Source: Candidatus Obscuribacterales bacterium
Lineage (GTDB): Bacteria; Cyanobacteriota; Vampirovibrionia; Obscuribacterales; Obscuribacteraceae
Assembly: GCA_965228855.1 (NCBI GenBank)
Contig: CBDDIJ010000003.1
Coordinates: 2,496,001 to 2,560,000 of the forward strand
Direction: 5' to 3'
DNA length: 64,000 nt
Shown: one piece after another, positions 1 to 64,000 of the stretch
Position numbering within the stretch: the first letter of the stretch is position 1
Layout of the letters: each line of letters begins with the position of its first letter
Made by a program: the position numbers and the translations under genes
Notes under the pieces: generated by a model
What the model was told of the DNA's origin: nothing
The model's input: the letters and a program-made list of their open reading frames with translations, nothing else
The model's database searches: none

Positions 1-33
1 GCCACGTCGCTTCCATCGAACTCTCAGACTTCG

Positions 34-636
34 TTGCCGTTAAGCACCATATCCTCGGTTAAACCAACTGCGATTGCATCAGCGCCACCGCTACAGTCGG
101 GAGTTTCAGTCAATTCACAACAGTCGACCTATCAAGGCTCGGCATCCGGTGCTAATCAAGCTTCATATCCAGCACCAGTGGCGGTGCCAAATCAATTACC
201 GACGGGTCGCGGAATTAAAGGCGGATTGAAGAACTTCGCATCAGCTATCCAACAGGCTGCGGTAGATGGTTATACCGGCAATTCGGTCTCAGGCAACACA
301 AGAAATCTATATGGTGGGAGTTCCAGCAGACAGAATTTAAATGGTACCGCTTTTGGTGCGCGCCGGTTGAACTTCAATCAACCTCATCACCAGAGTCAAG
401 GAGCACCAGATCCGTTTCTTATGAAGGGAGGTTCGTTCAGGGATCCCGGAGACGGACACGGCACCTACAGCGCCATGAAAAAGAACTGGGAGCAACAACA
501 GCTGAGCAGTTTACCCGCAGTGAAACCTATTCCGCGCGTGAGCGACGAGACACTGCTATACGGCGTTTCCGCTTTTGAAAAACGAGCACTCGGACCCGCC
601 GTGCCTTTCAGGATAAAGTTCCTCGGTCTCGAATAA
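34..636 (+). CDS. Hypothetical protein (S/Q/G/N-rich); may begin upstream of the window
   Basis: 200-aa ORF with TTG start; frame is open to the window edge; no recognised domain. Confidence 0.5.
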   Translation: MPLSTISSVKPTAIASAPPLQSGVSVNSQQSTYQGSASGANQASYPAPVAVPNQLPTGRGIKGGLKNFASAIQQAAVDGYTGNSVSGNTRNLYGGSSSRQNLNGTAFGARRLNFNQPHHQSQGAPDPFLMKGGSFRDPGDGHGTYSAMKKNWEQQQLSSLPAVKPIPRVSDETLLYGVSAFEKRALGPAVPFRIKFLGLE

Positions 637-677
637 CTAACCGACGAGTGAGTTCAAAATCGAAAAAAAATGACAGC

Positions 678-944
678 TTAAGCCGGGCCTACCGCTGGAG
701 GCGCTTCTGCTGGAGGCGCTTCCTCGCCGGCCGGTCCTTTCTTCGGAGGCGGCGGTGGTGGTGGCGGCGGGGGTGGCTGCTGCTGGCGCTGACGAATCAA
801 ATTGAAGATGAGCGCATTTACAACTTGCTGCTCTTCAGTCGAAAGGTTGTCGCCGCCTTTGTCACCACCAGCCCAAACTGCTTTCGGGCACACTATTGCC
901 ACCACCAGCAATATCAGAAATAAGCGAATCAATTTAACCGACAT
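678..944 (-). CDS. Small secreted protein with poly-proline tract
   Basis: From ATG at 944: signal peptide MSVKLIRLFLILLVVAIVCPKAVWA, then QQQ-P11-KK. Confidence 0.6.
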   Translation of the reverse strand: MSVKLIRLFLILLVVAIVCPKAVWAGGDKGGDNLSTEEQQVVNALIFNLIRQRQQQPPPPPPPPPPPKKGPAGEEAPPAEAPPAVGPA

Positions 945-1255
945 GTAGTAATTTTGCTCCGAACTGATCAGCGGACAACACTCTCCGCTTGAGTCTATAG
1001 CTACCCTGAGATTATTCAAATCGCTTTTCACGAAATTTATAACTTGGTGTATCCGATCAGCCACCAATAAAAACTCTAGCTGAACACCGAAACGCCTTGC
1101 ATAAAAGCGAATAATCGAATTGCGAACATGGTACCGAAAACTATTTTAGATGAACTCCTGCGCGATTCCTTCATTACTCTTTCTTAATCACATGAGAACC
1201 AGTCCAAAACAGCTGATAATTGGATTCTCACAACAGTACATGACATGCGGCCGAG

Positions 1256-3004
1256 ATGAGCAATAACGACGGATACGTTCGACTACAACAACTCATCGGC
1301 GCGAACAGCGCTGGATGTTGCAGCGCCGATACAAGCGCTGAAAGGAAAGGATGCGCCGGAGGCGGATGCGCATGTGGACAAATTTCCGCACCTCAGTATT
1401 TGCAAATCGAGCGTTCGCGACCAGCTACTGAAGTCGCTCCCGCCCCGCCAGCCGAGCCACAGGCCCCTGAGCCTCTTCGTGGAAAACTTATCGCGCTGGC
1501 AGTCTCGGCAGTTGCCGGCGCATCCCTCGCACTTTCGTCTCCCGGATTCGATCAATCGTATATAGCTTGGTTTGGACTGGTGCCGTTCTTGTTTGCGACA
1601 TTCACCGCGCGAACACTTCTACAATCCTTCAACCGTGCCTTCGTATTTGGTGCCGCATATACACTGATGTACGGACATTGGCTACTGACCCTTCACCCTG
1701 CTTGGGCGTGGGTATCACCGGCCTACATAGGTGTCACTGCTACCTTCTGGTGGATAATTTGCGCCATTCACCAGGGCATTGTATTCGGTATCATCGCGAC
1801 GATTGCGAGAAAACTTCCATTGTGCTCAGGCTGGTTCCCTGAGTTTAATCAGGGCGTAAAACTGCCCATAATGCTCGTTTTCCCGCTTCTCTGGGTTTTG
1901 ATGCTCAACAAGTTAGCAAACTGCCCTGCTACGCTCGGCTTCCCTTGGACAATGCTCGAGTACTCGCAGTACAAGTCGGTGGAATTGCTTCAGGTAGCTA
2001 AATTCATTGGTGGTATCGGGATTGGTGCGCTAATTGTTCTCGTCAACACAGCGATCTTCTCTTTACTCGTCAACCTTTTTCCGCGCCTATCTTGCTCGCT
2101 TCCGCCGATGAAGTCAAAATTCAGTGCCATCGTAAGCTCTATATGGGTAGCGTTGATCGTTGTCGGTTTTCTCAACTTCGGACAATCAGCGCTCGTGAAT
2201 GCTGCTTCAACACAGTCCAGAACAATACCGGTTTCGCTGCTGCAAGGAAACTTGAGCGGAAAGGCAGATGATTCAAAAGCTTCGGAAATTATCTCGCGAT
2301 ATCTCAATTTGTCCACACAGGCGCCGCCTGGTTTATGCGTCTGGACTGAATGGGTTTTACCGCTGAATCTAGCTCATTCAAATGACAGAACACTTCAGGG
2401 CTTGGCAACGCTGGCAAAGTTGCAAGGTCAATCATGGCTGCTTGGCGCACTCGAAAAGAACAAAAACGGCAGAACGTTTAACGCAGCTTGCGCCCTTACG
2501 CGAGATGGAGTCATGATCGAGCCTATTTATCGAAAACGTTTTCTTGTACCGTTCCTCGAACATCTACCCGACTGGGTAAGCAAGACTCCGCTCAGAACTA
2601 TCGCCTCAACTCTCGCTCCAGGTGAGGTAGATCTTCAGCCCGGCACGACTCCGAATGTAATGGAGCTGCCTGATGCGAAAGTCGGCGCATTAATCTGCCT
2701 TGAAGTCGTACAGCCAGAACTGGTAAATGAAAGCGTAAGAGACGGCGCCGAACTTCTAGCAGATTTGAGCAATACGTCCTGGTACAACTCAGCGTTTCCC
2801 GGGAGGCAGATGATAGCTTTCTCGGTACTACGGGCGGTGGAAACATCCAGAACGGTTCTGTTTTCAACAACTGTCGGTCCGTCTGCCATCATCGATCCGA
2901 ACGGCAGAATAATAGCGGAGACGGAGCCAAGGACCTCAGCTATCTTGAGGGAGGAAGTTCCGATTAATTCTGAAATCACACCATTCGTGCGGTGGTTCCG
3001 CTAG
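1256..3004 (+). CDS. lnt: Apolipoprotein N-acyltransferase
   Basis: Multi-TM N-half, GFPW motif, nitrilase-fold triad E (WTEW), K (YRKRFLVPF), C (ICLE), RAVET and GPSAIIDPNG motifs. Confidence 0.9.
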   Translation: MSNNDGYVRLQQLIGANSAGCCSADTSAERKGCAGGGCACGQISAPQYLQIERSRPATEVAPAPPAEPQAPEPLRGKLIALAVSAVAGASLALSSPGFDQSYIAWFGLVPFLFATFTARTLLQSFNRAFVFGAAYTLMYGHWLLTLHPAWAWVSPAYIGVTATFWWIICAIHQGIVFGIIATIARKLPLCSGWFPEFNQGVKLPIMLVFPLLWVLMLNKLANCPATLGFPWTMLEYSQYKSVELLQVAKFIGGIGIGALIVLVNTAIFSLLVNLFPRLSCSLPPMKSKFSAIVSSIWVALIVVGFLNFGQSALVNAASTQSRTIPVSLLQGNLSGKADDSKASEIISRYLNLSTQAPPGLCVWTEWVLPLNLAHSNDRTLQGLATLAKLQGQSWLLGALEKNKNGRTFNAACALTRDGVMIEPIYRKRFLVPFLEHLPDWVSKTPLRTIASTLAPGEVDLQPGTTPNVMELPDAKVGALICLEVVQPELVNESVRDGAELLADLSNTSWYNSAFPGRQMIAFSVLRAVETSRTVLFSTTVGPSAIIDPNGRIIAETEPRTSAILREEVPINSEITPFVRWFR

Positions 3005-3005
3005 A

Positions 3006-4112
3006 ATGTCCCTCCTCGATCGCATCACCATTTCTGAAACCTGGCAGATGCTGGTAATAGGCATTGCGATGGTCGCAGGAGTATTCTTCGCAACTCAAGA
3101 ATTTTCGAAAATTATGAGTTTAATCTGCGATCTAGGTCTCGAACCATCAACAGCACTCTTGATCACAGCACTCCAGTTGCCTGGCACAATCGTCTGGTGC
3201 CTTCCGGCAGGCGTTCTGCTCTCAACAGGCATCGTGTTGTGGCGCAGGATTTACGATTACGAAACGCTGACGTTGCATGTGAACGGAGCGAGTACTGCAA
3301 GAATTATGGTTCCCTTCGTGCTCATGGCATTTGCAGCAAGCGTGCTCTCTCTCTGGCTCTCAGACTCGATTGTACCGGAAACGAAAGTAGTGTCGAACAA
3401 ACTCTTTTTGTCTGGCGCGCTCAACTCAAATTTGCCCAGAAGCGAAAAGTGCCTGACCTTTTTCCAATACGACATGGAAAATTCAGATCAGCCATTGAAA
3501 CAGATTATGCTTGCCGGCAGGAATCTCGATAAGAGCCTGCAAAACGTAATCATTTTCGAACTTGCGCAAAACCAGGCTCAGAAAGTCATCTGGGCGAAGA
3601 CCGGTGAATGGACGCACGGACAATGGCAACTGAGTGACGGTCACATCTATGAGGTTGTGTCGAAGAACAGTGGAGCCATGAATATGACGTTCAAAAAACT
3701 GGGCATAGACGCAATTGGCAAGATCACCGACAAATTTGCCAGCCGGGGTCCGTTCTCGACAGAACTCACAATTCAGCAACTCGGAGAAATGATTGAGAAG
3801 AAAAAGGCTAACGGCGAGAAGGTCTCAAATTCTCTTCTCTTGCGTTATCAGCGGCGTTTTTCACAGCCCGCATCGTGCCTACTTCTTGTCTTTGCCACGC
3901 TGCCACTATGTGTCGCCACGCCGAGACGCCGCAGTTTCTGGGGCTTAGCATACATCGGTATCATGGTTTCAGCTTTCTTTATCGCGCAGCAAGCAACAAC
4001 TGCGCTAGGCGACAATGGTGTACTCCCCCCCATCGCGGCCGCCTGGCTGCCAGGGATGATTCCGGTCGTTATCGGCTGCTTGACCTACGCGCTTGTACGT
4101 GGAAGAAACTGA
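3006..4112 (+). CDS. LptF/LptG family LPS export permease
   Basis: SLLDRI start, 3 TM + periplasmic beta region (AKTGEW..GQWQLSDG) + 3 TM, AAWLP end; 1 bp after lnt. Confidence 0.85.
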   Translation: MSLLDRITISETWQMLVIGIAMVAGVFFATQEFSKIMSLICDLGLEPSTALLITALQLPGTIVWCLPAGVLLSTGIVLWRRIYDYETLTLHVNGASTARIMVPFVLMAFAASVLSLWLSDSIVPETKVVSNKLFLSGALNSNLPRSEKCLTFFQYDMENSDQPLKQIMLAGRNLDKSLQNVIIFELAQNQAQKVIWAKTGEWTHGQWQLSDGHIYEVVSKNSGAMNMTFKKLGIDAIGKITDKFASRGPFSTELTIQQLGEMIEKKKANGEKVSNSLLLRYQRRFSQPASCLLLVFATLPLCVATPRRRSFWGLAYIGIMVSAFFIAQQATTALGDNGVLPPIAAAWLPGMIPVVIGCLTYALVRGRN

Positions 4113-4161
4113 ACGGCACCACCTGCGACACCACTGCTACTTCAAAACGCGATATAACACA

Positions 4162-5217
4162 TTAGCGTGCAGTATCGAGAAGCGCAGTCATCAAGCCTGT
4201 TCGAGAAACTGAACCGAAGTTTCGGCTCGATACGATATCGAATTTAGCGCCTTCCGGAACGAGCCCCAGATCAAGTTCCGGCAAAAGCTGGTTGCCCTGG
4301 TCGTCACTGCCAATCTGCAGAAAACTGATCTGCATTTCGGCGGGACTGTTTAGCTTCATGGATGTCTCTATCAATAGATCCTTTAACGAGCGTGGACTTG
4401 ATGGGGCACCGTCCGTGATGACCACAACCGAAAGCGGGCGAGTTCTGCCGAAATCTCGCTGTCTTTCGAAATACTCTTGAACAGCTGTTTTAAGAGCTTT
4501 TGTCGCATTGGTGCCACCGGAAGGTTTATACCTGGTAAAAATATCGCTGACTGATTCAATTGATACGTTGTCGAATTCAGTTACGCGATCGTCGAACAAC
4601 ACTAACTTAAGATTGCTACCGGGCATGCGCGACAATTGCGATGCAACATGCATTGTTTGTCGCCTACACCACTCCCAGCGCGTAATTCCCCCAGCACCAT
4701 TCATCGGACCGCCCATGAGGAATCGATTCAACATTGGCGGCATATTCCCGGAGGGACAGTCAGCTTCGCTCATACTGCGAGACTTGTCGATAATTATCAC
4801 AACGTCACGAGAACTGATTCGTTTCAACTGAGCCGTTGTCGGGACGCTAAACATCGCAGTGGAACCGCTCAGAGGTGCGGTCTGAGGAAAGCTGTTGTGG
4901 GGGATCGGCACAGCCTGTCGTATCGCCCGAGGGGCAACATTCGAAGCAAAACTTCCAACCAGAGCCTTACCAATCTGTAGCATCTCCGGTGAAATTTTCA
5001 CCGGTTCACTCTGAACCTGGGGAGCAGTGCGAACAACGTATTGCGAAGACTGGGAATTTGACAGAGTCTGCGTAGGGGGAACATTTGAAGTGCTGGGAAA
5101 CTGATCTTGCACGTTTCCATCAGTCACACGGTCGAGCCTGTAACTCTGCGCCCCTACAGACTGCGTCGATGACAGCATCAAAGCGCAAATAATCAGAGAG
5201 GGCAATCTTCGCAACAC
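4162..5217 (-). CDS. Secreted VWA-domain protein
   Basis: Signal peptide; MIDAS DKSRSM, GGTN and VITDGAP motifs. Confidence 0.85.
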   Translation of the reverse strand: MLRRLPSLIICALMLSSTQSVGAQSYRLDRVTDGNVQDQFPSTSNVPPTQTLSNSQSSQYVVRTAPQVQSEPVKISPEMLQIGKALVGSFASNVAPRAIRQAVPIPHNSFPQTAPLSGSTAMFSVPTTAQLKRISSRDVVIIIDKSRSMSEADCPSGNMPPMLNRFLMGGPMNGAGGITRWEWCRRQTMHVASQLSRMPGSNLKLVLFDDRVTEFDNVSIESVSDIFTRYKPSGGTNATKALKTAVQEYFERQRDFGRTRPLSVVVITDGAPSSPRSLKDLLIETSMKLNSPAEMQISFLQIGSDDQGNQLLPELDLGLVPEGAKFDIVSSRNFGSVSRTGLMTALLDTAR

Positions 5218-5309
5218 GACTTCGTTCCGCCATCGGTCAACAGAACCAACGACGAGACAACCTTCACGATGTTCCGAGACACTAAATTCTGTTCTAGCGA
5301 GAACTAAGA

Positions 5310-5555
5310 CTAGAACTGTTTAGCGCTCTGTTGCACGTTCTGCGCACCACCCGTGTAATTATAAAGAAGCAGAATTCTTCCGCCGTGCGGTCCGACGGTT
5401 AGAGCCATCATGCTCACCATCTGATACCGATACTTCAGATGCTCCAAGACCGATTTAGCAACATCATCAGCCGGCACGATGTCCTGACACACGGGGAAGG
5501 GATTCTTAAAAAACACTCCGGTCTTCAAATCGACCATGTCTGTAAGCTTAGCCAT
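5310..5555 (-). CDS. Small hypothetical protein
   Basis: ATG at 5555 (MAKLTDM), globular-looking composition, codirectional with neighbours. Confidence 0.55.
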   Translation of the reverse strand: MAKLTDMVDLKTGVFFKNPFPVCQDIVPADDVAKSVLEHLKYRYQMVSMMALTVGPHGGRILLLYNYTGGAQNVQQSAKQF

Positions 5556-5617
5556 AACTTGACTTCCCTTAAATTGCAAAGATTCCAGGCGTAAATATTA
5601 TCAAAAAAGCGGACGAG

Positions 5618-6295
5618 TCACACGCGTAACCGATAGCCAACTCGCGAGATGTTCTCGATAATCGATTTAGATAAATCTTCATCGCCATCCAGAGCCTTAC
5701 GAATTCTTCGGATTGAGGCGCGTAAACCTTCAGCCGACGCTTCCGATTCGAATTGCCAGACCCGGGCTAACAAAGTGTCGGCAGGAAAAACTTCATCCGG
5801 ATGGCGCATAAGAAATTCGAGCAGAGCAAAATCGCGCGGTAACAAATGCACTGACTGTCCTGCTTTGGTCACTCGATGCTTAACCGGATCAAGAGCGATA
5901 TCGCGCACCTGAAGAATATTGCTGGCAACGACTTCCCGGCGGCGAAGCAACGCTCTCACGCGCGCGACAAGTTCTCGCATATCAAACGGTTTCGTCAGAT
6001 AATCATCAGCACCGGTATCCAAACCTTGTTCCTTGTCTTGAATCGCGCCTTTGCCGGTCAACATCAGAACAGGCGTTTTGCCGCCGTTCGCTCGATATGA
6101 TTTCAGCAAATCGATTCCTGCCAGACCCGGCAAATTCCAGTCAAGAACGATTACATCGTATTCTGCGGCGAGCAGAAATTCCATTCCTTCGGTTCCGGTC
6201 GCGGCCCTTTCGATTGTGTGACGCTCAAGGGTTAGTCCGTCCACGATGGTCGCGGCGAAGTCGTCATCGTCTTCAACTACCAGAATCTTAGCCAT
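5618..6295 (-). CDS. OmpR/PhoB family response regulator
   Basis: MAKILVVEDD, phosphoacceptor in VLDWNLP, GADDYLTKPF, winged-helix end VGYRL; start reassigned to ATG 6295. Confidence 0.95.
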   Translation of the reverse strand: MAKILVVEDDDDFAATIVDGLTLERHTIERAATGTEGMEFLLAAEYDVIVLDWNLPGLAGIDLLKSYRANGGKTPVLMLTGKGAIQDKEQGLDTGADDYLTKPFDMRELVARVRALLRRREVVASNILQVRDIALDPVKHRVTKAGQSVHLLPRDFALLEFLMRHPDEVFPADTLLARVWQFESEASAEGLRASIRRIRKALDGDEDLSKSIIENISRVGYRLRV

Positions 6296-6377
6296 AATCT
6301 CGACATCCTGAGGTGCCTCAGGAAGACTATATCGCCCCTTATATGTTTTGCCTAGACATAAAGGGAATAATGGATTT

Positions 6378-8204
6378 ATGCGCCCGCACATGTCTTTATC
6401 AAACCAAGTTTTGTGTCTGGTCATCATCCCACTGGTGGTGCAACTGATCTCGCTTGGTGTACTTGCGTCGCTGCAGAATGAATTGGACAACGACCTGCGG
6501 AAAGCTGACCGAGCGCGGCGCATCGCGGATACTGTCCATGCGATTTGCGCCGACATGTATGATGCGATGGCGAAGAACTCCGGTGAGAAACACCGAACGG
6601 TCGAAATGCCTGATGACAAACTCTATGGTATGCCGGAAAGATTCGAGGCGAACTACAAGACGCTGAAAGCGGCAACCAGAGACAATAGTCAGGAATATCA
6701 AGTCGTCGTAAAGTCAGAAACAGCGGCAAAGGAAATTCTCAAAGTCTTTCACGCGCTTCAATTTTCGATAAATATACAAAGCGAAGAAGAAGGAAGAGAG
6801 TACCGCAAACCCTTATGGAAAGCCATTCGAGAGAAGAGCAAGGTCTTGCTCAATCAAGATCTAATTGATTTAGGCGCAAGTCAAAAATTGTTGGCGAACA
6901 AAAGCCCGGAGAAGCAAGCAGAAATTCGTGAGCGAATTCAATCAACTTTGTTTTTTGCAGGCATGTTCAATCTTATTTGCCTGCCCTTGATTGCGGCAAT
7001 CTGGGTGCGAGGCTTCGCGCATAAGGTGAAAACAATTAACGATAACCAGTTTAGACTTGCAAGCAATCTTCCACTGAACCCTGTTCTCGAGGGTGAAGAC
7101 GAGCTTGCAAAACTCGATTCTGTTTTTCACAGAATGGCTAGCGAACTGCAGGAATCTGCAAGAAAAGAGAGAGCACTGCTGGACAACGCCAAAGATTTGA
7201 TATGTTCAATAGATGCCGGCGGCAAGTTCGTCGCAATTAACCCGGCAGCCGAACCTTTACTGGGATACCATCAGGACGAACTTATCGGTGCTCATCTCGT
7301 TGACTTGATCGCACCTGATGATGCCGGTCGAGCACTTTCCTATCTCGATAAAATCAAGAATGAAACAGACGCCGCTCCTCTTGAATTAACTCTCCGGCGA
7401 AAGGACGGTACGTTTACCGAGGTGGTTCTTTCCGCGCACTATGAGCAAACCGAAAACTCGATCTTCTGTGTTGTACACGACATAACCGCACGCAAACAGG
7501 CAGAGCGTCTGCGCCAGGAAGTCGTGGCGATGGTTACGCATGATCTGCGCACTCCCCTTGGCACAGTTAAAAACGTTCTCGATTTTTTGGAAAGCGGAAA
7601 TTTTGGAAATCTTGATGAGAAGGGCAACCGATATGTTTTATCGGGGCAGAGAAACGTCGACCGCATGATGACACTTATAAACGATCTGCTGGACGTCGAA
7701 AAAATTTCTTCAGGACGCATGGAGCTCGATCTAGAAGTTTTCGAACTGGATGATTGCTTCCAAAACTGCTCGGAGCTGCACGGGGGGCTCGCGGAGGAAG
7801 CAGGTGTAAAACTAAATGTGGTGCCAACGGACATCGTAATCAAAGCGGATCACGAAAAACTTCAGCGTGTTCTTTCCAACCTTGTGACAAACGCCATCAA
7901 GTTTTCTTCTTCCGGCAGCACCGTGACCGTTAGCGCGGAAAGCCTTATTGTGGATGGTTCGAGTAAAGCGCATATAAAAGTAGAAGACCAGGGCACCGGA
8001 ATACCGGAGGATCAGATTGAATCAATCTTTGAACGGTTTCAACAGGTCAGTGGAACAGCAAAGAAATTCGGTGGATCCGGACTGGGACTTGCGATTTGCA
8101 AAGCTATCACGACTTTGCACGGCGGTCGAATCTGGGTTGAAAGCGTTCCTCATAAGGGGACTACCTTCACAGTGGAACTCGATTGCGTTATACAATCTGC
8201 CTAA
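6378..8204 (+). CDS. Sensor histidine kinase (2 TM, HAMP, PAS, HisKA, HATPase)
   Basis: THDLRTPL H-box, NLVTNAIKF N-box, DQGTGI and GSGLGL G-boxes; start uncertain (6378 or 6390). Confidence 0.95.
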   Translation: MRPHMSLSNQVLCLVIIPLVVQLISLGVLASLQNELDNDLRKADRARRIADTVHAICADMYDAMAKNSGEKHRTVEMPDDKLYGMPERFEANYKTLKAATRDNSQEYQVVVKSETAAKEILKVFHALQFSINIQSEEEGREYRKPLWKAIREKSKVLLNQDLIDLGASQKLLANKSPEKQAEIRERIQSTLFFAGMFNLICLPLIAAIWVRGFAHKVKTINDNQFRLASNLPLNPVLEGEDELAKLDSVFHRMASELQESARKERALLDNAKDLICSIDAGGKFVAINPAAEPLLGYHQDELIGAHLVDLIAPDDAGRALSYLDKIKNETDAAPLELTLRRKDGTFTEVVLSAHYEQTENSIFCVVHDITARKQAERLRQEVVAMVTHDLRTPLGTVKNVLDFLESGNFGNLDEKGNRYVLSGQRNVDRMMTLINDLLDVEKISSGRMELDLEVFELDDCFQNCSELHGGLAEEAGVKLNVVPTDIVIKADHEKLQRVLSNLVTNAIKFSSSGSTVTVSAESLIVDGSSKAHIKVEDQGTGIPEDQIESIFERFQQVSGTAKKFGGSGLGLAICKAITTLHGGRIWVESVPHKGTTFTVELDCVIQSA

Positions 8205-8331
8205 GCCATGCAGTTCGGCTCAGTCTGAAACGCCGTCACAGATTCGTCACTTATCAATCACCGATCCATCACTCGCCAATCGTAAAGTGAGAGTCATGCA
8301 CCCACGACTCCCTTACTTCGAGGATCAAACC

Positions 8332-9051
8332 ATGTCAGACGCTAGACCAGTTTCAGATGGTGCCGTTATTAATCTCAAACCAACGACACACGAAATGTCA
8401 TCGATGCATAAGGAATCGTGGCAGTATAACCCCTCTGAGAAAAAACAATTGCCGACCAAGGAGCCCGCCAACGGAACGCTTGAATTCGACGATATCTATA
8501 AGTCCACCGCTCACGTAGGAAAGCCTGTCGATTCGTTTAAAGCAACAAAGATCTCCGAAGGCAAAATGGTTGAAAAATCTGTGGACAAAACAGAAAAGCC
8601 TTTCGACAAAACTCATAAATTGGATGGAAAGACTGTAGAGAAAAATCTCGACATCGAAAAAAATAATGAGAAGAAACCGCTAGAGAAAGAAGCGAAACTC
8701 AAGAAGTTAACTGAGGAAGACATAATCGCTCTGAAGAAAAAACTAGGAGAAGCGGGCGGACGTTTGGGCGGCTCGAAATGCGACATAAAGCCAGACTTTT
8801 GGAGCGGTATTGCAAAGACGTTTGGATTTGATTCCACTCCGAAGTGTTTCTCAGGCAGCATCGGTGGTCACTTAGAGAGAGTTGACAGACCAGAAAAGCT
8901 TGAGAAGCTGAACCCTCAATACATCAAGCCACCTGTAAAAGATATGGCTGAGGTCGAAAGACAAAATATCATTGACAGAAAAAAATTCGAACAAAGCATG
9001 ACGCCGGAGCAGCTCAAAAAGATCGAAGAGATGAAAAAGAACCATAAGTAA
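8332..9051 (+). CDS. Hypothetical K/E-rich protein
   Basis: GAGGA RBS before ATG 8332 (MSDARPVS); short KxVEK-like repeats. Confidence 0.65.
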   Translation: MSDARPVSDGAVINLKPTTHEMSSMHKESWQYNPSEKKQLPTKEPANGTLEFDDIYKSTAHVGKPVDSFKATKISEGKMVEKSVDKTEKPFDKTHKLDGKTVEKNLDIEKNNEKKPLEKEAKLKKLTEEDIIALKKKLGEAGGRLGGSKCDIKPDFWSGIAKTFGFDSTPKCFSGSIGGHLERVDRPEKLEKLNPQYIKPPVKDMAEVERQNIIDRKKFEQSMTPEQLKKIEEMKKNHK

Positions 9052-9102
9052 CACTCTCGAAAAGTGTTCTGGAAGAGTTTTTTAAACAAGATGAGCAAAC
9101 GA

Positions 9103-9132
9103 AAAGTCCGGCGCAATAGCTCGCCGGACTTT
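9103..9132. terminator. Probable bidirectional intrinsic terminator
   Basis: AAAGTCCGGCG-8nt-CGCCGGACTTT inverted repeat between convergent genes. Confidence 0.7.
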
Positions 9133-9163
9133 CCGTTCATGGCGGAGCGACACCAAGGAACGC

Positions 9164-10612
9164 TCACCGACCCAGAACCCCTCCGAGGAGCCCGGTTCTG
9201 CCAGTCAGTCCACTCGTCAGACCGCCAACGGTACCTCCTACAACGCCACCGACTGTGCCACCAACGACGCCACCGACAGTAGAACCTATTCCGGCGGGAA
9301 GCACATTGGTTATATTGGTCACACCGGCTAGACCAGCATTTCTGCCGCCGCCGCCACCGAGGATGGACGTAACGGAGCTGATAGGCGAGTTTTTGCCTCC
9401 CAGGATGGAAGCTGTATTGCCGCTGAGAGCAGAGCCCATTGCCCCATTGATGAAGGTTGCATTAAGCCTGGTTTGTTTCTTTCCATATTTCACGCGAAAC
9501 TTCTTCACGCCAGCCATATTTCTTGTGGAAGAACTATTCCCGGTGACTGAATTTAGCACCGAAGTTGGTGCCCAGGTTACGAGATCTAGCGGATCTATTT
9601 TGGCTACGTCAAGCACGTCGCCGCCCAGATTATAAGAAGAAAGAATCGGTAGCTGCTTGATCTGCAGCCCTTTGAGAACCGACCCCTTCCCGCTCAAAGA
9701 TTTGAGCAAAGACCTCTGAATGAAGTCACCCTTGGCGAGCGAGACGGGGAACCCATTCAATAAGGAATTGTCGAGCGTTTTGCCGGTCAGTGAATTTACT
9801 AGCGAAACAGAGTCCAGCGAATCGAAAAGCAGTAACTCTTCCACTAGATCTCCAACAGCCTCCACTGTGCCGGGAAGGTCTAAGAGCTGGAAACCAATTA
9901 CATTTCCGAACACGTCGCATGTTCCATTTCTAGTCAACGCTTCAAGCACATCGGTTTGAGTCAGACCGCCGGTTAAAAATCCAGTATCCGGAATGGCGCT
10001 GCTCGTACTGCTTGAAGTCTTACGAGCGCGATGTGGCGCTCGATCGTTTTGCTTTCCTCGGTCTCTCTTGTCTCTTTTGTCTGCAGCTACGTAGCTCATA
10101 CCTGGCGTCAACCGCAGAACACTCTGGTCCAGTCGGTTTGTAATCTCAGCTACACCTTCCAGCACGCTTACGCGTGTACCATTAATTCCCTGGTCGAACA
10201 ATAAGGTTGTTCCCTTTGCCACGACCTGCGCGTGCTCGGTCCAGATTGTGTAGTCGCTATCGCCCGCTTTTCGATCATGATTGAAAAGGAACTTTCCGCC
10301 AACTACATATATCAAGTTTTGCTTTGGACTGACAGTGTACACCGTATTCGGTGCAGAACGTAGAGTGATGTTGTCGAACTTGGCTTCACTGAAAGAGTCT
10401 TTTCCGGTGCCAATTTGCATTCCATCGTCAATGGAATCGCCCTGCGCTGCGGGTACAGGCGCAGCCCATTGCGTGTGCTCATCGTCAGAGAAACCGCGCT
10501 TAAACACCTGCCCTTCGGCAAAAGTGAGTGTGCCGTCGCCTTCGGCAAAGGCCGCCGGTGCTTGAAGGGCACACAACGTTATTAGTGATAATGCTAGTGA
10601 ATGTAATCGCAT
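9164..10612 (-). CDS. Secreted FecR-domain protein with Gly-rich C-terminus
   Basis: Signal peptide (MRLHSLAL..AFA); IGTGKDSFSE, AQVVAKGT, TRVSVLEGVAEI FecR-type motifs. Confidence 0.75.
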   Translation of the reverse strand: MRLHSLALSLITLCALQAPAAFAEGDGTLTFAEGQVFKRGFSDDEHTQWAAPVPAAQGDSIDDGMQIGTGKDSFSEAKFDNITLRSAPNTVYTVSPKQNLIYVVGGKFLFNHDRKAGDSDYTIWTEHAQVVAKGTTLLFDQGINGTRVSVLEGVAEITNRLDQSVLRLTPGMSYVAADKRDKRDRGKQNDRAPHRARKTSSSTSSAIPDTGFLTGGLTQTDVLEALTRNGTCDVFGNVIGFQLLDLPGTVEAVGDLVEELLLFDSLDSVSLVNSLTGKTLDNSLLNGFPVSLAKGDFIQRSLLKSLSGKGSVLKGLQIKQLPILSSYNLGGDVLDVAKIDPLDLVTWAPTSVLNSVTGNSSSTRNMAGVKKFRVKYGKKQTRLNATFINGAMGSALSGNTASILGGKNSPISSVTSILGGGGGRNAGLAGVTNITNVLPAGIGSTVGGVVGGTVGGVVGGTVGGLTSGLTGRTGLLGGVLGR

Positions 10613-11278
10613 GATCTTCGCTCCGTTCAAGTGGGGTCCGTGGTCGGCCAAGAAAAGCCGGACCTATGCGCGTACAGCACATGGACTAAACTAGCCCAGT
10701 GTGTTGAAGCGCGATGAACCGGACGAGGCTAAGCGGCTTGCCTGTCATGGTTCTGTGCTTAAATCTAGTGATACCTGATGTGATACCGTTCCGGTCAATC
10801 GAATGGAAAAATTCCGAATCAACGACTCAGTACACTTCCCGGATTTTTTTGTTTCTCTCGAAACATCCGTGTGAATTCTGTAGCATACAGTTCACATGTC
10901 CACACTCTATTCTTCAGATTTCCAACAACGCAATTGGAACGCACTACAACTTCCAACACTGGCGATTCGCTATTCATGCCGTTTTTCATTTACTCTGAGA
11001 CCATCACGTTTCAGAATAGTTGTAGAACATTTTACGCTAAAAGTTTTAAGTGCCACCACAAGCAGTGCACTAAAGTGTGATTAACATCCCACCAGAGTGG
11101 GATAGACCGAAGCACAATCACACCCAGGTGCATCAACCGGGTGAACGAAGGTGTGACAAGCGCCTTCGGCAATGTTACACCGTCGTCTGAGTAAGTGTTA
11201 CGCGCACAGAAAAGGATTGACTCTGGTGAAATAATTGAATATCGACATGACCACGATAACAAGGAGAGCGAACACTCC

Positions 11279-11881
11279 CTAGGTTTCGATAATAGGAGCG
11301 TATTCTCTCCACGACATTCCGAAGGTCCATGCGACAGCCTCCTTAGCGGTTCTCATATAAGGTGGTACACGCAGGAAATACCGAGAGGGTTTTCCGGAAG
11401 GACCAACAGTCGCGTCGTAAACGCACAGGAGCATGATCGGCTCGTCCCCTGCTGTTAGCTGCTTTCGGTACAGTTGCCCGTAACGGCTTTCGTCAAGCAA
11501 AGTCGCGTTTGAGTCACGCAAAAAATTGTCCAGTCCGAATTGCTGTATCAAGCTCTTGTAGTTTGCCCACAATCCATCCGCTTCTCCGTCAGAGATCACA
11601 TTTCGGAACCAAGCAAACAATCTACTAAGAGATACAAAATGCAACCAGACATACAACGTGCAAACGAAGAAAAACATATGAACGTCTTTGTCTTGAGGAT
11701 TGGCTATCCAGCCAAATAGGCGGTTTACGGATAGTTGAAGAAGTTCAATCCCCTTCAACGCACTGAGACCGAACAGAAGCCAGAACAGAAATACGAGGTT
11801 AAGAACAACGGGTCCAATCCTGTCGTCGAAATCGTCAAGGTCATGAATTTTGACTTCAGTTAAGCACTCTTTGCCTGTCAT
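11279..11881 (-). CDS. Membrane protein with DUF6745-like C-terminus
   Basis: GGAGG/AAGGA RBS; two hydrophobic segments; end YFLRVPP..TAKEAVAWTFG..YAPIIET resembles DUF6745 (from memory). Confidence 0.6.
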   Translation of the reverse strand: MTGKECLTEVKIHDLDDFDDRIGPVVLNLVFLFWLLFGLSALKGIELLQLSVNRLFGWIANPQDKDVHMFFFVCTLYVWLHFVSLSRLFAWFRNVISDGEADGLWANYKSLIQQFGLDNFLRDSNATLLDESRYGQLYRKQLTAGDEPIMLLCVYDATVGPSGKPSRYFLRVPPYMRTAKEAVAWTFGMSWREYAPIIET

Positions 11882-12053
11882 AATCCATCCGTCCTTTAAG
11901 CCTCCTCTTCCACCTTACCAGAACAATCGCCGGGGTGTTAGCACTGTTGCAAAACAGCAGATCTAGAGGCGGGATCAACACTGCTAACGAAAAACAAGCA
12001 CCTGATTTCGCCTGCAACTATAATGGGCAACAAGCAAAATTTGAGGGAATCGT

Positions 12054-13031
12054 GTGTCCAAAGTCAGAGCAGCCGTGACGCTAAAAAGAATCATTTCAAT
12101 ATCGCTCATAACGCTGGGCACAATAGTGACCAGCGCCACCCTCGCCGGATTTGTCCCGAATCTGCAGCTTTGCGACATTGCCAGCCAGTTTCGACTCGTC
12201 TATGTCATAGTTCTCGGTTTAATTTTGGTGCCACTGATGGCAGTTCGTTCGGTGGTCGGAACCGCAATTGTCGCAATCGGTTTTGTAATCAACTCCGTCC
12301 CCATAATTCTTCTTTCGATTAAACCGAGCTGCGAGCATCCCAACAAAATGCAGACGGTTACGCTGCTAAACTACAACTCCGAATTTCAAGCAAATAACCG
12401 AGTGGATCTACTCCGACAGGAGATCGACAAAAAACGTCCTGACGTAATCGCGCTGGTAGAAATCAATCAAGATTGGCTGGACAAGCTTCAGCCGTCCCTA
12501 ACTGAATATCCACATCAAACACTTGCGCTTGACGGTCCGGGACTCGCTCTCTTCAGCAAATTCCCAATCAAGAAAGCAGAAATCAAACATTTTGGAAAAA
12601 CTAATCATCCCAGAATACTTGCGACACTCGCAGTTGGAAGCAAGCATTTAAATTTGATCGTTGCTCATCCAACTACGCCCAAAGTATCCGGTTTTGCAGA
12701 GCGCAATCAGGAACTCAAGTTGATAAGCGACGAGGCGAAGGCACTCGCATCACCCAAGATAGTTGTCGGAGACTTCAACTGTACGCAGTTTTCACCAGCG
12801 TTTAAACAGTTTGCAACTGCAGGTCTCCATGACTCCTCCCAGGGATTCGGTCCCCAACCAACCTGGCCCGCTCGGACAGGGCGTGTGATTCCTAATACCT
12901 TCATACCACCTGTGGTGCCAATCGACCATGTGCTTGTAAGCGGCGATATCTGCGTTAAGAAACGGGAGGTTGGTCCGCCTATTCAATCGGACCACCTGCC
13001 TGTTTTCGTCACTACTTTGATTCCCCAATAG
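12054..13031 (+). CDS. Endonuclease/exonuclease/phosphatase family protein (YafD-like)
   Basis: 3 N-terminal TM; PDVIALVE, VGDFN, IDHVL, SDHLPV motifs. Confidence 0.9.
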   Translation: MSKVRAAVTLKRIISISLITLGTIVTSATLAGFVPNLQLCDIASQFRLVYVIVLGLILVPLMAVRSVVGTAIVAIGFVINSVPIILLSIKPSCEHPNKMQTVTLLNYNSEFQANNRVDLLRQEIDKKRPDVIALVEINQDWLDKLQPSLTEYPHQTLALDGPGLALFSKFPIKKAEIKHFGKTNHPRILATLAVGSKHLNLIVAHPTTPKVSGFAERNQELKLISDEAKALASPKIVVGDFNCTQFSPAFKQFATAGLHDSSQGFGPQPTWPARTGRVIPNTFIPPVVPIDHVLVSGDICVKKREVGPPIQSDHLPVFVTTLIPQ

Positions 13032-13245
13032 AAGGTTTCGATAGGCAAACTCGGCTCATTCTCCGGATCGTTTTCTAGAATTCGTTAAAAACAGTTGCAA
13101 ACAAGTGAGCCAATGGTTTCCATGCAGGGGAGACGATTGTCATTAAGCGATAATTGAAAGCTGTCCGAAAGTGCAATAGCGTCGGATTATGGTGTCGCGG
13201 GCTTTAGCCGCTGCACCCGCAAACACACATAAACAAGAGGCCAAG

Positions 13246-15681
13246 ATGACATATAGGAAATTTCGCGCGCTATTAGCGTCAACCCTGCTTCTTACAACTC
13301 TCTCCAGTCCAGGCAACGCAGAGACGCTGAATCCTGAGTCATCTATGGATCGCTCCACATTGCCCATTCCAGAACCGAAAATTCCGCACATCACGACCCT
13401 CGACGCAAGAAACGCAACACCGCCTCCGCGTTTTGAGGTAAAAGCTCCGAAGAAGGCACCAAATGTGGTGATTGTCCTGATTGATGATATGGGATACGGA
13501 CATTCAAGTGCATTCGGAGGTCCGGTTAATATGCCGACTCTCGAAAAACTCGCAAACAATGGACTGCGTTACCGAGACTTTCATACGACCGCGTTATGTT
13601 CACCTAGTCGTGCCGCGCTCCTCACCGGCCGCAATCATCACATGAATAATATGGGTTCGATTACGGAGACTGCGACAGCGTTTCCTGGACAGACCGGACA
13701 ACGGCCCAATAGCGTGGCCCCACTTGCGGAGATGCTACGCCTAAATGGCTACTCAACAGCAGCGTTTGGTAAATCACACGAAACTGCAGCCTGGGAAGTC
13801 AGCACTTCAGGACCGACTGATCGCTGGCCAACGCGATCGGGATTCGATAAGTTCTATGGTTTCATCGGCGGTGAGGCCAATCAGTGGGCTCCGACTTTGT
13901 ATGACGGTTTAAATCAGGTCGAACCGCCCAAAGATCCGAACTATCACCTTGTAACAGACATGACTAATCAAGCGATCCACTGGCTACAGTCGGAAAAGTC
14001 GCTAACTCCGGAAAAGCCATTTTTCATCTACTTTGCTCCGGGCGCGACCCATGCTCCGCACCACGTACCAGCTCAGTGGATCGAAAAGTACAAAGGGAAG
14101 TTCGATAAAGGTTGGGATAAACAACGAGAGGAAACTCTTGCCAGACAAAAAGAAATTGGCATGATGCCTCCCGATGCCGAGCTTGCGCCGAAACCAGCGG
14201 CAATTAAGGATTGGGACAAGTTGACAGATGATGAGCGAAAACTCTTTGCGCATCAGATGGAGGTGTTTGCGGGTTACGGAGAGTTCGCCGACCACGAAGT
14301 TGGACGTCTAATTTCTGCAATTGAACGGGTTGGACAACTCGACAACACTCTCATCTTCTACATCGCCGGCGACAATGGCGCCAGCGCAGAGGGAGGATTT
14401 AATGGGCTCTTCAACGAAATGAGTTATTTCAACGGCATGCCGGAAAGCGTCCAAGACATTTTGAAGCACTACAATGAGCTTGGTGGACCAAAATCGTACG
14501 GACACTACGCAGCTGGTTGGGCTGTGGCGGGCGACACACCGTTTACCTGGACGAAACAAGTTGCTTCCGATTATGGTGGCACTACTAACGCAATGGCGGT
14601 ACATTGGCCCGAGCGCATTCAGGGCAAAGGAGAAGTTCGTTCTCAATTTCACCACGTCATAGATGTGGCGCCGACCGTTCTTGAAGCAGCTGGATTGCCT
14701 GAACCCAAGAGCGTTAACGGAGTCGCGCAAACACCGATTGAAGGTGTGAGTATGCTGTATACGTTCGATGATGCGAAAGCAAAGAGCACCCACACGACAC
14801 AATACTTTGAGATTTTCTGTAATCGTTCTATTTATCATGACGGCTGGTTGGCAGGAACTATGCACAGAGCGCCCTGGGAGATGAAACCTTCCCATTCTAT
14901 CGAGGATGATAAGTGGGAGCTTTATGACACCAGAAATGATGCCTCTCTGAAGAATGATCTTTCAATCAAAAATCCTGAAAAACTCAAAGAGTTGCAAGCC
15001 TTGTTCCTCAAGGAAGCGGTGAAATACAGTGTTCTCCCGCTGGACGATAGAGTGCTTGAACGCCTCAATCCAACCTTATGCGGGCGCCCGGATCTGATGG
15101 CCGGCAGAAATTCGCTCACGGTATACCCGGGTATGACCGGCTTGACGGAAAACGTTTTCATCAACACGAAAAATCGCTCTTACTCGATCGACGCCTCGAC
15201 AAAAATTCCAGAGGGCGGAGCTAGCGGTGTCTTGATCGCTCAGGCAGGACACTTCGGAGGCTGGAGTTTCTACTTGAAAGGCGGCAAACCGGCCTTCACC
15301 TATAACTTACTGGGAATGAAACAATTCACTATCGAAGCACCAGATGCAGTGCCAAGTGGTCCGGCAAAAATACAATTTGAATTCACGTATGATGGCGGCG
15401 GTACTGGAAAGGGCGGCACTGGAAAAATCCTCGTAAATGGTAAGAGCGTTGCTTCCGGCCGAATAGAACAAACCCAGGGCTTCATGTTCTCTGCCGATGA
15501 AGGCGCAGACGTAGGAGTCGATTTGGGCACACTGGTTACCGACTACGGAACTGACGAAAACAAATTTTCAGGAGAGATCGAATCCATCACAATCACTGTG
15601 AAGCCCATAGAAACTGCCGATAAACTCGACCACGAAAAGCTTCACGCAGTAGGTTCGCTAAAGAAAACTCTATCGGACTGA
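13246..15681 (+). CDS. Arylsulfatase (formylglycine-dependent, Cys type), secreted
   Basis: PNVVIVLIDD, CSPSRAALLTGR (CxPxR), GKSH, GDNG; GAGG RBS and signal peptide from ATG 13246. Confidence 0.95.
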   Translation: MTYRKFRALLASTLLLTTLSSPGNAETLNPESSMDRSTLPIPEPKIPHITTLDARNATPPPRFEVKAPKKAPNVVIVLIDDMGYGHSSAFGGPVNMPTLEKLANNGLRYRDFHTTALCSPSRAALLTGRNHHMNNMGSITETATAFPGQTGQRPNSVAPLAEMLRLNGYSTAAFGKSHETAAWEVSTSGPTDRWPTRSGFDKFYGFIGGEANQWAPTLYDGLNQVEPPKDPNYHLVTDMTNQAIHWLQSEKSLTPEKPFFIYFAPGATHAPHHVPAQWIEKYKGKFDKGWDKQREETLARQKEIGMMPPDAELAPKPAAIKDWDKLTDDERKLFAHQMEVFAGYGEFADHEVGRLISAIERVGQLDNTLIFYIAGDNGASAEGGFNGLFNEMSYFNGMPESVQDILKHYNELGGPKSYGHYAAGWAVAGDTPFTWTKQVASDYGGTTNAMAVHWPERIQGKGEVRSQFHHVIDVAPTVLEAAGLPEPKSVNGVAQTPIEGVSMLYTFDDAKAKSTHTTQYFEIFCNRSIYHDGWLAGTMHRAPWEMKPSHSIEDDKWELYDTRNDASLKNDLSIKNPEKLKELQALFLKEAVKYSVLPLDDRVLERLNPTLCGRPDLMAGRNSLTVYPGMTGLTENVFINTKNRSYSIDASTKIPEGGASGVLIAQAGHFGGWSFYLKGGKPAFTYNLLGMKQFTIEAPDAVPSGPAKIQFEFTYDGGGTGKGGTGKILVNGKSVASGRIEQTQGFMFSADEGADVGVDLGTLVTDYGTDENKFSGEIESITITVKPIETADKLDHEKLHAVGSLKKTLSD

Positions 15682-15708
15682 GGAAACAACACTTCCTCAC
15701 ATCCATCT

Positions 15709-15749
15709 TTCATCCAGTAAGTTAGACAATATCTAACTTACTGGATGAA
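15709..15749. terminator. Perfect 18-bp hairpin, probable bidirectional terminator
   Basis: TTCATCCAGTAAGTTAGA-caata-TCTAACTTACTGGATGAA between convergent sulfatase and tRNA. Confidence 0.7.
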
Positions 15750-15830
15750 TTTATCAACAATAAACCATCAGTCGATGTCTGGACTAAACAACAAAAGAGT
15801 TGCGGTTTATAAATCGTAGAAATAAGAGAG

Positions 15831-15904
15831 GGCAGACGAGGGGACTTGAACCCCCGAGTGCTGGAACCACAATCCAGTGCCTTAACCACTTGGCGACGCC
15901 TGCC
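15831..15904 (-). tRNA. tRNA-His (GTG)
   Basis: Cloverleaf G-1 GCAGGCG..AGTGGTTAAGGC..CTGGA-TTGTGGT-TCCAG..GGTTCAAGTCC..CGTCTGC-C73; CCA not encoded. Confidence 0.97.
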
Positions 15905-15959
15905 ATAGACGCGGAGAAACAGCTCCGGACTGCATTATACAAAAAATTCGCAAGCCATC

Positions 15960-18017
15960 TCACTTTAGATTGAGAAACGCAAAGAAGGGCGGCAAAACCC
16001 AAGCCAGTGCACCGCCTGCGGCGAAGGCGAAAATCCATGACCCGATCCAGATTGTGAGCGCCACCTTAGGTCCGCGCTCTTTTATCATGACGCCCACGGT
16101 TGCAATACAGGGCACAAACAAGGTAATGACAATCATGGCGGTCACAGCTTGAGCCGCTGTCAGAGCCACATCTGTTAGACCGAACGCGGCAAAATCGCGC
16201 CTCACAATACCTAATATAAAGGTAGTAGGAATGCGGGGGTCGTCAGGCAAATGCAGCCAGTGCACCACCAATGGTTGCAACGCGGTGACAAATAGATCTA
16301 ATAGACCGATCATTTGCGCAACGGTAACGAGAAATCCAGCAAGGCAAAACATGGGCGCTGCTTCGGTGAGAAACAACCAGGATTTTTTCCAGGTCTTTTT
16401 CGCGACGTTATCCCAACGGGGAAGACGCATGGGTGGCAGATCGATGAGAAGCGCTTGAGATTTTCCCGGAAGAATTTTGTTTAGTAGAAGACCGGAAACG
16501 GCAAGAATTCCGACAACGAGTAAACCGTAAACAGCCCAGGCCGCACCACCGCCAGCCCGAGCCAACGTTCCCGACACAACTCCAAGCTGTGCAGAACACG
16601 GAATGGCAATTCCAAGTAAAGCCGTTGCAATCATTTTCTCTCGATTGGTTGTGAGCAAACGAGTAGTAATCGTCGCCATCGTCACGCATCCCAAGCCGAG
16701 AATCAAGGGAATGATTGCGCGTCCGTTCAACCCGAGCTTGTTCATCATGCGATCGACGAGTACCGCCAGGCGAGGAAGATATCCGGAGTCCTCCAGCAAT
16801 GAAAGTCCCAGGTAGAAACCGAGCACAAGCGGCATCAATAGCCCAAGAAGATACGTTACTGTTAAGGTCAGAATTCCGTACTCTCCGACAAGAATGTTTC
16901 CAACTATCGTCAAAAAGTTGTTCTTGTACTTCCAAAAATCAAACTTGATCTCGTCTGGTTTCGTTGCAGCAATCGCAGCGTTATACTCAACAAGCGTTTC
17001 CTTAGAAACCTTTGAAGAAGCTGTTCCTTCGGGGAATTCAAACGTCTTTCCATTTGCTTCGATTGCAACTGGCGCGTAGGTTGCAACTGCTTTCCTCACC
17101 ACCGGTTCATAATAAACGCGCATAGTCTGATTCTCAGTAATCTCGACAAGATCACCGGCAATCCAGACGCCAAGCACCTGGTAAAAGATAAAGTAGCAAA
17201 CGAATAATGCAATCGCGCCACCATATATGGGGTGCAAGAGAAAACGTCCAAGTCGCACAGATAACTTTGTCGACTTCGCGCTCTCTTCTACACAATCGTG
17301 CACGAGCTCGTCAGCAAGGCGTCTTCGAGCGACATAGATTTCGTTTCTCGCGTCTTCGGAACTGACTCCGGTCTCTTCGATAGTTTGTTGATCCGCCTCA
17401 AGAACTAGCAAAGCGCGCGCCTGATCGAGACCACGCGCGACCAATGGTTGCAGTTTTTCCTGCATCTCAGGCAGTATCGCACCGGGCCGCGCACTTTTAA
17501 CGAGCGTCCCGATTTCTCTAACGCCCTTGTTCTCAACTGCAATGCAATACATCACAGGAACGCCCAGACGTTCTGACATCAAATCGAGGTCGATCGTAAG
17601 ACCTCGCTGCAGAGCTTCATCCCACTGGTTGAAGACGACTATGAGCGGCTTGCCCATGTCTATCAGTTGCAGGGTAAGAAACAGATCGCGATCCAAACTG
17701 AGAGCCGAAACTACATTGACCACAACGTCCGCTTCAAGAATCATCCGACGCGCCGCCCGCTCTTCGTCGTTCAGACTTGAAATGCCATATACCCCTGGCG
17801 TGTCAGCGAGCTCATGGGCGCCGAGATGTCCACGCGCGATGTCAATGGTGGTTCCAGGGTAGTTCGAAACATCAGCGCTGAGCCCGGTAAGCGCATTGAA
17901 AATTACAGACTTGCCTACGTTAGGATTGCCGGCCAATACGATACTGGCGCGAGCAGACACAGCCGGGTGACCACCCGAACTCTGATTATCTTTTGTCAGG
18001 TCGCGAACGCCGACCAT
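15960..18017 (-). CDS. feoB: Ferrous iron transporter B
   Basis: GNPNVGKS, NYPGTT, DTPG G-motifs; LEDSGYLPR, GLGC, IPCSAQ, LFVPC gate motifs; start set at ATG 18017. Confidence 0.95.
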   Translation of the reverse strand: MVGVRDLTKDNQSSGGHPAVSARASIVLAGNPNVGKSVIFNALTGLSADVSNYPGTTIDIARGHLGAHELADTPGVYGISSLNDEERAARRMILEADVVVNVVSALSLDRDLFLTLQLIDMGKPLIVVFNQWDEALQRGLTIDLDLMSERLGVPVMYCIAVENKGVREIGTLVKSARPGAILPEMQEKLQPLVARGLDQARALLVLEADQQTIEETGVSSEDARNEIYVARRRLADELVHDCVEESAKSTKLSVRLGRFLLHPIYGGAIALFVCYFIFYQVLGVWIAGDLVEITENQTMRVYYEPVVRKAVATYAPVAIEANGKTFEFPEGTASSKVSKETLVEYNAAIAATKPDEIKFDFWKYKNNFLTIVGNILVGEYGILTLTVTYLLGLLMPLVLGFYLGLSLLEDSGYLPRLAVLVDRMMNKLGLNGRAIIPLILGLGCVTMATITTRLLTTNREKMIATALLGIAIPCSAQLGVVSGTLARAGGGAAWAVYGLLVVGILAVSGLLLNKILPGKSQALLIDLPPMRLPRWDNVAKKTWKKSWLFLTEAAPMFCLAGFLVTVAQMIGLLDLFVTALQPLVVHWLHLPDDPRIPTTFILGIVRRDFAAFGLTDVALTAAQAVTAMIVITLFVPCIATVGVMIKERGPKVALTIWIGSWIFAFAAGGALAWVLPPFFAFLNLK

Positions 18018-18076
18018 ACATACCGCCTCGAATCCACCACAGCTAAAACGTCGCTGCCCGGCGGACCACATCTAAT

Positions 18077-18091
18077 TGAGAAATTTTATCA
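18077..18091. promoter_or_regulatory. Fur-like box
   Basis: TGAGAAATTTTATCA, 11/14 match to 7-1-7 TGATAATnATTATCA, 60 bp upstream of feoB. Confidence 0.65.
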
Positions 18092-18187
18092 ATAAAGGCG
18101 GCTCAAGAGCGACCCACCTGAGCAAACATGCTAATGTAGCCACGGACTTGAAGCCGGAAACGCAAACAGGCAGCCGAACTTACAGGA

Positions 18188-21100
18188 ATGGCAATTTTGA
18201 TGACACTCAAAAAAATTAGTCAATTGAGATTCTCTGCCCCGTTCAAGAGGCTCATGACGCTCGTGCTGGTTACCTGCCTTTCACTTGGGTTTCTGAGTTC
18301 CGCTGCGGTCGGTCAGTCCGCGCCCAGGACTATCAACGCCGTAAAACTTGCAAATGGTTTGCGCGTAATATTGATTGAAGAACCAGCCTTCCCGATGATT
18401 TCCAGCCAACTCTGGCTGCACGTCGGCTCATTCGACGATCCCGCCGGAGCCAGCGGCACCTGTCACGTAATAGAACACCTCCTGGCCGAAACCATGAAAG
18501 CCAACGGCGCCAGCCTCGCTCGACGATTGATCGGAAGCGGTGGGCGTTACGACGCCTTCACGAGCGACGACTTCACCGTGTTTCTTGAGAATCTTCCTTC
18601 CACCCAACTGGAACTGGCGTTGTCTCTCCAGGCTGAGCGCTTGAAGGACAGGAATTTTTCCGCGCAGGCTGTCGATGTAGCGGCAAAACAGGTGGCACTG
18701 GAAATCGAAGCCTCGCATTCCAATCCCGACCGAACCTTATTGAGAGAAGTTCGCGCTCTTCGGTTCACCAGACATCCATATAAGAACCTACCTTCCGGAA
18801 TCGAAGAAGAAATCAAGTCACTTAACCCGCAAATCGCCACCGATTTTTTCAAAGAACATTTCATCCCCTCCAACGCAACGCTTGTTTTATCAGGAGACTT
18901 GAAGGCCAATCAGGCATTGAAGCTGGTGGAACAGTATCTTGGCTCAATTCCTGCTCGCAAGGGGATGTCACCGAATCTAATACCATACGAACCACTTCAA
19001 ACGGGTGAAAGAAGAGTCTACTTAAAGTACGGCGGGAAGAAAAACAAACTGCTTATCGCCTTCCAGGCTCCAGCAGCAACTGATCCTAGCGCCGCTCCCA
19101 CAGCGGTCCTTGAGAGTCTGCTAGGAAATTCGACCTGCGGGCTTCTGCATGATTTCGCTGTCAATACAAAAGTCTGCGACTCCGCCTCAGCATCATACGA
19201 ACTGAGAAAAAATCCGGGAGTTCTCTCCATCTCCTGCGAGGCTCCGGCAAACGTCAGCTCGACAAAAATGCTCTCCACCATCGAGGAGGTGTGCGACAAA
19301 ATTAGAGAGGGCAGTTTCGACGATGCGGCACTTGCCGAAGCAAGAAAGCGCGCCGTATTTTCCTTTCTGAAAAACAAAATCGGTCCATACAAAACCGGTT
19401 TTCAGCTCGGCTTCTTCGATTCCCTCGAAAAATTAGACCAGGCGGAACTCTGGCAGCGCCAGTTGGAATCGGTTTCAAAACAGGATGTGTTGCGGCTGGC
19501 AGCATCATATCTGGTGTCATCGAAGCGCAGCGTCGGATTTATGCTCGGTCAAACCAGCGCATCGTCAGTTCAGAAAACAGCATACAGGCCATCTGTGAAA
19601 ACGCTGGCCTCGTCGTCCTGTGCAAAACCAGACCGCCAACAAATGCACTTTTGCAGATCTGCGCTCGGGAATATGCAAATTGCTGCCTACGATCCATATC
19701 TAGATGGTTCGAGAACAGACTCAACTGACGAACCCCAGGATGAAGCCCCGGACGCCCCTGCTGAAGACTCATCGACGGGCACGTCGATTCCCCCTGCCGC
19801 CGGCTCCGCTGGACCAAGCACCACCACTTCGTCAGGCCCATCTGGTTCTACAACCGTCACTGGAACGCCGGTTAAACAAACGCAGCCACCACAGGTGACG
19901 ACAGAACCGGATACGGTGGCGGCACCACAGGAAGAGGCACCTCGCGCACCAGCCTCCGCAACCCGTTCGAATATCAGCGAGTTCATCCTTATAAACGGAA
20001 TTCGATTGATAGTGTTCAAAGCAGACTCGAGTCCTGTAGTACGCATATCTGGCGCTGTACGAGCCGGGCACGTCTATGACCCTATCAATAAACCTGGATT
20101 GTCGGACACCACGGTAGCCCTGATGAATGGAAGCTCCGCGAAGATATCGAAAGAAAACTCAGCACGTATGCAAGCGCAAAACGGGTTAGACCGCGCTGAC
20201 CAGATAAGATTTTTCGAGGGTCGCGAACAAATTTCATTCCACACGAGCTGCCTGGTGCAAGATCTGGCAACTCAACTCAAATTGGTTAGCCACCATTTGA
20301 CAGACCCAGCCCTCGACGACGCATCGCTAAGCGCAGCTCGCAACACGGTCGCTGGTACCATCAAGCGCAGACAGAACACCGTTCAGGATCGCGCCAATCG
20401 GCTTCTTCTTCAAAACTTACTCTCCGACAAGTCTCAGTTCAATCCGCCCAGCCCTCATGAACTCCTCGCGTCCGTTCTAAAAATCACCGCGGATGATATC
20501 AATCAGTTTCGCGGAACCAACATCGCACCCTCAACTACCACTATCGTATTATCAGGGAATATAGACCCTCAAGACGCGAATCGACTGGTTACGAGTGCGT
20601 TGGGTCAGTGGCAGGGCAAAGCAAAAACACCGGCAGTCAGCGCTCAGGCAAACAAGCGTCTGGTCACGAAGGTGAATTTGCCCTCCGACGACAACGTCAA
20701 AGTGGAGCTTGCACTCGGTCGTTTGTTGCCGACGCCTGTTTCAAAACCGGAATACGCACGCCTGATTTTGGCAGACTGCGCTCTTCTCAAGCATCCGCTT
20801 TACGCGCGCCTGACGAATCCTAAGAAGATGCCCGACCTGGATGACTCAGTCTCGATTCAAAGTATTTTGATGCCGATGGCTCAACAGTGCGCCTGGATTC
20901 TGGACGTTAACTTGACCGAAGCGAAGCTGCCTGGTATCGCGGGCGCTATCAAACAACAATTCAGAGACTTGCAGACGACAGGTCTGAGTAATTCCGAACT
21001 GTCTGAGATGAAGCGATTTATCAGCGGACAAGTTTGTGTAAATCGATTGAATGATGTGATTCACAGCGCTGACAGCATAATCGACGCGGTTTCGACCGAC

Positions 21101-21271
21101 CGAGAACCAGACTACTGGTTTAACTTGCCCTCAGCGATTGAGGCAACAGCTCTTGGCGATGTAAACCAATTCATCAAAAACGAGTTCCAGCCGGATAAAG
21201 CGTGTGTCGTTGTTGCCGGAAGTAAGAAGGCAATCAAGCTTGTCCCGTCTTTTAGACGCGGAAAAGATTAG
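18188..21271 (+). CDS. M16 (pitrilysin-like) peptidase, two fused halves, exported
   Basis: Signal peptide, LANGLRV, HVIEH (HxxEH), AFTSDDFT, HPY; second half LINGIRL without zinc motif; P/T/S linker. Confidence 0.85.
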   Translation: MAILMTLKKISQLRFSAPFKRLMTLVLVTCLSLGFLSSAAVGQSAPRTINAVKLANGLRVILIEEPAFPMISSQLWLHVGSFDDPAGASGTCHVIEHLLAETMKANGASLARRLIGSGGRYDAFTSDDFTVFLENLPSTQLELALSLQAERLKDRNFSAQAVDVAAKQVALEIEASHSNPDRTLLREVRALRFTRHPYKNLPSGIEEEIKSLNPQIATDFFKEHFIPSNATLVLSGDLKANQALKLVEQYLGSIPARKGMSPNLIPYEPLQTGERRVYLKYGGKKNKLLIAFQAPAATDPSAAPTAVLESLLGNSTCGLLHDFAVNTKVCDSASASYELRKNPGVLSISCEAPANVSSTKMLSTIEEVCDKIREGSFDDAALAEARKRAVFSFLKNKIGPYKTGFQLGFFDSLEKLDQAELWQRQLESVSKQDVLRLAASYLVSSKRSVGFMLGQTSASSVQKTAYRPSVKTLASSSCAKPDRQQMHFCRSALGNMQIAAYDPYLDGSRTDSTDEPQDEAPDAPAEDSSTGTSIPPAAGSAGPSTTTSSGPSGSTTVTGTPVKQTQPPQVTTEPDTVAAPQEEAPRAPASATRSNISEFILINGIRLIVFKADSSPVVRISGAVRAGHVYDPINKPGLSDTTVALMNGSSAKISKENSARMQAQNGLDRADQIRFFEGREQISFHTSCLVQDLATQLKLVSHHLTDPALDDASLSAARNTVAGTIKRRQNTVQDRANRLLLQNLLSDKSQFNPPSPHELLASVLKITADDINQFRGTNIAPSTTTIVLSGNIDPQDANRLVTSALGQWQGKAKTPAVSAQANKRLVTKVNLPSDDNVKVELALGRLLPTPVSKPEYARLILADCALLKHPLYARLTNPKKMPDLDDSVSIQSILMPMAQQCAWILDVNLTEAKLPGIAGAIKQQFRDLQTTGLSNSELSEMKRFISGQVCVNRLNDVIHSADSIIDAVSTDREPDYWFNLPSAIEATALGDVNQFIKNEFQPDKACVVVAGSKKAIKLVPSFRRGKD

Positions 21272-21822
21272 GCTAAATTCATGGTTCTGAACTGCCTTAT
21301 AGCAACCCCTCAAATGAGTTTTTGATAAACAACGAGAACTCGATCCTCATGACAATTAACACGAACTCATCCAGACATATAGCCGACCAATATTGTGGTT
21401 GAGCAGTGCTCATATAAACAAGGCAACCGCCAGCAACAAGGCGTTTTGGCGCAAATCTGTGCCTATCGGCTGTTTACAGGGTAAAAAACGGCAAGAGCGT
21501 TAGCCGCCCTATCAATGGAAATAGCGTTAAACAGAAGATTGTAAAGGTTAACGAGGTTGTCAATTATTTAATCTCCGACTGTCTCAACGCCCGTGGACAT
21601 TGCGTTTACGGCACTTCGGGAATTGTCAATGCTCGCAAACATAGTCAGAGATAGGCTTTCCAGCCCTTTCCTCCAGTTTGACTTTCTAGTGACAAGTCCG
21701 CTAAGATGCAGCGGTGAATTTTGCATGCGACCGAAAGGATGAAGGTTTGCGATCATTCATTCGCTTAAATAAGTGATGTCGCGGCAAACTGAAAGCACCT
21801 TTCCACAGGAAACCTGAAAGCG

Positions 21823-22611
21823 ATGGTAACAGTGGTAGAAGAAGACAGACAAACAAATATGACGCCAGCAGAACGCGTGGAATCCTTCCTCGAAGACAAT
21901 TCGAATTTTGATGCCACCATGCTCGATTCCATTCCGGAATTCATTCGCGAAGATATAGACGAAGATCGTCGTAAGCCACAACTCGACGCCAAACCCATGC
22001 TGCCCGCAGTAGCCTCGGTAGAGGTGGTAAACAGATCAAGCGAAGCAGGCACGATACCTCTGGTATCGACACGAACGGAGCGCACCGCATCTGGTGATGC
22101 TGCGTCGGACACACCACCGGCCGACGAGCTCGAAGCTCTCTGGCCAGGCGTACACCAAGAATTCATTCCGTCAGCAAAGAGAAACCCAAGCTTCTATATG
22201 ATGATGGGCTTCATGGCTGGTGCCGTGGTATCACTCCTCGGCGTATGGGGATACTCCGCGGTCGGTTCTAAGATAATCGCAGGCGGAGAGTCCAAACAAA
22301 TTCTCGTCGCAGGTGCGGCAACCAAGGCCGCAGATACATCCCAAGAGCAAGAACTCGAGACAAAGAGTACCGATCCAAACGCTACCTTGATTCCGATCAG
22401 CAGCACCTATGAAGTGAAGCCGAACGATACTCTGGTAGTTATCGCGATGAAGAACTACAAGAAAGTGACGCCGCGTCTTCTGGACGAAATCGTGAAAGCG
22501 AACGGACTGAAGAGCGCTAACGTTCTCAGCCTCGGACAAAAGTTGACCTTGCCGAACTACAAGCCGCAATCTAGCGCTATCGCAGCATCGAGTTCGGGAC
22601 AAGTTCATTGA
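21823..22611 (+). CDS. Single-pass membrane protein with C-terminal LysM
   Basis: Acidic N-terminus, one TM, YEVKPNDTL..IVKANGL..LSLGQKLTLP. Confidence 0.85.
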   Translation: MVTVVEEDRQTNMTPAERVESFLEDNSNFDATMLDSIPEFIREDIDEDRRKPQLDAKPMLPAVASVEVVNRSSEAGTIPLVSTRTERTASGDAASDTPPADELEALWPGVHQEFIPSAKRNPSFYMMMGFMAGAVVSLLGVWGYSAVGSKIIAGGESKQILVAGAATKAADTSQEQELETKSTDPNATLIPISSTYEVKPNDTLVVIAMKNYKKVTPRLLDEIVKANGLKSANVLSLGQKLTLPNYKPQSSAIAASSSGQVH

Positions 22612-24680
22612 CCAACACGGCTCCGGAGCCTAACAACTTCGCAGGCGAAGACCAGAGTCTCACGCCTGCGTTTGTATCTTCACCCCAGTTAGAGTTCGCA
22701 CCAGCCCTGGTATCGTCGAAAGATCTCTTACCACCACTTGTGGTCGATCTGCCTGACGGAAGTAACTTCACTCTGGACCAAGCTTACGAAGAGCTGCAAA
22801 ACAAGCTGCCCTTTTACGAGCATCGCCAGGAGCAGATAGAGCTTTCGCGCTTGATAGAGCGCGCCATCAAATCAGGTAAAACTGGCGTATTCGAAGCCGG
22901 CACCGGCATCGGAAAGAGCCTTGCCGCTTTGATTCCGGCCGCCCTCTCCGGAAAGCGTGTCGTGGTATCAACAGCGACCATCTCTCTGCAAGACCAATAC
23001 ATCAAAAAGGAAATTCCGCTCCTCAGGCAACTTCTTCCGCGACAAATTCAGGTTGCGTTGCTGAAAGGCCGGGGCAATTATGTAGGTCTGCGTCGCTTCA
23101 ACGATCATATGAAGGAGCAAACCGCCGACGACGATTTTGTCGACTGGGTCAACGAAACCGATACCGGCGACATAGGCGAGCTGGAATTTGTGCCGCCCTT
23201 CGAAGTCTGGTCAGAAATTAATTCCGACAGCGATGATTGTTTGAGAAACAAATGTCCGCAGTTTCAGAACTGCTTCTTTTTCAACTCCAGACGACAGGCG
23301 GAAAAAGCAGATATTATAGTTGTGAACCACGCGCTTCTCCTGGCCGACGCAGCTTCGCGGGGTGCGGTGCTGCCCGAATACGAAGTTTTAATCGTTGACG
23401 AGGCGCATCATTTAAACTCAATCGCCACAGACGCATTTAGCGTTTCGCTCACCAGTCGCGGTATCAGACGTCTTGCCACACGCGCGTTGAAACGGGTAAA
23501 CGCACCGGTTCCACTCGTAGAAGAAGTCGAACAATCGGCTCATGAACTCTTCCAATACCTCAATAGCGAACTGCGCTACAGCCGAATGAGAATCCATCGC
23601 GCGGTTCCGGAAGCTCAGGAATTGGACGATGCGCTGCACGCTCTCAGAAAGTGGCTCAGCGACCAGACATTCGAAAATATTCTAGATGTCGATCAGGCGC
23701 AAGAAAAAGCAAAGCTGAAAGCGAAAGCAATCATAACCAACATCGACACTTACCTGCACTGCTTGAGTCTCCTCATGGACCCGCAGTCCGACTGGGTCAC
23801 ATGGGTCGAGCGCCAGGATTCAACGGCATCTCGCATGTCAATCACCTCCGCTCCACTAGACGTATCCGAATATATTTCCGATTTGCTTTTAAATAAAGAT
23901 GGTCTGGAGTCGGCAAATTTCATGTCAGCGACCCTCGCCACCACAGGCGATGACCCATTCCGATATTTCAAGAAGGAATCCGGCATCAATGGTCGCGTGG
24001 TCCAGGAGAAGTATCTAAGTCCTTTCGACTACGAAAAACAATCAATACTCTACCTTCCAAAACTCATGCCCGAACCCAATTCTCCGGACTTCCTCGGAAT
24101 GGCCGCTTCCGAGATCGAGCGACTCATTGAAATTTCCCAGGGCCGGGCATTTGTCCTCTTCACCAGCAAGTATGCGCTCAATACAACCTTCGATGCGGTC
24201 TCACAGAGCCTCCCCTATCCAGCCAAGCGCCAGGGAGAGTTGTCGCGCCAGAAACTGATCGAGTGGTTCCGCGCGACACCAAATGCGATACTATTTGGAA
24301 CATCGAGTTTCTGGGAAGGCGTGTCCGTTGACGGAGAACAGCTCAGCTGCGTCATCATAGACAGAATCCCGTTTCAAGTTCCCGACGACCCGGTCCACGA
24401 AGCGCGTTGCGACCAGATGAAACAAAGTCAGGAGCGCAGTTGGTTTAACGACCTGGCGCTGCCCCATGCAATCACGCGACTGAAACAGGGTGTGGGCCGG
24501 CTTATCCGTACTCAGACAGACTACGGAGTGGTAGCCATTCTCGATCCGCGCCTGACGAAAAAACCTTACGGACGAAAAATTATCGATTGCCTGCCGCCCA
24601 TGCAACAGACTAATAACCTGCGGGCCGTCGAAGATTTCTTCGACTCTATTCCGAAAGGTCAACAACTGTCATTGTTTTAA
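22608..24680 (+). CDS. DinG/YoaA family ATP-dependent helicase
   Basis: RQEQ Q-motif, EAGTGIGKS, DEAHH, SATL, FWEGV, QGVGRLIR; 4-bp overlap with LysM gene. Confidence 0.93.
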   Translation: MTNTAPEPNNFAGEDQSLTPAFVSSPQLEFAPALVSSKDLLPPLVVDLPDGSNFTLDQAYEELQNKLPFYEHRQEQIELSRLIERAIKSGKTGVFEAGTGIGKSLAALIPAALSGKRVVVSTATISLQDQYIKKEIPLLRQLLPRQIQVALLKGRGNYVGLRRFNDHMKEQTADDDFVDWVNETDTGDIGELEFVPPFEVWSEINSDSDDCLRNKCPQFQNCFFFNSRRQAEKADIIVVNHALLLADAASRGAVLPEYEVLIVDEAHHLNSIATDAFSVSLTSRGIRRLATRALKRVNAPVPLVEEVEQSAHELFQYLNSELRYSRMRIHRAVPEAQELDDALHALRKWLSDQTFENILDVDQAQEKAKLKAKAIITNIDTYLHCLSLLMDPQSDWVTWVERQDSTASRMSITSAPLDVSEYISDLLLNKDGLESANFMSATLATTGDDPFRYFKKESGINGRVVQEKYLSPFDYEKQSILYLPKLMPEPNSPDFLGMAASEIERLIEISQGRAFVLFTSKYALNTTFDAVSQSLPYPAKRQGELSRQKLIEWFRATPNAILFGTSSFWEGVSVDGEQLSCVIIDRIPFQVPDDPVHEARCDQMKQSQERSWFNDLALPHAITRLKQGVGRLIRTQTDYGVVAILDPRLTKKPYGRKIIDCLPPMQQTNNLRAVEDFFDSIPKGQQLSLF

Positions 24681-24728
24681 AACCGACGCAGCCGCCATCC
24701 GGTTTTACTGAAAGTTCTGAATGTGCAG

Positions 24729-25229
24729 TTATTGCGCCACTTCAGGCGGTGGCACGTTCTCATCGCCGCCCAGGTCCTCTTCGTCATCTGCAATAGACAC
24801 CATATCCGGAGTTCGGATAAGGACGAGCGAAGAGCCGCAGTGATCCACCAGGTAGTGAACGATCGGATCCCGTTTGAAAAAGAAGTTGGACGGATGTTTT
24901 ACAACATCTGTCGTTCCGATGAACAGCATTTCAGCGTTCAATTCCTTAGCAGTCTCGACAATTGTCTTCGCGACTTCACCAACTTTGACGATTCCGGAGG
25001 CATTGACGCCTTGATTTTTCAAGCGTCCCACAACCTCATCGACCTGGCTCTTCGCCTTGTCTAGCGGTCTGTCGGTGGAAATCAGCTGGGCTACCACGCC
25101 GACCTTCTCCGGGTCGGGAACCACGCGGAGCAATACGACCTCGGCCCCCAGTGCCTTGGCGTGCCTCGCAGCCGTATCGACTGTTTTTGCACTGCGTTTA
25201 GGGCTGCTGAATGCAACCACAAATTTCAC
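24729..25229 (-). CDS. Universal stress protein
   Basis: MKFVVAFS, GEVAKTIVETAKE, LFIGT, SLVLIR pattern of the USP fold. Confidence 0.85.
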   Translation of the reverse strand: MKFVVAFSSPKRSAKTVDTAARHAKALGAEVVLLRVVPDPEKVGVVAQLISTDRPLDKAKSQVDEVVGRLKNQGVNASGIVKVGEVAKTIVETAKELNAEMLFIGTTDVVKHPSNFFFKRDPIVHYLVDHCGSSLVLIRTPDMVSIADDEEDLGGDENVPPPEVAQ

Positions 25230-25242
25230 GATCGCTGCCCCC

Positions 25243-26298
25243 TTACGCGTGCCAAACGGCTTTCAAAATCAAATAGCAAACTGCCGCAAGTATAAATGCT
25301 ATCGGAAAAGTCAGCACCCAGGCAAGCAGAATCAATTTAAGAGTCTTAGGATTGAGCTTGTCTTTACCATGCATCGGAATCGTTCCGCCGGCCACAGCGG
25401 AGCTGAGCGTATGCGTAGTGCTTATTGGAGCGCCTATTGTCGACGCCACAAGAATAATCATCGCGGTAGAGAAAGATGCACCGAAACCTTGCGAGTGGCT
25501 TAGCCGCTCTCTACTGATCTTAGTGCCTACTGTTCGAATCACACGCCATCCGCCAATAATTGTACCTAAACCGATGGCAGTGGCCGCTGAGATGACCACC
25601 CAGATTGGCACATGGCTGGTTGAATATCCGGCAAAATGCGTCGCGAGAATGAGCGTGATGATACCCATTGTCTTTTGCCCGTCGTTGCTTCCGTGGCTGA
25701 AACTGACTGAAGCGCTGGCGAAGATGTGCATCCAACGCATAAACTGGTAGTGAGATTGCTTCTTGCTCCCCGGATTTTCCTTTTCCTTGGAATACAGCAG
25801 CGCAAGCCAGGTTGTAAGCGCACCGGCGCCAAAACCGACGAGCGGTGAAATCAACAACGCCAGAAAAACTTTATTGAGTTCGTGCCACTCCACGCCCTCC
25901 ATTCCGGCTGCCGTGACGCCGGCGCCGAAGAGACTGCCGATGAGACAATGCGAGGAGCTGACCGGAATCCCGTACCACCAGGTCACCAGGTTCCAAACAA
26001 CCGCTGAGACGAGAACAGCAACCACGATTGGCAGCGTAACGGTTTCCTGCGGAATGATCTTCGTGATGACCTGAGCAACGGCCGTTCCAACAAGCAACGC
26101 GCCCAAGCAGTTGAGTAAACCGCTCATGACGATCGCCACACCAGGTTTCAAAGCCTTGGTGTATATAACGGTTGCGCAAGCGTTGGCTGTGTCGTGAAAG
26201 CCGTTTACGAAGTCGAATCCAAGTGCGAGGGCAACGGCAAGAACGGCGACGATCGTGTCGGGATTCATTTGTTGCGACGACTCCGTAAGTTCGGACAA
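25243..26298 (-). CDS. PiT family inorganic phosphate transporter
   Basis: NGFHDTAN and SHGSND signatures, PVSSSH and PISTTH. Confidence 0.93.
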   Translation of the reverse strand: MSELTESSQQMNPDTIVAVLAVALALGFDFVNGFHDTANACATVIYTKALKPGVAIVMSGLLNCLGALLVGTAVAQVITKIIPQETVTLPIVVAVLVSAVVWNLVTWWYGIPVSSSHCLIGSLFGAGVTAAGMEGVEWHELNKVFLALLISPLVGFGAGALTTWLALLYSKEKENPGSKKQSHYQFMRWMHIFASASVSFSHGSNDGQKTMGIITLILATHFAGYSTSHVPIWVVISAATAIGLGTIIGGWRVIRTVGTKISRERLSHSQGFGASFSTAMIILVASTIGAPISTTHTLSSAVAGGTIPMHGKDKLNPKTLKLILLAWVLTFPIAFILAAVCYLILKAVWHA

Positions 26299-26448
26299 AT
26301 TTCACATCAATAGATATCAACTCAGCGGTTAAGGACACCTTAACCCCAAAGCTAAAAGCAGTTTTTCGTTACACAGGCAAAATAGAACCCAAGCGGCAAT
26401 TGAGAAGCTAAAATCAGATTGAACTAATTCATAATGCGGCAATAAACT

Positions 26449-27489
26449 TTGTCTAACCAAACAAACGACCCGAATGACCTTGAGGACCGCTTCGAGCAGG
26501 AGCGCCTGGCCGACGCGCAACAAGCAAAGCACTTCAGAGATGCTCAAAAACGAGCTGCCGAGTCCTTCACGTCGTTTTCAGAGGGCATGCCGGCTGTCGA
26601 CAAATTCAAGATTTTGGGCGCGACAGGCGAGCAACAAGCGGTCAAGCGAAAGAAAAAATCAAAGTCTGGGAAGAAACCAACCGAGTCGACCGCATCGAAA
26701 AGCGTGATGCGCAGCAAGGCAAATGAGGACGCCTTCACCTCTTTCAGCAAAGGCTTACCGAGCGCCGACAAATTCAACATCGCTCAAATTGAAACCGAGA
26801 GATATATCGGAATTAAAAGCTTCGTGGACGCAACCACATGCAGTTTCATCAAAGAGCATGCCGACGCCACTGCCTCCGGTGAAATCGCAGACTTTAAGTC
26901 AAAGACACTGGATCGCCTGATGTATCTCTTCACTCTCGTGCCCTGGAAAGACAAGATTGTTTTCGAAATCTCAGAAAAACCGGAGTTCACCGAATTCTGC
27001 TTTGACGAAGGCGCCATCCAATTAGGCAAACAAATGGACGAAGAAGAGACCGTTCTTCAATTCGCACACCAGACTTACCATGCCACCAACAAACTATTGA
27101 CCAAGCTCTACGAAGACGGAGAAATGTTGGACAAAGAAACTTTCGTAGACCTCTATATGTGGGCAGAAGTCGCAGCCCTGATTACGGAAGTGAATGTCCG
27201 GAAAGAACTCGGACTCTGGAAAGTGGCACCGCCCAAGGTGCTTTGTCAAGAGAGCGATGGCACTTTCTTCTACATCAACGTCGAGGATATTTTAAAAACC
27301 AGAGGCATGAAAGCGCTTCACGACCTGCTCTACTTCTCACTGCTTCGCGGCAACGACAATCAAAAATTGGTTGATGTATACCAAAGATTATTCGAGGTTT
27401 ATAAAACCAACTTCGACTCCGACAATCGCAATGCGCAATCAACCATCGACTACTGCTTAGACCAGGGACTGGAGCGCGATTGTATTTAA
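26449..27489 (+). CDS. Hypothetical protein, possible degenerate zincin fold
   Basis: 346-aa ORF; FAHQTYHA followed by EVAA; internal 18-aa duplication. Confidence 0.7.
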   Translation: MSNQTNDPNDLEDRFEQERLADAQQAKHFRDAQKRAAESFTSFSEGMPAVDKFKILGATGEQQAVKRKKKSKSGKKPTESTASKSVMRSKANEDAFTSFSKGLPSADKFNIAQIETERYIGIKSFVDATTCSFIKEHADATASGEIADFKSKTLDRLMYLFTLVPWKDKIVFEISEKPEFTEFCFDEGAIQLGKQMDEEETVLQFAHQTYHATNKLLTKLYEDGEMLDKETFVDLYMWAEVAALITEVNVRKELGLWKVAPPKVLCQESDGTFFYINVEDILKTRGMKALHDLLYFSLLRGNDNQKLVDVYQRLFEVYKTNFDSDNRNAQSTIDYCLDQGLERDCI

Positions 27490-27574
27490 ACGTTTTTTAC
27501 TAAAATGAGCATTGGAAAGACGATCCTGCTCGAGCGTTTGGCGCCGAGAGCAATCGTGATGCTGGAATGTGCCA

Positions 27575-27883
27575 CTACGCGTGGCGCGCTTCCATTGCCT
27601 CTAGCATCAGAGGATCGGCATAGACCCACAAGTCACCTGGTCGCCAGGGCAAAGGATGACGAGTCGTCCTGTATCTATATACGAGCAACTGTCTTACAAT
27701 CCGCCTTGCGGATGGATTCTGCTCGCCGCGCTTGTCATTAGCAAGTCTGGTGCGGAGCTGAATTGCATCACGCTTAGTCCAGCAGTAAGCCGGACCCGGA
27801 TTTGACCCGCGCGAACGACACAAGATGGCAATTTTGCCAGAGGGTTGTGGCCAACCTAAAACGAATACCGGTTCTTCATACAT
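27575..27883 (-). CDS. Small basic hypothetical protein
   Basis: 102-aa ORF filling the gap; protein-like composition. Confidence 0.65.
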   Translation of the reverse strand: MYEEPVFVLGWPQPSGKIAILCRSRGSNPGPAYCWTKRDAIQLRTRLANDKRGEQNPSARRIVRQLLVYRYRTTRHPLPWRPGDLWVYADPLMLEAMEARHA

Positions 27884-27938
27884 AACTAATTATGATAATT
27901 GATGTTGTCCGAAAGTCTAGTGAAGCGTAGCCAATAAA

Positions 27939-28937
27939 ATGAAATCGCCAACGAATATAGTCATATTTCACCCCGCGGCCATCGGCGATGCAATGCTCGC
28001 GACCCCTGTAGCGGCAATACTTAAAAGGAATTTCTCCAACGCACATATCAGTTACTGGACTCATGAGAGTCTCAAAATACTCATCAAAGATATGTGCCCC
28101 CCTGTCGATGGATTCGTAGACTACAAGCGCGGTCAAAACATTTTTAAACTCTCAGGTCAGCTCAAATCTCTTAACGCAGATCTTTTTGTGGACCTCTCGA
28201 ACTCATCCAAAGGAAAGCTGATGTCCCTGATGAGCGGCACGAAAGCCGTCCATTACAAAAAGCGGAAAGACGGAGTTAAACCGATCCGGCACGCTGCAGA
28301 CAACTTTGTTGATACCATTCGAACGATAGCAAACGATATACCGAAGGAGCTCTTCCCGACAGTTTTTCCATCGGAACAACTTCTTGCAGATGCGCGAAAA
28401 ATATATTTGCCGTCAGAAGCTTTCGGCTCTAAACCTTTAATCGCAATCGTTCCCGGTGTAGGGAAACTAAGACCGAACCGAGCCTGGACCATGGACGGGG
28501 TCGGGAGTTTGGTCGATTTAGTTTTAAAGAAAGGATCGCATCTTCCAGTTTTGATTGGCGGTCCGGATGAGACCGAACTCGGTGCAGCAATTGAAACATC
28601 CAGGCAAGGTCAGGTCGCCAACCTTTGCGGGAAATTGAATCTGGCAAATACGGCAGCCATATTGAAACAATGTCAGGTAGTCGTGAGCGGCGATACGGGT
28701 CCGGCGCATATCTCGGTTGCCGTTGGCGTCCCCGTGATCGGATTATATGGGCCAACTGCTTACGAGAGAAGCGGACCGTATGGCTGCGAAAAATTGGTGA
28801 TTGATAAACAAGCCGACTGCCGATGCCAGTATGAGAAACAGTGCCGCTTTACGGAACCAGGCACCGCCGGTGAATGCATGAGCAGAATCACCACGGGCGA
28901 CATCATTGAAAAATTGAACTTGGTTCTAAATTTCTAA
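27939..28937 (+). CDS. Glycosyltransferase family 9 (LPS heptosyltransferase-like)
   Basis: AIGDAMLATP, VSGDTGPAH, GLYGPT, C-terminal Cys cluster. Confidence 0.92.
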   Translation: MKSPTNIVIFHPAAIGDAMLATPVAAILKRNFSNAHISYWTHESLKILIKDMCPPVDGFVDYKRGQNIFKLSGQLKSLNADLFVDLSNSSKGKLMSLMSGTKAVHYKKRKDGVKPIRHAADNFVDTIRTIANDIPKELFPTVFPSEQLLADARKIYLPSEAFGSKPLIAIVPGVGKLRPNRAWTMDGVGSLVDLVLKKGSHLPVLIGGPDETELGAAIETSRQGQVANLCGKLNLANTAAILKQCQVVVSGDTGPAHISVAVGVPVIGLYGPTAYERSGPYGCEKLVIDKQADCRCQYEKQCRFTEPGTAGECMSRITTGDIIEKLNLVLNF

Positions 28938-28959
28938 TTGAGTCGGTTTCAAACGCTAC

Positions 28960-31900
28960 TCAGGCTGAAGGTTGAAGTCTAATTTCAATCCTCGTGAAAT
29001 CGACGGGCGTGGGCGGAACACTTTGGACCTGGCTGTTCTTAACGTTGCCGGCAATGTAATTAGTCCTGTACACGCTCCAATTGCGCGAAAAATCTTCAAC
29101 AGCCATCGTGCGGACAACCGGCGACGGGAGGTGCAAAATCATGGTCGACTTGACTCCGTTTTTACCATTGCGAGTCCGCGACGTCGCATCCGGCGTACAG
29201 TCGTAAACAGCAGCAGCGGCCCAAACACCGTCCACGCAAATTTCGAGTTTAACAAAGGAGTTCGACGGGTTGCTAGCGAAATCACTGACGACGATTCTGG
29301 CATCGCGTGCCAAAATTTTGACGTCTATAAGCCGTTCAGGCTCAGGTGCGACAAAGACTGTCGATAGTCCGCAGTCGATATCAGACACGTTGTCTTTTGG
29401 AACGTTGGCTTTTGAAACGTCATCACTTGGAACGACGATGCTGGAAGTCTTATCGCGTGAAACGATGCCGTTCGAAACGATAGGATTCGAAACGTTAGCG
29501 TTCGCGACGATGGCGCCTGAAACGATGCCGCTTGAAACGATGGCCCTTGAAACGATGGCGCTTGGAGCGATCATTGTGTCACCGCCTGTAGAGGCATGCA
29601 CAAACATACCATCGACAAGAGGATGAACTCCATCGTGGACCAAAGCGGTATTCACGACATCGGACTCAATGGCTTTGTTCAGACGATCAATTGCATCGGC
29701 AACGTCTTTGACGGAGTTGGATAAACTCAGTTGAGGCAAATCCCTCACGGTTGTCCGCGGATTCGAGTTTTTAACAGAAGAGCCACAAGTGGCGATGAAC
29801 TCACTTTGAAGGACATCACGTGCTCCGGACTGCTTTTGCTGGGTAACCTCTCCGCTCAACCTTGGAGCAGCTGGGTTGATGCCTCCACTCTTCTTACTAA
29901 AGAAATTTTTTCGATAGATATTCAATTCAGGATCGCTCGGAAGCCAGATAACTTGACCACCGTAGACGAACGGAACTTTCACATTTTCCGCAAGCCTGTA
30001 AAGAATTTCAGCCCTGTTTATCGTGACGATAAGATCGGCAAATCGCGCGTCACCCAGTTGAACTGCGGCGATAGACTCGATGGTTTCACCCTCTTGAACG
30101 GTATAGCGAACTCGAGTGTCAACAGACCAAGTTGAGGTGCCAGCCTCCGATTCAGCTTCATCCTCTTTGGCTTCGACTTTGGCCAAACCGACAACTTCGG
30201 CAAACTTCAACGCCGCTTTCAAGCCCGGGAAGTATAAAACTTCATTGTTGTAGCGGAGCGCTATTTCGCCGTTTTGAAATGCAATGCCTTCCGGTAGTGG
30301 TAATCCCAGCCGTATTGCATCCGCAATACTTGCCACCATATGAGGCGTCAAAGTACCGCGGCTACCGGTATCACCTTTAGCACCATCCAGCGGTCGGCCG
30401 ACGGCTGTGTCAGTTCTCGAACCAGACGATGCGTCACCCTTGATTGCAGTAACTCCATCCGGCTTGCCGGCGGCGACTCCATCACTCTTGTTGCCTGCAG
30501 CACCATCAATTTTTGTCCCGCTGGCGCCGTCGATTTTTATCGAAATTGCTCCATCGCTCTTCACTTGCGCGGAGCCCTCGGCTTTACTTGCGGAAATATT
30601 ATCAACCTTCGGACCGGCAGTAATCTCCGATTTTATAGCGACGGCATCGCTTTTCGAGACGGTGGATATGATATCGCTTTTGGTGACTGGTGACGGTTCT
30701 AACCTGGTTGAGAATGTGAGATCACTTTTTGAAGTTGCAGCGTTATCGACTTTTGAAAATCCAGCAAACTCGATTTTCGTGGCAGTAAGAGCAGCATCAA
30801 TCCTGTTCTCGGAATTGAACTGAACTTTCGCAACACCGGAATCGAGCCTGGTGGCAGTTGAAATCGGCGCACCATTGAGAGTTCCTCGGATTGACGGCTG
30901 TAATTCTCGAAGATTCAAACCACTTGCGCTTCCAGTGCTCGATGCCGCATCAGAGCTCCGAGCGACAGTCACGGTTTTCAATACAGGAATTTCTTTAGGG
31001 GCAACAGAAATATCGATTCGAGTCGAGTTCATAGGCATCTTCGCAACGAATCTGCCAATCGCCGTGACGTCGAGTGGAGCCGTATCAATCCTGCTTCCGT
31101 CAGATTTTCTTTGGCTGCCCAGATCTACGGGTTTCAACAACTCCCGGGAAACATATTCATTAGCCAAGCCACCGCTTTTGGTGACATTTTCAACGGCATC
31201 CTTCGAGATGAGAGCAGAACTTCTGTTTAAATTAGTTCCAGAGTGGGATTCAGGAACGGAGCCTGTTCGAGTACGACTGGTGACCACACTCGATACTTTT
31301 TCGATTCCAACAGTTTCGTTTGCCGTTGCTCTGATTCCATTTCCGACAGTGCCATCAACCAGAGAATTTTGACGATTTAGAACGCTTGCTTTCTCTGGCA
31401 AAACTTCCAGTTGGGGAAGTTTAGTCACGGCAGTCGAGGTTGTGAGATTTGTCGGATGCCCGACGTTCTCAATTGCTGAATTGACTGATTCTACACGATT
31501 GGGTACGGGCAACTTAGGCAGTACCTCGGCACCGTTTTCGATACCAAGATTTTTCGATGATGATGGAATGGCAGGAAGAAAAGACTTTTCAATTGCAGAG
31601 CCCAGCCCGATTGTTTCAGCTAACGGTTTGCTTTGTACACCGGAAGTCTTACCGTTCTCACTATTCGGAAGGACAGGTGTTAGTAACGGTCCAAGACCAG
31701 ACGGATTAGGACTTGAAGGAACCGAAGCAGGTTTGTCCGTCTGGAGTGACTTGACGGTAATTGGCGAATTTTCCGGAGAAACTGCCGTCCCATTCAAATT
31801 AGCAATAAGCTCACCTAAGGGAACAATGGATCCTTGAGGTGGATCGACAGTCTTCGCCACGGGCTTGTCTGTTGTATGCGCAAGCGCCGGTGCAGGGATA

Positions 31901-33216
31901 ACATCAGGTAACTCTGAATTACCTCCGACAGGCTTGAGCGTTTTTCCAATCAAATCGCCCAGCGTGCCAGTGTCAGTCTTTGCACTCGGTCTAAGCGGTT
32001 CTCCTCCCACAGGTACAGCATCCGGAAGGAGGTTGTTTAAACTCTGTACGACAGAAACTTCAGGCGGCCGTCCAGAAGGAGGGTTTGCGGAATTGGTATC
32101 GGTGGTGAGAGATATAGGACTGCCCGAGGGCGCATGGCTTCTAAGAATGGCTGGTAAGGCAACATCGCTTGGCCCATCTTTCACAGGTTCTGCCTTAACC
32201 ACCGGCGGAAGAGACGCAGGTGTTTCCAACCTCGGCACCGTCAATTTAGATGCCGGTGGCGTGGGCGTGACGTTCTCGACGACATTAAGCAATCGACTCA
32301 AGTCGCTCGCCAGATCAGGATTGTTGACAGGCGCCAACGATTCATAGTCGGACGAAGTGACGCTCCCTTGCTTAGCTGGTTTAGCCGGCGGTAAAATTCC
32401 GTCGCTCAAAACTTTCACAATCGACTCCGGCGATGGGGACGCCGATAAAGGTTTAGTCCCAGCAGGCTCTACCTGCGCGGGTGTCGCCAGGCTAGATTCA
32501 CCATGGGCGGTGCCGCTGAAGACTTCAATACCCGGCAATATCGAAAGTTTGGAAGCCGCGGGAGACGGTTTCGCACTGTCGGACAGTGATGGTTTGGCAG
32601 TGAAGGATGTTGAAGAGTTCTGAACTTCGATGCTGATGGATGGCAGGTGAGGTGTCGCAGTTTCGACTATGGGAACTGGCTTGATTCCAGCATTGGCAAC
32701 CAGTGCAGCCAGGGGCGCTGATGGTTCCGCACTATCGCGAAGAAGATCCGCCCCATTGTGTTTCGTCTCAGCGTGCCTGGGCGTTGGTACCGAAACATTA
32801 TCCTGGGACGCGGCAGCCACGACCGGCAGAATTTGAAGGTCTCCCGGTCCGCTGTCATCCTTAGTATCTTTATCCTTGTTAGGATGCGGAGCCTCGACGC
32901 TCGTTTGAGCAAGAATCTCTGACAGCGACTTTGCAGCACTGATACTTACGTCACTGGGACCAGCCTCAGGAGAGGTGCTGGAGGTCGAACCAGATTTCAT
33001 GACCGGCAACGAGGCAAGGGACACATCACCGCGAATTCCCGCAGGCGAGGCCGAATGCGAAACCTCCGACGAGACCGCGGAAGGTACAACGTCCCCGGCA
33101 GAATGAGGAGCTGTCACCGAATCTGATTTCGGTGGTGCGGTTTCGAGAATATCAATCTGAAAATCCAAATTGGCAGGCGCATCGGACTGCCCAGTAGGCG
33201 CGAAGAAATCTTCCAT
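28960..33216 (-). CDS. Giant low-complexity protein with one LysM-like domain and shared C-terminal domain (paralog 1)
   Basis: P/S-rich body; RYTVQEGETIESIA..LGD..LIVTIN..GQVIWLPS; LP..MAVEDFSRNWSVY; start ATG 33216 or TTG 33333. Confidence 0.85.
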   Translation of the reverse strand: MEDFFAPTGQSDAPANLDFQIDILETAPPKSDSVTAPHSAGDVVPSAVSSEVSHSASPAGIRGDVSLASLPVMKSGSTSSTSPEAGPSDVSISAAKSLSEILAQTSVEAPHPNKDKDTKDDSGPGDLQILPVVAAASQDNVSVPTPRHAETKHNGADLLRDSAEPSAPLAALVANAGIKPVPIVETATPHLPSISIEVQNSSTSFTAKPSLSDSAKPSPAASKLSILPGIEVFSGTAHGESSLATPAQVEPAGTKPLSASPSPESIVKVLSDGILPPAKPAKQGSVTSSDYESLAPVNNPDLASDLSRLLNVVENVTPTPPASKLTVPRLETPASLPPVVKAEPVKDGPSDVALPAILRSHAPSGSPISLTTDTNSANPPSGRPPEVSVVQSLNNLLPDAVPVGGEPLRPSAKTDTGTLGDLIGKTLKPVGGNSELPDVIPAPALAHTTDKPVAKTVDPPQGSIVPLGELIANLNGTAVSPENSPITVKSLQTDKPASVPSSPNPSGLGPLLTPVLPNSENGKTSGVQSKPLAETIGLGSAIEKSFLPAIPSSSKNLGIENGAEVLPKLPVPNRVESVNSAIENVGHPTNLTTSTAVTKLPQLEVLPEKASVLNRQNSLVDGTVGNGIRATANETVGIEKVSSVVTSRTRTGSVPESHSGTNLNRSSALISKDAVENVTKSGGLANEYVSRELLKPVDLGSQRKSDGSRIDTAPLDVTAIGRFVAKMPMNSTRIDISVAPKEIPVLKTVTVARSSDAASSTGSASGLNLRELQPSIRGTLNGAPISTATRLDSGVAKVQFNSENRIDAALTATKIEFAGFSKVDNAATSKSDLTFSTRLEPSPVTKSDIISTVSKSDAVAIKSEITAGPKVDNISASKAEGSAQVKSDGAISIKIDGASGTKIDGAAGNKSDGVAAGKPDGVTAIKGDASSGSRTDTAVGRPLDGAKGDTGSRGTLTPHMVASIADAIRLGLPLPEGIAFQNGEIALRYNNEVLYFPGLKAALKFAEVVGLAKVEAKEDEAESEAGTSTWSVDTRVRYTVQEGETIESIAAVQLGDARFADLIVTINRAEILYRLAENVKVPFVYGGQVIWLPSDPELNIYRKNFFSKKSGGINPAAPRLSGEVTQQKQSGARDVLQSEFIATCGSSVKNSNPRTTVRDLPQLSLSNSVKDVADAIDRLNKAIESDVVNTALVHDGVHPLVDGMFVHASTGGDTMIAPSAIVSRAIVSSGIVSGAIVANANVSNPIVSNGIVSRDKTSSIVVPSDDVSKANVPKDNVSDIDCGLSTVFVAPEPERLIDVKILARDARIVVSDFASNPSNSFVKLEICVDGVWAAAAVYDCTPDATSRTRNGKNGVKSTMILHLPSPVVRTMAVEDFSRNWSVYRTNYIAGNVKNSQVQSVPPTPVDFTRIEIRLQPSA
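29455..29565. repeat. 15-bp coding tandem repeat (IVSxx, about 7 units)
   Basis: GAAACGATG recurs with 15-bp period. Confidence 0.75.
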
Positions 33217-33414
33217 GGCGGTAAATAATTGGGGCGATGGGGGAAGAAACACGAACGCGATACAAAGGGTTATGGGGGGTATCGAGTTGCGTAGTAAAAC
33301 TTCAAGGGGCATTGGAAGTTTGATATACGTCAATATGCGAAACGGAAAATTCCTGGACAGTCGGCGAGATTAAATCTCGTCGACCGAGAAGAATTGCCGT
33401 GACAGCCGGTCCTA

Positions 33415-33443
33415 TTGACATCCGAGCGAACCGCGCATATGAT
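33415..33443 (+). promoter_or_regulatory. Sigma70-type promoter
   Basis: TTGACA-17 bp-TATGAT, about 160 bp upstream of the 1835-aa gene. Confidence 0.8.
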
Positions 33444-33601
33444 CTTGTCGCCACGCCTGTATGCACCCGACTACAGCAGGTCCCTTACTATCGATCAAAG
33501 TAGACGACCGGAGACACGCCCCTCGACGAGGGGTATGAAGTAATAGTCGCCTTAACCCCTCGAAATCCACTTACCTTATTTGATAAACAGCGGAGTAAAA
33601 G

Positions 33602-36600
33602 ATGGCTTCAAAGTCAACGGCAGCAGCGCAAACAGATCAGACGCCGACATCTACACCAGGCAACGCTCAGCTCGCCCAAACTCAGGCTGGGAGAGATACA
33701 ACGCCAGCAGCCGGCAGTGACGCCACAACTGGTGTTGCACCACATACGGAAGTACTGCAGGGCGACAACGTCCTCAGCCAGAGTCCTCAGCCAGGCACTG
33801 CCAACGAAACTGCCGCGAAGATCATTCAACAACAGAACGAAGCGACCGGTGTGGGGGGTGTTCGCGGCGACGCCAACAATCCTATTAATACTGCGCAGAC
33901 GACAGCAGAAGTTCGACGAGCAGAAGCCGTCGCAAGAACAACCAGCACGACTCCGACCGATGCTAAGGCTCCGGTCTCAAAACCAACAGACACGGCTCCT
34001 GCGACACCGACAACAGCAGAGACTCGCAGGCAGGAAGCACTGGCAAGAACGACCTCTACACCGGCAGACGTAAAACCGCCTGCCACCACTCCTGGTGACA
34101 CTCCGGCAACCACGCCGTCGGTTGCGGAGACGCGCAGACAAGAAGCGCTAACTAGATCGAGCAGCACGCCTGCAGATGCGAAACCGGCAGATGCAAAACC
34201 GCCGGCAGCGAATCCAGTCGAAGCGAATCCAACGTCGCCGACCACAGCAGAGACCAGACGGCAAGAAGCATTAGCTAGAACTACTGGAACACCCACCGAC
34301 GCGAAACCGGCAACAGGAAATCCTAACGACACGAATCCAACGGCACCGAGTTCTGCTGAAGTTCGAAGACAAGAATCCCTTGCTAGAAACACCGGTACGA
34401 CCGTCGATGGAAAACCGCCGGCCGCCACCGCCGGTGATGCCACGCTACCCGGACAATCGCCCGCAGAAACTAGGCGGCAAGAAGCTTTGACAAGGACTGG
34501 AACCACGCCTGGTACCACGCCTGGTGCCGAGGTGAAAGCTCCGGCAGCCAACCCGGGTGAGGTCAATTCGCCGACTCGCTCGCTTCAGGATTCCAGACTT
34601 CAGAGCGCCCTGGATAGAAGCGGTAAGGGACCCGCCACCGGCGAGCAGCCATCCGGCAGCAATCCACTCGGTCCTACTGCAGAGCAGAGAAGAGCCGACG
34701 CAATAGCGCGTACCGGTGCACCTGATGTGAAACCCGCAGCGCCCCGAACCGATGCCACTGCGGTGACACCTGGAGCCAGCCCGGCAGAACAGCGTCGGGC
34801 TGAAGCACTCACCAGAGCCAATGCTACAGACAACAGACCGGCTGCACTCGCAGGCGACGGGAAGCCGCCTGTTCAACCAACTGGCGACGTGAAACCGGCT
34901 GCGGCATTATCCCCGGAACAGCGCAGAGCAGAGAGCATTGCCAGAAACAATGCCACAGATAACAGACCTGCAGCACTCACCGGCGACGGAAAGCAGCCCG
35001 TTCAACCAACTGCAGAAGTTAAACCAGCTCCGGCACTCTCGCCGGAACAGCGCAGAGCGGAAAGTATTGCCAGAAACAATGCGCCGGATAATAGACCCGC
35101 AGCACTTGCCGGTGACGGGAAAACACCTGTACAACCGACTGGCGAAGTTAAACCAACTCCTGCACTCTCACCAGAACAGCGCAGAGCGGAAAGCATCGCC
35201 AGGAATAATGCACCGGATAACAGACCCGCAGCACTTGCCGGCGACGGCAAAACAACTGTGCAACCGACTGCCGAAGTGAAACCGACTGCGACACTCTCAC
35301 CCGAACAGCGCAGAGCCGAAAGTATCGCTAGAAATGGCGCGACGGACCACCGCCCACCCGGCACAGTTGCGGATGCCAATCCGACGAGAAACATCACCGG
35401 AGACCCACCCGCGACCGGTACGGAGCGACTGAAAGGACGAGATCGGGTTGCTGACGCACCAGCGGACACGGCAAAACCGCCAGGAAAGGGCAACGCGACG
35501 GGCGACACAGTGAGACCCACGGTTAAGGCGGATGCTCCTGCCGATGCGGGAAGACGTGCGGTCAAAGCCGATGCCACAGATACCGGCACTCCTCCAGGCA
35601 GTGGTTCCACCGACTCGTTCCTGAACGGCCGCCAACAACGACAGCTTGAAACACTTCGGCAGCAAGCAGAAACCGGAACCCTCACCAGAAGCGAGCAGCG
35701 CCAACTGGAAAGACTCACGGCACTTGAAACGAGGAAAGCCGAAATTGCTTCCGCACCCACGGATCCGAGAACCCGAGCACCGAAGGTAGAAACGGTACCC
35801 AAAGCAGAAGCGCCGGCAGGCGAGGTACCCAGACCGCCGAGAGCGGAAGCACCTGGAAGCGAGTTGCCCAGAACTCCAAGAGCCGAAGCGCCGGTAGCTC
35901 AACCTAAAGAGAACAGACGAGGCACCACTGAGGCACCAACCGGAAACCCCACAGGCAATCCGTTAGTCAACCCTGATGGCAATCCTAAGGGGCGCAATAG
36001 AGATGGAGGCGTCACTGCGGAGCAGCCGCCAGGTACCGAGCGCGGACCATTTAAGCCGGGTGCTGATCCAGCTCTCAAGCCTGGCGTTGAATCTGTGTTT
36101 AAACCTGGTGGAGAACAGGCATTTAAGCCAACCGCTGATATGTCTCCCAGAGACATTCGCAGAGCACTTGCGGAAGCGCGTCAAAACCAGCCCCTCGATC
36201 CTGCTCAGCAAAAGTGGCTGGCAGAACAAACAGCTAAAATGGGCGATGGTCGCAGTCAAAACTTCGCGAGAAACTTCGAGAATCTATCGCCACAAAATCG
36301 CGCCGCTCTGATGGGTCTGGAAGGACCGCAACAAGGCGATATGATTGCCAAGCTCGGCAGAGGTCGTGCCGACATCTCAGCAATTGAAGGAAAGCTGGGC
36401 GCAGTACCAGGAGGAGATCTCAGAGCCGGGCGCACCGCAGATGGTGCCGTTGCCGGAGGCAAACCTCCACTCGGTTTGGACGGTCTGAAAGGTCCTGGTG
36501 GCGATCTTGCCCGCGGTCCTGGTGGCGACCTCGCTCGAGGTCCTGGTGCAGACCTGGCCAAAGCGCTGCAGCGCGCAGACCTCAAAATTCCTGGTCTAGA

Positions 36601-39109
36601 TGCCGCGGATCCGTCGAACAGACGATTTTTGGCGGACGCTTCATTGCGTTTCAACAATTTGAAGTTCGATGGCACCAACGCAAATATGAAAGTGTCAGAC
36701 GTTCTCAAAGGCATGGATCCTCAGAAGGTAATGGCGCTGGAAAAATTCCTTGCTGGAAACAACCAGATGCTTGAGCCGGGCAAACTCACATTCGGACAGT
36801 TGGACCAAACCAGAGTCACGCAGCTTCAAAGCCTGTTGCGTGGTAATTTTGATGCCTCTGGCCGTCAGCTGACTCCTCAAGAGTCATTCAGGCAATTGAC
36901 TCAGGGACTACTGGCTCAGCAAACAGACTCAAACCTGATAGGAAGAGGACGACTTCCCGAAGTTGGCAAACTGCTCAACGAGCAGCCGACAGCCAAGCTA
37001 TCGGAGATGGTATCCAGAACTCTCGATGCGCGTTCGCCCGTTGGCACCATGGGTGGTGCCGGAGGAATTGGCTCATTCGATTTCGGTCGTTTTGATTTCA
37101 CAGCAAAACTCAACCCCGTTCAAGAAATCCATGTGCGCAATTTACTCGACAACAGCTCCAAACTTGCAACCTTACTTGAGCAAAACATCGCGCGTACAGA
37201 CTTAACTCAGCCGAGATTTGACGTAGGGAAAGCAATTGGCTTGGCGCAGGTGATGGCCACCACCCTCGGTGACAGTCGCGGTGATTTCGCGGTGCGCGGT
37301 GATGTTCGAGCCATGATTGACAGCACTAGTGCGGTACGCGTTAATGAAGCCGGAGAGATTGTCAACACTGCCAGTGGTGCCAAGTCAGCTGACTACATTG
37401 CGAAACTTCCAATCGACGCAACAACCGGCTTGCCTTATGACCCAGCCAGCGGCAAGCTTCTCGACCCCAACACGGGCAGACCTATCGGAGACCGAGTGGC
37501 GGAAGAGAAAAAATCGTCAGACAAGAAATGGGACAAGGACGACGAAGAACTCGACGAAAAAGAGAAGAAAAAGAAAAAGCAAGACTCCGATGTCGACTCA
37601 GAGAAAGCGAAACAGAAAGCGATGCTCCTTCTACTTCAAGCGAAGAAAAAACGCGAACAGGAGCTCAAAGACAAAGCGCTTCGCGATCAAAAACGCAAAG
37701 AGGAAGACGAGAAGCGAGTCAAATACATCTGCAAAGACGGCGATACTGTTCAGTCGATCGCTCTCAAACAACTTCGCGACAGCCGCGTGACGGCTCTGAT
37801 CTACCAGATCAACAAAGAGGTCATACCTACCAAGATAGTCAACGGAGAACAAGTACCTGTCCTCCATGCCGGTCTGGTAATCTGGCTACCCTCACCCAAG
37901 GAGATCCGAGAGTTCCGCACCAAACTGGTCAGCGGTTCTCAACCCGGGACAGGACCGCAAGGAGCGAATGAGTTCGCATCTGTCGAAGACGAACTTGCAG
38001 CACGCTTCGGTGAAAACTGGGCCGGTGATGGCGAATCAAGCCCTGGAGAAGAAGCGGGCTCTGCTTCAGCACCGGCAGTTCCTCAACAAAATAGCATAGA
38101 GAAGAAACTTATGGACGACGCAATCGCAGACGCAAAGCGCCGCCGCGAAAATATCGAGGCCGCACTTGGTCCAATCGCATCAAGCAAAGCAGCGAATCGG
38201 GCGCCCACAGGACAAATCATCTACCAGGTCAGGCTCGGCGACACTCTTCGCTCCGTAGCGCAGAAGCAGCCATCCCTCGGCGATGTTCATCTGTGGCGTT
38301 TGCTTGCCGAAGTGAACGGCTTGTCGACAGAAACCGACGCCAAAGGTCAGCCGGTAGCCGGTCTGTCGCGTGGCAGCAAGATTAAACTCCCGACTCAACA
38401 AGAAATCGCAGACTATCGACAACGAATCGGCTCTATGGCCGGTCAGCCGATGCCGCGAGAACAACGCATCTCAAAAACCTGCCGCACTTGCGGCAAAGTC
38501 AATCCTGCTGCTGCATCTTCGTGCCCAGGCTGCGGATACAAATTCGGCACGATCACGCAGGCGAACGTTCCAACAGGTACCGCCCCAGTGCCGACTTCAT
38601 CCGTTCCAAGTTCCGTTTCGACGACGCCAGTTCCGACCTCGCAAGCGGGCGGACCCGAGCAATCGCAACCGAAAGACGCAGCAACAATACTTCTTGAAGG
38701 CATGAGCCAAACAACCGTTGGACGCACCGAAGATCTAGATCAACCTCCACAACGACCAGCCACTGTTAATGTCGACGCGGCTCAATCCGCGCCTCAAACA
38801 GAAGCGCAAATGTGGGCGTCGGTCAAAGACTTCGAAGCAGGTTGCCGGCTCGCCAAATCGGCCCACTCGTGGGAGACCGCAAGCGGCAAACTCGTTATTC
38901 AGCTGCAAATTAAAGAGACCGACAAGGATTGGTATCCGATTTTGGAATACGACATATTCGAATCGCATGCGCTCAGACACAGCTTCATTCGTGAAACCGG
39001 AGCGAAGAAGAGCGTCCGTATAGACTTGCCTGCTGCAGCAGCGATGGAGCTAGCGCAAAACGACCTTCTTGCAAATTGGAACAACTACAAAACCAAATTC
39101 TTTGCATAA
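33602..39109 (+). CDS. Giant repeat protein, 2 LysM-like + Zn ribbon + shared C-terminal domain (paralog 2)
   Basis: GGAG RBS; KYICKDGDTVQSIA, YQVRLGDTLRSVA, CRTC..CPGC, DLP..LAQNDLLANWNNY. Confidence 0.9.
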   Translation: MASKSTAAAQTDQTPTSTPGNAQLAQTQAGRDTTPAAGSDATTGVAPHTEVLQGDNVLSQSPQPGTANETAAKIIQQQNEATGVGGVRGDANNPINTAQTTAEVRRAEAVARTTSTTPTDAKAPVSKPTDTAPATPTTAETRRQEALARTTSTPADVKPPATTPGDTPATTPSVAETRRQEALTRSSSTPADAKPADAKPPAANPVEANPTSPTTAETRRQEALARTTGTPTDAKPATGNPNDTNPTAPSSAEVRRQESLARNTGTTVDGKPPAATAGDATLPGQSPAETRRQEALTRTGTTPGTTPGAEVKAPAANPGEVNSPTRSLQDSRLQSALDRSGKGPATGEQPSGSNPLGPTAEQRRADAIARTGAPDVKPAAPRTDATAVTPGASPAEQRRAEALTRANATDNRPAALAGDGKPPVQPTGDVKPAAALSPEQRRAESIARNNATDNRPAALTGDGKQPVQPTAEVKPAPALSPEQRRAESIARNNAPDNRPAALAGDGKTPVQPTGEVKPTPALSPEQRRAESIARNNAPDNRPAALAGDGKTTVQPTAEVKPTATLSPEQRRAESIARNGATDHRPPGTVADANPTRNITGDPPATGTERLKGRDRVADAPADTAKPPGKGNATGDTVRPTVKADAPADAGRRAVKADATDTGTPPGSGSTDSFLNGRQQRQLETLRQQAETGTLTRSEQRQLERLTALETRKAEIASAPTDPRTRAPKVETVPKAEAPAGEVPRPPRAEAPGSELPRTPRAEAPVAQPKENRRGTTEAPTGNPTGNPLVNPDGNPKGRNRDGGVTAEQPPGTERGPFKPGADPALKPGVESVFKPGGEQAFKPTADMSPRDIRRALAEARQNQPLDPAQQKWLAEQTAKMGDGRSQNFARNFENLSPQNRAALMGLEGPQQGDMIAKLGRGRADISAIEGKLGAVPGGDLRAGRTADGAVAGGKPPLGLDGLKGPGGDLARGPGGDLARGPGADLAKALQRADLKIPGLDAADPSNRRFLADASLRFNNLKFDGTNANMKVSDVLKGMDPQKVMALEKFLAGNNQMLEPGKLTFGQLDQTRVTQLQSLLRGNFDASGRQLTPQESFRQLTQGLLAQQTDSNLIGRGRLPEVGKLLNEQPTAKLSEMVSRTLDARSPVGTMGGAGGIGSFDFGRFDFTAKLNPVQEIHVRNLLDNSSKLATLLEQNIARTDLTQPRFDVGKAIGLAQVMATTLGDSRGDFAVRGDVRAMIDSTSAVRVNEAGEIVNTASGAKSADYIAKLPIDATTGLPYDPASGKLLDPNTGRPIGDRVAEEKKSSDKKWDKDDEELDEKEKKKKKQDSDVDSEKAKQKAMLLLLQAKKKREQELKDKALRDQKRKEEDEKRVKYICKDGDTVQSIALKQLRDSRVTALIYQINKEVIPTKIVNGEQVPVLHAGLVIWLPSPKEIREFRTKLVSGSQPGTGPQGANEFASVEDELAARFGENWAGDGESSPGEEAGSASAPAVPQQNSIEKKLMDDAIADAKRRRENIEAALGPIASSKAANRAPTGQIIYQVRLGDTLRSVAQKQPSLGDVHLWRLLAEVNGLSTETDAKGQPVAGLSRGSKIKLPTQQEIADYRQRIGSMAGQPMPREQRISKTCRTCGKVNPAAASSCPGCGYKFGTITQANVPTGTAPVPTSSVPSSVSTTPVPTSQAGGPEQSQPKDAATILLEGMSQTTVGRTEDLDQPPQRPATVNVDAAQSAPQTEAQMWASVKDFEAGCRLAKSAHSWETASGKLVIQLQIKETDKDWYPILEYDIFESHALRHSFIRETGAKKSVRIDLPAAAAMELAQNDLLANWNNYKTKFFA
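34784..35350. repeat. 129-bp (43-aa) coding tandem repeat, about 4.5 copies
   Basis: PEQRRAESIARN units start at 34913, 35042, 35171, 35300. Confidence 0.9.
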
Positions 39110-39671
39110 GTTAGTTGCTGCCACTATATATAGTACTAAATCTAGTGCAACATATGATACGACCTGGTATCGTTTCTGATACCAGTTTAAAGACTTTCTA
39201 AATTGATTCGACACCGTATTCAGTATCAATAAGTACTGCGAGAATTGAACCTGTTGATTTGGCAACCGAACGAATTCTGGAAAGTACTCCTGGGTGTATG
39301 CGAAAAAATCGTTTTTGGGACAGACCGAAAAGTTAAATTCGAGACCCGAGACGTCCGCCAAGAATTAATCTATTGGACACGGAAAAGCCTCAATTTACGG
39401 CTCGTTCGTAGCAAAAATGTATTCCAGACAACAGTAAACTCCCTCTAATATTAGTAGTATAAGCATGTCAAGTTAGCCGATCCCACACCCCTCTGGATCT
39501 GACTTGGCGGGCACTAAGGCTGGCACCTTCACTTTTTTGATTGCTCTTTACTACCCCTGAAGCTTTCGCGCCCACACTGTTGCCGTTTCCCAAGCCGTGC
39601 AAGCGGTTTCAGGAATCAGTGAGATGTGTATATAGAAAGTAGATCAGACATCTAGAGCAAAAAAATCTCTC

Positions 39672-42600
39672 ATGGCCGACAAACCAGATCCAAAAGCTGA
39701 AAATGCGAAAGACCCGAGCACGGAGCCGGTTAAACCGACTTCGGACAGCACCGCAAGCAAACCGGATGCCGGCGACTCGCATGTCGTAAGCAGTACAAAC
39801 CCGAACGTTCAGACCGACGTCGCGGCAAGCAGCATGACCGATGCTGTGGAGAAAGCACAGACGTTAAACCAGGCAGAGCGCCAGGACCAGACCGGCACTC
39901 AATTTGTTCAGGGTCCGGACAAATCGGACGTGGAACTCTTTGACTCCTCTAAAGAGCCCGCCTCCGACGCTGCGAAAAAAACAGGGGATTCGGACCAGCC
40001 AGAGAAAAAAGAGGTTGCCGAAAGCGCCGACACTGGAGTTAAGACCGAACAGAGTGAATCTAAGCCGGATGCTGGAACAGAAGCTATTCTCTCCAAGTTA
40101 CCTGCTGATCATCAACGAGTTCTCGAAGGCTTACCGCCCGATGCACGCGCTAACTTTGCCAAGCAAATAGACGGCATGGAAGGCGAGTTTGCTCAGAAGA
40201 TGAAAGCCCAGCAGCTGTCAGCGCTTGTTGATACTTTCAATAAGACTACCAAGAATGGTGAAAACGCAAAAATCGGCGACACTATAAACGTCGAAGGAGT
40301 GGTGCGTTCGATTCAGGCGGAAAGAGCAAGAGGTACCTCTGCTGCGAATCGAGGAGGCTCAGCAACCGCAGCACTCGTCAGCGAAGCACCACCAACGAGG
40401 ACTGAAGCTACCGATCCCAATCACGGCACGATTGCGGAAGCTCGCCAGCCGGTCAAACGCGAGACCAGCACACCGACAGCGCCTTCCGACGTCCCTAGTT
40501 CGCAGGTAGCAACCGGAGACGTTCCCGTCACCGTGGTCAAATCAGCGGAACCAGTTGATATAGCTTCCGCAGATCCAAGAAAAGCAGAAGCCGAGCAACG
40601 ACAAGCGGCAGGCGACAAACAAGTTAGCGATTTCATAGCCACCCAGACAGGGGAAGCAAAAGCACCTGCCGACTCTCGTAAATCAATAGCTCAGCAAGGA
40701 TTCGAACCAAAGCCAGGTGCCTACAATCCTGTTAATGTTCCTGGATTCTCGGAAGAAGGAGTTGGCGACCAACATACGTCGCTAAAAGAATCCAAAGTTG
40801 ACAATTACGATATCGAGTCTCGGCAAATGAGCTCGATGACTCGAAATTCAGACAACAGCATCACGAGAACCTACACGGGTGCGATTGATACCGCGGGCAT
40901 GATCTCCTTTTCGTCCGATACAACATTTCAAGCACATGAAACTATAACCAAGGACAACAAGCTTGAAAGTCGGTCTGTAACCTACAATCAGCCTCTTGAG
41001 CTCACGTTCGACACACCTGACGGTCCAAAGAAAATTGCCGACGTCAAAGCTGTTGATACCAAATATGATGCTGCGCGTGACAGATATGTTTCGACAATCA
41101 GAAGTGCGGACGGCAGTCAGCATGAGGCAATCGTAAAAACAGATGGCTCTGTAGAGAAATTCGAGCAGACAGTAAAACTGACGACCGCCGAATATACAAA
41201 AGGCGTGGAAACGAAAGTCTGGCAAGACAGAAACGGCACCATCACTCAAGTTCAAGAGGGTGATGAACGATGGTCTAAGCAGTCAGGAACTGATAAGTGG
41301 GTAAAGCAAAACGCGAACGGCGATTACATCGACGCTAACAATAAGGTTGTTTCGTCAGCATCTGAAGCGGCTTCTTTCACCGGAAGATACGAATTCGTCA
41401 CCTCGCCGCAAAAGGGTTTAGCAAAAGTCGATACAGCTCAACAACAAGCGATCACTAAGTACGCCGATGGATCGCAAGAGCGGATCGTCGGTCTGAAAGG
41501 CGCTCCGGAATTCACGGTTCGAACATCCGCCGACGGCAAGGTGTCGCTGGATTCTCAGTGCGGACACTTCAGCGTCGACGATAAGTCGATGGAAGTCTTG
41601 CCGAATGGAGACATCAAATTCAAAGACACCGACGGACAAAAGACTCTGAATACTGACGGTTCACTGACCAGCACTTACTCGAATCGTACCAACAGTTTTC
41701 AGTCGGTCACAGAAGGTTTCAGCCCGGAGGGCGGACGTTACATCAAGTCAATCAACTTCGGTGAGCAAGCCAAGATCAGCGGCATGGACATGGCCGGCAC
41801 TTGGACCCTGGGTGAAGACGGCAAACTGCACAATGGCTCGAAAACATTCGATGGAGAGTTGAAACTTAAGGACTCATCGACCCTTTCGTACACGGTCATG
41901 GCACCGGAAGGAGTCGAAGGAAACGGCGTACTTCACGGAGACGGAAGCAATTACACCGCATACTACGACGCCGGAAAGAACTTCTCGAAATCTGTCGAGG
42001 GTCTGAAAGACGGCTCTACGATCGAACGGCGCTACTCGTTTACACCCGACGAGCAGAAAGAGCTGAACGCGCGCTACGGCGACCAATTCAACTTCAATGA
42101 AATCACCAGAACGGACGCGAAGGGGCAGACGATCAAACTGATCGAAGCGGCGTCGAAAGGGCACGTCGACGGAGAAGACGACAGTCATATCGTTCAAGCG
42201 ACTGACCCGACAGGAAGAACTTGGAGCCTCATCAATCAGGATAAAAACACCTGGGGCGAAATCGACGCAAAAGGGAAACCCGTTAAAGGCACCAACGGTG
42301 AACAAAACACCTTCACCGGCAATTGGGCGATGCGAAAAGATGGCAGCGGAAACAGCACAGTCACTCGCATCATAGGTGCTCAATCCGAAACGAACAACGC
42401 CTTCAGTGCGCGCTTCCTGGTCGACTACAGGTCAGATGGCGAGATTACGATCACGAACCAAGAAGTCCCGATGATCGGTTACAGCACAGACGCAATGATT
42501 GGCCCTGGCGTTCAACGCGGCGCAAATGGCGATCTGACAATCACCAGCGTCAACACTAAAGACCAATTAACAATCAAGGCAAACGGAGATGTCGTTTCAT

Positions 42601-45600
42601 CGAATCTCGCGCTGAACCCTTACGGCACCACAGGTCTGGTCGAGGGAACCGACGCCGAAGGACAAAATTACGTCAAAGAGATTACGTTCAACGGGCAGAG
42701 CACCACGGGTCCCGGAGCGGGAACATGGCGCCGAGACGGTGATTCGAGCTCCGAGAAATGGCAGCAAATTGACTCATCCGGTAAGCCCACCGGAAAAACC
42801 TTTGATGGCGAGATCACGATGAACAGTCGTCTCTCTGGTGATATGACCATCAAAGACAATAAGAAGCACACTGTAGATAGTGTCACCACCGCTACTGGTT
42901 TTGAACGTCACGAACAGTACGCTTCGAACAATAAGGACCTGGTTAGCTCCTACGAGAAAGCGCCCGACAAATCAACAATAACTCACGATGTGACGAGTGA
43001 CTCGAAGACTATCAAAGAGTACGGTCTCGATGAGCATGTGAAGCCACCCGTCGATAAAACTGTAGTGACGGACGCCAACGGAAATAAAATCACCTATTAC
43101 AGTGCAAAAGACGCCGAAGGTAAAGACTACACTGCTCGCGTCGATGCACCTTCCGGAACTTGGATTCGTGGCGGAGATAGCAGCTCTAACCAATGGAACA
43201 AGGCCACAGCAGAGACTAACGAGAAGGGCGACACGGTTTATAAGCAAACCGGAGAGACCTTCTACGGCAACGTAGAACGAGTTGGAAAGACTGCAATCTT
43301 CACCAACGACAGAGACAATCAGCGCACATACTATCAACCGGACGGCAGCTTCGAGAGACAGTTGCTGACAGAGAAGACAGAAGTCTTGTCGAACCTTGAC
43401 GTTCGCTCGACAAAGCAGCCTGAATACACCATACGTTCAGATGCCAGGGGCAATCGCAGTATTGTCGACAACAATACGGGCAAGACCTACAGCACCACCG
43501 ATGGTGCGGGAAATCCGTTGAAGGTGGACGACAAGGGCAACATGACCTTCACGGATGGTAGCGGAAGAACGATTACCATCGCTCAGGACGGTTCAAGAAA
43601 AGTTGTTGATGCGAACAAAAATGAATTAACCACCGATGCCGGCGGCCGAATGCTTCAACAAAAGGACGCAAACGGCAAAACAGTCGCCAACTACAACTAC
43701 GAACAGAAGGGAGACCAGGTCTATCTAAAATCATTCGAAAACGCCTCCGGCTATTGGGAGATGACTCAACTCGCGGATGGAAAACAAAAATGGGATTTGA
43801 TGAACGGCAAAGATGGCGCTACAGCCACCATGCAAGCCGATCGGATCTACATAAATCGCGACAACAGCATGGTCTTGGAAAACGGCGACCAGCGCACCGT
43901 TCGAAAACTCGACGGAACTGAAATCGTTGAGACCTCGGTAATGACTGGAGACATCACGACGACGACTGTAGTAGTTGGAAAACGTGATGGCGAGAATTTC
44001 ACACCTGCATACACACTAAAAACGACGACAGACAAGCACGACATTCAAACTCAAGAGCTCGAATCAGCAGGTGAACGAGCGGTACGAGGCAAAGATGGTA
44101 TCTGGACTTCGACAGATTTGAAAACTGGCGAAGTAACCAAGTTTGCTGGTCAAATTAGCATCGACGATTCCGGAACTCTTCGAAAGGTCACATTCGAAAC
44201 CGAGAGAAATGGTGATACGGTCACCGTGCTGAAAAACAAAGACGGCACGCCACGCATAAGTAACACCGTCGATGTCTACACCAACGGCTCCTCGTGGCAA
44301 TCCTACGAAAATGGAGCAATGGTAAGCCGTGACAGAGACGGTGACGTTCAATTCAGACAAACCGCTGCTGGTGAAGTCACTCGAATTGATTATTCGACCA
44401 CCTCTCCCAAGGAAGTAGTGGGATTCTCGCAAGGAAACACTTACTGGAAGTTCAATAAAGAAACCGGCAAGTATGTACCGACAGACATCAACAACCCGTC
44501 TAAAATTCTCGATCAACAAAATGACGCGCAAGTCACAATCACAATCAACAATCGCAACGGTGATATTGTCAGAACCAATATCCCTACAGGAGACGTCAAC
44601 ACCAGTAAGCTTGACGGAACCACGGAACTTCATCGCAAAGATAACACCATCGTTTATACGGATTCTCAGGGACGTCCGACCAAACAGATAGACGCCAACA
44701 AAAACGAGTTTGATCTTACTTACGGTCCCAAAGGAGACCTTTCGTCGATCAAAGCGAGAATATACACGGGAGTTGACGACAAGGGTCAGCCCACTTACAA
44801 AGATATGATGGTGCGCACCGAGGACTATACAGGTCCGGGTGCCGAGACCGCCATCGTAGGCAAAAATCTCAAGATCGAAGGATTCAACGATCGCTACCTG
44901 GCTTACGAAAACTCGAAGGGTCACAGGGTTGAAATATATCCGGATACCACTATGCGAGAGTTCGCCGGCAAGGATGTGACTTCGGGCGTAATTCGCGTAG
45001 ACCTGCCCAGCAAGGTCACGGTACTGGCAAAGGGTTACGATGAGAAGAGCACCGAGCAGCCATTCGAAGACCTGGCCAAACGAGGCCCCATAATCAGAGA
45101 TGCAGAAATCGTCGCGACGCCAAAAACGGACTTCGATCGTCTGAGGGCACTTGGCAGAGATTTACCGGCACCACCGGCGACACCACAAGAAATAAAGGCG
45201 TCGGAAAGAAGTATTATTTATAAGAACGCGGATGGCAATGTCGTCGAGCGTTGGGCAAATGGTGCGACCCAGGAATTTCAAAAGGTTCCAAAAACCCCTG
45301 GAAGTTCCGAAACTGTAACCCGAATCAAGTCATCGACCGACAGCACAGGCAGGTACATCGAATACTCGTATGATGATTCGAAAGTAGTCTCGACTGTTCC
45401 AAACAAAATAGAGATAACAGCGATGGTCCCTGGTGCGGACGGCAAAATGGTGCCGAGCACTTCAGTTCTTCAAAGAGACAAAGACGGTAACGCCACCTGG
45501 ACTGAAGCCGGTAAACAACCTGTTGCAATCAAAAACTTCAACGTCCTCGACAACAGGATAATGATTGCGCACACCTCAGACGATCCAAACAATCCAAAAT

Positions 45601-48600
45601 TCCTCGAGTTCATCGACACACGAAACGCAACCAGTCAAGTAATCGGAAAGGACCGCAGTCTTACCGATTTCGACGCTCAAGGCAGAATGACTCACAAGCG
45701 CGACGCTGCTGGCAACGAATTCAATTTCTTCTACAAGGGTGACGACAAGATACCGAGCACCCTCCAAAACATGGATGGTAGCTGGACTCGAACGGTAGAC
45801 AGCCAGAATCCAAATTCAAGCGAACAAACATGGGTGCATGCCGAGTCGGGAGCGGTCTGGAAGGGAACCGTTTCCACCGAAGGCGGTATCTACAAATTTG
45901 AGAATGCCGAAGGCAAACAAACAATACACCAGGCAGATGGAACCGATCGGTCGACTTACCGAGATGGCACGGTTGAGGTTTCCAAGGAAGGGAAAGTACT
46001 AAGTGTTACTGACACCACTGGCAATATCACAAAGTATGAGTACGGAGAGGATGGAAACGCTCCTTACCCAACGGACTTCAAGGTCTACAATGCCGATGGG
46101 AAAGTGGTGGCAAACAGCGATTCGTTCGTAAAGAGAAATTCGGACGGCTCGATTGATGCTGCAAACCAGATTAAGAAAATCGAGATTGACCCTGCGACCG
46201 GTCGCCCTGTAGTGACCTACAATTCCGACTCCGTAATGAAGCTCAGTGTTAACGGTGTTGGCATCGTCTCGGACAAGGAGTCTAAAATAACCGGTCTTTT
46301 CAGACCAGAAGATCACAAATTCATAGAGTCAGGCAAAGACGGCGTCAAAGAAATCACCGTCGATAAGAACGGGAAGATTGAGATCAAGAAGGGCGATGGC
46401 TCCTCAGAATACTTCAAGTCAGAAGGAACCCGCGTCGTAACCGATGCCGCAGGGAATTCAATCGAAGCTCATTCTATAGATGGAGTAACCGTTCTTAAAT
46501 ACGATTACGCATTAAACGAAAAAACTGGCAAGTCTGAACTCACCAGTTTGACGCGCATGACCAAAGACGAAAAAGGTGTTGATCAAATAACCAAGATCGT
46601 CAAGGACGGCGATAAGTTCGTCGAAAGAAGCGGAACTTCCGAAGCGAATCTCAAACCGACCGGCAACGTTTATGACTCGATGTCGAGCTACAGCGACAAC
46701 GTATATTTCTACAATAAAGCGCAGAAAACGCAAAGAACGATCGATGCGAACGGCACGGAATGGGAAGTTCGCCGATTTGGAGAAGGAAGCGACGAGCGCT
46801 TCACGCGGGTAGAGAGAGATACTCTCGGGCGAGTCACCACAGTTCAAGATCAGAATTACAACATCACCCACTTCGTAAGAAATGCCGATGGTGAGCTGAC
46901 CAGAATAATTCAGGGTGACGACGAACTCTTCAAAACCAAGGATAACACCTGGGTTTCCAGCGCCAACCCAGACCTGCAGATTCATTTGAAGGACGGTGCG
47001 GCAGGTCCAACAATCACGGCTAACGGTGATCAAATCTGGCAGGACAAAGATAACGTCACACGGACGGTAAAAGCAGATGGTTCGGTCGAAATCAGTAGAC
47101 CAGACGGATCGCAAACAATCATCAGCGCCGACGGTAGCCTGACCAGAACAATTTACTCTCCGACCGGCGGTGGAGAAGTCCAGGAGGTCAGAGCAGGCAA
47201 AGACGGCTCTGTTCAGGTCATCATGCGCAATGGTGATGTTCTGAGCCAATCCGCGTATTCCAAAATAATTACTTCCACTACTAGAACACCGGCAGAATTC
47301 GAAGGGTCACTAGAAGTTGGCAAAGATGGTCAGTTGACTTTCTTCACGCAAAGCGACAAGTCAACCAACGTGTACTTCTCTGATGGACGCGCGAAATATC
47401 TTCAACACGTGGTTACCGGAGACATCGGAGCTATCGTCTCCAAAGACCTGAAAGGTCAATCACCGGAAAATATCAAGGCAATTACCGACGCGATTAAAGC
47501 GCGTCCGGCTGATGCAGAGTCCGTTTTAAAAGAATACGGAATTGACAAAGACTCTGCACAGGGCCGCCAGCTCATGAAAGACCTGGAAGCGGCAATGATG
47601 TATACCGATAAGAATTCCGAAGCGGTGTACAGCAGTCTCAACGATCTCGGTGCAGTCGGTCCTTATAGAATCGACAACGAATTCAATATGAACGACGCGC
47701 GAGAAGTTAACACGATGAATCGTGGTTTGGACGCTCTTAATCGTTCTTACTACGCGCCGGAACAGCAGACACCAACAAACTCGCAGCAGCCAGGTCAAAT
47801 TCCGCAGACGCAAACAAATCCGAATGGGCCTCCTCCAGGTTCAGATTTGGCCGGTGGCTCACCTCCGATCAGCGACCACGGACAGGCTCAAAACGTCGTA
47901 GATGAAAACGCAAGACGCATCGAAGCAACGTTAAAAACTGCCACTAAAGCCGATGGCAAACCTCTTTCAAGTGAAGAACTCAAAGACGTCGCGTCGCAAC
48001 TTTCATCCAATCCGCAAAATGCGGAAGCACTGTTGAAGGAAAAAGGCTTCGATACTTCAACGGCGAAAGCTCTTTCGGATACTATAAAGAGCCAGCATGA
48101 CACCGCAAATGATACCGCCAGAGACGATATCATTAAGCAAGCACTAAAAGATGGCGGCGTTCCTGCGAATCGCATCGACGAAATTGCAGGCCAAATCAAG
48201 GCAGACCCGAACAACATCGAGAAAATTCTGGAACGTAACAGCGTGCCAGCAGATAGCGTTCCCAAAATCATGGACTCATATAAGTCCGACATGGCAGCGC
48301 TCGATAAAGCAGCTGGATCCATCATTGGAGATAACCTGAAACGCTCCGGTCTGCCCGCCGAAAAACAAGCAGAAGTAGCAGCCCAAATCCAAGCACATCC
48401 AGAAAATGCTCTGCAGATTCTCAGGGATGCAGGCGTTCCAGAGGCAAATGCAACTCGGATCGCCAACGAAATCAATAAAGACATGCGGACTTTCAATCAA
48501 ATCCGCGAGACCGCAGAGAGCCGACATATAGATGCGCAAACAGCCGCGTCTGTTGCACTTGAAACCTATAACAATCCTGAGAACGTAACCGCAGCTCTGG

Positions 48601-51600
48601 CACGAGCAGGGGTCGAAGCAAGTGTTGCAAGAGAAGTCGGTCAGCAAGCTAGCCGCGACGTAGTCAGCGACAACGTCATCGTCGCTCCGACACCAGTCAT
48701 CGTGGCTCCCGCGCAAAATGGACCGCCAACCGATGTGATACGAACGGGCTCTCACACAAATGTCAACGACATCCCCCCGAACACGACGGATGTCGCGAAC
48801 GACTTCAATAGAAGTCGAGCCCAAGTGGACGCGCTCAACGCGGCTGCAGAACAGCAAAGAGTTGCCAATTTCGAACAAAAACGCGAGGTTGGTTCAAAGG
48901 CTGACGAGCGAGCAGACAGAGTCGGCGACGAGATTGCGAAAGAAGCGATACGTGAAGAAGCACGGGCGAAAGAAAGACTTGAATCAGACAATAAGCACCG
49001 GGAAGAGCAAAGACAACAAGAACAGAGAGATGCCGAAAAGCGCGCAGAAGAGCAACAGCGTGTTCAGAAACAGCAAGAAGAGGAGAGAACCCGCAGAGAG
49101 GAAGAACAGCGCAAACAAGCGGAGGAGATCAAACAGCGCCAGGAACAAGAGCGCAGAGAGCTCGAAGAGCGCCAGAAGGACGAGCGTGAGCGTGCGGACA
49201 AAGCCCGCCTAGAATCATTAGAACGAGAGCAGCGAGTTGCCAAAGACAACCTTCTAAAACAACAAGAGCAGGCTCGACTGGAGCGCGATAGAAGTCTCGC
49301 CGAAAGCAATCGCCAGAAAGATCTAGCAGATCAACGCGCTACCGGCGGGAAGATCGAGACCGAGAAACCCGCTCCGGTGGTCGGAAAATTCGAAGGGCAG
49401 ACGCAAACCAATCCACGAAATACGACAGATTCCACGGCGCCGACAACACCACCTCGTCCCCCTGAAACACGCGGAGAAACTCGCCAGCCTGACGCACCGC
49501 GCACAACGACTCCCGGGTCCGACGTCCGCCAACCAGAGGCGCCCCGCACCACAACGGGTCCGGATGCGCGACAGCCAGACGCTCCCCGCACCACTCCTGG
49601 TTCCGAGACGCGCCAGCCAGATGCTCCACGCACCACACCTGGTTCCGAAACGCGTCCGCAGGAAGCTCCACGCACCACCACTGGTGCAGATGCTCGACCG
49701 CAAGAGACGTCCAAACTACCAGGTTCAGATACGCGTCCAGATGTTCGCCCATCGAGTACTCCTCTGGAGGCGGGCAGCGCTCGTCCCACTACAGTGCCTG
49801 GAGCAGACCTGGCGAAAGCGCAGACCGCGGGCTCCGCAAGTGCTCCTGACGGCGCGCTCAAGAGAGACGCGGCCGGTAACTTCACGAAAGTGGATGCGAA
49901 CGGCAGTGTAATTAAAGTTGATGCAAGCGGCAAACCTATCACGACTAAGGAAGCGCCTCTCGGTAAGACCGGTGAGCTCGGTCCCGACGGAAAACCAGTC
50001 GAGAGCGTCGACACCAAAGGCGATACCAGCAAAACCTCCGCTGACAAAGGTGATGGCGATCACAATTCACCGATCGTCGTCCCCGGCACAGTTACGCCAC
50101 CAGCGGGAGAAGTAGTGCAGAAGCCTGCAGGACCCGCTCCTGCAGTACCGGTCGAGGGTGGTGCATTAGACCGCTCAGGAACCGCACCGGCTGGCGATAT
50201 CGTGAAGGGACCAGGCAAAATGTCTGATACGGTGGCTGAAAACACCGTCGACAAAGTTACGCCGCAGCCTGGACCTGTTCAGCCTGGAAGTGTTTCAGGC
50301 ACAACAACAACCACGGCGAATCAATCGACTGGAGCTACTCCGCCTGGTGGCCAGGATCCGGCTCAGACAGTTCCAGCCGGGCAGGCACCTGGACACACTC
50401 CTCCAGCAGCTGGTTCCCAAACCACAGCTCCGGCAACCGACCCATTGAATAGGTCTACCGTTGATCCAAGCGGAAATGTCACCACGCTACCGGCTGGCAG
50501 CCAGCCACCCGCAGGTCAAACACAAACACAAACTCAAACAGGCAAAGAACCTTCCGCACCCGCCGGAACTCAGACTTCGCCTGTAGGCACAGCGCCCACC
50601 CAGCAGCAAGGGCAAGGTCAAAATCCAGGTCCGACCCAGGGTCAAGGTCAAACACCTGCCGCGCAAGACCCATCCACACAATCGCCAGGAACGGGGACAA
50701 CCCCGCAGCCGGCAGGTCAAGGTCAGGGCCAGACGCAGCCGCAGCAGCCATCGACGACGGCACCAGCAACAGATCCGTTAAATCGAAATTCCGCGCCTTC
50801 AGGTCCAGCGACGCAACCGACAGGTCAAACTCCCGCTGCTCAGACCCCGGCAGGACAGGCGCCCACTGGTCAAGAGCCAAGCCAGCAAACTTCCAGTCAG
50901 ACGTCTCCAGGGACGGGGCAGACCCAAACTGGACAGACGCAAACTGGTCAAACGCAGAGCGGTCAACCGACGAGTCAGACTCCAGCAGGTCAAACCCAAA
51001 CGCCTGCCGGTCAAGCACCAACCGGTCAGACTCCTGCTGGACAACAACCGACTGGATCTTCGACACCGGATCCGCTACCGAAAACCACCACCGACCCTGG
51101 TACCACTACTCAGGTTCCCGCCGGTCAAACTCAGTCCGGCCAGTCAAATACTGGTCAACCAACAACAGGTCAAACTACAACGGGTCAGCCGACATCCGGT
51201 CAACCAACCAGCCAAACTCCGACTGGTCAAACGAGCGGTCAAAATCAGACCGGACAGCAACAAACAACTCCAACGGGCTCATCAACTCCGGATCCGTTGC
51301 CAAAGACCAGCACCGATCCTGGTACCACGACTCAAGTTCCAGCCGGTCAAACACAGACCGGTCAGACAACTACCGGTCAGACGACCACCGGTCAAACGAC
51401 GACCAACCAACCGACAAGTGGTCAACCGACGACGGGTCAAACACCGACCGGTCAGCAGCCATCAGGTCAGACAGGTACATCAACTCCAGATCCATTGCCG
51501 AAAACAGGCACCGAACCTGGTACCACGACTCAGGTTCCCAGCGGTCAAACACAGACAGGTCAGTCGACTACTGGTCAAACCACGACAGGTCAGCCAACAA

Positions 51601-54600
51601 CCGGTCAACCAACTGGTCAAACGCCGACCGGTCAGCAAACATCCGGTCAGACAGGAACAGCAACTCCGGATCCGCTTCCGAAAACCGGCACCGAACCTGG
51701 TACCACCACTCAAGTGCCATCCGGTCAATCAACATCCAACAACGCTGGTCCGACCGGTCAAACCACAACTGGTCAAACTACAACTGGTCAGACCACGACA
51801 GGTCAGCCACCGGCGGGTCAGACTCCGAGCGGTCAGACCCCCACAGGTCAGACGACTACCGGTCAAGAACCAGCACAGCAGTTGCCGAAGCAGTCGGACC
51901 CAGGTTCGACTTCGACGACAACCGGTCATCTCCCGACTTCAGGACAGACAACTCCAGGACAGACGCAGAGTCCGACTTCCGGTCAGACTACGGGTCAGAC
52001 GGATCCTCAAAGTCAACAGTCGCCCACTGGTCTGCCGTCCCAGACAGTTCCGAGCGGTCACGCCGGTCAAACACAAAATCCGACGGGAACGACAAGTCAA
52101 CAAGGGACAGCCTCGACTCCGACATCGGATCCATCCACATCACTACCAAAAACTGTCGACCCCAACGCGCCTGCCAGCACCACTGGCAACACCACGACTT
52201 CAACCCATACGGGAACGACACAGAGCGGTACAGTTCCAACTGGCACGAATACGACCGGCACGACGACAACCGGAACAACTCAAACCGGTACGAACCCGAC
52301 TGGAACGAGTCAATCGGGCACCGCGCCAACACAAACACCTCAGACCGGAGCTCCGTCAGGCTCCACACAAGGTGGAACCGTTCAAAACGGAAACGTGACC
52401 ACCGATCCATCTAGCGGCATGCCGGCAGGCACAACAACGAGCCATGCGACCCAGACAACTTCCACGGGCAATGCACCCGCCGGACCGTCATCCGATCCAG
52501 GAAGTATTGGGAACGCCTCCAGTCACGGCAGTGCTGCTCCAACGCATTCGTCGACCAGTGGACAGGCCGTCAATGCAGCGGTTCAGGATATGGCATCACA
52601 AATCGCCACGACCGCGGTCGTCGTCGCCGTTATCAACAGCATGTCCAGCCACGGCTCTCAGCAGCCTCAAGTTCAACAGAAACCCACCGTAGACCCGGGT
52701 TCCACAACGGTCAGCTCCACCCCGCCACAGCTACCGTCGTCCGCTCCGTCATCGTATTCGCAGCCGGCCAATCACTCCGGTTCCACAACCTACACGCCAC
52801 CAGCTAGCAGCACCACCAGCAATACCGACCCTTCGTCGAATACATCCGGCGGCTCTACCACGATTTCAACGGGCTCATCGACAACGCATACTTCATCGAC
52901 GTCGACGCAAGCTCCAGCATCGCCGCAACCGGCATCGGAACCAACTTCCTCATCGTCGCAGCCACAGTCGACTAACCCAGAGCCAAAACAAGTTGCGCAA
53001 GCATCCGAGCCGACAGCGCAACCGTCCCCGCAACATCACTCGAATGCACCGCAGACGAACACAGCGACAACGCCACCTTCCACGCATGCGCCTTCCGTCT
53101 CCACCACGGTTCAGCCAGGGACGCTACAGCAACAACCACAATCGTCGAACCCCGCTCATAGCATCTCAAACACTTCGCAGAATCAAACAGCTGAGCCCGC
53201 CCACAGCACCGCGACGAGTCAATCAGCGCAGCCAGCACCGGCAAACTCCGGCAACATAGCTTCGACTACAACTACTCAAAATTCGACCTCTTCGGCGCCC
53301 GATCCGTCGCAGGCATCTTCCGTCGGCAACACTGATGACGAACAATCTCACAGTCACGCATCGGCGGCCACCCATGCTAACGCGACCCAACAAGGTCCAG
53401 CCGACCCTGGTCAAAACGCTCAACCGACTACGACGACGGTCGTCCACACTCAAACAGCGAACCGTTCTCAACATCAGGGGCAGCAGAACACAGCTCCTCA
53501 ACCGCGCCAAGCAGCTCAGCCTGCTTCACACAACACTTCAGGCGCGCATGGACAGCAAGGACAAACACCCGCCCAGCAAGCTCCGGCTCACACCGCCAGC
53601 GGTGGCACCACTTCCGGCAACAGTTCATCTTCCACTTCGGGCAACACAGACCCCACCGCCACAACTGCGGCGAACTCCCCATCGACTTCCGCAGCGCACA
53701 CCACTAGTGCGACCACAGGGGCGCATGCTAGCGCGTCGCCGACTGGAGCGCAGGCAAGCACAGCTCAGGGCACTCCGGCGGATCCAGCTGCGAAAACCAA
53801 CCTGAATAATACAGATCCAAACAATGATCCCAATGCTGTTGGAATCGTAAGTAACACACAAGCAGACCCAAGTTCTTCATCAAGCGACCCAACGGCAAAT
53901 AGTCAAGATCCAGCTCAAAGTCAGATATCCCAAGATCCATCGATGGCCCAAGATCCTTCGATGACTCAAGATCCTGCAGGTGTCCAAGATCCTTCAATTG
54001 TCCAGGACCCTTCAACGTCTCAGGATCCATCGACTACCCAAGAGCCTTCAACAACTCAAGCTCAAGATCCGAGTTCAGCTCAGCAACAACAGGAGCCGTC
54101 CGAGTCCCAGAAGCAGGCGCCGTCTTCATCGTCCGAGGAGTCCGATGTCACAGCTATTTCAGATCGCAGCGAGCAAATGGAAGCTCAGAAATACGCCAAC
54201 GACAGTCAAGAAACTCAACTGCAGCGCGAGCCTCAGGAGTCTATCGATAAGCAGCCTGTCGTCGATGACTGGTCCGTTGAACCGACCTACGACGCTGCCG
54301 CTGAGCGCGCGCGTATAGAGGCGCAAGTCGACTCCTATTTTGAATCGCAAAAGACTGTCGATCCTCCGTTCGTCGACATGTCCGGCGACAGGGTCATAGA
54401 AAAGCACATGCCGGATGGCACCACGCTGCTGACGTTTAACGACGGAGTCTCCGCCTGGGTTAAGGGCGATCAAGTCACGGTAATTGATTCAGAAGGAGAC
54501 ATATCAAGCTTCGTTGGTCGCATCGACACCGCCGATGGCAACGTCACCATATACGATGCCAACGACATTGTCATTCATTCAACAGAACCGATAGTCGAAT

Positions 54601-57497
54601 CTGCTGGCGGAGTTGAACAGTCGCACTACACATTCGTGTACTCCAACGGCGAAGAGAACAAGCAAGTTCAAATTCCAAGCGACTGGTCAATTTCCTTCGG
54701 CGATGATGGAAATCAAATAGTCTCCGACGCAAGCGGAAATCCGATGATTCTCCTGGACGGCGACTCGGCTAAGTACGTCGGTCCGGAAGAATTCCAAAGT
54801 CTGTACGGAGACCTGGACGGCGATGTCACCATTCTCGATACGGTGCAGTCGGTTCAATCCTCTGCCGGCCGTGTTACGCTCCTTGATTTCAACCCTGGCA
54901 GCAACGATAGCACCGTTAGCGGTGTCACCAACCTGCTCGATTCTTCAGCGCAGGTCTTGAGTCAGAATCCTCAAATCGATGCACTCGGTCCGGAACAAGC
55001 CCCGGCAACAGTTGATCCGAACGCAATCGATCCGAATTCCGTCTCACTCAATACGGACTTGGGCATGACCGACCCAGGTCTGCCGATGTTAAACACAAGC
55101 ACTCAAATTGATCCTATCCTTGATGCATTCAACGACCCACCGGCAATGGGCAGCGCCATCGATCCTGTCGCAGGCATGCCTATCGATCCGACCACCGGTC
55201 TTCCTTACAATCCGGAAACCGGAAAACTTCTAGATCCTTCAACAGGTCAGGAAATAGGCAACTATGTTGCGCAGGATAATTCGATTAGCGGAACCACCGG
55301 TATCATCAGTGGTGACAAGACATCGCCGATTGCAGAGAATCCTGGAATCAGCCAGCCAGAAGCCGAGAGTTCACAGAACCTGGCGGATATTCTAAATGAC
55401 GAGATTCTTCGAATCCACGACAACATCGAGTCGCGCCTCGAAGAAATTAGAAATGGTGTACATGGAACACGGATAGACGACGATAGTGTTATCGCGAGCT
55501 TCGCTCCTGAATCGGCGTCTGATGTTTCCTCCAGAATAGACGATATCGATAAAGTCGCCGACGAACGCGAGCAGCACAAGCAAGATCGCATCAAAGACGA
55601 AGAGGAACGCAAGCGCGACGAGGAAGAAGAGCGGCTCAAGAAGCGCAAAGAGGATATCAAAAAACTCGCAGACACGATGCAAGCAATCATCGCTACCAAG
55701 CGTCGTGAGGAGATGGAACGCGTCAGAAAGCTGCTGGAGCAACAACGCAAGATCGAAGAATTCATCGTCAAGGATACGCGCCAGTCGAAGTACACCGTAC
55801 GCTACGGCGATACACTCGAGTCGATCGCTAAGAAAATGTTCAAAGATCCGCGTGTCGCAACCCTTATCTACGATATGAACAAGAGCAAGGTAACTGCCGA
55901 GAACGTCGACGGCAAGTCTGTCTACCATGTCAAGCCGGGTACCGAACTTAAGCTTCCGAGCCCTCGTCAAGCACGCGAATGGGTTATGCGCGGCAAGCAC
56001 ATGCAGACCGATCAAGCAGCAGCAGACAAGGTCCGTAAAATCACGGAGAAAGAGAAAGCTGAACTCGACGACCGTCGCAAGCACGTCGAATCGATGCTCG
56101 GTGCCGTCGGTTATGTTGGACCGAATACCGAGGACGGCGGAGTCAAATACAACGTACGGCTGGGTGATTCGTTGCGTTCAGTAGCTATGAAACATCCGAT
56201 GTTGAACGACGTTAGTCTCTGGAGACTGCTCGCAGAGAAGAATGATTTGCCCACTACCACCGACAATCATGGTATACCGACTGCCATTCTGAAACGTGGA
56301 ACGAAGCTCCTGATGCCGACGAAGCAAGAAATTGTCGACTTCCGGAAGAAGATCGGCGTGCTTACGCACCCCGCCTCGACCTGGATCAACAACACTTCCA
56401 AAGACGGTCCTGAATCATCTATTCACTCGAAGAAGTGCTCGGACTGCAAACGTCAAGCTCCAATCGGCGTGGCGATCTGCCCGAGCTGTGGTCATATTTT
56501 CGAATCTGTCATAACCGGCGGCGTCGCCAAACAATCATTCACAATCGTCACGAAACCGCCGAAGGCCGGTATCCAAACCAAAGACGATTCGATTACCGCC
56601 GACTCCAATCGCAAGAGCGGAGTTAAGACAAAGGACGACGAGTTCGCAAAGGATCCGCTTGTCGAAACGGCTGACGATAACAAAGTCGTTGATCTCTCTA
56701 ACCATGGCGTATCCACATCAGAAGAAGTTTCAATTTCTGAAGACGGCGAACCGGCGACTGCCACTGCCAATGGTGCGAAGACGAACGACCAGTCAGGCGT
56801 CAAGACTACCGAAGAGCGCAAACCTTTTGTTTCAACGTCGTCGAGTGACAACGGCGTACCAACAGAGGAAGATAGAACGGTATTCGTAAATCCAGGCGCA
56901 TCAGTCGACCCAAGCAGCGCGATAACTCAAGAGCTCGGTGACGATTACGAGAATACAGTCATCGTCAAAGATGGCATCGTCACGGCCCAACTACCGGACG
57001 ACTCAGATTCGACCGTGATAGTAACCGGCGCGCCGAAGCAACCAATCTCGGACGCAGTCAGCGCTTCCGAAAGTCTACTTCAGGGCATATCTTCACTTCA
57101 TAAGCGTGCTACTACTGGCGGTGTCGATACAGGTGGTGTCACGACCGGTGGCGTCAATACGGGTGGAGTTTCCAGCCAGCAACTGCAGGTTGAACGCTTC
57201 ACAGAACAATTGAGTGAGACTTGCCGACTTGTCCAACTAGATTCCTCACGTGCTAACAAGCGCAGCACCAGACTTCAACTCGAAGTGCTTCGCGACGGCA
57301 AGTGGTCACCTGTAATTGCATACGAAATCGCTGCGGAAAAATCAGTCCGCCACGAGTACAGCCTGAGCGGAAAGACGAAGTCTATGAAGATGGACCTACC
57401 GAGCGGCGCTCTGGAAGCGATGGTGCAAAACGACCTGACCCGCAACTGGAAATCATACTGCGAAAAATTCCTGACCGGCAAGAAGATCTCGGCTTAG
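39672..57497 (+). CDS. 5941-aa giant protein: YD-like beta repeats, helical repeats, coiled coil, T/Q/G stalk, 2 LysM-like, Zn ribbon, shared C-terminal domain (paralog 3)
   Basis: Uninterrupted 17.8-kb ORF; KYTVRYGDTLESIA, YNVRLGDSLRSVA, CSDC..CPSC, DLP..MVQNDLTRNWKSY. Confidence 0.92.
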   Translation: MADKPDPKAENAKDPSTEPVKPTSDSTASKPDAGDSHVVSSTNPNVQTDVAASSMTDAVEKAQTLNQAERQDQTGTQFVQGPDKSDVELFDSSKEPASDAAKKTGDSDQPEKKEVAESADTGVKTEQSESKPDAGTEAILSKLPADHQRVLEGLPPDARANFAKQIDGMEGEFAQKMKAQQLSALVDTFNKTTKNGENAKIGDTINVEGVVRSIQAERARGTSAANRGGSATAALVSEAPPTRTEATDPNHGTIAEARQPVKRETSTPTAPSDVPSSQVATGDVPVTVVKSAEPVDIASADPRKAEAEQRQAAGDKQVSDFIATQTGEAKAPADSRKSIAQQGFEPKPGAYNPVNVPGFSEEGVGDQHTSLKESKVDNYDIESRQMSSMTRNSDNSITRTYTGAIDTAGMISFSSDTTFQAHETITKDNKLESRSVTYNQPLELTFDTPDGPKKIADVKAVDTKYDAARDRYVSTIRSADGSQHEAIVKTDGSVEKFEQTVKLTTAEYTKGVETKVWQDRNGTITQVQEGDERWSKQSGTDKWVKQNANGDYIDANNKVVSSASEAASFTGRYEFVTSPQKGLAKVDTAQQQAITKYADGSQERIVGLKGAPEFTVRTSADGKVSLDSQCGHFSVDDKSMEVLPNGDIKFKDTDGQKTLNTDGSLTSTYSNRTNSFQSVTEGFSPEGGRYIKSINFGEQAKISGMDMAGTWTLGEDGKLHNGSKTFDGELKLKDSSTLSYTVMAPEGVEGNGVLHGDGSNYTAYYDAGKNFSKSVEGLKDGSTIERRYSFTPDEQKELNARYGDQFNFNEITRTDAKGQTIKLIEAASKGHVDGEDDSHIVQATDPTGRTWSLINQDKNTWGEIDAKGKPVKGTNGEQNTFTGNWAMRKDGSGNSTVTRIIGAQSETNNAFSARFLVDYRSDGEITITNQEVPMIGYSTDAMIGPGVQRGANGDLTITSVNTKDQLTIKANGDVVSSNLALNPYGTTGLVEGTDAEGQNYVKEITFNGQSTTGPGAGTWRRDGDSSSEKWQQIDSSGKPTGKTFDGEITMNSRLSGDMTIKDNKKHTVDSVTTATGFERHEQYASNNKDLVSSYEKAPDKSTITHDVTSDSKTIKEYGLDEHVKPPVDKTVVTDANGNKITYYSAKDAEGKDYTARVDAPSGTWIRGGDSSSNQWNKATAETNEKGDTVYKQTGETFYGNVERVGKTAIFTNDRDNQRTYYQPDGSFERQLLTEKTEVLSNLDVRSTKQPEYTIRSDARGNRSIVDNNTGKTYSTTDGAGNPLKVDDKGNMTFTDGSGRTITIAQDGSRKVVDANKNELTTDAGGRMLQQKDANGKTVANYNYEQKGDQVYLKSFENASGYWEMTQLADGKQKWDLMNGKDGATATMQADRIYINRDNSMVLENGDQRTVRKLDGTEIVETSVMTGDITTTTVVVGKRDGENFTPAYTLKTTTDKHDIQTQELESAGERAVRGKDGIWTSTDLKTGEVTKFAGQISIDDSGTLRKVTFETERNGDTVTVLKNKDGTPRISNTVDVYTNGSSWQSYENGAMVSRDRDGDVQFRQTAAGEVTRIDYSTTSPKEVVGFSQGNTYWKFNKETGKYVPTDINNPSKILDQQNDAQVTITINNRNGDIVRTNIPTGDVNTSKLDGTTELHRKDNTIVYTDSQGRPTKQIDANKNEFDLTYGPKGDLSSIKARIYTGVDDKGQPTYKDMMVRTEDYTGPGAETAIVGKNLKIEGFNDRYLAYENSKGHRVEIYPDTTMREFAGKDVTSGVIRVDLPSKVTVLAKGYDEKSTEQPFEDLAKRGPIIRDAEIVATPKTDFDRLRALGRDLPAPPATPQEIKASERSIIYKNADGNVVERWANGATQEFQKVPKTPGSSETVTRIKSSTDSTGRYIEYSYDDSKVVSTVPNKIEITAMVPGADGKMVPSTSVLQRDKDGNATWTEAGKQPVAIKNFNVLDNRIMIAHTSDDPNNPKFLEFIDTRNATSQVIGKDRSLTDFDAQGRMTHKRDAAGNEFNFFYKGDDKIPSTLQNMDGSWTRTVDSQNPNSSEQTWVHAESGAVWKGTVSTEGGIYKFENAEGKQTIHQADGTDRSTYRDGTVEVSKEGKVLSVTDTTGNITKYEYGEDGNAPYPTDFKVYNADGKVVANSDSFVKRNSDGSIDAANQIKKIEIDPATGRPVVTYNSDSVMKLSVNGVGIVSDKESKITGLFRPEDHKFIESGKDGVKEITVDKNGKIEIKKGDGSSEYFKSEGTRVVTDAAGNSIEAHSIDGVTVLKYDYALNEKTGKSELTSLTRMTKDEKGVDQITKIVKDGDKFVERSGTSEANLKPTGNVYDSMSSYSDNVYFYNKAQKTQRTIDANGTEWEVRRFGEGSDERFTRVERDTLGRVTTVQDQNYNITHFVRNADGELTRIIQGDDELFKTKDNTWVSSANPDLQIHLKDGAAGPTITANGDQIWQDKDNVTRTVKADGSVEISRPDGSQTIISADGSLTRTIYSPTGGGEVQEVRAGKDGSVQVIMRNGDVLSQSAYSKIITSTTRTPAEFEGSLEVGKDGQLTFFTQSDKSTNVYFSDGRAKYLQHVVTGDIGAIVSKDLKGQSPENIKAITDAIKARPADAESVLKEYGIDKDSAQGRQLMKDLEAAMMYTDKNSEAVYSSLNDLGAVGPYRIDNEFNMNDAREVNTMNRGLDALNRSYYAPEQQTPTNSQQPGQIPQTQTNPNGPPPGSDLAGGSPPISDHGQAQNVVDENARRIEATLKTATKADGKPLSSEELKDVASQLSSNPQNAEALLKEKGFDTSTAKALSDTIKSQHDTANDTARDDIIKQALKDGGVPANRIDEIAGQIKADPNNIEKILERNSVPADSVPKIMDSYKSDMAALDKAAGSIIGDNLKRSGLPAEKQAEVAAQIQAHPENALQILRDAGVPEANATRIANEINKDMRTFNQIRETAESRHIDAQTAASVALETYNNPENVTAALARAGVEASVAREVGQQASRDVVSDNVIVAPTPVIVAPAQNGPPTDVIRTGSHTNVNDIPPNTTDVANDFNRSRAQVDALNAAAEQQRVANFEQKREVGSKADERADRVGDEIAKEAIREEARAKERLESDNKHREEQRQQEQRDAEKRAEEQQRVQKQQEEERTRREEEQRKQAEEIKQRQEQERRELEERQKDERERADKARLESLEREQRVAKDNLLKQQEQARLERDRSLAESNRQKDLADQRATGGKIETEKPAPVVGKFEGQTQTNPRNTTDSTAPTTPPRPPETRGETRQPDAPRTTTPGSDVRQPEAPRTTTGPDARQPDAPRTTPGSETRQPDAPRTTPGSETRPQEAPRTTTGADARPQETSKLPGSDTRPDVRPSSTPLEAGSARPTTVPGADLAKAQTAGSASAPDGALKRDAAGNFTKVDANGSVIKVDASGKPITTKEAPLGKTGELGPDGKPVESVDTKGDTSKTSADKGDGDHNSPIVVPGTVTPPAGEVVQKPAGPAPAVPVEGGALDRSGTAPAGDIVKGPGKMSDTVAENTVDKVTPQPGPVQPGSVSGTTTTTANQSTGATPPGGQDPAQTVPAGQAPGHTPPAAGSQTTAPATDPLNRSTVDPSGNVTTLPAGSQPPAGQTQTQTQTGKEPSAPAGTQTSPVGTAPTQQQGQGQNPGPTQGQGQTPAAQDPSTQSPGTGTTPQPAGQGQGQTQPQQPSTTAPATDPLNRNSAPSGPATQPTGQTPAAQTPAGQAPTGQEPSQQTSSQTSPGTGQTQTGQTQTGQTQSGQPTSQTPAGQTQTPAGQAPTGQTPAGQQPTGSSTPDPLPKTTTDPGTTTQVPAGQTQSGQSNTGQPTTGQTTTGQPTSGQPTSQTPTGQTSGQNQTGQQQTTPTGSSTPDPLPKTSTDPGTTTQVPAGQTQTGQTTTGQTTTGQTTTNQPTSGQPTTGQTPTGQQPSGQTGTSTPDPLPKTGTEPGTTTQVPSGQTQTGQSTTGQTTTGQPTTGQPTGQTPTGQQTSGQTGTATPDPLPKTGTEPGTTTQVPSGQSTSNNAGPTGQTTTGQTTTGQTTTGQPPAGQTPSGQTPTGQTTTGQEPAQQLPKQSDPGSTSTTTGHLPTSGQTTPGQTQSPTSGQTTGQTDPQSQQSPTGLPSQTVPSGHAGQTQNPTGTTSQQGTASTPTSDPSTSLPKTVDPNAPASTTGNTTTSTHTGTTQSGTVPTGTNTTGTTTTGTTQTGTNPTGTSQSGTAPTQTPQTGAPSGSTQGGTVQNGNVTTDPSSGMPAGTTTSHATQTTSTGNAPAGPSSDPGSIGNASSHGSAAPTHSSTSGQAVNAAVQDMASQIATTAVVVAVINSMSSHGSQQPQVQQKPTVDPGSTTVSSTPPQLPSSAPSSYSQPANHSGSTTYTPPASSTTSNTDPSSNTSGGSTTISTGSSTTHTSSTSTQAPASPQPASEPTSSSSQPQSTNPEPKQVAQASEPTAQPSPQHHSNAPQTNTATTPPSTHAPSVSTTVQPGTLQQQPQSSNPAHSISNTSQNQTAEPAHSTATSQSAQPAPANSGNIASTTTTQNSTSSAPDPSQASSVGNTDDEQSHSHASAATHANATQQGPADPGQNAQPTTTTVVHTQTANRSQHQGQQNTAPQPRQAAQPASHNTSGAHGQQGQTPAQQAPAHTASGGTTSGNSSSSTSGNTDPTATTAANSPSTSAAHTTSATTGAHASASPTGAQASTAQGTPADPAAKTNLNNTDPNNDPNAVGIVSNTQADPSSSSSDPTANSQDPAQSQISQDPSMAQDPSMTQDPAGVQDPSIVQDPSTSQDPSTTQEPSTTQAQDPSSAQQQQEPSESQKQAPSSSSEESDVTAISDRSEQMEAQKYANDSQETQLQREPQESIDKQPVVDDWSVEPTYDAAAERARIEAQVDSYFESQKTVDPPFVDMSGDRVIEKHMPDGTTLLTFNDGVSAWVKGDQVTVIDSEGDISSFVGRIDTADGNVTIYDANDIVIHSTEPIVESAGGVEQSHYTFVYSNGEENKQVQIPSDWSISFGDDGNQIVSDASGNPMILLDGDSAKYVGPEEFQSLYGDLDGDVTILDTVQSVQSSAGRVTLLDFNPGSNDSTVSGVTNLLDSSAQVLSQNPQIDALGPEQAPATVDPNAIDPNSVSLNTDLGMTDPGLPMLNTSTQIDPILDAFNDPPAMGSAIDPVAGMPIDPTTGLPYNPETGKLLDPSTGQEIGNYVAQDNSISGTTGIISGDKTSPIAENPGISQPEAESSQNLADILNDEILRIHDNIESRLEEIRNGVHGTRIDDDSVIASFAPESASDVSSRIDDIDKVADEREQHKQDRIKDEEERKRDEEEERLKKRKEDIKKLADTMQAIIATKRREEMERVRKLLEQQRKIEEFIVKDTRQSKYTVRYGDTLESIAKKMFKDPRVATLIYDMNKSKVTAENVDGKSVYHVKPGTELKLPSPRQAREWVMRGKHMQTDQAAADKVRKITEKEKAELDDRRKHVESMLGAVGYVGPNTEDGGVKYNVRLGDSLRSVAMKHPMLNDVSLWRLLAEKNDLPTTTDNHGIPTAILKRGTKLLMPTKQEIVDFRKKIGVLTHPASTWINNTSKDGPESSIHSKKCSDCKRQAPIGVAICPSCGHIFESVITGGVAKQSFTIVTKPPKAGIQTKDDSITADSNRKSGVKTKDDEFAKDPLVETADDNKVVDLSNHGVSTSEEVSISEDGEPATATANGAKTNDQSGVKTTEERKPFVSTSSSDNGVPTEEDRTVFVNPGASVDPSSAITQELGDDYENTVIVKDGIVTAQLPDDSDSTVIVTGAPKQPISDAVSASESLLQGISSLHKRATTGGVDTGGVTTGGVNTGGVSSQQLQVERFTEQLSETCRLVQLDSSRANKRSTRLQLEVLRDGKWSPVIAYEIAAEKSVRHEYSLSGKTKSMKMDLPSGALEAMVQNDLTRNWKSYCEKFLTGKKISA
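49480..49745. repeat. About 13-aa coding repeat (RQPDAPRTTPGSE/D)
   Basis: 5-6 units visible in the translation. Confidence 0.8.
50800..52330. repeat. Nested coding repeats: (TTGQx)n pentapeptides with four TPDPLPKT..PGTTTQVP anchors
   Basis: GGTCA at ~15-bp period; anchors at 51063, 51285, 51483, 51663. Confidence 0.85.
53900..54080. repeat. 18-bp coding repeat (QDPSxx)
   Basis: CAAGATCC recurs; about 9 units. Confidence 0.8.
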
Positions 57498-57552
57498 AGC
57501 GTTCTGGTTCGAACGCTTACCGCCGCGCTTGAGTTCCTAAAGGCGCTCGGAT

Positions 57553-58128
57553 TCAGTCTGCCGTCAGCTCCCGGAATCTAGTAAGTTCGCCATCATGGGT
57601 CATGTTGCGGAGCTTGTAAACAACATCGACGGTAATTCGCTCACCCTCAACTGTTAGAAAGTGGTGATTGTTATCATCGTCGAAAAAAACCGCATAGTGT
57701 TTCAGCGTACCGGGTTTCTGCTCCCAGTAGTAAAACAACGAGCGTCCATTGAATTTCGCACCTGGAACTCTTTTGCGCTCACCCCAGACATCGACAATGA
57801 TTCCAGCATCGTCCATCATGAGTACAATCTCTTCGGCGGGTCCCTCGTCCGCATCTTGAAACGGCAGCTGCGGAGGATGTAGAACCAAAAATTCATCTGT
57901 GAATTCTGCTACCGGAGCATTGCGACCAGCAGAGGAGAACGTTTTTCCGCGACTGTCGCGCAGCGTTTTTTTCAGGTCACGAACATCGAGTTCGTCCACA
58001 AAACTGAGCGATTCGGTAAACTGCTCACCGGATGGGAAAGCATTTCCTGTGCCGGTCGGAGAAACACCTGGCAGACTTGCATGTCCGCCCTGGGCATCGT
58101 TGTTAGATTCGTCGTCTTGAGGGTCCAT
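57553..58128 (-). CDS. Hypothetical protein downstream of the ATPase
   Basis: 191-aa ORF; disordered N-terminus, beta-rich C-terminus. Confidence 0.7.
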   Translation of the reverse strand: MDPQDDESNNDAQGGHASLPGVSPTGTGNAFPSGEQFTESLSFVDELDVRDLKKTLRDSRGKTFSSAGRNAPVAEFTDEFLVLHPPQLPFQDADEGPAEEIVLMMDDAGIIVDVWGERKRVPGAKFNGRSLFYYWEQKPGTLKHYAVFFDDDNNHHFLTVEGERITVDVVYKLRNMTHDGELTRFRELTAD

Positions 58129-58173
58129 AAACTATTCTGTTCCAACCGCGCTTCGTGCTTGAGACCTAGTCTA

Positions 58174-61100
58174 CTAACCTTGTTGTTCCCCGCCGCCTTC
58201 TTCACTTTCCTTCTGGAAATTCTCCAGAGCTGTTCTTACCTTGTGGAGCAAGACCAACTGAGCGTCCGTAGATAGCTGCTGATCCTTAATCAAGTGCGCC
58301 GCCAAACAGTACGCCAGATCGACATCCCCCTGGCTTACCAGACGTTCAGTAAGCAGTCGGCAGAACCACGCAGCAGAGTCGGAAGCCGGCGTGTCCTTTC
58401 GGTTAATCGAAGAATTGAAGTCGAATTTGATTTTTGGATCTCGAACAACTTCCGACACTTCGAATCGATACAAACACTTCGAAGTGCACGGACCACAGGT
58501 AGGAAGCGGTCCCTGGTCACGTTTATGCAATTCGATAAAATCATCGCGCCACTGGCGCAAAACGTTGATGTCCAGTTTTCGGTTCACTTCAGTGGGTTGG
58601 AAGGCTGGTCTCAAGAGGTTCAACCATCGCATGTGCTGCTCTCTCACCTGGTCGTAAAACCAATAATTTTCCTCGCCTTTGCGCTCGAAATATCGTTCGG
58701 TCGCCTGAGTCAGAACGCACCAGGTGATGCCGGTAATATTTCCGGTTCTCGCCCGACCGCCGATGACCCGCTGAATTTCGTGGATAATCTGGGCACGAAA
58801 GTGAACCAGCTGAGTCAAATCTTTCAGCGTGGATAAGAGATAGCGGTTGTAGACTTGCCTGAAAAGCGTATCGTCAGCGACGGGAACTGCTGTGTCCAGA
58901 ATCGTCGAATCGCATCGGTGCAAACAAAAACGGCAGCCGAGATGCCGGTCGAACTTGCCGACGATATCTAACGGTTTCATCGCCTGCCTGACGACTTCAT
59001 CAGATTCTTCCGGTGTCCTCGGCGGTGGCACCTCTTTTGTCTTGTCGAACATGATCGCAAGGTGGAACGGTTGTTCCATCTTCTCAGCGTAAACAATCGC
59101 GCGCCCCTGTCCGAGCGCTGTTACGTGCCTCTTTTGAATGTCGTCCAAGTTCATAGCACCGCCCATGGAGTCACGGTCATCGACCGCCACGATACGGTGC
59201 ATAACTTTCAAGTTAGTGTTCTTCAACGCTTCCGGAGCCAGTTTGTTCGGGATTTGGTCCGCGATGATGAACCCTTGTCCATACGAACGAATTTCTGCAA
59301 GCATGTTGGTGAAGAATTCAACTGCTTTACCCGCAGGGTTGGCGGATTCACCTGATTGCCCGGTCGGCACGTTCTTCAAAAGACGGTGAGCCTCTTCGAT
59401 CAACATGACGTGTTTCAAGTCATCGTGCGGACCGCCGGCTTCTCGATATTCATAGAGGAATACGAGCAACATTCCCATGAGGAAAGACTTTTCACTATCT
59501 TCGGAAACCATCTTCAGTTCGATAACTGTAGGTCTTTTGAACAGCGCTTCAGCAGGGATTGACCGGCGCGTGTTTAGCATCTGCCCCTTACCGCCAATCA
59601 GTAGTGAGCCGATACGGGCTTTCAGAGCGGCTTGTACGTCAGGTCCGATTCTTTCTGAATATCCGAAACTCTCGACGACCGGATCGATAATTTCAAAAAG
59701 ATCCTTCATTGTCGGGTAAATTTCCGGCGGGCAATCGGGGTCGCCAGGGTCGATTCCCGGAGGCAGTCGCCTGTTCTTGTTGTTTACCAGATCCCATCCG
59801 CGAACGTTATAAATTTCGTTCAACGCTTTTTCCAATACCTGCGGCATCGGAGAATACATTTCGAAACTGGCGTTAAATACTGACTTGAGCGCGTCCAGGT
59901 GGGTTTGAACTTTTACGCCTCGCATGATTTCGAAAGGGTTCAATCGAAACGGTGATACTGTTTCATCACCCAGAGAAAACGCCTGTCCAATACCTTTAAA
60001 CTGTTCGGACATCAGCATCATGTGCCGATATTCTGATTTCGCCGGCTCGATAACCATGAATGGAATCTTGTAATTCCAAAGTTGACCCAGCAAGTAGAAG
60101 CAAGTATTCGTCTTGCCGCCCCCTGTTACTCCGCAGACAATGGTGTGTTTCTGCATAGCGTCAACGTCGATGTAATAAAGGTTTCCCGTATCCATGCCGC
60201 GATCGAGGATGTTCCCAATCGCGATCGTTCGCGTCGGATCCTTTGGAGGAACCGGCGCTAGGGAAAACTCTGCGGATCTTCGAATTCGGAAGCCCGGCAT
60301 CTCACGCTTCGGCAAATGAACAAACGCAGACAGCATGCGAGAGTTCAGCGGCGTCAAAAATTTGTACTCTAAGAGATCTTGGAAGATTTCATCGTTTCGT
60401 TTGTTTCTAAGCAATCCGAAAGATTGTACGTGAGGTTGAAGCCCCTTGATCTCGTGCGTGCGAAGCGGTGTCGGACGGCTGGTCTCATCAACATACGTTG
60501 CGCGAATCAAGGACTGTAGCCTGACAAATACAGAACGATCCGGAGCAAAGAAGTAAACAGCAGTCAACCAGTGTCCGACCGCGATACCCAGCTGAACATG
60601 CTTCAAGTAAGCATCTTGAAGTTCGAGATAATATTTGATTCTTCGTTTCTTTTCCGGGTCTTCGTTTTCCTGTGCGCGCTGAATCTGGTCGACAACAGTC
60701 ATCTCTTCCCGGTTTACTTTCTGGTTTGGAATCGGGATTGCGAGCACGAGGAAGCCGAAGTCATGCCCCTGAAGACCAGTAGCAAGACGTTCTATCTGTT
60801 CCGATTCCATGGTATCACCGGCAGTGGACTTCAAAGCCGGGATTCCTGTAACAAGACCGGTATGGACAGCAAGTGGATCAACCATGCGCTTCATCTGCTC
60901 CGTCGTAAACGGCTCATTATGAATATCAACACCGTTGTAGACACTGTGCATGATCGAGCGCAAAGACGTATAAGCAACCATATTCGCACTGCTGTCGCCG
61001 TTGCCGGTTGAGTCGGCAGGCAGCGAGACGCCCATATAGTAGTTGACCCCGGTCTTGTTTCCGAGTACAACGAACGAAAGATTAGCTTTCTGGCTGTGCA

Positions 61101-61374
61101 AGCCGGTTAAGGCATCCTCAGACAGGTACATACGCTTGGGCGGCTTGCTCGGATCCTGGTCTTGTTGAGGCTGTTGACTCTGTTGATTCTTTTCGCGCTC
61201 GATGTCCCAAGACCGCAAGACACCATCGATGCGCACGAAGGTTAGGTCAGGGAGCGGCCAACTGTGCAACTGGGCTCCGTCGAACGGTGTGACCTCGAGG
61301 TCATCAAGGTCATAGCGCCTGAGGTCGGCGATTTTCTCTTCCCAAATGTTGCGGTCTCTAGATGTACTCACCAA
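58174..61374 (-). CDS. HerA/FtsK/VirB4-superfamily P-loop ATPase (DUF87-like)
   Basis: HTIVCGVTGGGKT Walker A, VIEPAKSEY, LNPFE, MLIEEAHRLL Walker B, EIRSYG, IADQIP. Confidence 0.9.
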   Translation of the reverse strand: MVSTSRDRNIWEEKIADLRRYDLDDLEVTPFDGAQLHSWPLPDLTFVRIDGVLRSWDIEREKNQQSQQPQQDQDPSKPPKRMYLSEDALTGLHSQKANLSFVVLGNKTGVNYYMGVSLPADSTGNGDSSANMVAYTSLRSIMHSVYNGVDIHNEPFTTEQMKRMVDPLAVHTGLVTGIPALKSTAGDTMESEQIERLATGLQGHDFGFLVLAIPIPNQKVNREEMTVVDQIQRAQENEDPEKKRRIKYYLELQDAYLKHVQLGIAVGHWLTAVYFFAPDRSVFVRLQSLIRATYVDETSRPTPLRTHEIKGLQPHVQSFGLLRNKRNDEIFQDLLEYKFLTPLNSRMLSAFVHLPKREMPGFRIRRSAEFSLAPVPPKDPTRTIAIGNILDRGMDTGNLYYIDVDAMQKHTIVCGVTGGGKTNTCFYLLGQLWNYKIPFMVIEPAKSEYRHMMLMSEQFKGIGQAFSLGDETVSPFRLNPFEIMRGVKVQTHLDALKSVFNASFEMYSPMPQVLEKALNEIYNVRGWDLVNNKNRRLPPGIDPGDPDCPPEIYPTMKDLFEIIDPVVESFGYSERIGPDVQAALKARIGSLLIGGKGQMLNTRRSIPAEALFKRPTVIELKMVSEDSEKSFLMGMLLVFLYEYREAGGPHDDLKHVMLIEEAHRLLKNVPTGQSGESANPAGKAVEFFTNMLAEIRSYGQGFIIADQIPNKLAPEALKNTNLKVMHRIVAVDDRDSMGGAMNLDDIQKRHVTALGQGRAIVYAEKMEQPFHLAIMFDKTKEVPPPRTPEESDEVVRQAMKPLDIVGKFDRHLGCRFCLHRCDSTILDTAVPVADDTLFRQVYNRYLLSTLKDLTQLVHFRAQIIHEIQRVIGGRARTGNITGITWCVLTQATERYFERKGEENYWFYDQVREQHMRWLNLLRPAFQPTEVNRKLDINVLRQWRDDFIELHKRDQGPLPTCGPCTSKCLYRFEVSEVVRDPKIKFDFNSSINRKDTPASDSAAWFCRLLTERLVSQGDVDLAYCLAAHLIKDQQLSTDAQLVLLHKVRTALENFQKESEEGGGEQQG

Positions 61375-61544
61375 TCAAGGAATCCTGTAGACGACGTTCT
61401 GTGTAATGACTTCTTGTACTAATTGAATTACTGATCTAACTATACACGTGACTCATCTAAAACTCTGCTCCTGTCAGTAAATATGCCCCTTTGCCCTTCG
61501 CAGATCCGAAGATTACCGAGCGGCGACTGATAATTGTTCGCATC

Positions 61545-63515
61545 TCAGCCACCGCCACCGGGAGTGGCGAACCCGCCTTGGGTCGGCATGCCCTGCGGCA
61601 TAGCTCCTTGCGGTGGATAGCCTTGCTGTTGCGGATAACCTTGCTGCGGATAACCTTGTTGGGGGGCGACCTGCTGTTGTGGGTAGCCCTGCTGAGGGAA
61701 GCCTGGCTGTCCCTGCGGATTCTGCTGACCAGACATCCCGGGCGGCTGCGAGCCTTGCAGTCCCGTCGCACCCGGTTGGGCCATCAATTGATTCGGCAAG
61801 CCGGCTCGCCATGTCCCTTTCAGTCGCTCCTCATCTGTTTTTCTCCAGGAATAACTACCTGAGGCAAAGGAGCCATCCTGATTCTGCCCGATCGTTCCGC
61901 TAAAAAGAATCGGCCATATGTAGCCGACTGAGTCGTACTGCTTCTGCAGCGATATTATGTTTCCTTTGGAAACTTCGCCGGTAAGCGTGAAATCACCTAC
62001 ATTGTCGCGCCCCTTACCACTTATGCTTTTGCCGGATTGCCTGATCTCTACTCCAAAACTCTGAAAAGGTTGCCCACCTTCAGAATCAGTTAGAAGGACC
62101 ATCCATTGAGATGGCAATGCAGCACCATTAGCAGTGGCACCTCCCATTAACTGCCCACCACTGAGTTCACCAAGTTTGGTGTACACCACAAAGCCGATCA
62201 CAGCTAAAACACCAACGACGCCAACCATGGCGGCAACCATTGCCAGTGGATTTTTCTTAGGTTTAGGTCGCGCGGCAGCCTTTGCCTCTGCCCTCATCTT
62301 GCCAATATCAATCTCCTGTTCCAGAGGTGCTCGTTTGGGATTAAACACACTTCGCTCTCTCGGCTTCTCGATCAGCAGGGCATCACCTGCGGTATCATCA
62401 TCTTCAGCCTCGTTAGAGACAGATGGTCCTTGAATGAACTTCGATCGAAACTCATCGCGTCCTTCCGGCGTTTCGAAACCTATGACGCCGCTGCTTTGCA
62501 GCGCGCCTTGCATGCGCAGTGCCGCGATTCTGCTAAGTCCCTCTTCAAAGGATAATCTGCTGTCGATGTTTAAAGAAGATTCGTTGTGCTGATCACTATC
62601 ATCGCCGTCATTGTTCGCATCATGAAATGACAGAGCGTTGGCTGAAAGCGAGACCGCGCTTAAAGGCAATTCTTGCACAAAGACAATATTGAAATCACTT
62701 GAGGCGGGAAGCAAACCAAATACGGGCACACCGGCAGCTGCCTCCTGAGCTTGTGTGAGACATATCGTCTGACCATCGTTTTCCTGGACAACCAGCAATA
62801 GCGAGTCGGCAAGCATGAATGATGGATAAGCTGTACGAACGATCTTCGATGTCTTGCCAGTCGCATCCGAGGACTCTGATTTAGCAACTGCTCCTCTAAA
62901 CGACGCGGGTTCCACATCCTGTAATGAACTATCCGAAGCGGGTGCAATTACTTGCTCCGACGAATTTCGCTGTATCTCGGCAGACGAAGAAACAACCGCA
63001 TCCGCGCCGATTTGAGCAACTGTGCTCTCGGAAGAAGAAGAAGAAGAAGAAACAAGTTCGCGGGCAGAAGGCTCAGAGGTACGAATCGCAGCTCTGAAAA
63101 AATCGTTCTTCTCATCACCTTTTGCTGGTTGCGGTGGTCCGAAGTCAGCAAACATGCCCTCGGCCAGAAGCGTTTGGCTCATAGGCTTACTTTCATCAGC
63201 ACGCTGAACATCCCCGGGGTCCTGGAGAAAAGCACGACTTCCGTGAAACTGCCTCGGTTTTGGAGTCAGGGCGTCTTTGAATTTACACCTGGTAACAACC
63301 CGCTCCATTACCAAAGGATCGTTCTCCGGACGCAGATGCTGGGGGCTCGAAGCAGGCGCACGTTGAATAACCAGGTTGGGCATTACGGTCGGAGAGTACC
63401 GCGACATTACGCTGCCGCAGTCACGACAATTTTTCACTCGCTGCCTGAGGACGACGCCGCAATGCTGGCAAATCAACAGGCCTGCGTTCGCGTCCTGCGT
63501 CCACTTATTGTTCAT
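61545..63515 (-). CDS. Zn-ribbon single-pass membrane protein with beta domain and GYPQQ tail
   Basis: CQHC..CRDC, long S/E-rich linker, KPKK + TM, beta-rich domain, QGYPQ repeats. Confidence 0.75.
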   Translation of the reverse strand: MNNKWTQDANAGLLICQHCGVVLRQRVKNCRDCGSVMSRYSPTVMPNLVIQRAPASSPQHLRPENDPLVMERVVTRCKFKDALTPKPRQFHGSRAFLQDPGDVQRADESKPMSQTLLAEGMFADFGPPQPAKGDEKNDFFRAAIRTSEPSARELVSSSSSSSESTVAQIGADAVVSSSAEIQRNSSEQVIAPASDSSLQDVEPASFRGAVAKSESSDATGKTSKIVRTAYPSFMLADSLLLVVQENDGQTICLTQAQEAAAGVPVFGLLPASSDFNIVFVQELPLSAVSLSANALSFHDANNDGDDSDQHNESSLNIDSRLSFEEGLSRIAALRMQGALQSSGVIGFETPEGRDEFRSKFIQGPSVSNEAEDDDTAGDALLIEKPRERSVFNPKRAPLEQEIDIGKMRAEAKAAARPKPKKNPLAMVAAMVGVVGVLAVIGFVVYTKLGELSGGQLMGGATANGAALPSQWMVLLTDSEGGQPFQSFGVEIRQSGKSISGKGRDNVGDFTLTGEVSKGNIISLQKQYDSVGYIWPILFSGTIGQNQDGSFASGSYSWRKTDEERLKGTWRAGLPNQLMAQPGATGLQGSQPPGMSGQQNPQGQPGFPQQGYPQQQVAPQQGYPQQGYPQQQGYPPQGAMPQGMPTQGGFATPGGGG

Positions 63516-64000
63516 TAGCTGGCCTTGTCGCTATCGCTGTCTCTATCCTTGCTCTTCTTGCTCTTCTTCTTATCGCCGAAACTATCAGTGATGGCGTGCA
63601 TTTTCTCAACCAACTTGCGATTGATCTTCTTCTCCGAGATGTCTTTGAAGTCAGGCGCCCTCATCTTAAAGACACCAGCTACGGTACCAACTCTGTAACA
63701 GAAATACGTCTGAATTTCTTGACCGACGATTCTGTCGATATTCAGCTTTTCTTCGTCCATAATCAACTCGAACTGTGGCGAAGTGTTGACCTGGTTAAAG
63801 AAGTTCTGAATCGTCTGGTGTTTGATCTTTCGTCCATCCACACGGAACATCTGCGGACCAAGCATATCGCCGTCCTTCTTAGAAAGTGCGAAGACAGCCA
63901 TGGTGCCCATATTGATCGTCAGTTGGTTTCTGTAGTCCTCGGGAAGGTGTTGCAGAGTTTTGATACTGCCGACGAAACCAATCTGGTACCGACGAGTTTC
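63515..64000 (-). CDS. Hypothetical protein, 3' part only
   Basis: Frame open to window end (ETRRYQIGFVG..); TAA overlaps next ATG (TAATG). Confidence 0.75.
   Translation of the reverse strand, partial: ETRRYQIGFVGSIKTLQHLPEDYRNQLTINMGTMAVFALSKKDGDMLGPQMFRVDGRKIKHQTIQNFFNQVNTSPQFELIMDEEKLNIDRIVGQEIQTYFCYRVGTVAGVFKMRAPDFKDISEKKINRKLVEKMHAITDSFGDKKKSKKSKDRDSDSDKAS

Follow-up and report, generated by a model that had tools for sequence, protein, structure and literature searches.

Obscuribacterales are widespread and almost uncultured, and the source genome considered here encodes very large proteins by the dozen, for which no exit from the cell is known. Three giants sharing a C-terminal cassette are encoded side by side in the stretch of 64,000 nucleotides that we analysed (hereafter, the window), next to a gene run including a large ATPase, which raises the question of whether the two form an export system and, if so, by which signal and through which channel the giants would leave. 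No description of this locus was found in the literature searched. The reading that we favour, with a probability of roughly one half, is that a VirB4-like and a VirD4-like motor encoded here constitute an export branch, linked to type IV secretion systems (T4SS), for disordered giants devoid of signal peptides.

Three giants with a common C-terminal cassette

The gene for giant 1 (28960..33333, minus strand; 1457 aa if read from a TTG codon, about 1418 aa if from the first ATG, at 33216) is divergent from those for giant 2 (33602..39109, plus strand; 1835 aa) and giant 3 (39672..57497, plus strand; 5941 aa). Giant 1 consists of a low-complexity body, one LysM-like domain (29890..30114, minus strand, located with a profile of the five copies), a DUF7718-like domain (29029..29328, minus strand) and a tail of ~25 aa. 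In giant 2, Pro/Ala/Thr repeats and a charged coiled coil are followed by two LysM-like domains and a zinc ribbon (37715..38545, plus strand) and by the DUF7718-like domain (38807..39106, plus strand). Giant 3 comprises a β-hairpin/RHS-like region, a region of low complexity rich in Gln/Thr/Gly/Ser and a coiled coil, and again carries two LysM-like domains with a zinc ribbon (55782..56507, plus strand) and the DUF7718-like domain (57186..57494, plus strand); family matches include RHS_repeat (E 1.5e-6) and LysM (E 8.9e-9). The zinc ribbon is thus restricted to the plus-strand giants 2 and 3 and missing from giant 1, and the LysM-like copies number one, two and two, respectively.

The original prediction of three adjacent giants with unrelated bodies and a common cassette was borne out by open reading frames (ORFs), profiles and BLAST. 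With low-complexity masking, BLAST at E≤1e-8 matched none of the bodies to another body or to any further gene of the genome, the terminal domain of ~100 aa is 24%–34% identical among the three giants (BLAST E 9e-12 to 6e-3), and its profile, run against the 20,630 ORFs of the genome, matched these three only. The predicted lack of a signal peptide stands for both plus-strand giants, which have neither signal peptide nor transmembrane (TM) segment; giant 1 displays one borderline hydrophobic stretch, and this only if the TTG start is used. The source genome encodes 41 proteins of at least 900 aa with polar, signal-less N-termini, some of them housekeeping proteins. No N-terminal export motif common to them emerged; motif discovery gave a weak result (best 202 versus 175 for shuffles). 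An N-terminal pattern picked by eye was rejected, being enriched only in the set from which it came (9/133 versus 2.5) and found in 0/71 and 1/56 sequences of independent sets.

Neighbouring VirB4-like and VirD4-like motors

The convergent run is laid out as claimed, with genes for a 191-aa soluble protein of no known family (57553..58128, minus strand), which is the last gene of the run and a candidate adaptor, a 1066-aa ATPase (58174..61374, minus strand) and a 656-aa membrane protein (61545..63515, minus strand). The ATPase has a VirB4-like α/β N-terminal domain, a single FtsK/HerA ATPase domain with Walker A and B motifs, and a Cys-rich helical C-terminal domain, with no TM segment. Its assignment to the HerA/VirB4 type held at the level of fold: the best match of the full-length model was VirB4/TrwK (Foldseek E 8e-9 over 818 columns; VIA Z 14.6, rmsd 15.8 and 510 aligned residues for model residues 42–803), and the ATPase domain of another VirB4 was matched with VIA Z 15.1 and rmsd 4.2 over 316 aligned residues. 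By sequence, solved structures yielded weak HerA matches only, and the protein matches DUF87 and not P-loop_TraG; true VirB4 genes are found elsewhere in the genome. A second paralogue of the ATPase, with a shorter N-terminus and uninformative neighbours, is encoded at C3:2.798 Mb.

A motor of the FtsK/HerA family is also shared with T7SS, in which the membrane ATPase EccC/YueA contains three FtsK domains. The window ATPase differs in having one such domain and no TM segment; its N-terminal domain showed weak structural similarity to ESX chains (Z 8.9 and 6.9), and WXG100 (PF06013) was not found in the 95%-complete genome, the control being positive in 3/14.

Beyond position 64000, where the original prediction had suggested looking for further genes, lies neither a nuclease nor a Sir2 gene but one for a 1503-aa VirD4/TrwB-type coupling ATPase, the 3' end of which occupies 63515..64000 of the window (minus strand) and which extends to window-equivalent position 68026 (C3:2559515-2564026 of the genome). 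It consists of a zinc ribbon, a disordered region, two TM-like segments and an ATPase domain that exceeds the Pfam cut-offs of both TrwB_AAD_bind (30.2 bits) and T4SS-DNA_transf (22.9 bits), and its homologues retain Walker A in 30/30 and the Walker B pattern in 26/30 cases; a sequence search of solved structures with the coupling domain gave no match. The 656-aa protein (zinc ribbon, disordered linker, one TM segment and a β domain) is a truncated paralogue of this coupling protein, lacking its ATPase domain. Neither it nor the 191-aa protein had a PADLOC match.

These neighbours bear on the possibility that the ATPase is an antiphage HerA partnered by a nuclease or Sir2. The weak HerA matches (best PADLOC E 7e-12; NCBIfam 42 bits versus a cut-off of 800) would accord with such a role, but neither partner is present on either side, the flanking genes being those for the 191-aa protein, the coupling protein and the latter's duplicate, and the ATPase is single-copy, near-universal in the order, conserved at the ribosomal level and VirB4-like in its N-terminal domain. 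The antiphage role is thus largely refuted and retains hardly any probability.

Distribution and synteny within Obscuribacterales

The ATPase was identified in 79 and the tail domain in 84 of the 85 Obscuribacterales genomes, and neither was found in 21 other genomes of the same class; the coupling protein was found in 34/39 relatives inside the order and 0/21 outside. The proposed co-occurrence of ATPase and cassette over one taxonomic range is supported, but co-occurrence within one order is kinship rather than independent evidence. The ATPase is as conserved as ribosomal proteins, with a median identity of 82% (n=20) compared with 81% (n=8) for uL2 and 89% (n=16) for EF-Tu. An order-confined motor conserved to this degree may be a central, as yet undescribed part of the lifestyle of these bacteria, in attachment, competition or predation.

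The tail domain lies within 5.5 kb of the 3' end of the ATPase gene in 60/71 genomes. Synteny in the main family is no tighter than that of housekeeping genes: rlmB and tuf were located upstream in 16/16 loci of this family in which that flank was seen. In a sister family (three genomes of one genus), the genes for the coupling protein, the ATPase and the cassette are on separate contigs with other neighbours. Given this matching synteny of housekeeping neighbours and the separation of the genes in the sister family, adjacency is weak evidence for a functional link.

The terminal domain as signal or functional tip

By profile, the terminal domain belongs to DUF7718 (PF24839), with E≤0.05 for 42/44 aligned domains (best 9.5e-8) and DUF7718 present in 30/30 Atlas matches. 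Among the 150 matches listed, one was without sequence, and of the 88 long ones, one was dropped as false (P0244, a repeat protein without the domain); the domain is positioned at the extreme C-terminus in all 87 genuine long matches. For giant 3 it is predicted to fold into a six-strand meander with one long helix (pLDDT 92.5). Nothing clearly similar emerged from a fold search with the tail-domain model (best Z 6.7, rmsd 3.0, 71 aligned), and Foldseek gave no match at E≤0.001.

Stand-alone DUF7718 proteins are small and encoded in two-gene modules resembling toxin–antitoxin pairs. Their comparison with the cassette domains rests on eight sequences, six of them haloarchaeal, because searches of a large protein set returned two and three proteins; R-x-D occurs in 5/8 and the H-x-D motif (G-x-H-x-D) in 7/8, whereas none of six cassette domains has either motif, and the position preceding the invariant Tyr is variable across 44 domains. 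A further comparison for such two-gene modules is offered by TumE–TumA toxin–antitoxin systems (PMC10584680); the domain differs here from the stand-alone modules in being fused to the ends of giants and having lost R-x-D and G-x-H-x-D, and the window contains no small overlapping partner gene 3' of the cassette giants. Neither cassette nor stand-alone domains matched the TumE family (DUF6516/TumE) at thresholds from E≤0.05 to 1. DUF7718 may be linked to TumE. The literature searched contained no paper on DUF7718 or on Obscuribacter and LysM.

The original prediction implied that the cassette is a signal read by the ATPase. A version of this idea in which the DUF7718-like domain above all is recognized by the motors, perhaps via the 191-aa protein, is consistent with the strictly C-terminal position of the domain and its usual proximity to the ATPase gene. 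Genus-level rearrangements provide some further support: in genus g13, the 191-aa gene is away from the ATPase and at most ~1 kb from a cassette gene in 3/7 genomes, and in genus g5, where the 191-aa gene was not found, the giant adjacent to the ATPase has no tail domain. However, the 191-aa gene is not beside a cassette gene in the other 4/7 genomes of g13; the 97%-complete genome G304 encodes both motors, with neither the tail domain nor the 191-aa gene found; DUF7718 was not found in any of the five genomes from other phyla that were tested and carry the ATPase; and most signal-less giants of the source genome lack the domain. Given also the adjacency no tighter than that of housekeeping genes and its loss in the sister family, a signal read by the motors is unsupported and appears quite unlikely. 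A co-fold pairing the tail domain and the 191-aa protein scored 0.00 and was counted neither for nor against. The cassette is best read as a functional tip or an anchor, and not as a signal of universal use.

Type IV secretion-like runs elsewhere in the genome

No VirB3, VirB6 or VirB8 channel genes were detected in the window or in the 15 kb beyond, but two VirB4 genes of the genome reside in order-wide runs that read as VirB6/VirB3/VirB4/VirB8-like, the VirB6, VirB3 and VirB8 labels being assigned from size, TM pattern and gene order. For the three proteins so labelled in the C3 run, there was no Pfam match. This run (C3:3.04 Mb) has its own VirD4 and relaxase, so that our initial view of the window coupling protein as the sole one of the genome was wrong, and its VirB4 matched 39/39 relatives in the order and 0/21 outside. 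In the C2 run (C2:1.99-2.01 Mb), labelled likewise by size, TM pattern and order, neither coupling protein nor relaxase was seen. Searches of the genome found no TrbL, T6SS sheath or FlhA. They did find three TrbI-like genes that stand alone, one of them over the cut-off; all lie outside the secretion clusters, and no linked VirB9/VirB10 outer-membrane core was identified among them.

Homologues of the ATPase in other phyla

Gene neighbourhoods in other phyla give better evidence for a link to export than adjacency within the order does. Downstream of full-length homologues, the next same-strand ORF encodes a polar, signal-less N-terminus (order-promoting fraction ≤0.23) in 13/13 loci, compared with 5/54 annotated control genes; these loci were read by hand, 5/13 are from Streptomyces, the partial-length loci L154 and L160 were left out, and the downstream ORFs of GC-rich genomes were chosen by the analyst, wrong frames also scoring as disordered. 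One downstream protein has a papain-fold toxin domain at its C-terminus (E 4e-11). Upstream of the homologue lies the gene for a small membrane protein; the two such proteins scanned carry zinc ribbons. The coupling protein had no match in five non-Melainabacteria genomes carrying the ATPase, a search run without a positive control, and the motor pair is therefore not universal.

The toxin domain, which needs delivery, speaks against a cytoplasmic fate of the giants, in which they would serve as scaffolds or form condensates and be remodelled by the ATPase, with nothing exported. Zinc ribbons and long disorder are frequent in cytoplasmic proteins, none of the 71 full-length cassette proteins has a signal peptide, and the stand-alone kin of the terminal domain form small two-gene modules, all of which would suit such scaffolds. 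Yet LysM and RHS-like repeats typically occur in proteins that are exported or located at the surface, and the ATPase is partnered by a coupling protein of the membrane type; we regard a purely cytoplasmic role as very unlikely.

The main rival to export is DNA transfer or processing by a domesticated conjugation system, with the giants as mating-contact adhesins or as unrelated neighbours within a chromosomal block that is conserved. FtsK/HerA/VirD4 ATPases are classical DNA motors, there is a weak match between the ATPase and the DNA importer CedD (E 3e-15, well below the cut-off), a Replic_Relax gene is order-wide (37/39 relatives in the order, 0/21 outside), and one plasmid homologue is near mobC, a relaxase and a VirD4 gene. 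Against this, the window locus has no relaxase, the core relaxase being 480 kb away and already adjoined by another VirD4; 3/4 plasmids examined were typed as non-mobilizable; and the proteins encoded beside the homologues are disordered or toxin-like. VirB4 and VirD4 pairs with unknown partners do move DNA in PAPI-1 and pRAW (PMC12857230); all considered, DNA transfer is an unlikely explanation of the locus.

A putative export branch and its relatives

In the export reading that we prefer, the two order-conserved ATPases would jointly move protein, not DNA, feeding long, disordered, signal-less proteins into a T4SS channel encoded elsewhere in the chromosome, with the C2 run, devoid of coupling protein and relaxase, as the putative partner. 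The three giants would be among the cargo; their LysM-like pair would tether them to the cell wall or a surface glycan, and the DUF7718-like tip, having lost the residues of its stand-alone kin, would be a binding module rather than a general export signal. If true, a conjugation-type machine would have turned into a chromosomal protein exporter. More tentatively still, this distinct VirB4-like ATPase family might represent a new export route for intrinsically disordered signal-less proteins. It would work as a three-gene toxin-delivery module in actinobacteria and other phyla, whereas in Obscuribacterales it would have become a fixed core gene, acquired a second coupling protein as partner and been connected to a type IV channel that was itself domesticated. 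Dozens of giants could thereby be supplied as a surface coat or as weapons, the cassette giants being the anchored core substrates.

PAPI-1 and pRAW resemble the locus in having adjoining genes for a VirB4-like ATPase and a VirD4-like coupling protein and no recognizable channel genes at the same site. They differ in moving DNA and residing on mobile elements, whereas the window pair is a fixed chromosomal core trait of the order, with giant disordered neighbours, no relaxase, and an ATPase of DUF87 rather than P-loop_TraG type with an extra Cys-rich helical domain. Effector-translocating coupling complexes, such as Legionella DotL with its adaptors (PMC12857230), offer another parallel, in which, as we propose here, a coupling protein and small adaptors would recruit many proteins without signal peptides; by contrast, the channel genes here read as unlinked monoderm-type VirB3/4/6/8 runs. 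Polymorphic toxin systems share the long variable proteins and RHS-like repeats, and actinobacterial kin of the ATPase precede proteins with toxin-like tips, but in the window proteins it is the tip that is constant and the body that varies. In the searched text of one polymorphic-toxin paper (PMC3482391), the three passages on HerA deal with T7SS only, and neither VirB4 nor VirD4 appears. The proposed branch, if true, would give the biology of polymorphic toxins a further mode of trafficking. Culturable Streptomyces and Rhodococcus, for instance Rhodococcus opacus PD630 on its plasmid pRoPD630_2, carry members of this ATPase family in a three-gene run with disordered or toxin-tipped neighbours, and the export idea is therefore directly testable there.

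Giant proteins with a constant C-terminal module

Three adjacent giant ORFs of ~1420 (-), 1835 (+) and 5941 aa (+) occupy positions 28960-57497 of the window (G000:C3:2496001-2560000), which lies in an 8.2-Mb Candidatus Obscuribacterales genome (G000). As originally predicted, they share C-terminal LysM-like domain(s) followed by a terminal domain (~100 aa instead of the ~95 aa first given), and their bodies are unrelated, with no match elsewhere in the genome (E<=1e-8). The predicted lack of a signal peptide holds more widely, a hydrophobic N-terminus being found in 0/71 full-length cassette proteins. A profile of the terminal domain matched just the three giants among the 20,630 ORFs of the genome, and a profile search across the protein library yielded 473 proteins at E<=0.001. 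Among the listed matches of at least 700 aa (n=88), the tail domain lies within 35 residues of the C-terminus in 87, the same proteins in which one or two LysM-like domains precede it; the remaining one is a false match. The cassette is therefore a genuine constant module on varying bodies.

Pfam DUF7718 is matched by 42 of the 44 aligned tail-domain copies and is present in all 30 Atlas matches. The structural model (pLDDT 92.5) comprises one long helix and six strands, and comparison with solved structures gave no clear match. Stand-alone DUF7718 genes are small and mostly overlap a small downstream gene; their aligned products (n=8) carry R-x-D in five cases and H-x-D in seven. Because both motifs are absent from the six cassette tail domains aligned with them, which retain an invariant set of their own (R, L, W, Y, P, N and W), the cassette tail domain is a candidate non-catalytic binding module. 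The lost residues may be catalytic, and a relation to TumE (PMC10584680) is conjectural.

Giants 2 and 3 also share, at 62-65% identity, a short stretch that precedes the coiled coil (37391-37501 and 55161-55277, +), and a pattern matching it occurs in 12/87 cassette proteins. Two further signal-less giants (G000:C2:1574461-1578885 and C3:9455-14071) have the same LysM-like end without DUF7718. Another conserved C-terminal domain, with a K-T-x-A-V/I-type helix at its end, occurs in ~25 G000 proteins >1500 aa, some with signal peptides; in the sister family of the order, one such protein (6341 aa) sits between ATPase copies.

Motors of the window

The minus-strand run beside the giants encodes a 191-aa protein (57553..58128), a 1066-aa ATPase (58174..61374) and a 656-aa membrane protein (61545..63515). 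The ATPase matches DUF87, carries both Walker motifs (A and B) and has an N-terminal part similar to DUF8128 clusters; named homologues are labelled Candidatus Obscuribacterales or Melainabacteria, by which the genome is assigned to this order. Its assignment to the HerA/VirB4 type agrees with the predicted structure (pLDDT 70.9, pTM 0.43), which matches VirB4/TrwK along both its N-terminal domain and its ATPase domain (E 8e-9; structure alignment Z 14.6, rmsd 15.8, 510 aligned). Beyond position 64000, the run continues with a 1503-aa coupling protein that matches TrwB and T4SS-DNA_transf above cut-off. The 656-aa protein has a zinc ribbon and a beta domain in common with this protein, of which it is a truncated duplicate; in several relatives, the second copy retains the ATPase domain. 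We take the motors to be of type IV secretion type in a variant form and infer a role in export. No nuclease or Sir2 gene adjoins the ATPase locus, so the defence-type objection that the original prediction raised against itself does not hold, and a defence role is very improbable.

Divergent from the coupling-protein gene in both families of the order, a link tighter than that of the ATPase, is a gene for a 1009-aa disordered and coiled-coil protein (G000:C3:2564658-2567687, window-equivalent 68658-71687, +), whose C-terminal motif recurs in C3:414163-415134.

Distribution and synteny

Of 85 genomes of the order with completeness >=80%, 79 gave a match to the ATPase, 84 to the tail domain and 73 to the 191-aa gene. 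Sequence conservation of the ATPase is close to that of uL2. Orthologues of the ATPase, the tail domain and the coupling protein were found in 0/21 genomes of other orders in the class, two weak ATPase-domain matches aside. The locus is order-wide and genuine. Among the matches listed, which leave out 103 weaker ones, the distance from the ATPase 3' end to a tail domain is at most 5.5 kb in at least 60 of the 71 genomes with a full-length ATPase. This adjacency says little, because the tuf-to-feoB block is kept whole throughout the main family (rlmB and tuf precede the locus in 16/16 loci with that flank visible), additional cassette genes are dispersed, the coupling protein, ATPase and cassette gene are unlinked in the sister family, and in one genome (G304) no tail domain was found although both motors are present. 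Cassette and ATPase share one taxonomic range. One remaining hint of a link comes from genus g13: in 3/7 of its genomes, the 191-aa gene has a cassette gene as its neighbour and is separated from the ATPase. The small genomes of the sister family carry two or three tandem copies of the ATPase (G037:C129:8629-37880, G039:C270, G038:C116).

ATPase homologues in other phyla

Full-length homologues (30-36% identity) that keep the Cys-rich tail come from plasmids of actinobacteria and from genomes of actinobacteria, Limnocylindrales and Acidobacteriota; the gene order is small membrane protein, ATPase, then proteins whose N-termini are polar, repetitive and signal-less. The next same-strand ORF had an order-promoting fraction <=0.23 in 13/13 homologue loci (hand-chosen reading frames; five loci from Streptomyces, 11 from one query) versus 5/54 annotated control genes. 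A papain-fold toxin domain forms the end of one neighbour, and further ones, lacking a Pfam match, may be read as ending in nuclease-like tips (for polymorphic toxin systems, see PMC3482391). Neither DUF7718 nor a coupling-protein match was found in five genomes with an ATPase homologue. The ATPase family therefore tracks disordered signal-less neighbours, not the cassette itself. That the cassette is the signal is rather improbable.

In actinobacteria and others (loci L146-L153 and L155-L159), a three-gene module combines the ATPase with a membrane protein of zinc-ribbon, FHA or PASTA type, which bears a conserved beta domain, and with disordered proteins whose tips resemble toxins; it appears to be a separate, undescribed toxin-delivery system.

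Candidate channel and proposed mechanism

Searches of the genome for secretion components found three secretins and no T6SS sheath, FlhA or WXG100. A relaxase match led to a conjugation-like run (L185; G000:C3:3042915-3059433) with VirB4, VirD4, a Replic_Relax relaxase, DUF2225-like and, labelled by reading without a profile match, 1899-aa VirB6-like, VirB3-like and VirB8-like genes. The relaxase family is present in 37/39 order relatives and 0/21 genomes outside, and the VirB4 query matched 39/39 and 0/21, respectively. Chromosomal, order-wide and of normal GC, the run is a fixed core trait and no obvious mobile element. With a relaxase found order-wide, and VirB4/VirD4 pairs with unknown partners already known (PMC12857230), the window's motor pair might serve DNA transfer, which we nevertheless consider unlikely.

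A second VirB4 match, at 30-33% identity in 36/40 genomes, located another run (G000:C2:1990062-2007731) encoding VirB4, a lipoprotein, two large polytopic proteins and, again labelled by reading, one VirB3-like and two VirB8-like genes; neither coupling protein nor relaxase was seen in it. Since the genome contains both an orphan channel and an orphan pair of motors, the two may be halves of one split system, with the C2 genes as its putative channel. A plasmid-type T4SS is described for Vampirovibrio in PMC4451040.

We favour, at a probability of about 0.5, a mechanism in which the coupling protein and VirB4-like ATPase would load long disordered proteins, the giants being their cargo, into a type IV channel, and the LysM-like pair would then retain the exported giants at the cell surface. 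That the giants are instead cytoplasmic scaffolds is improbable. The locus is apparently undescribed: no paper describing it, naming DUF7718 or linking Obscuribacter with LysM was found in a search that covered main texts and few subscription papers.

Two smaller genes of the window are also conserved. A 102-aa gene (27575-27883, -), 70-82% identical across the family, lies beside the glycosyltransferase gene abutting giant 1, and a separate conserved 262-aa LysM protein (21823-22611, +) is flanked by the genes for the M16 peptidase and DinG.
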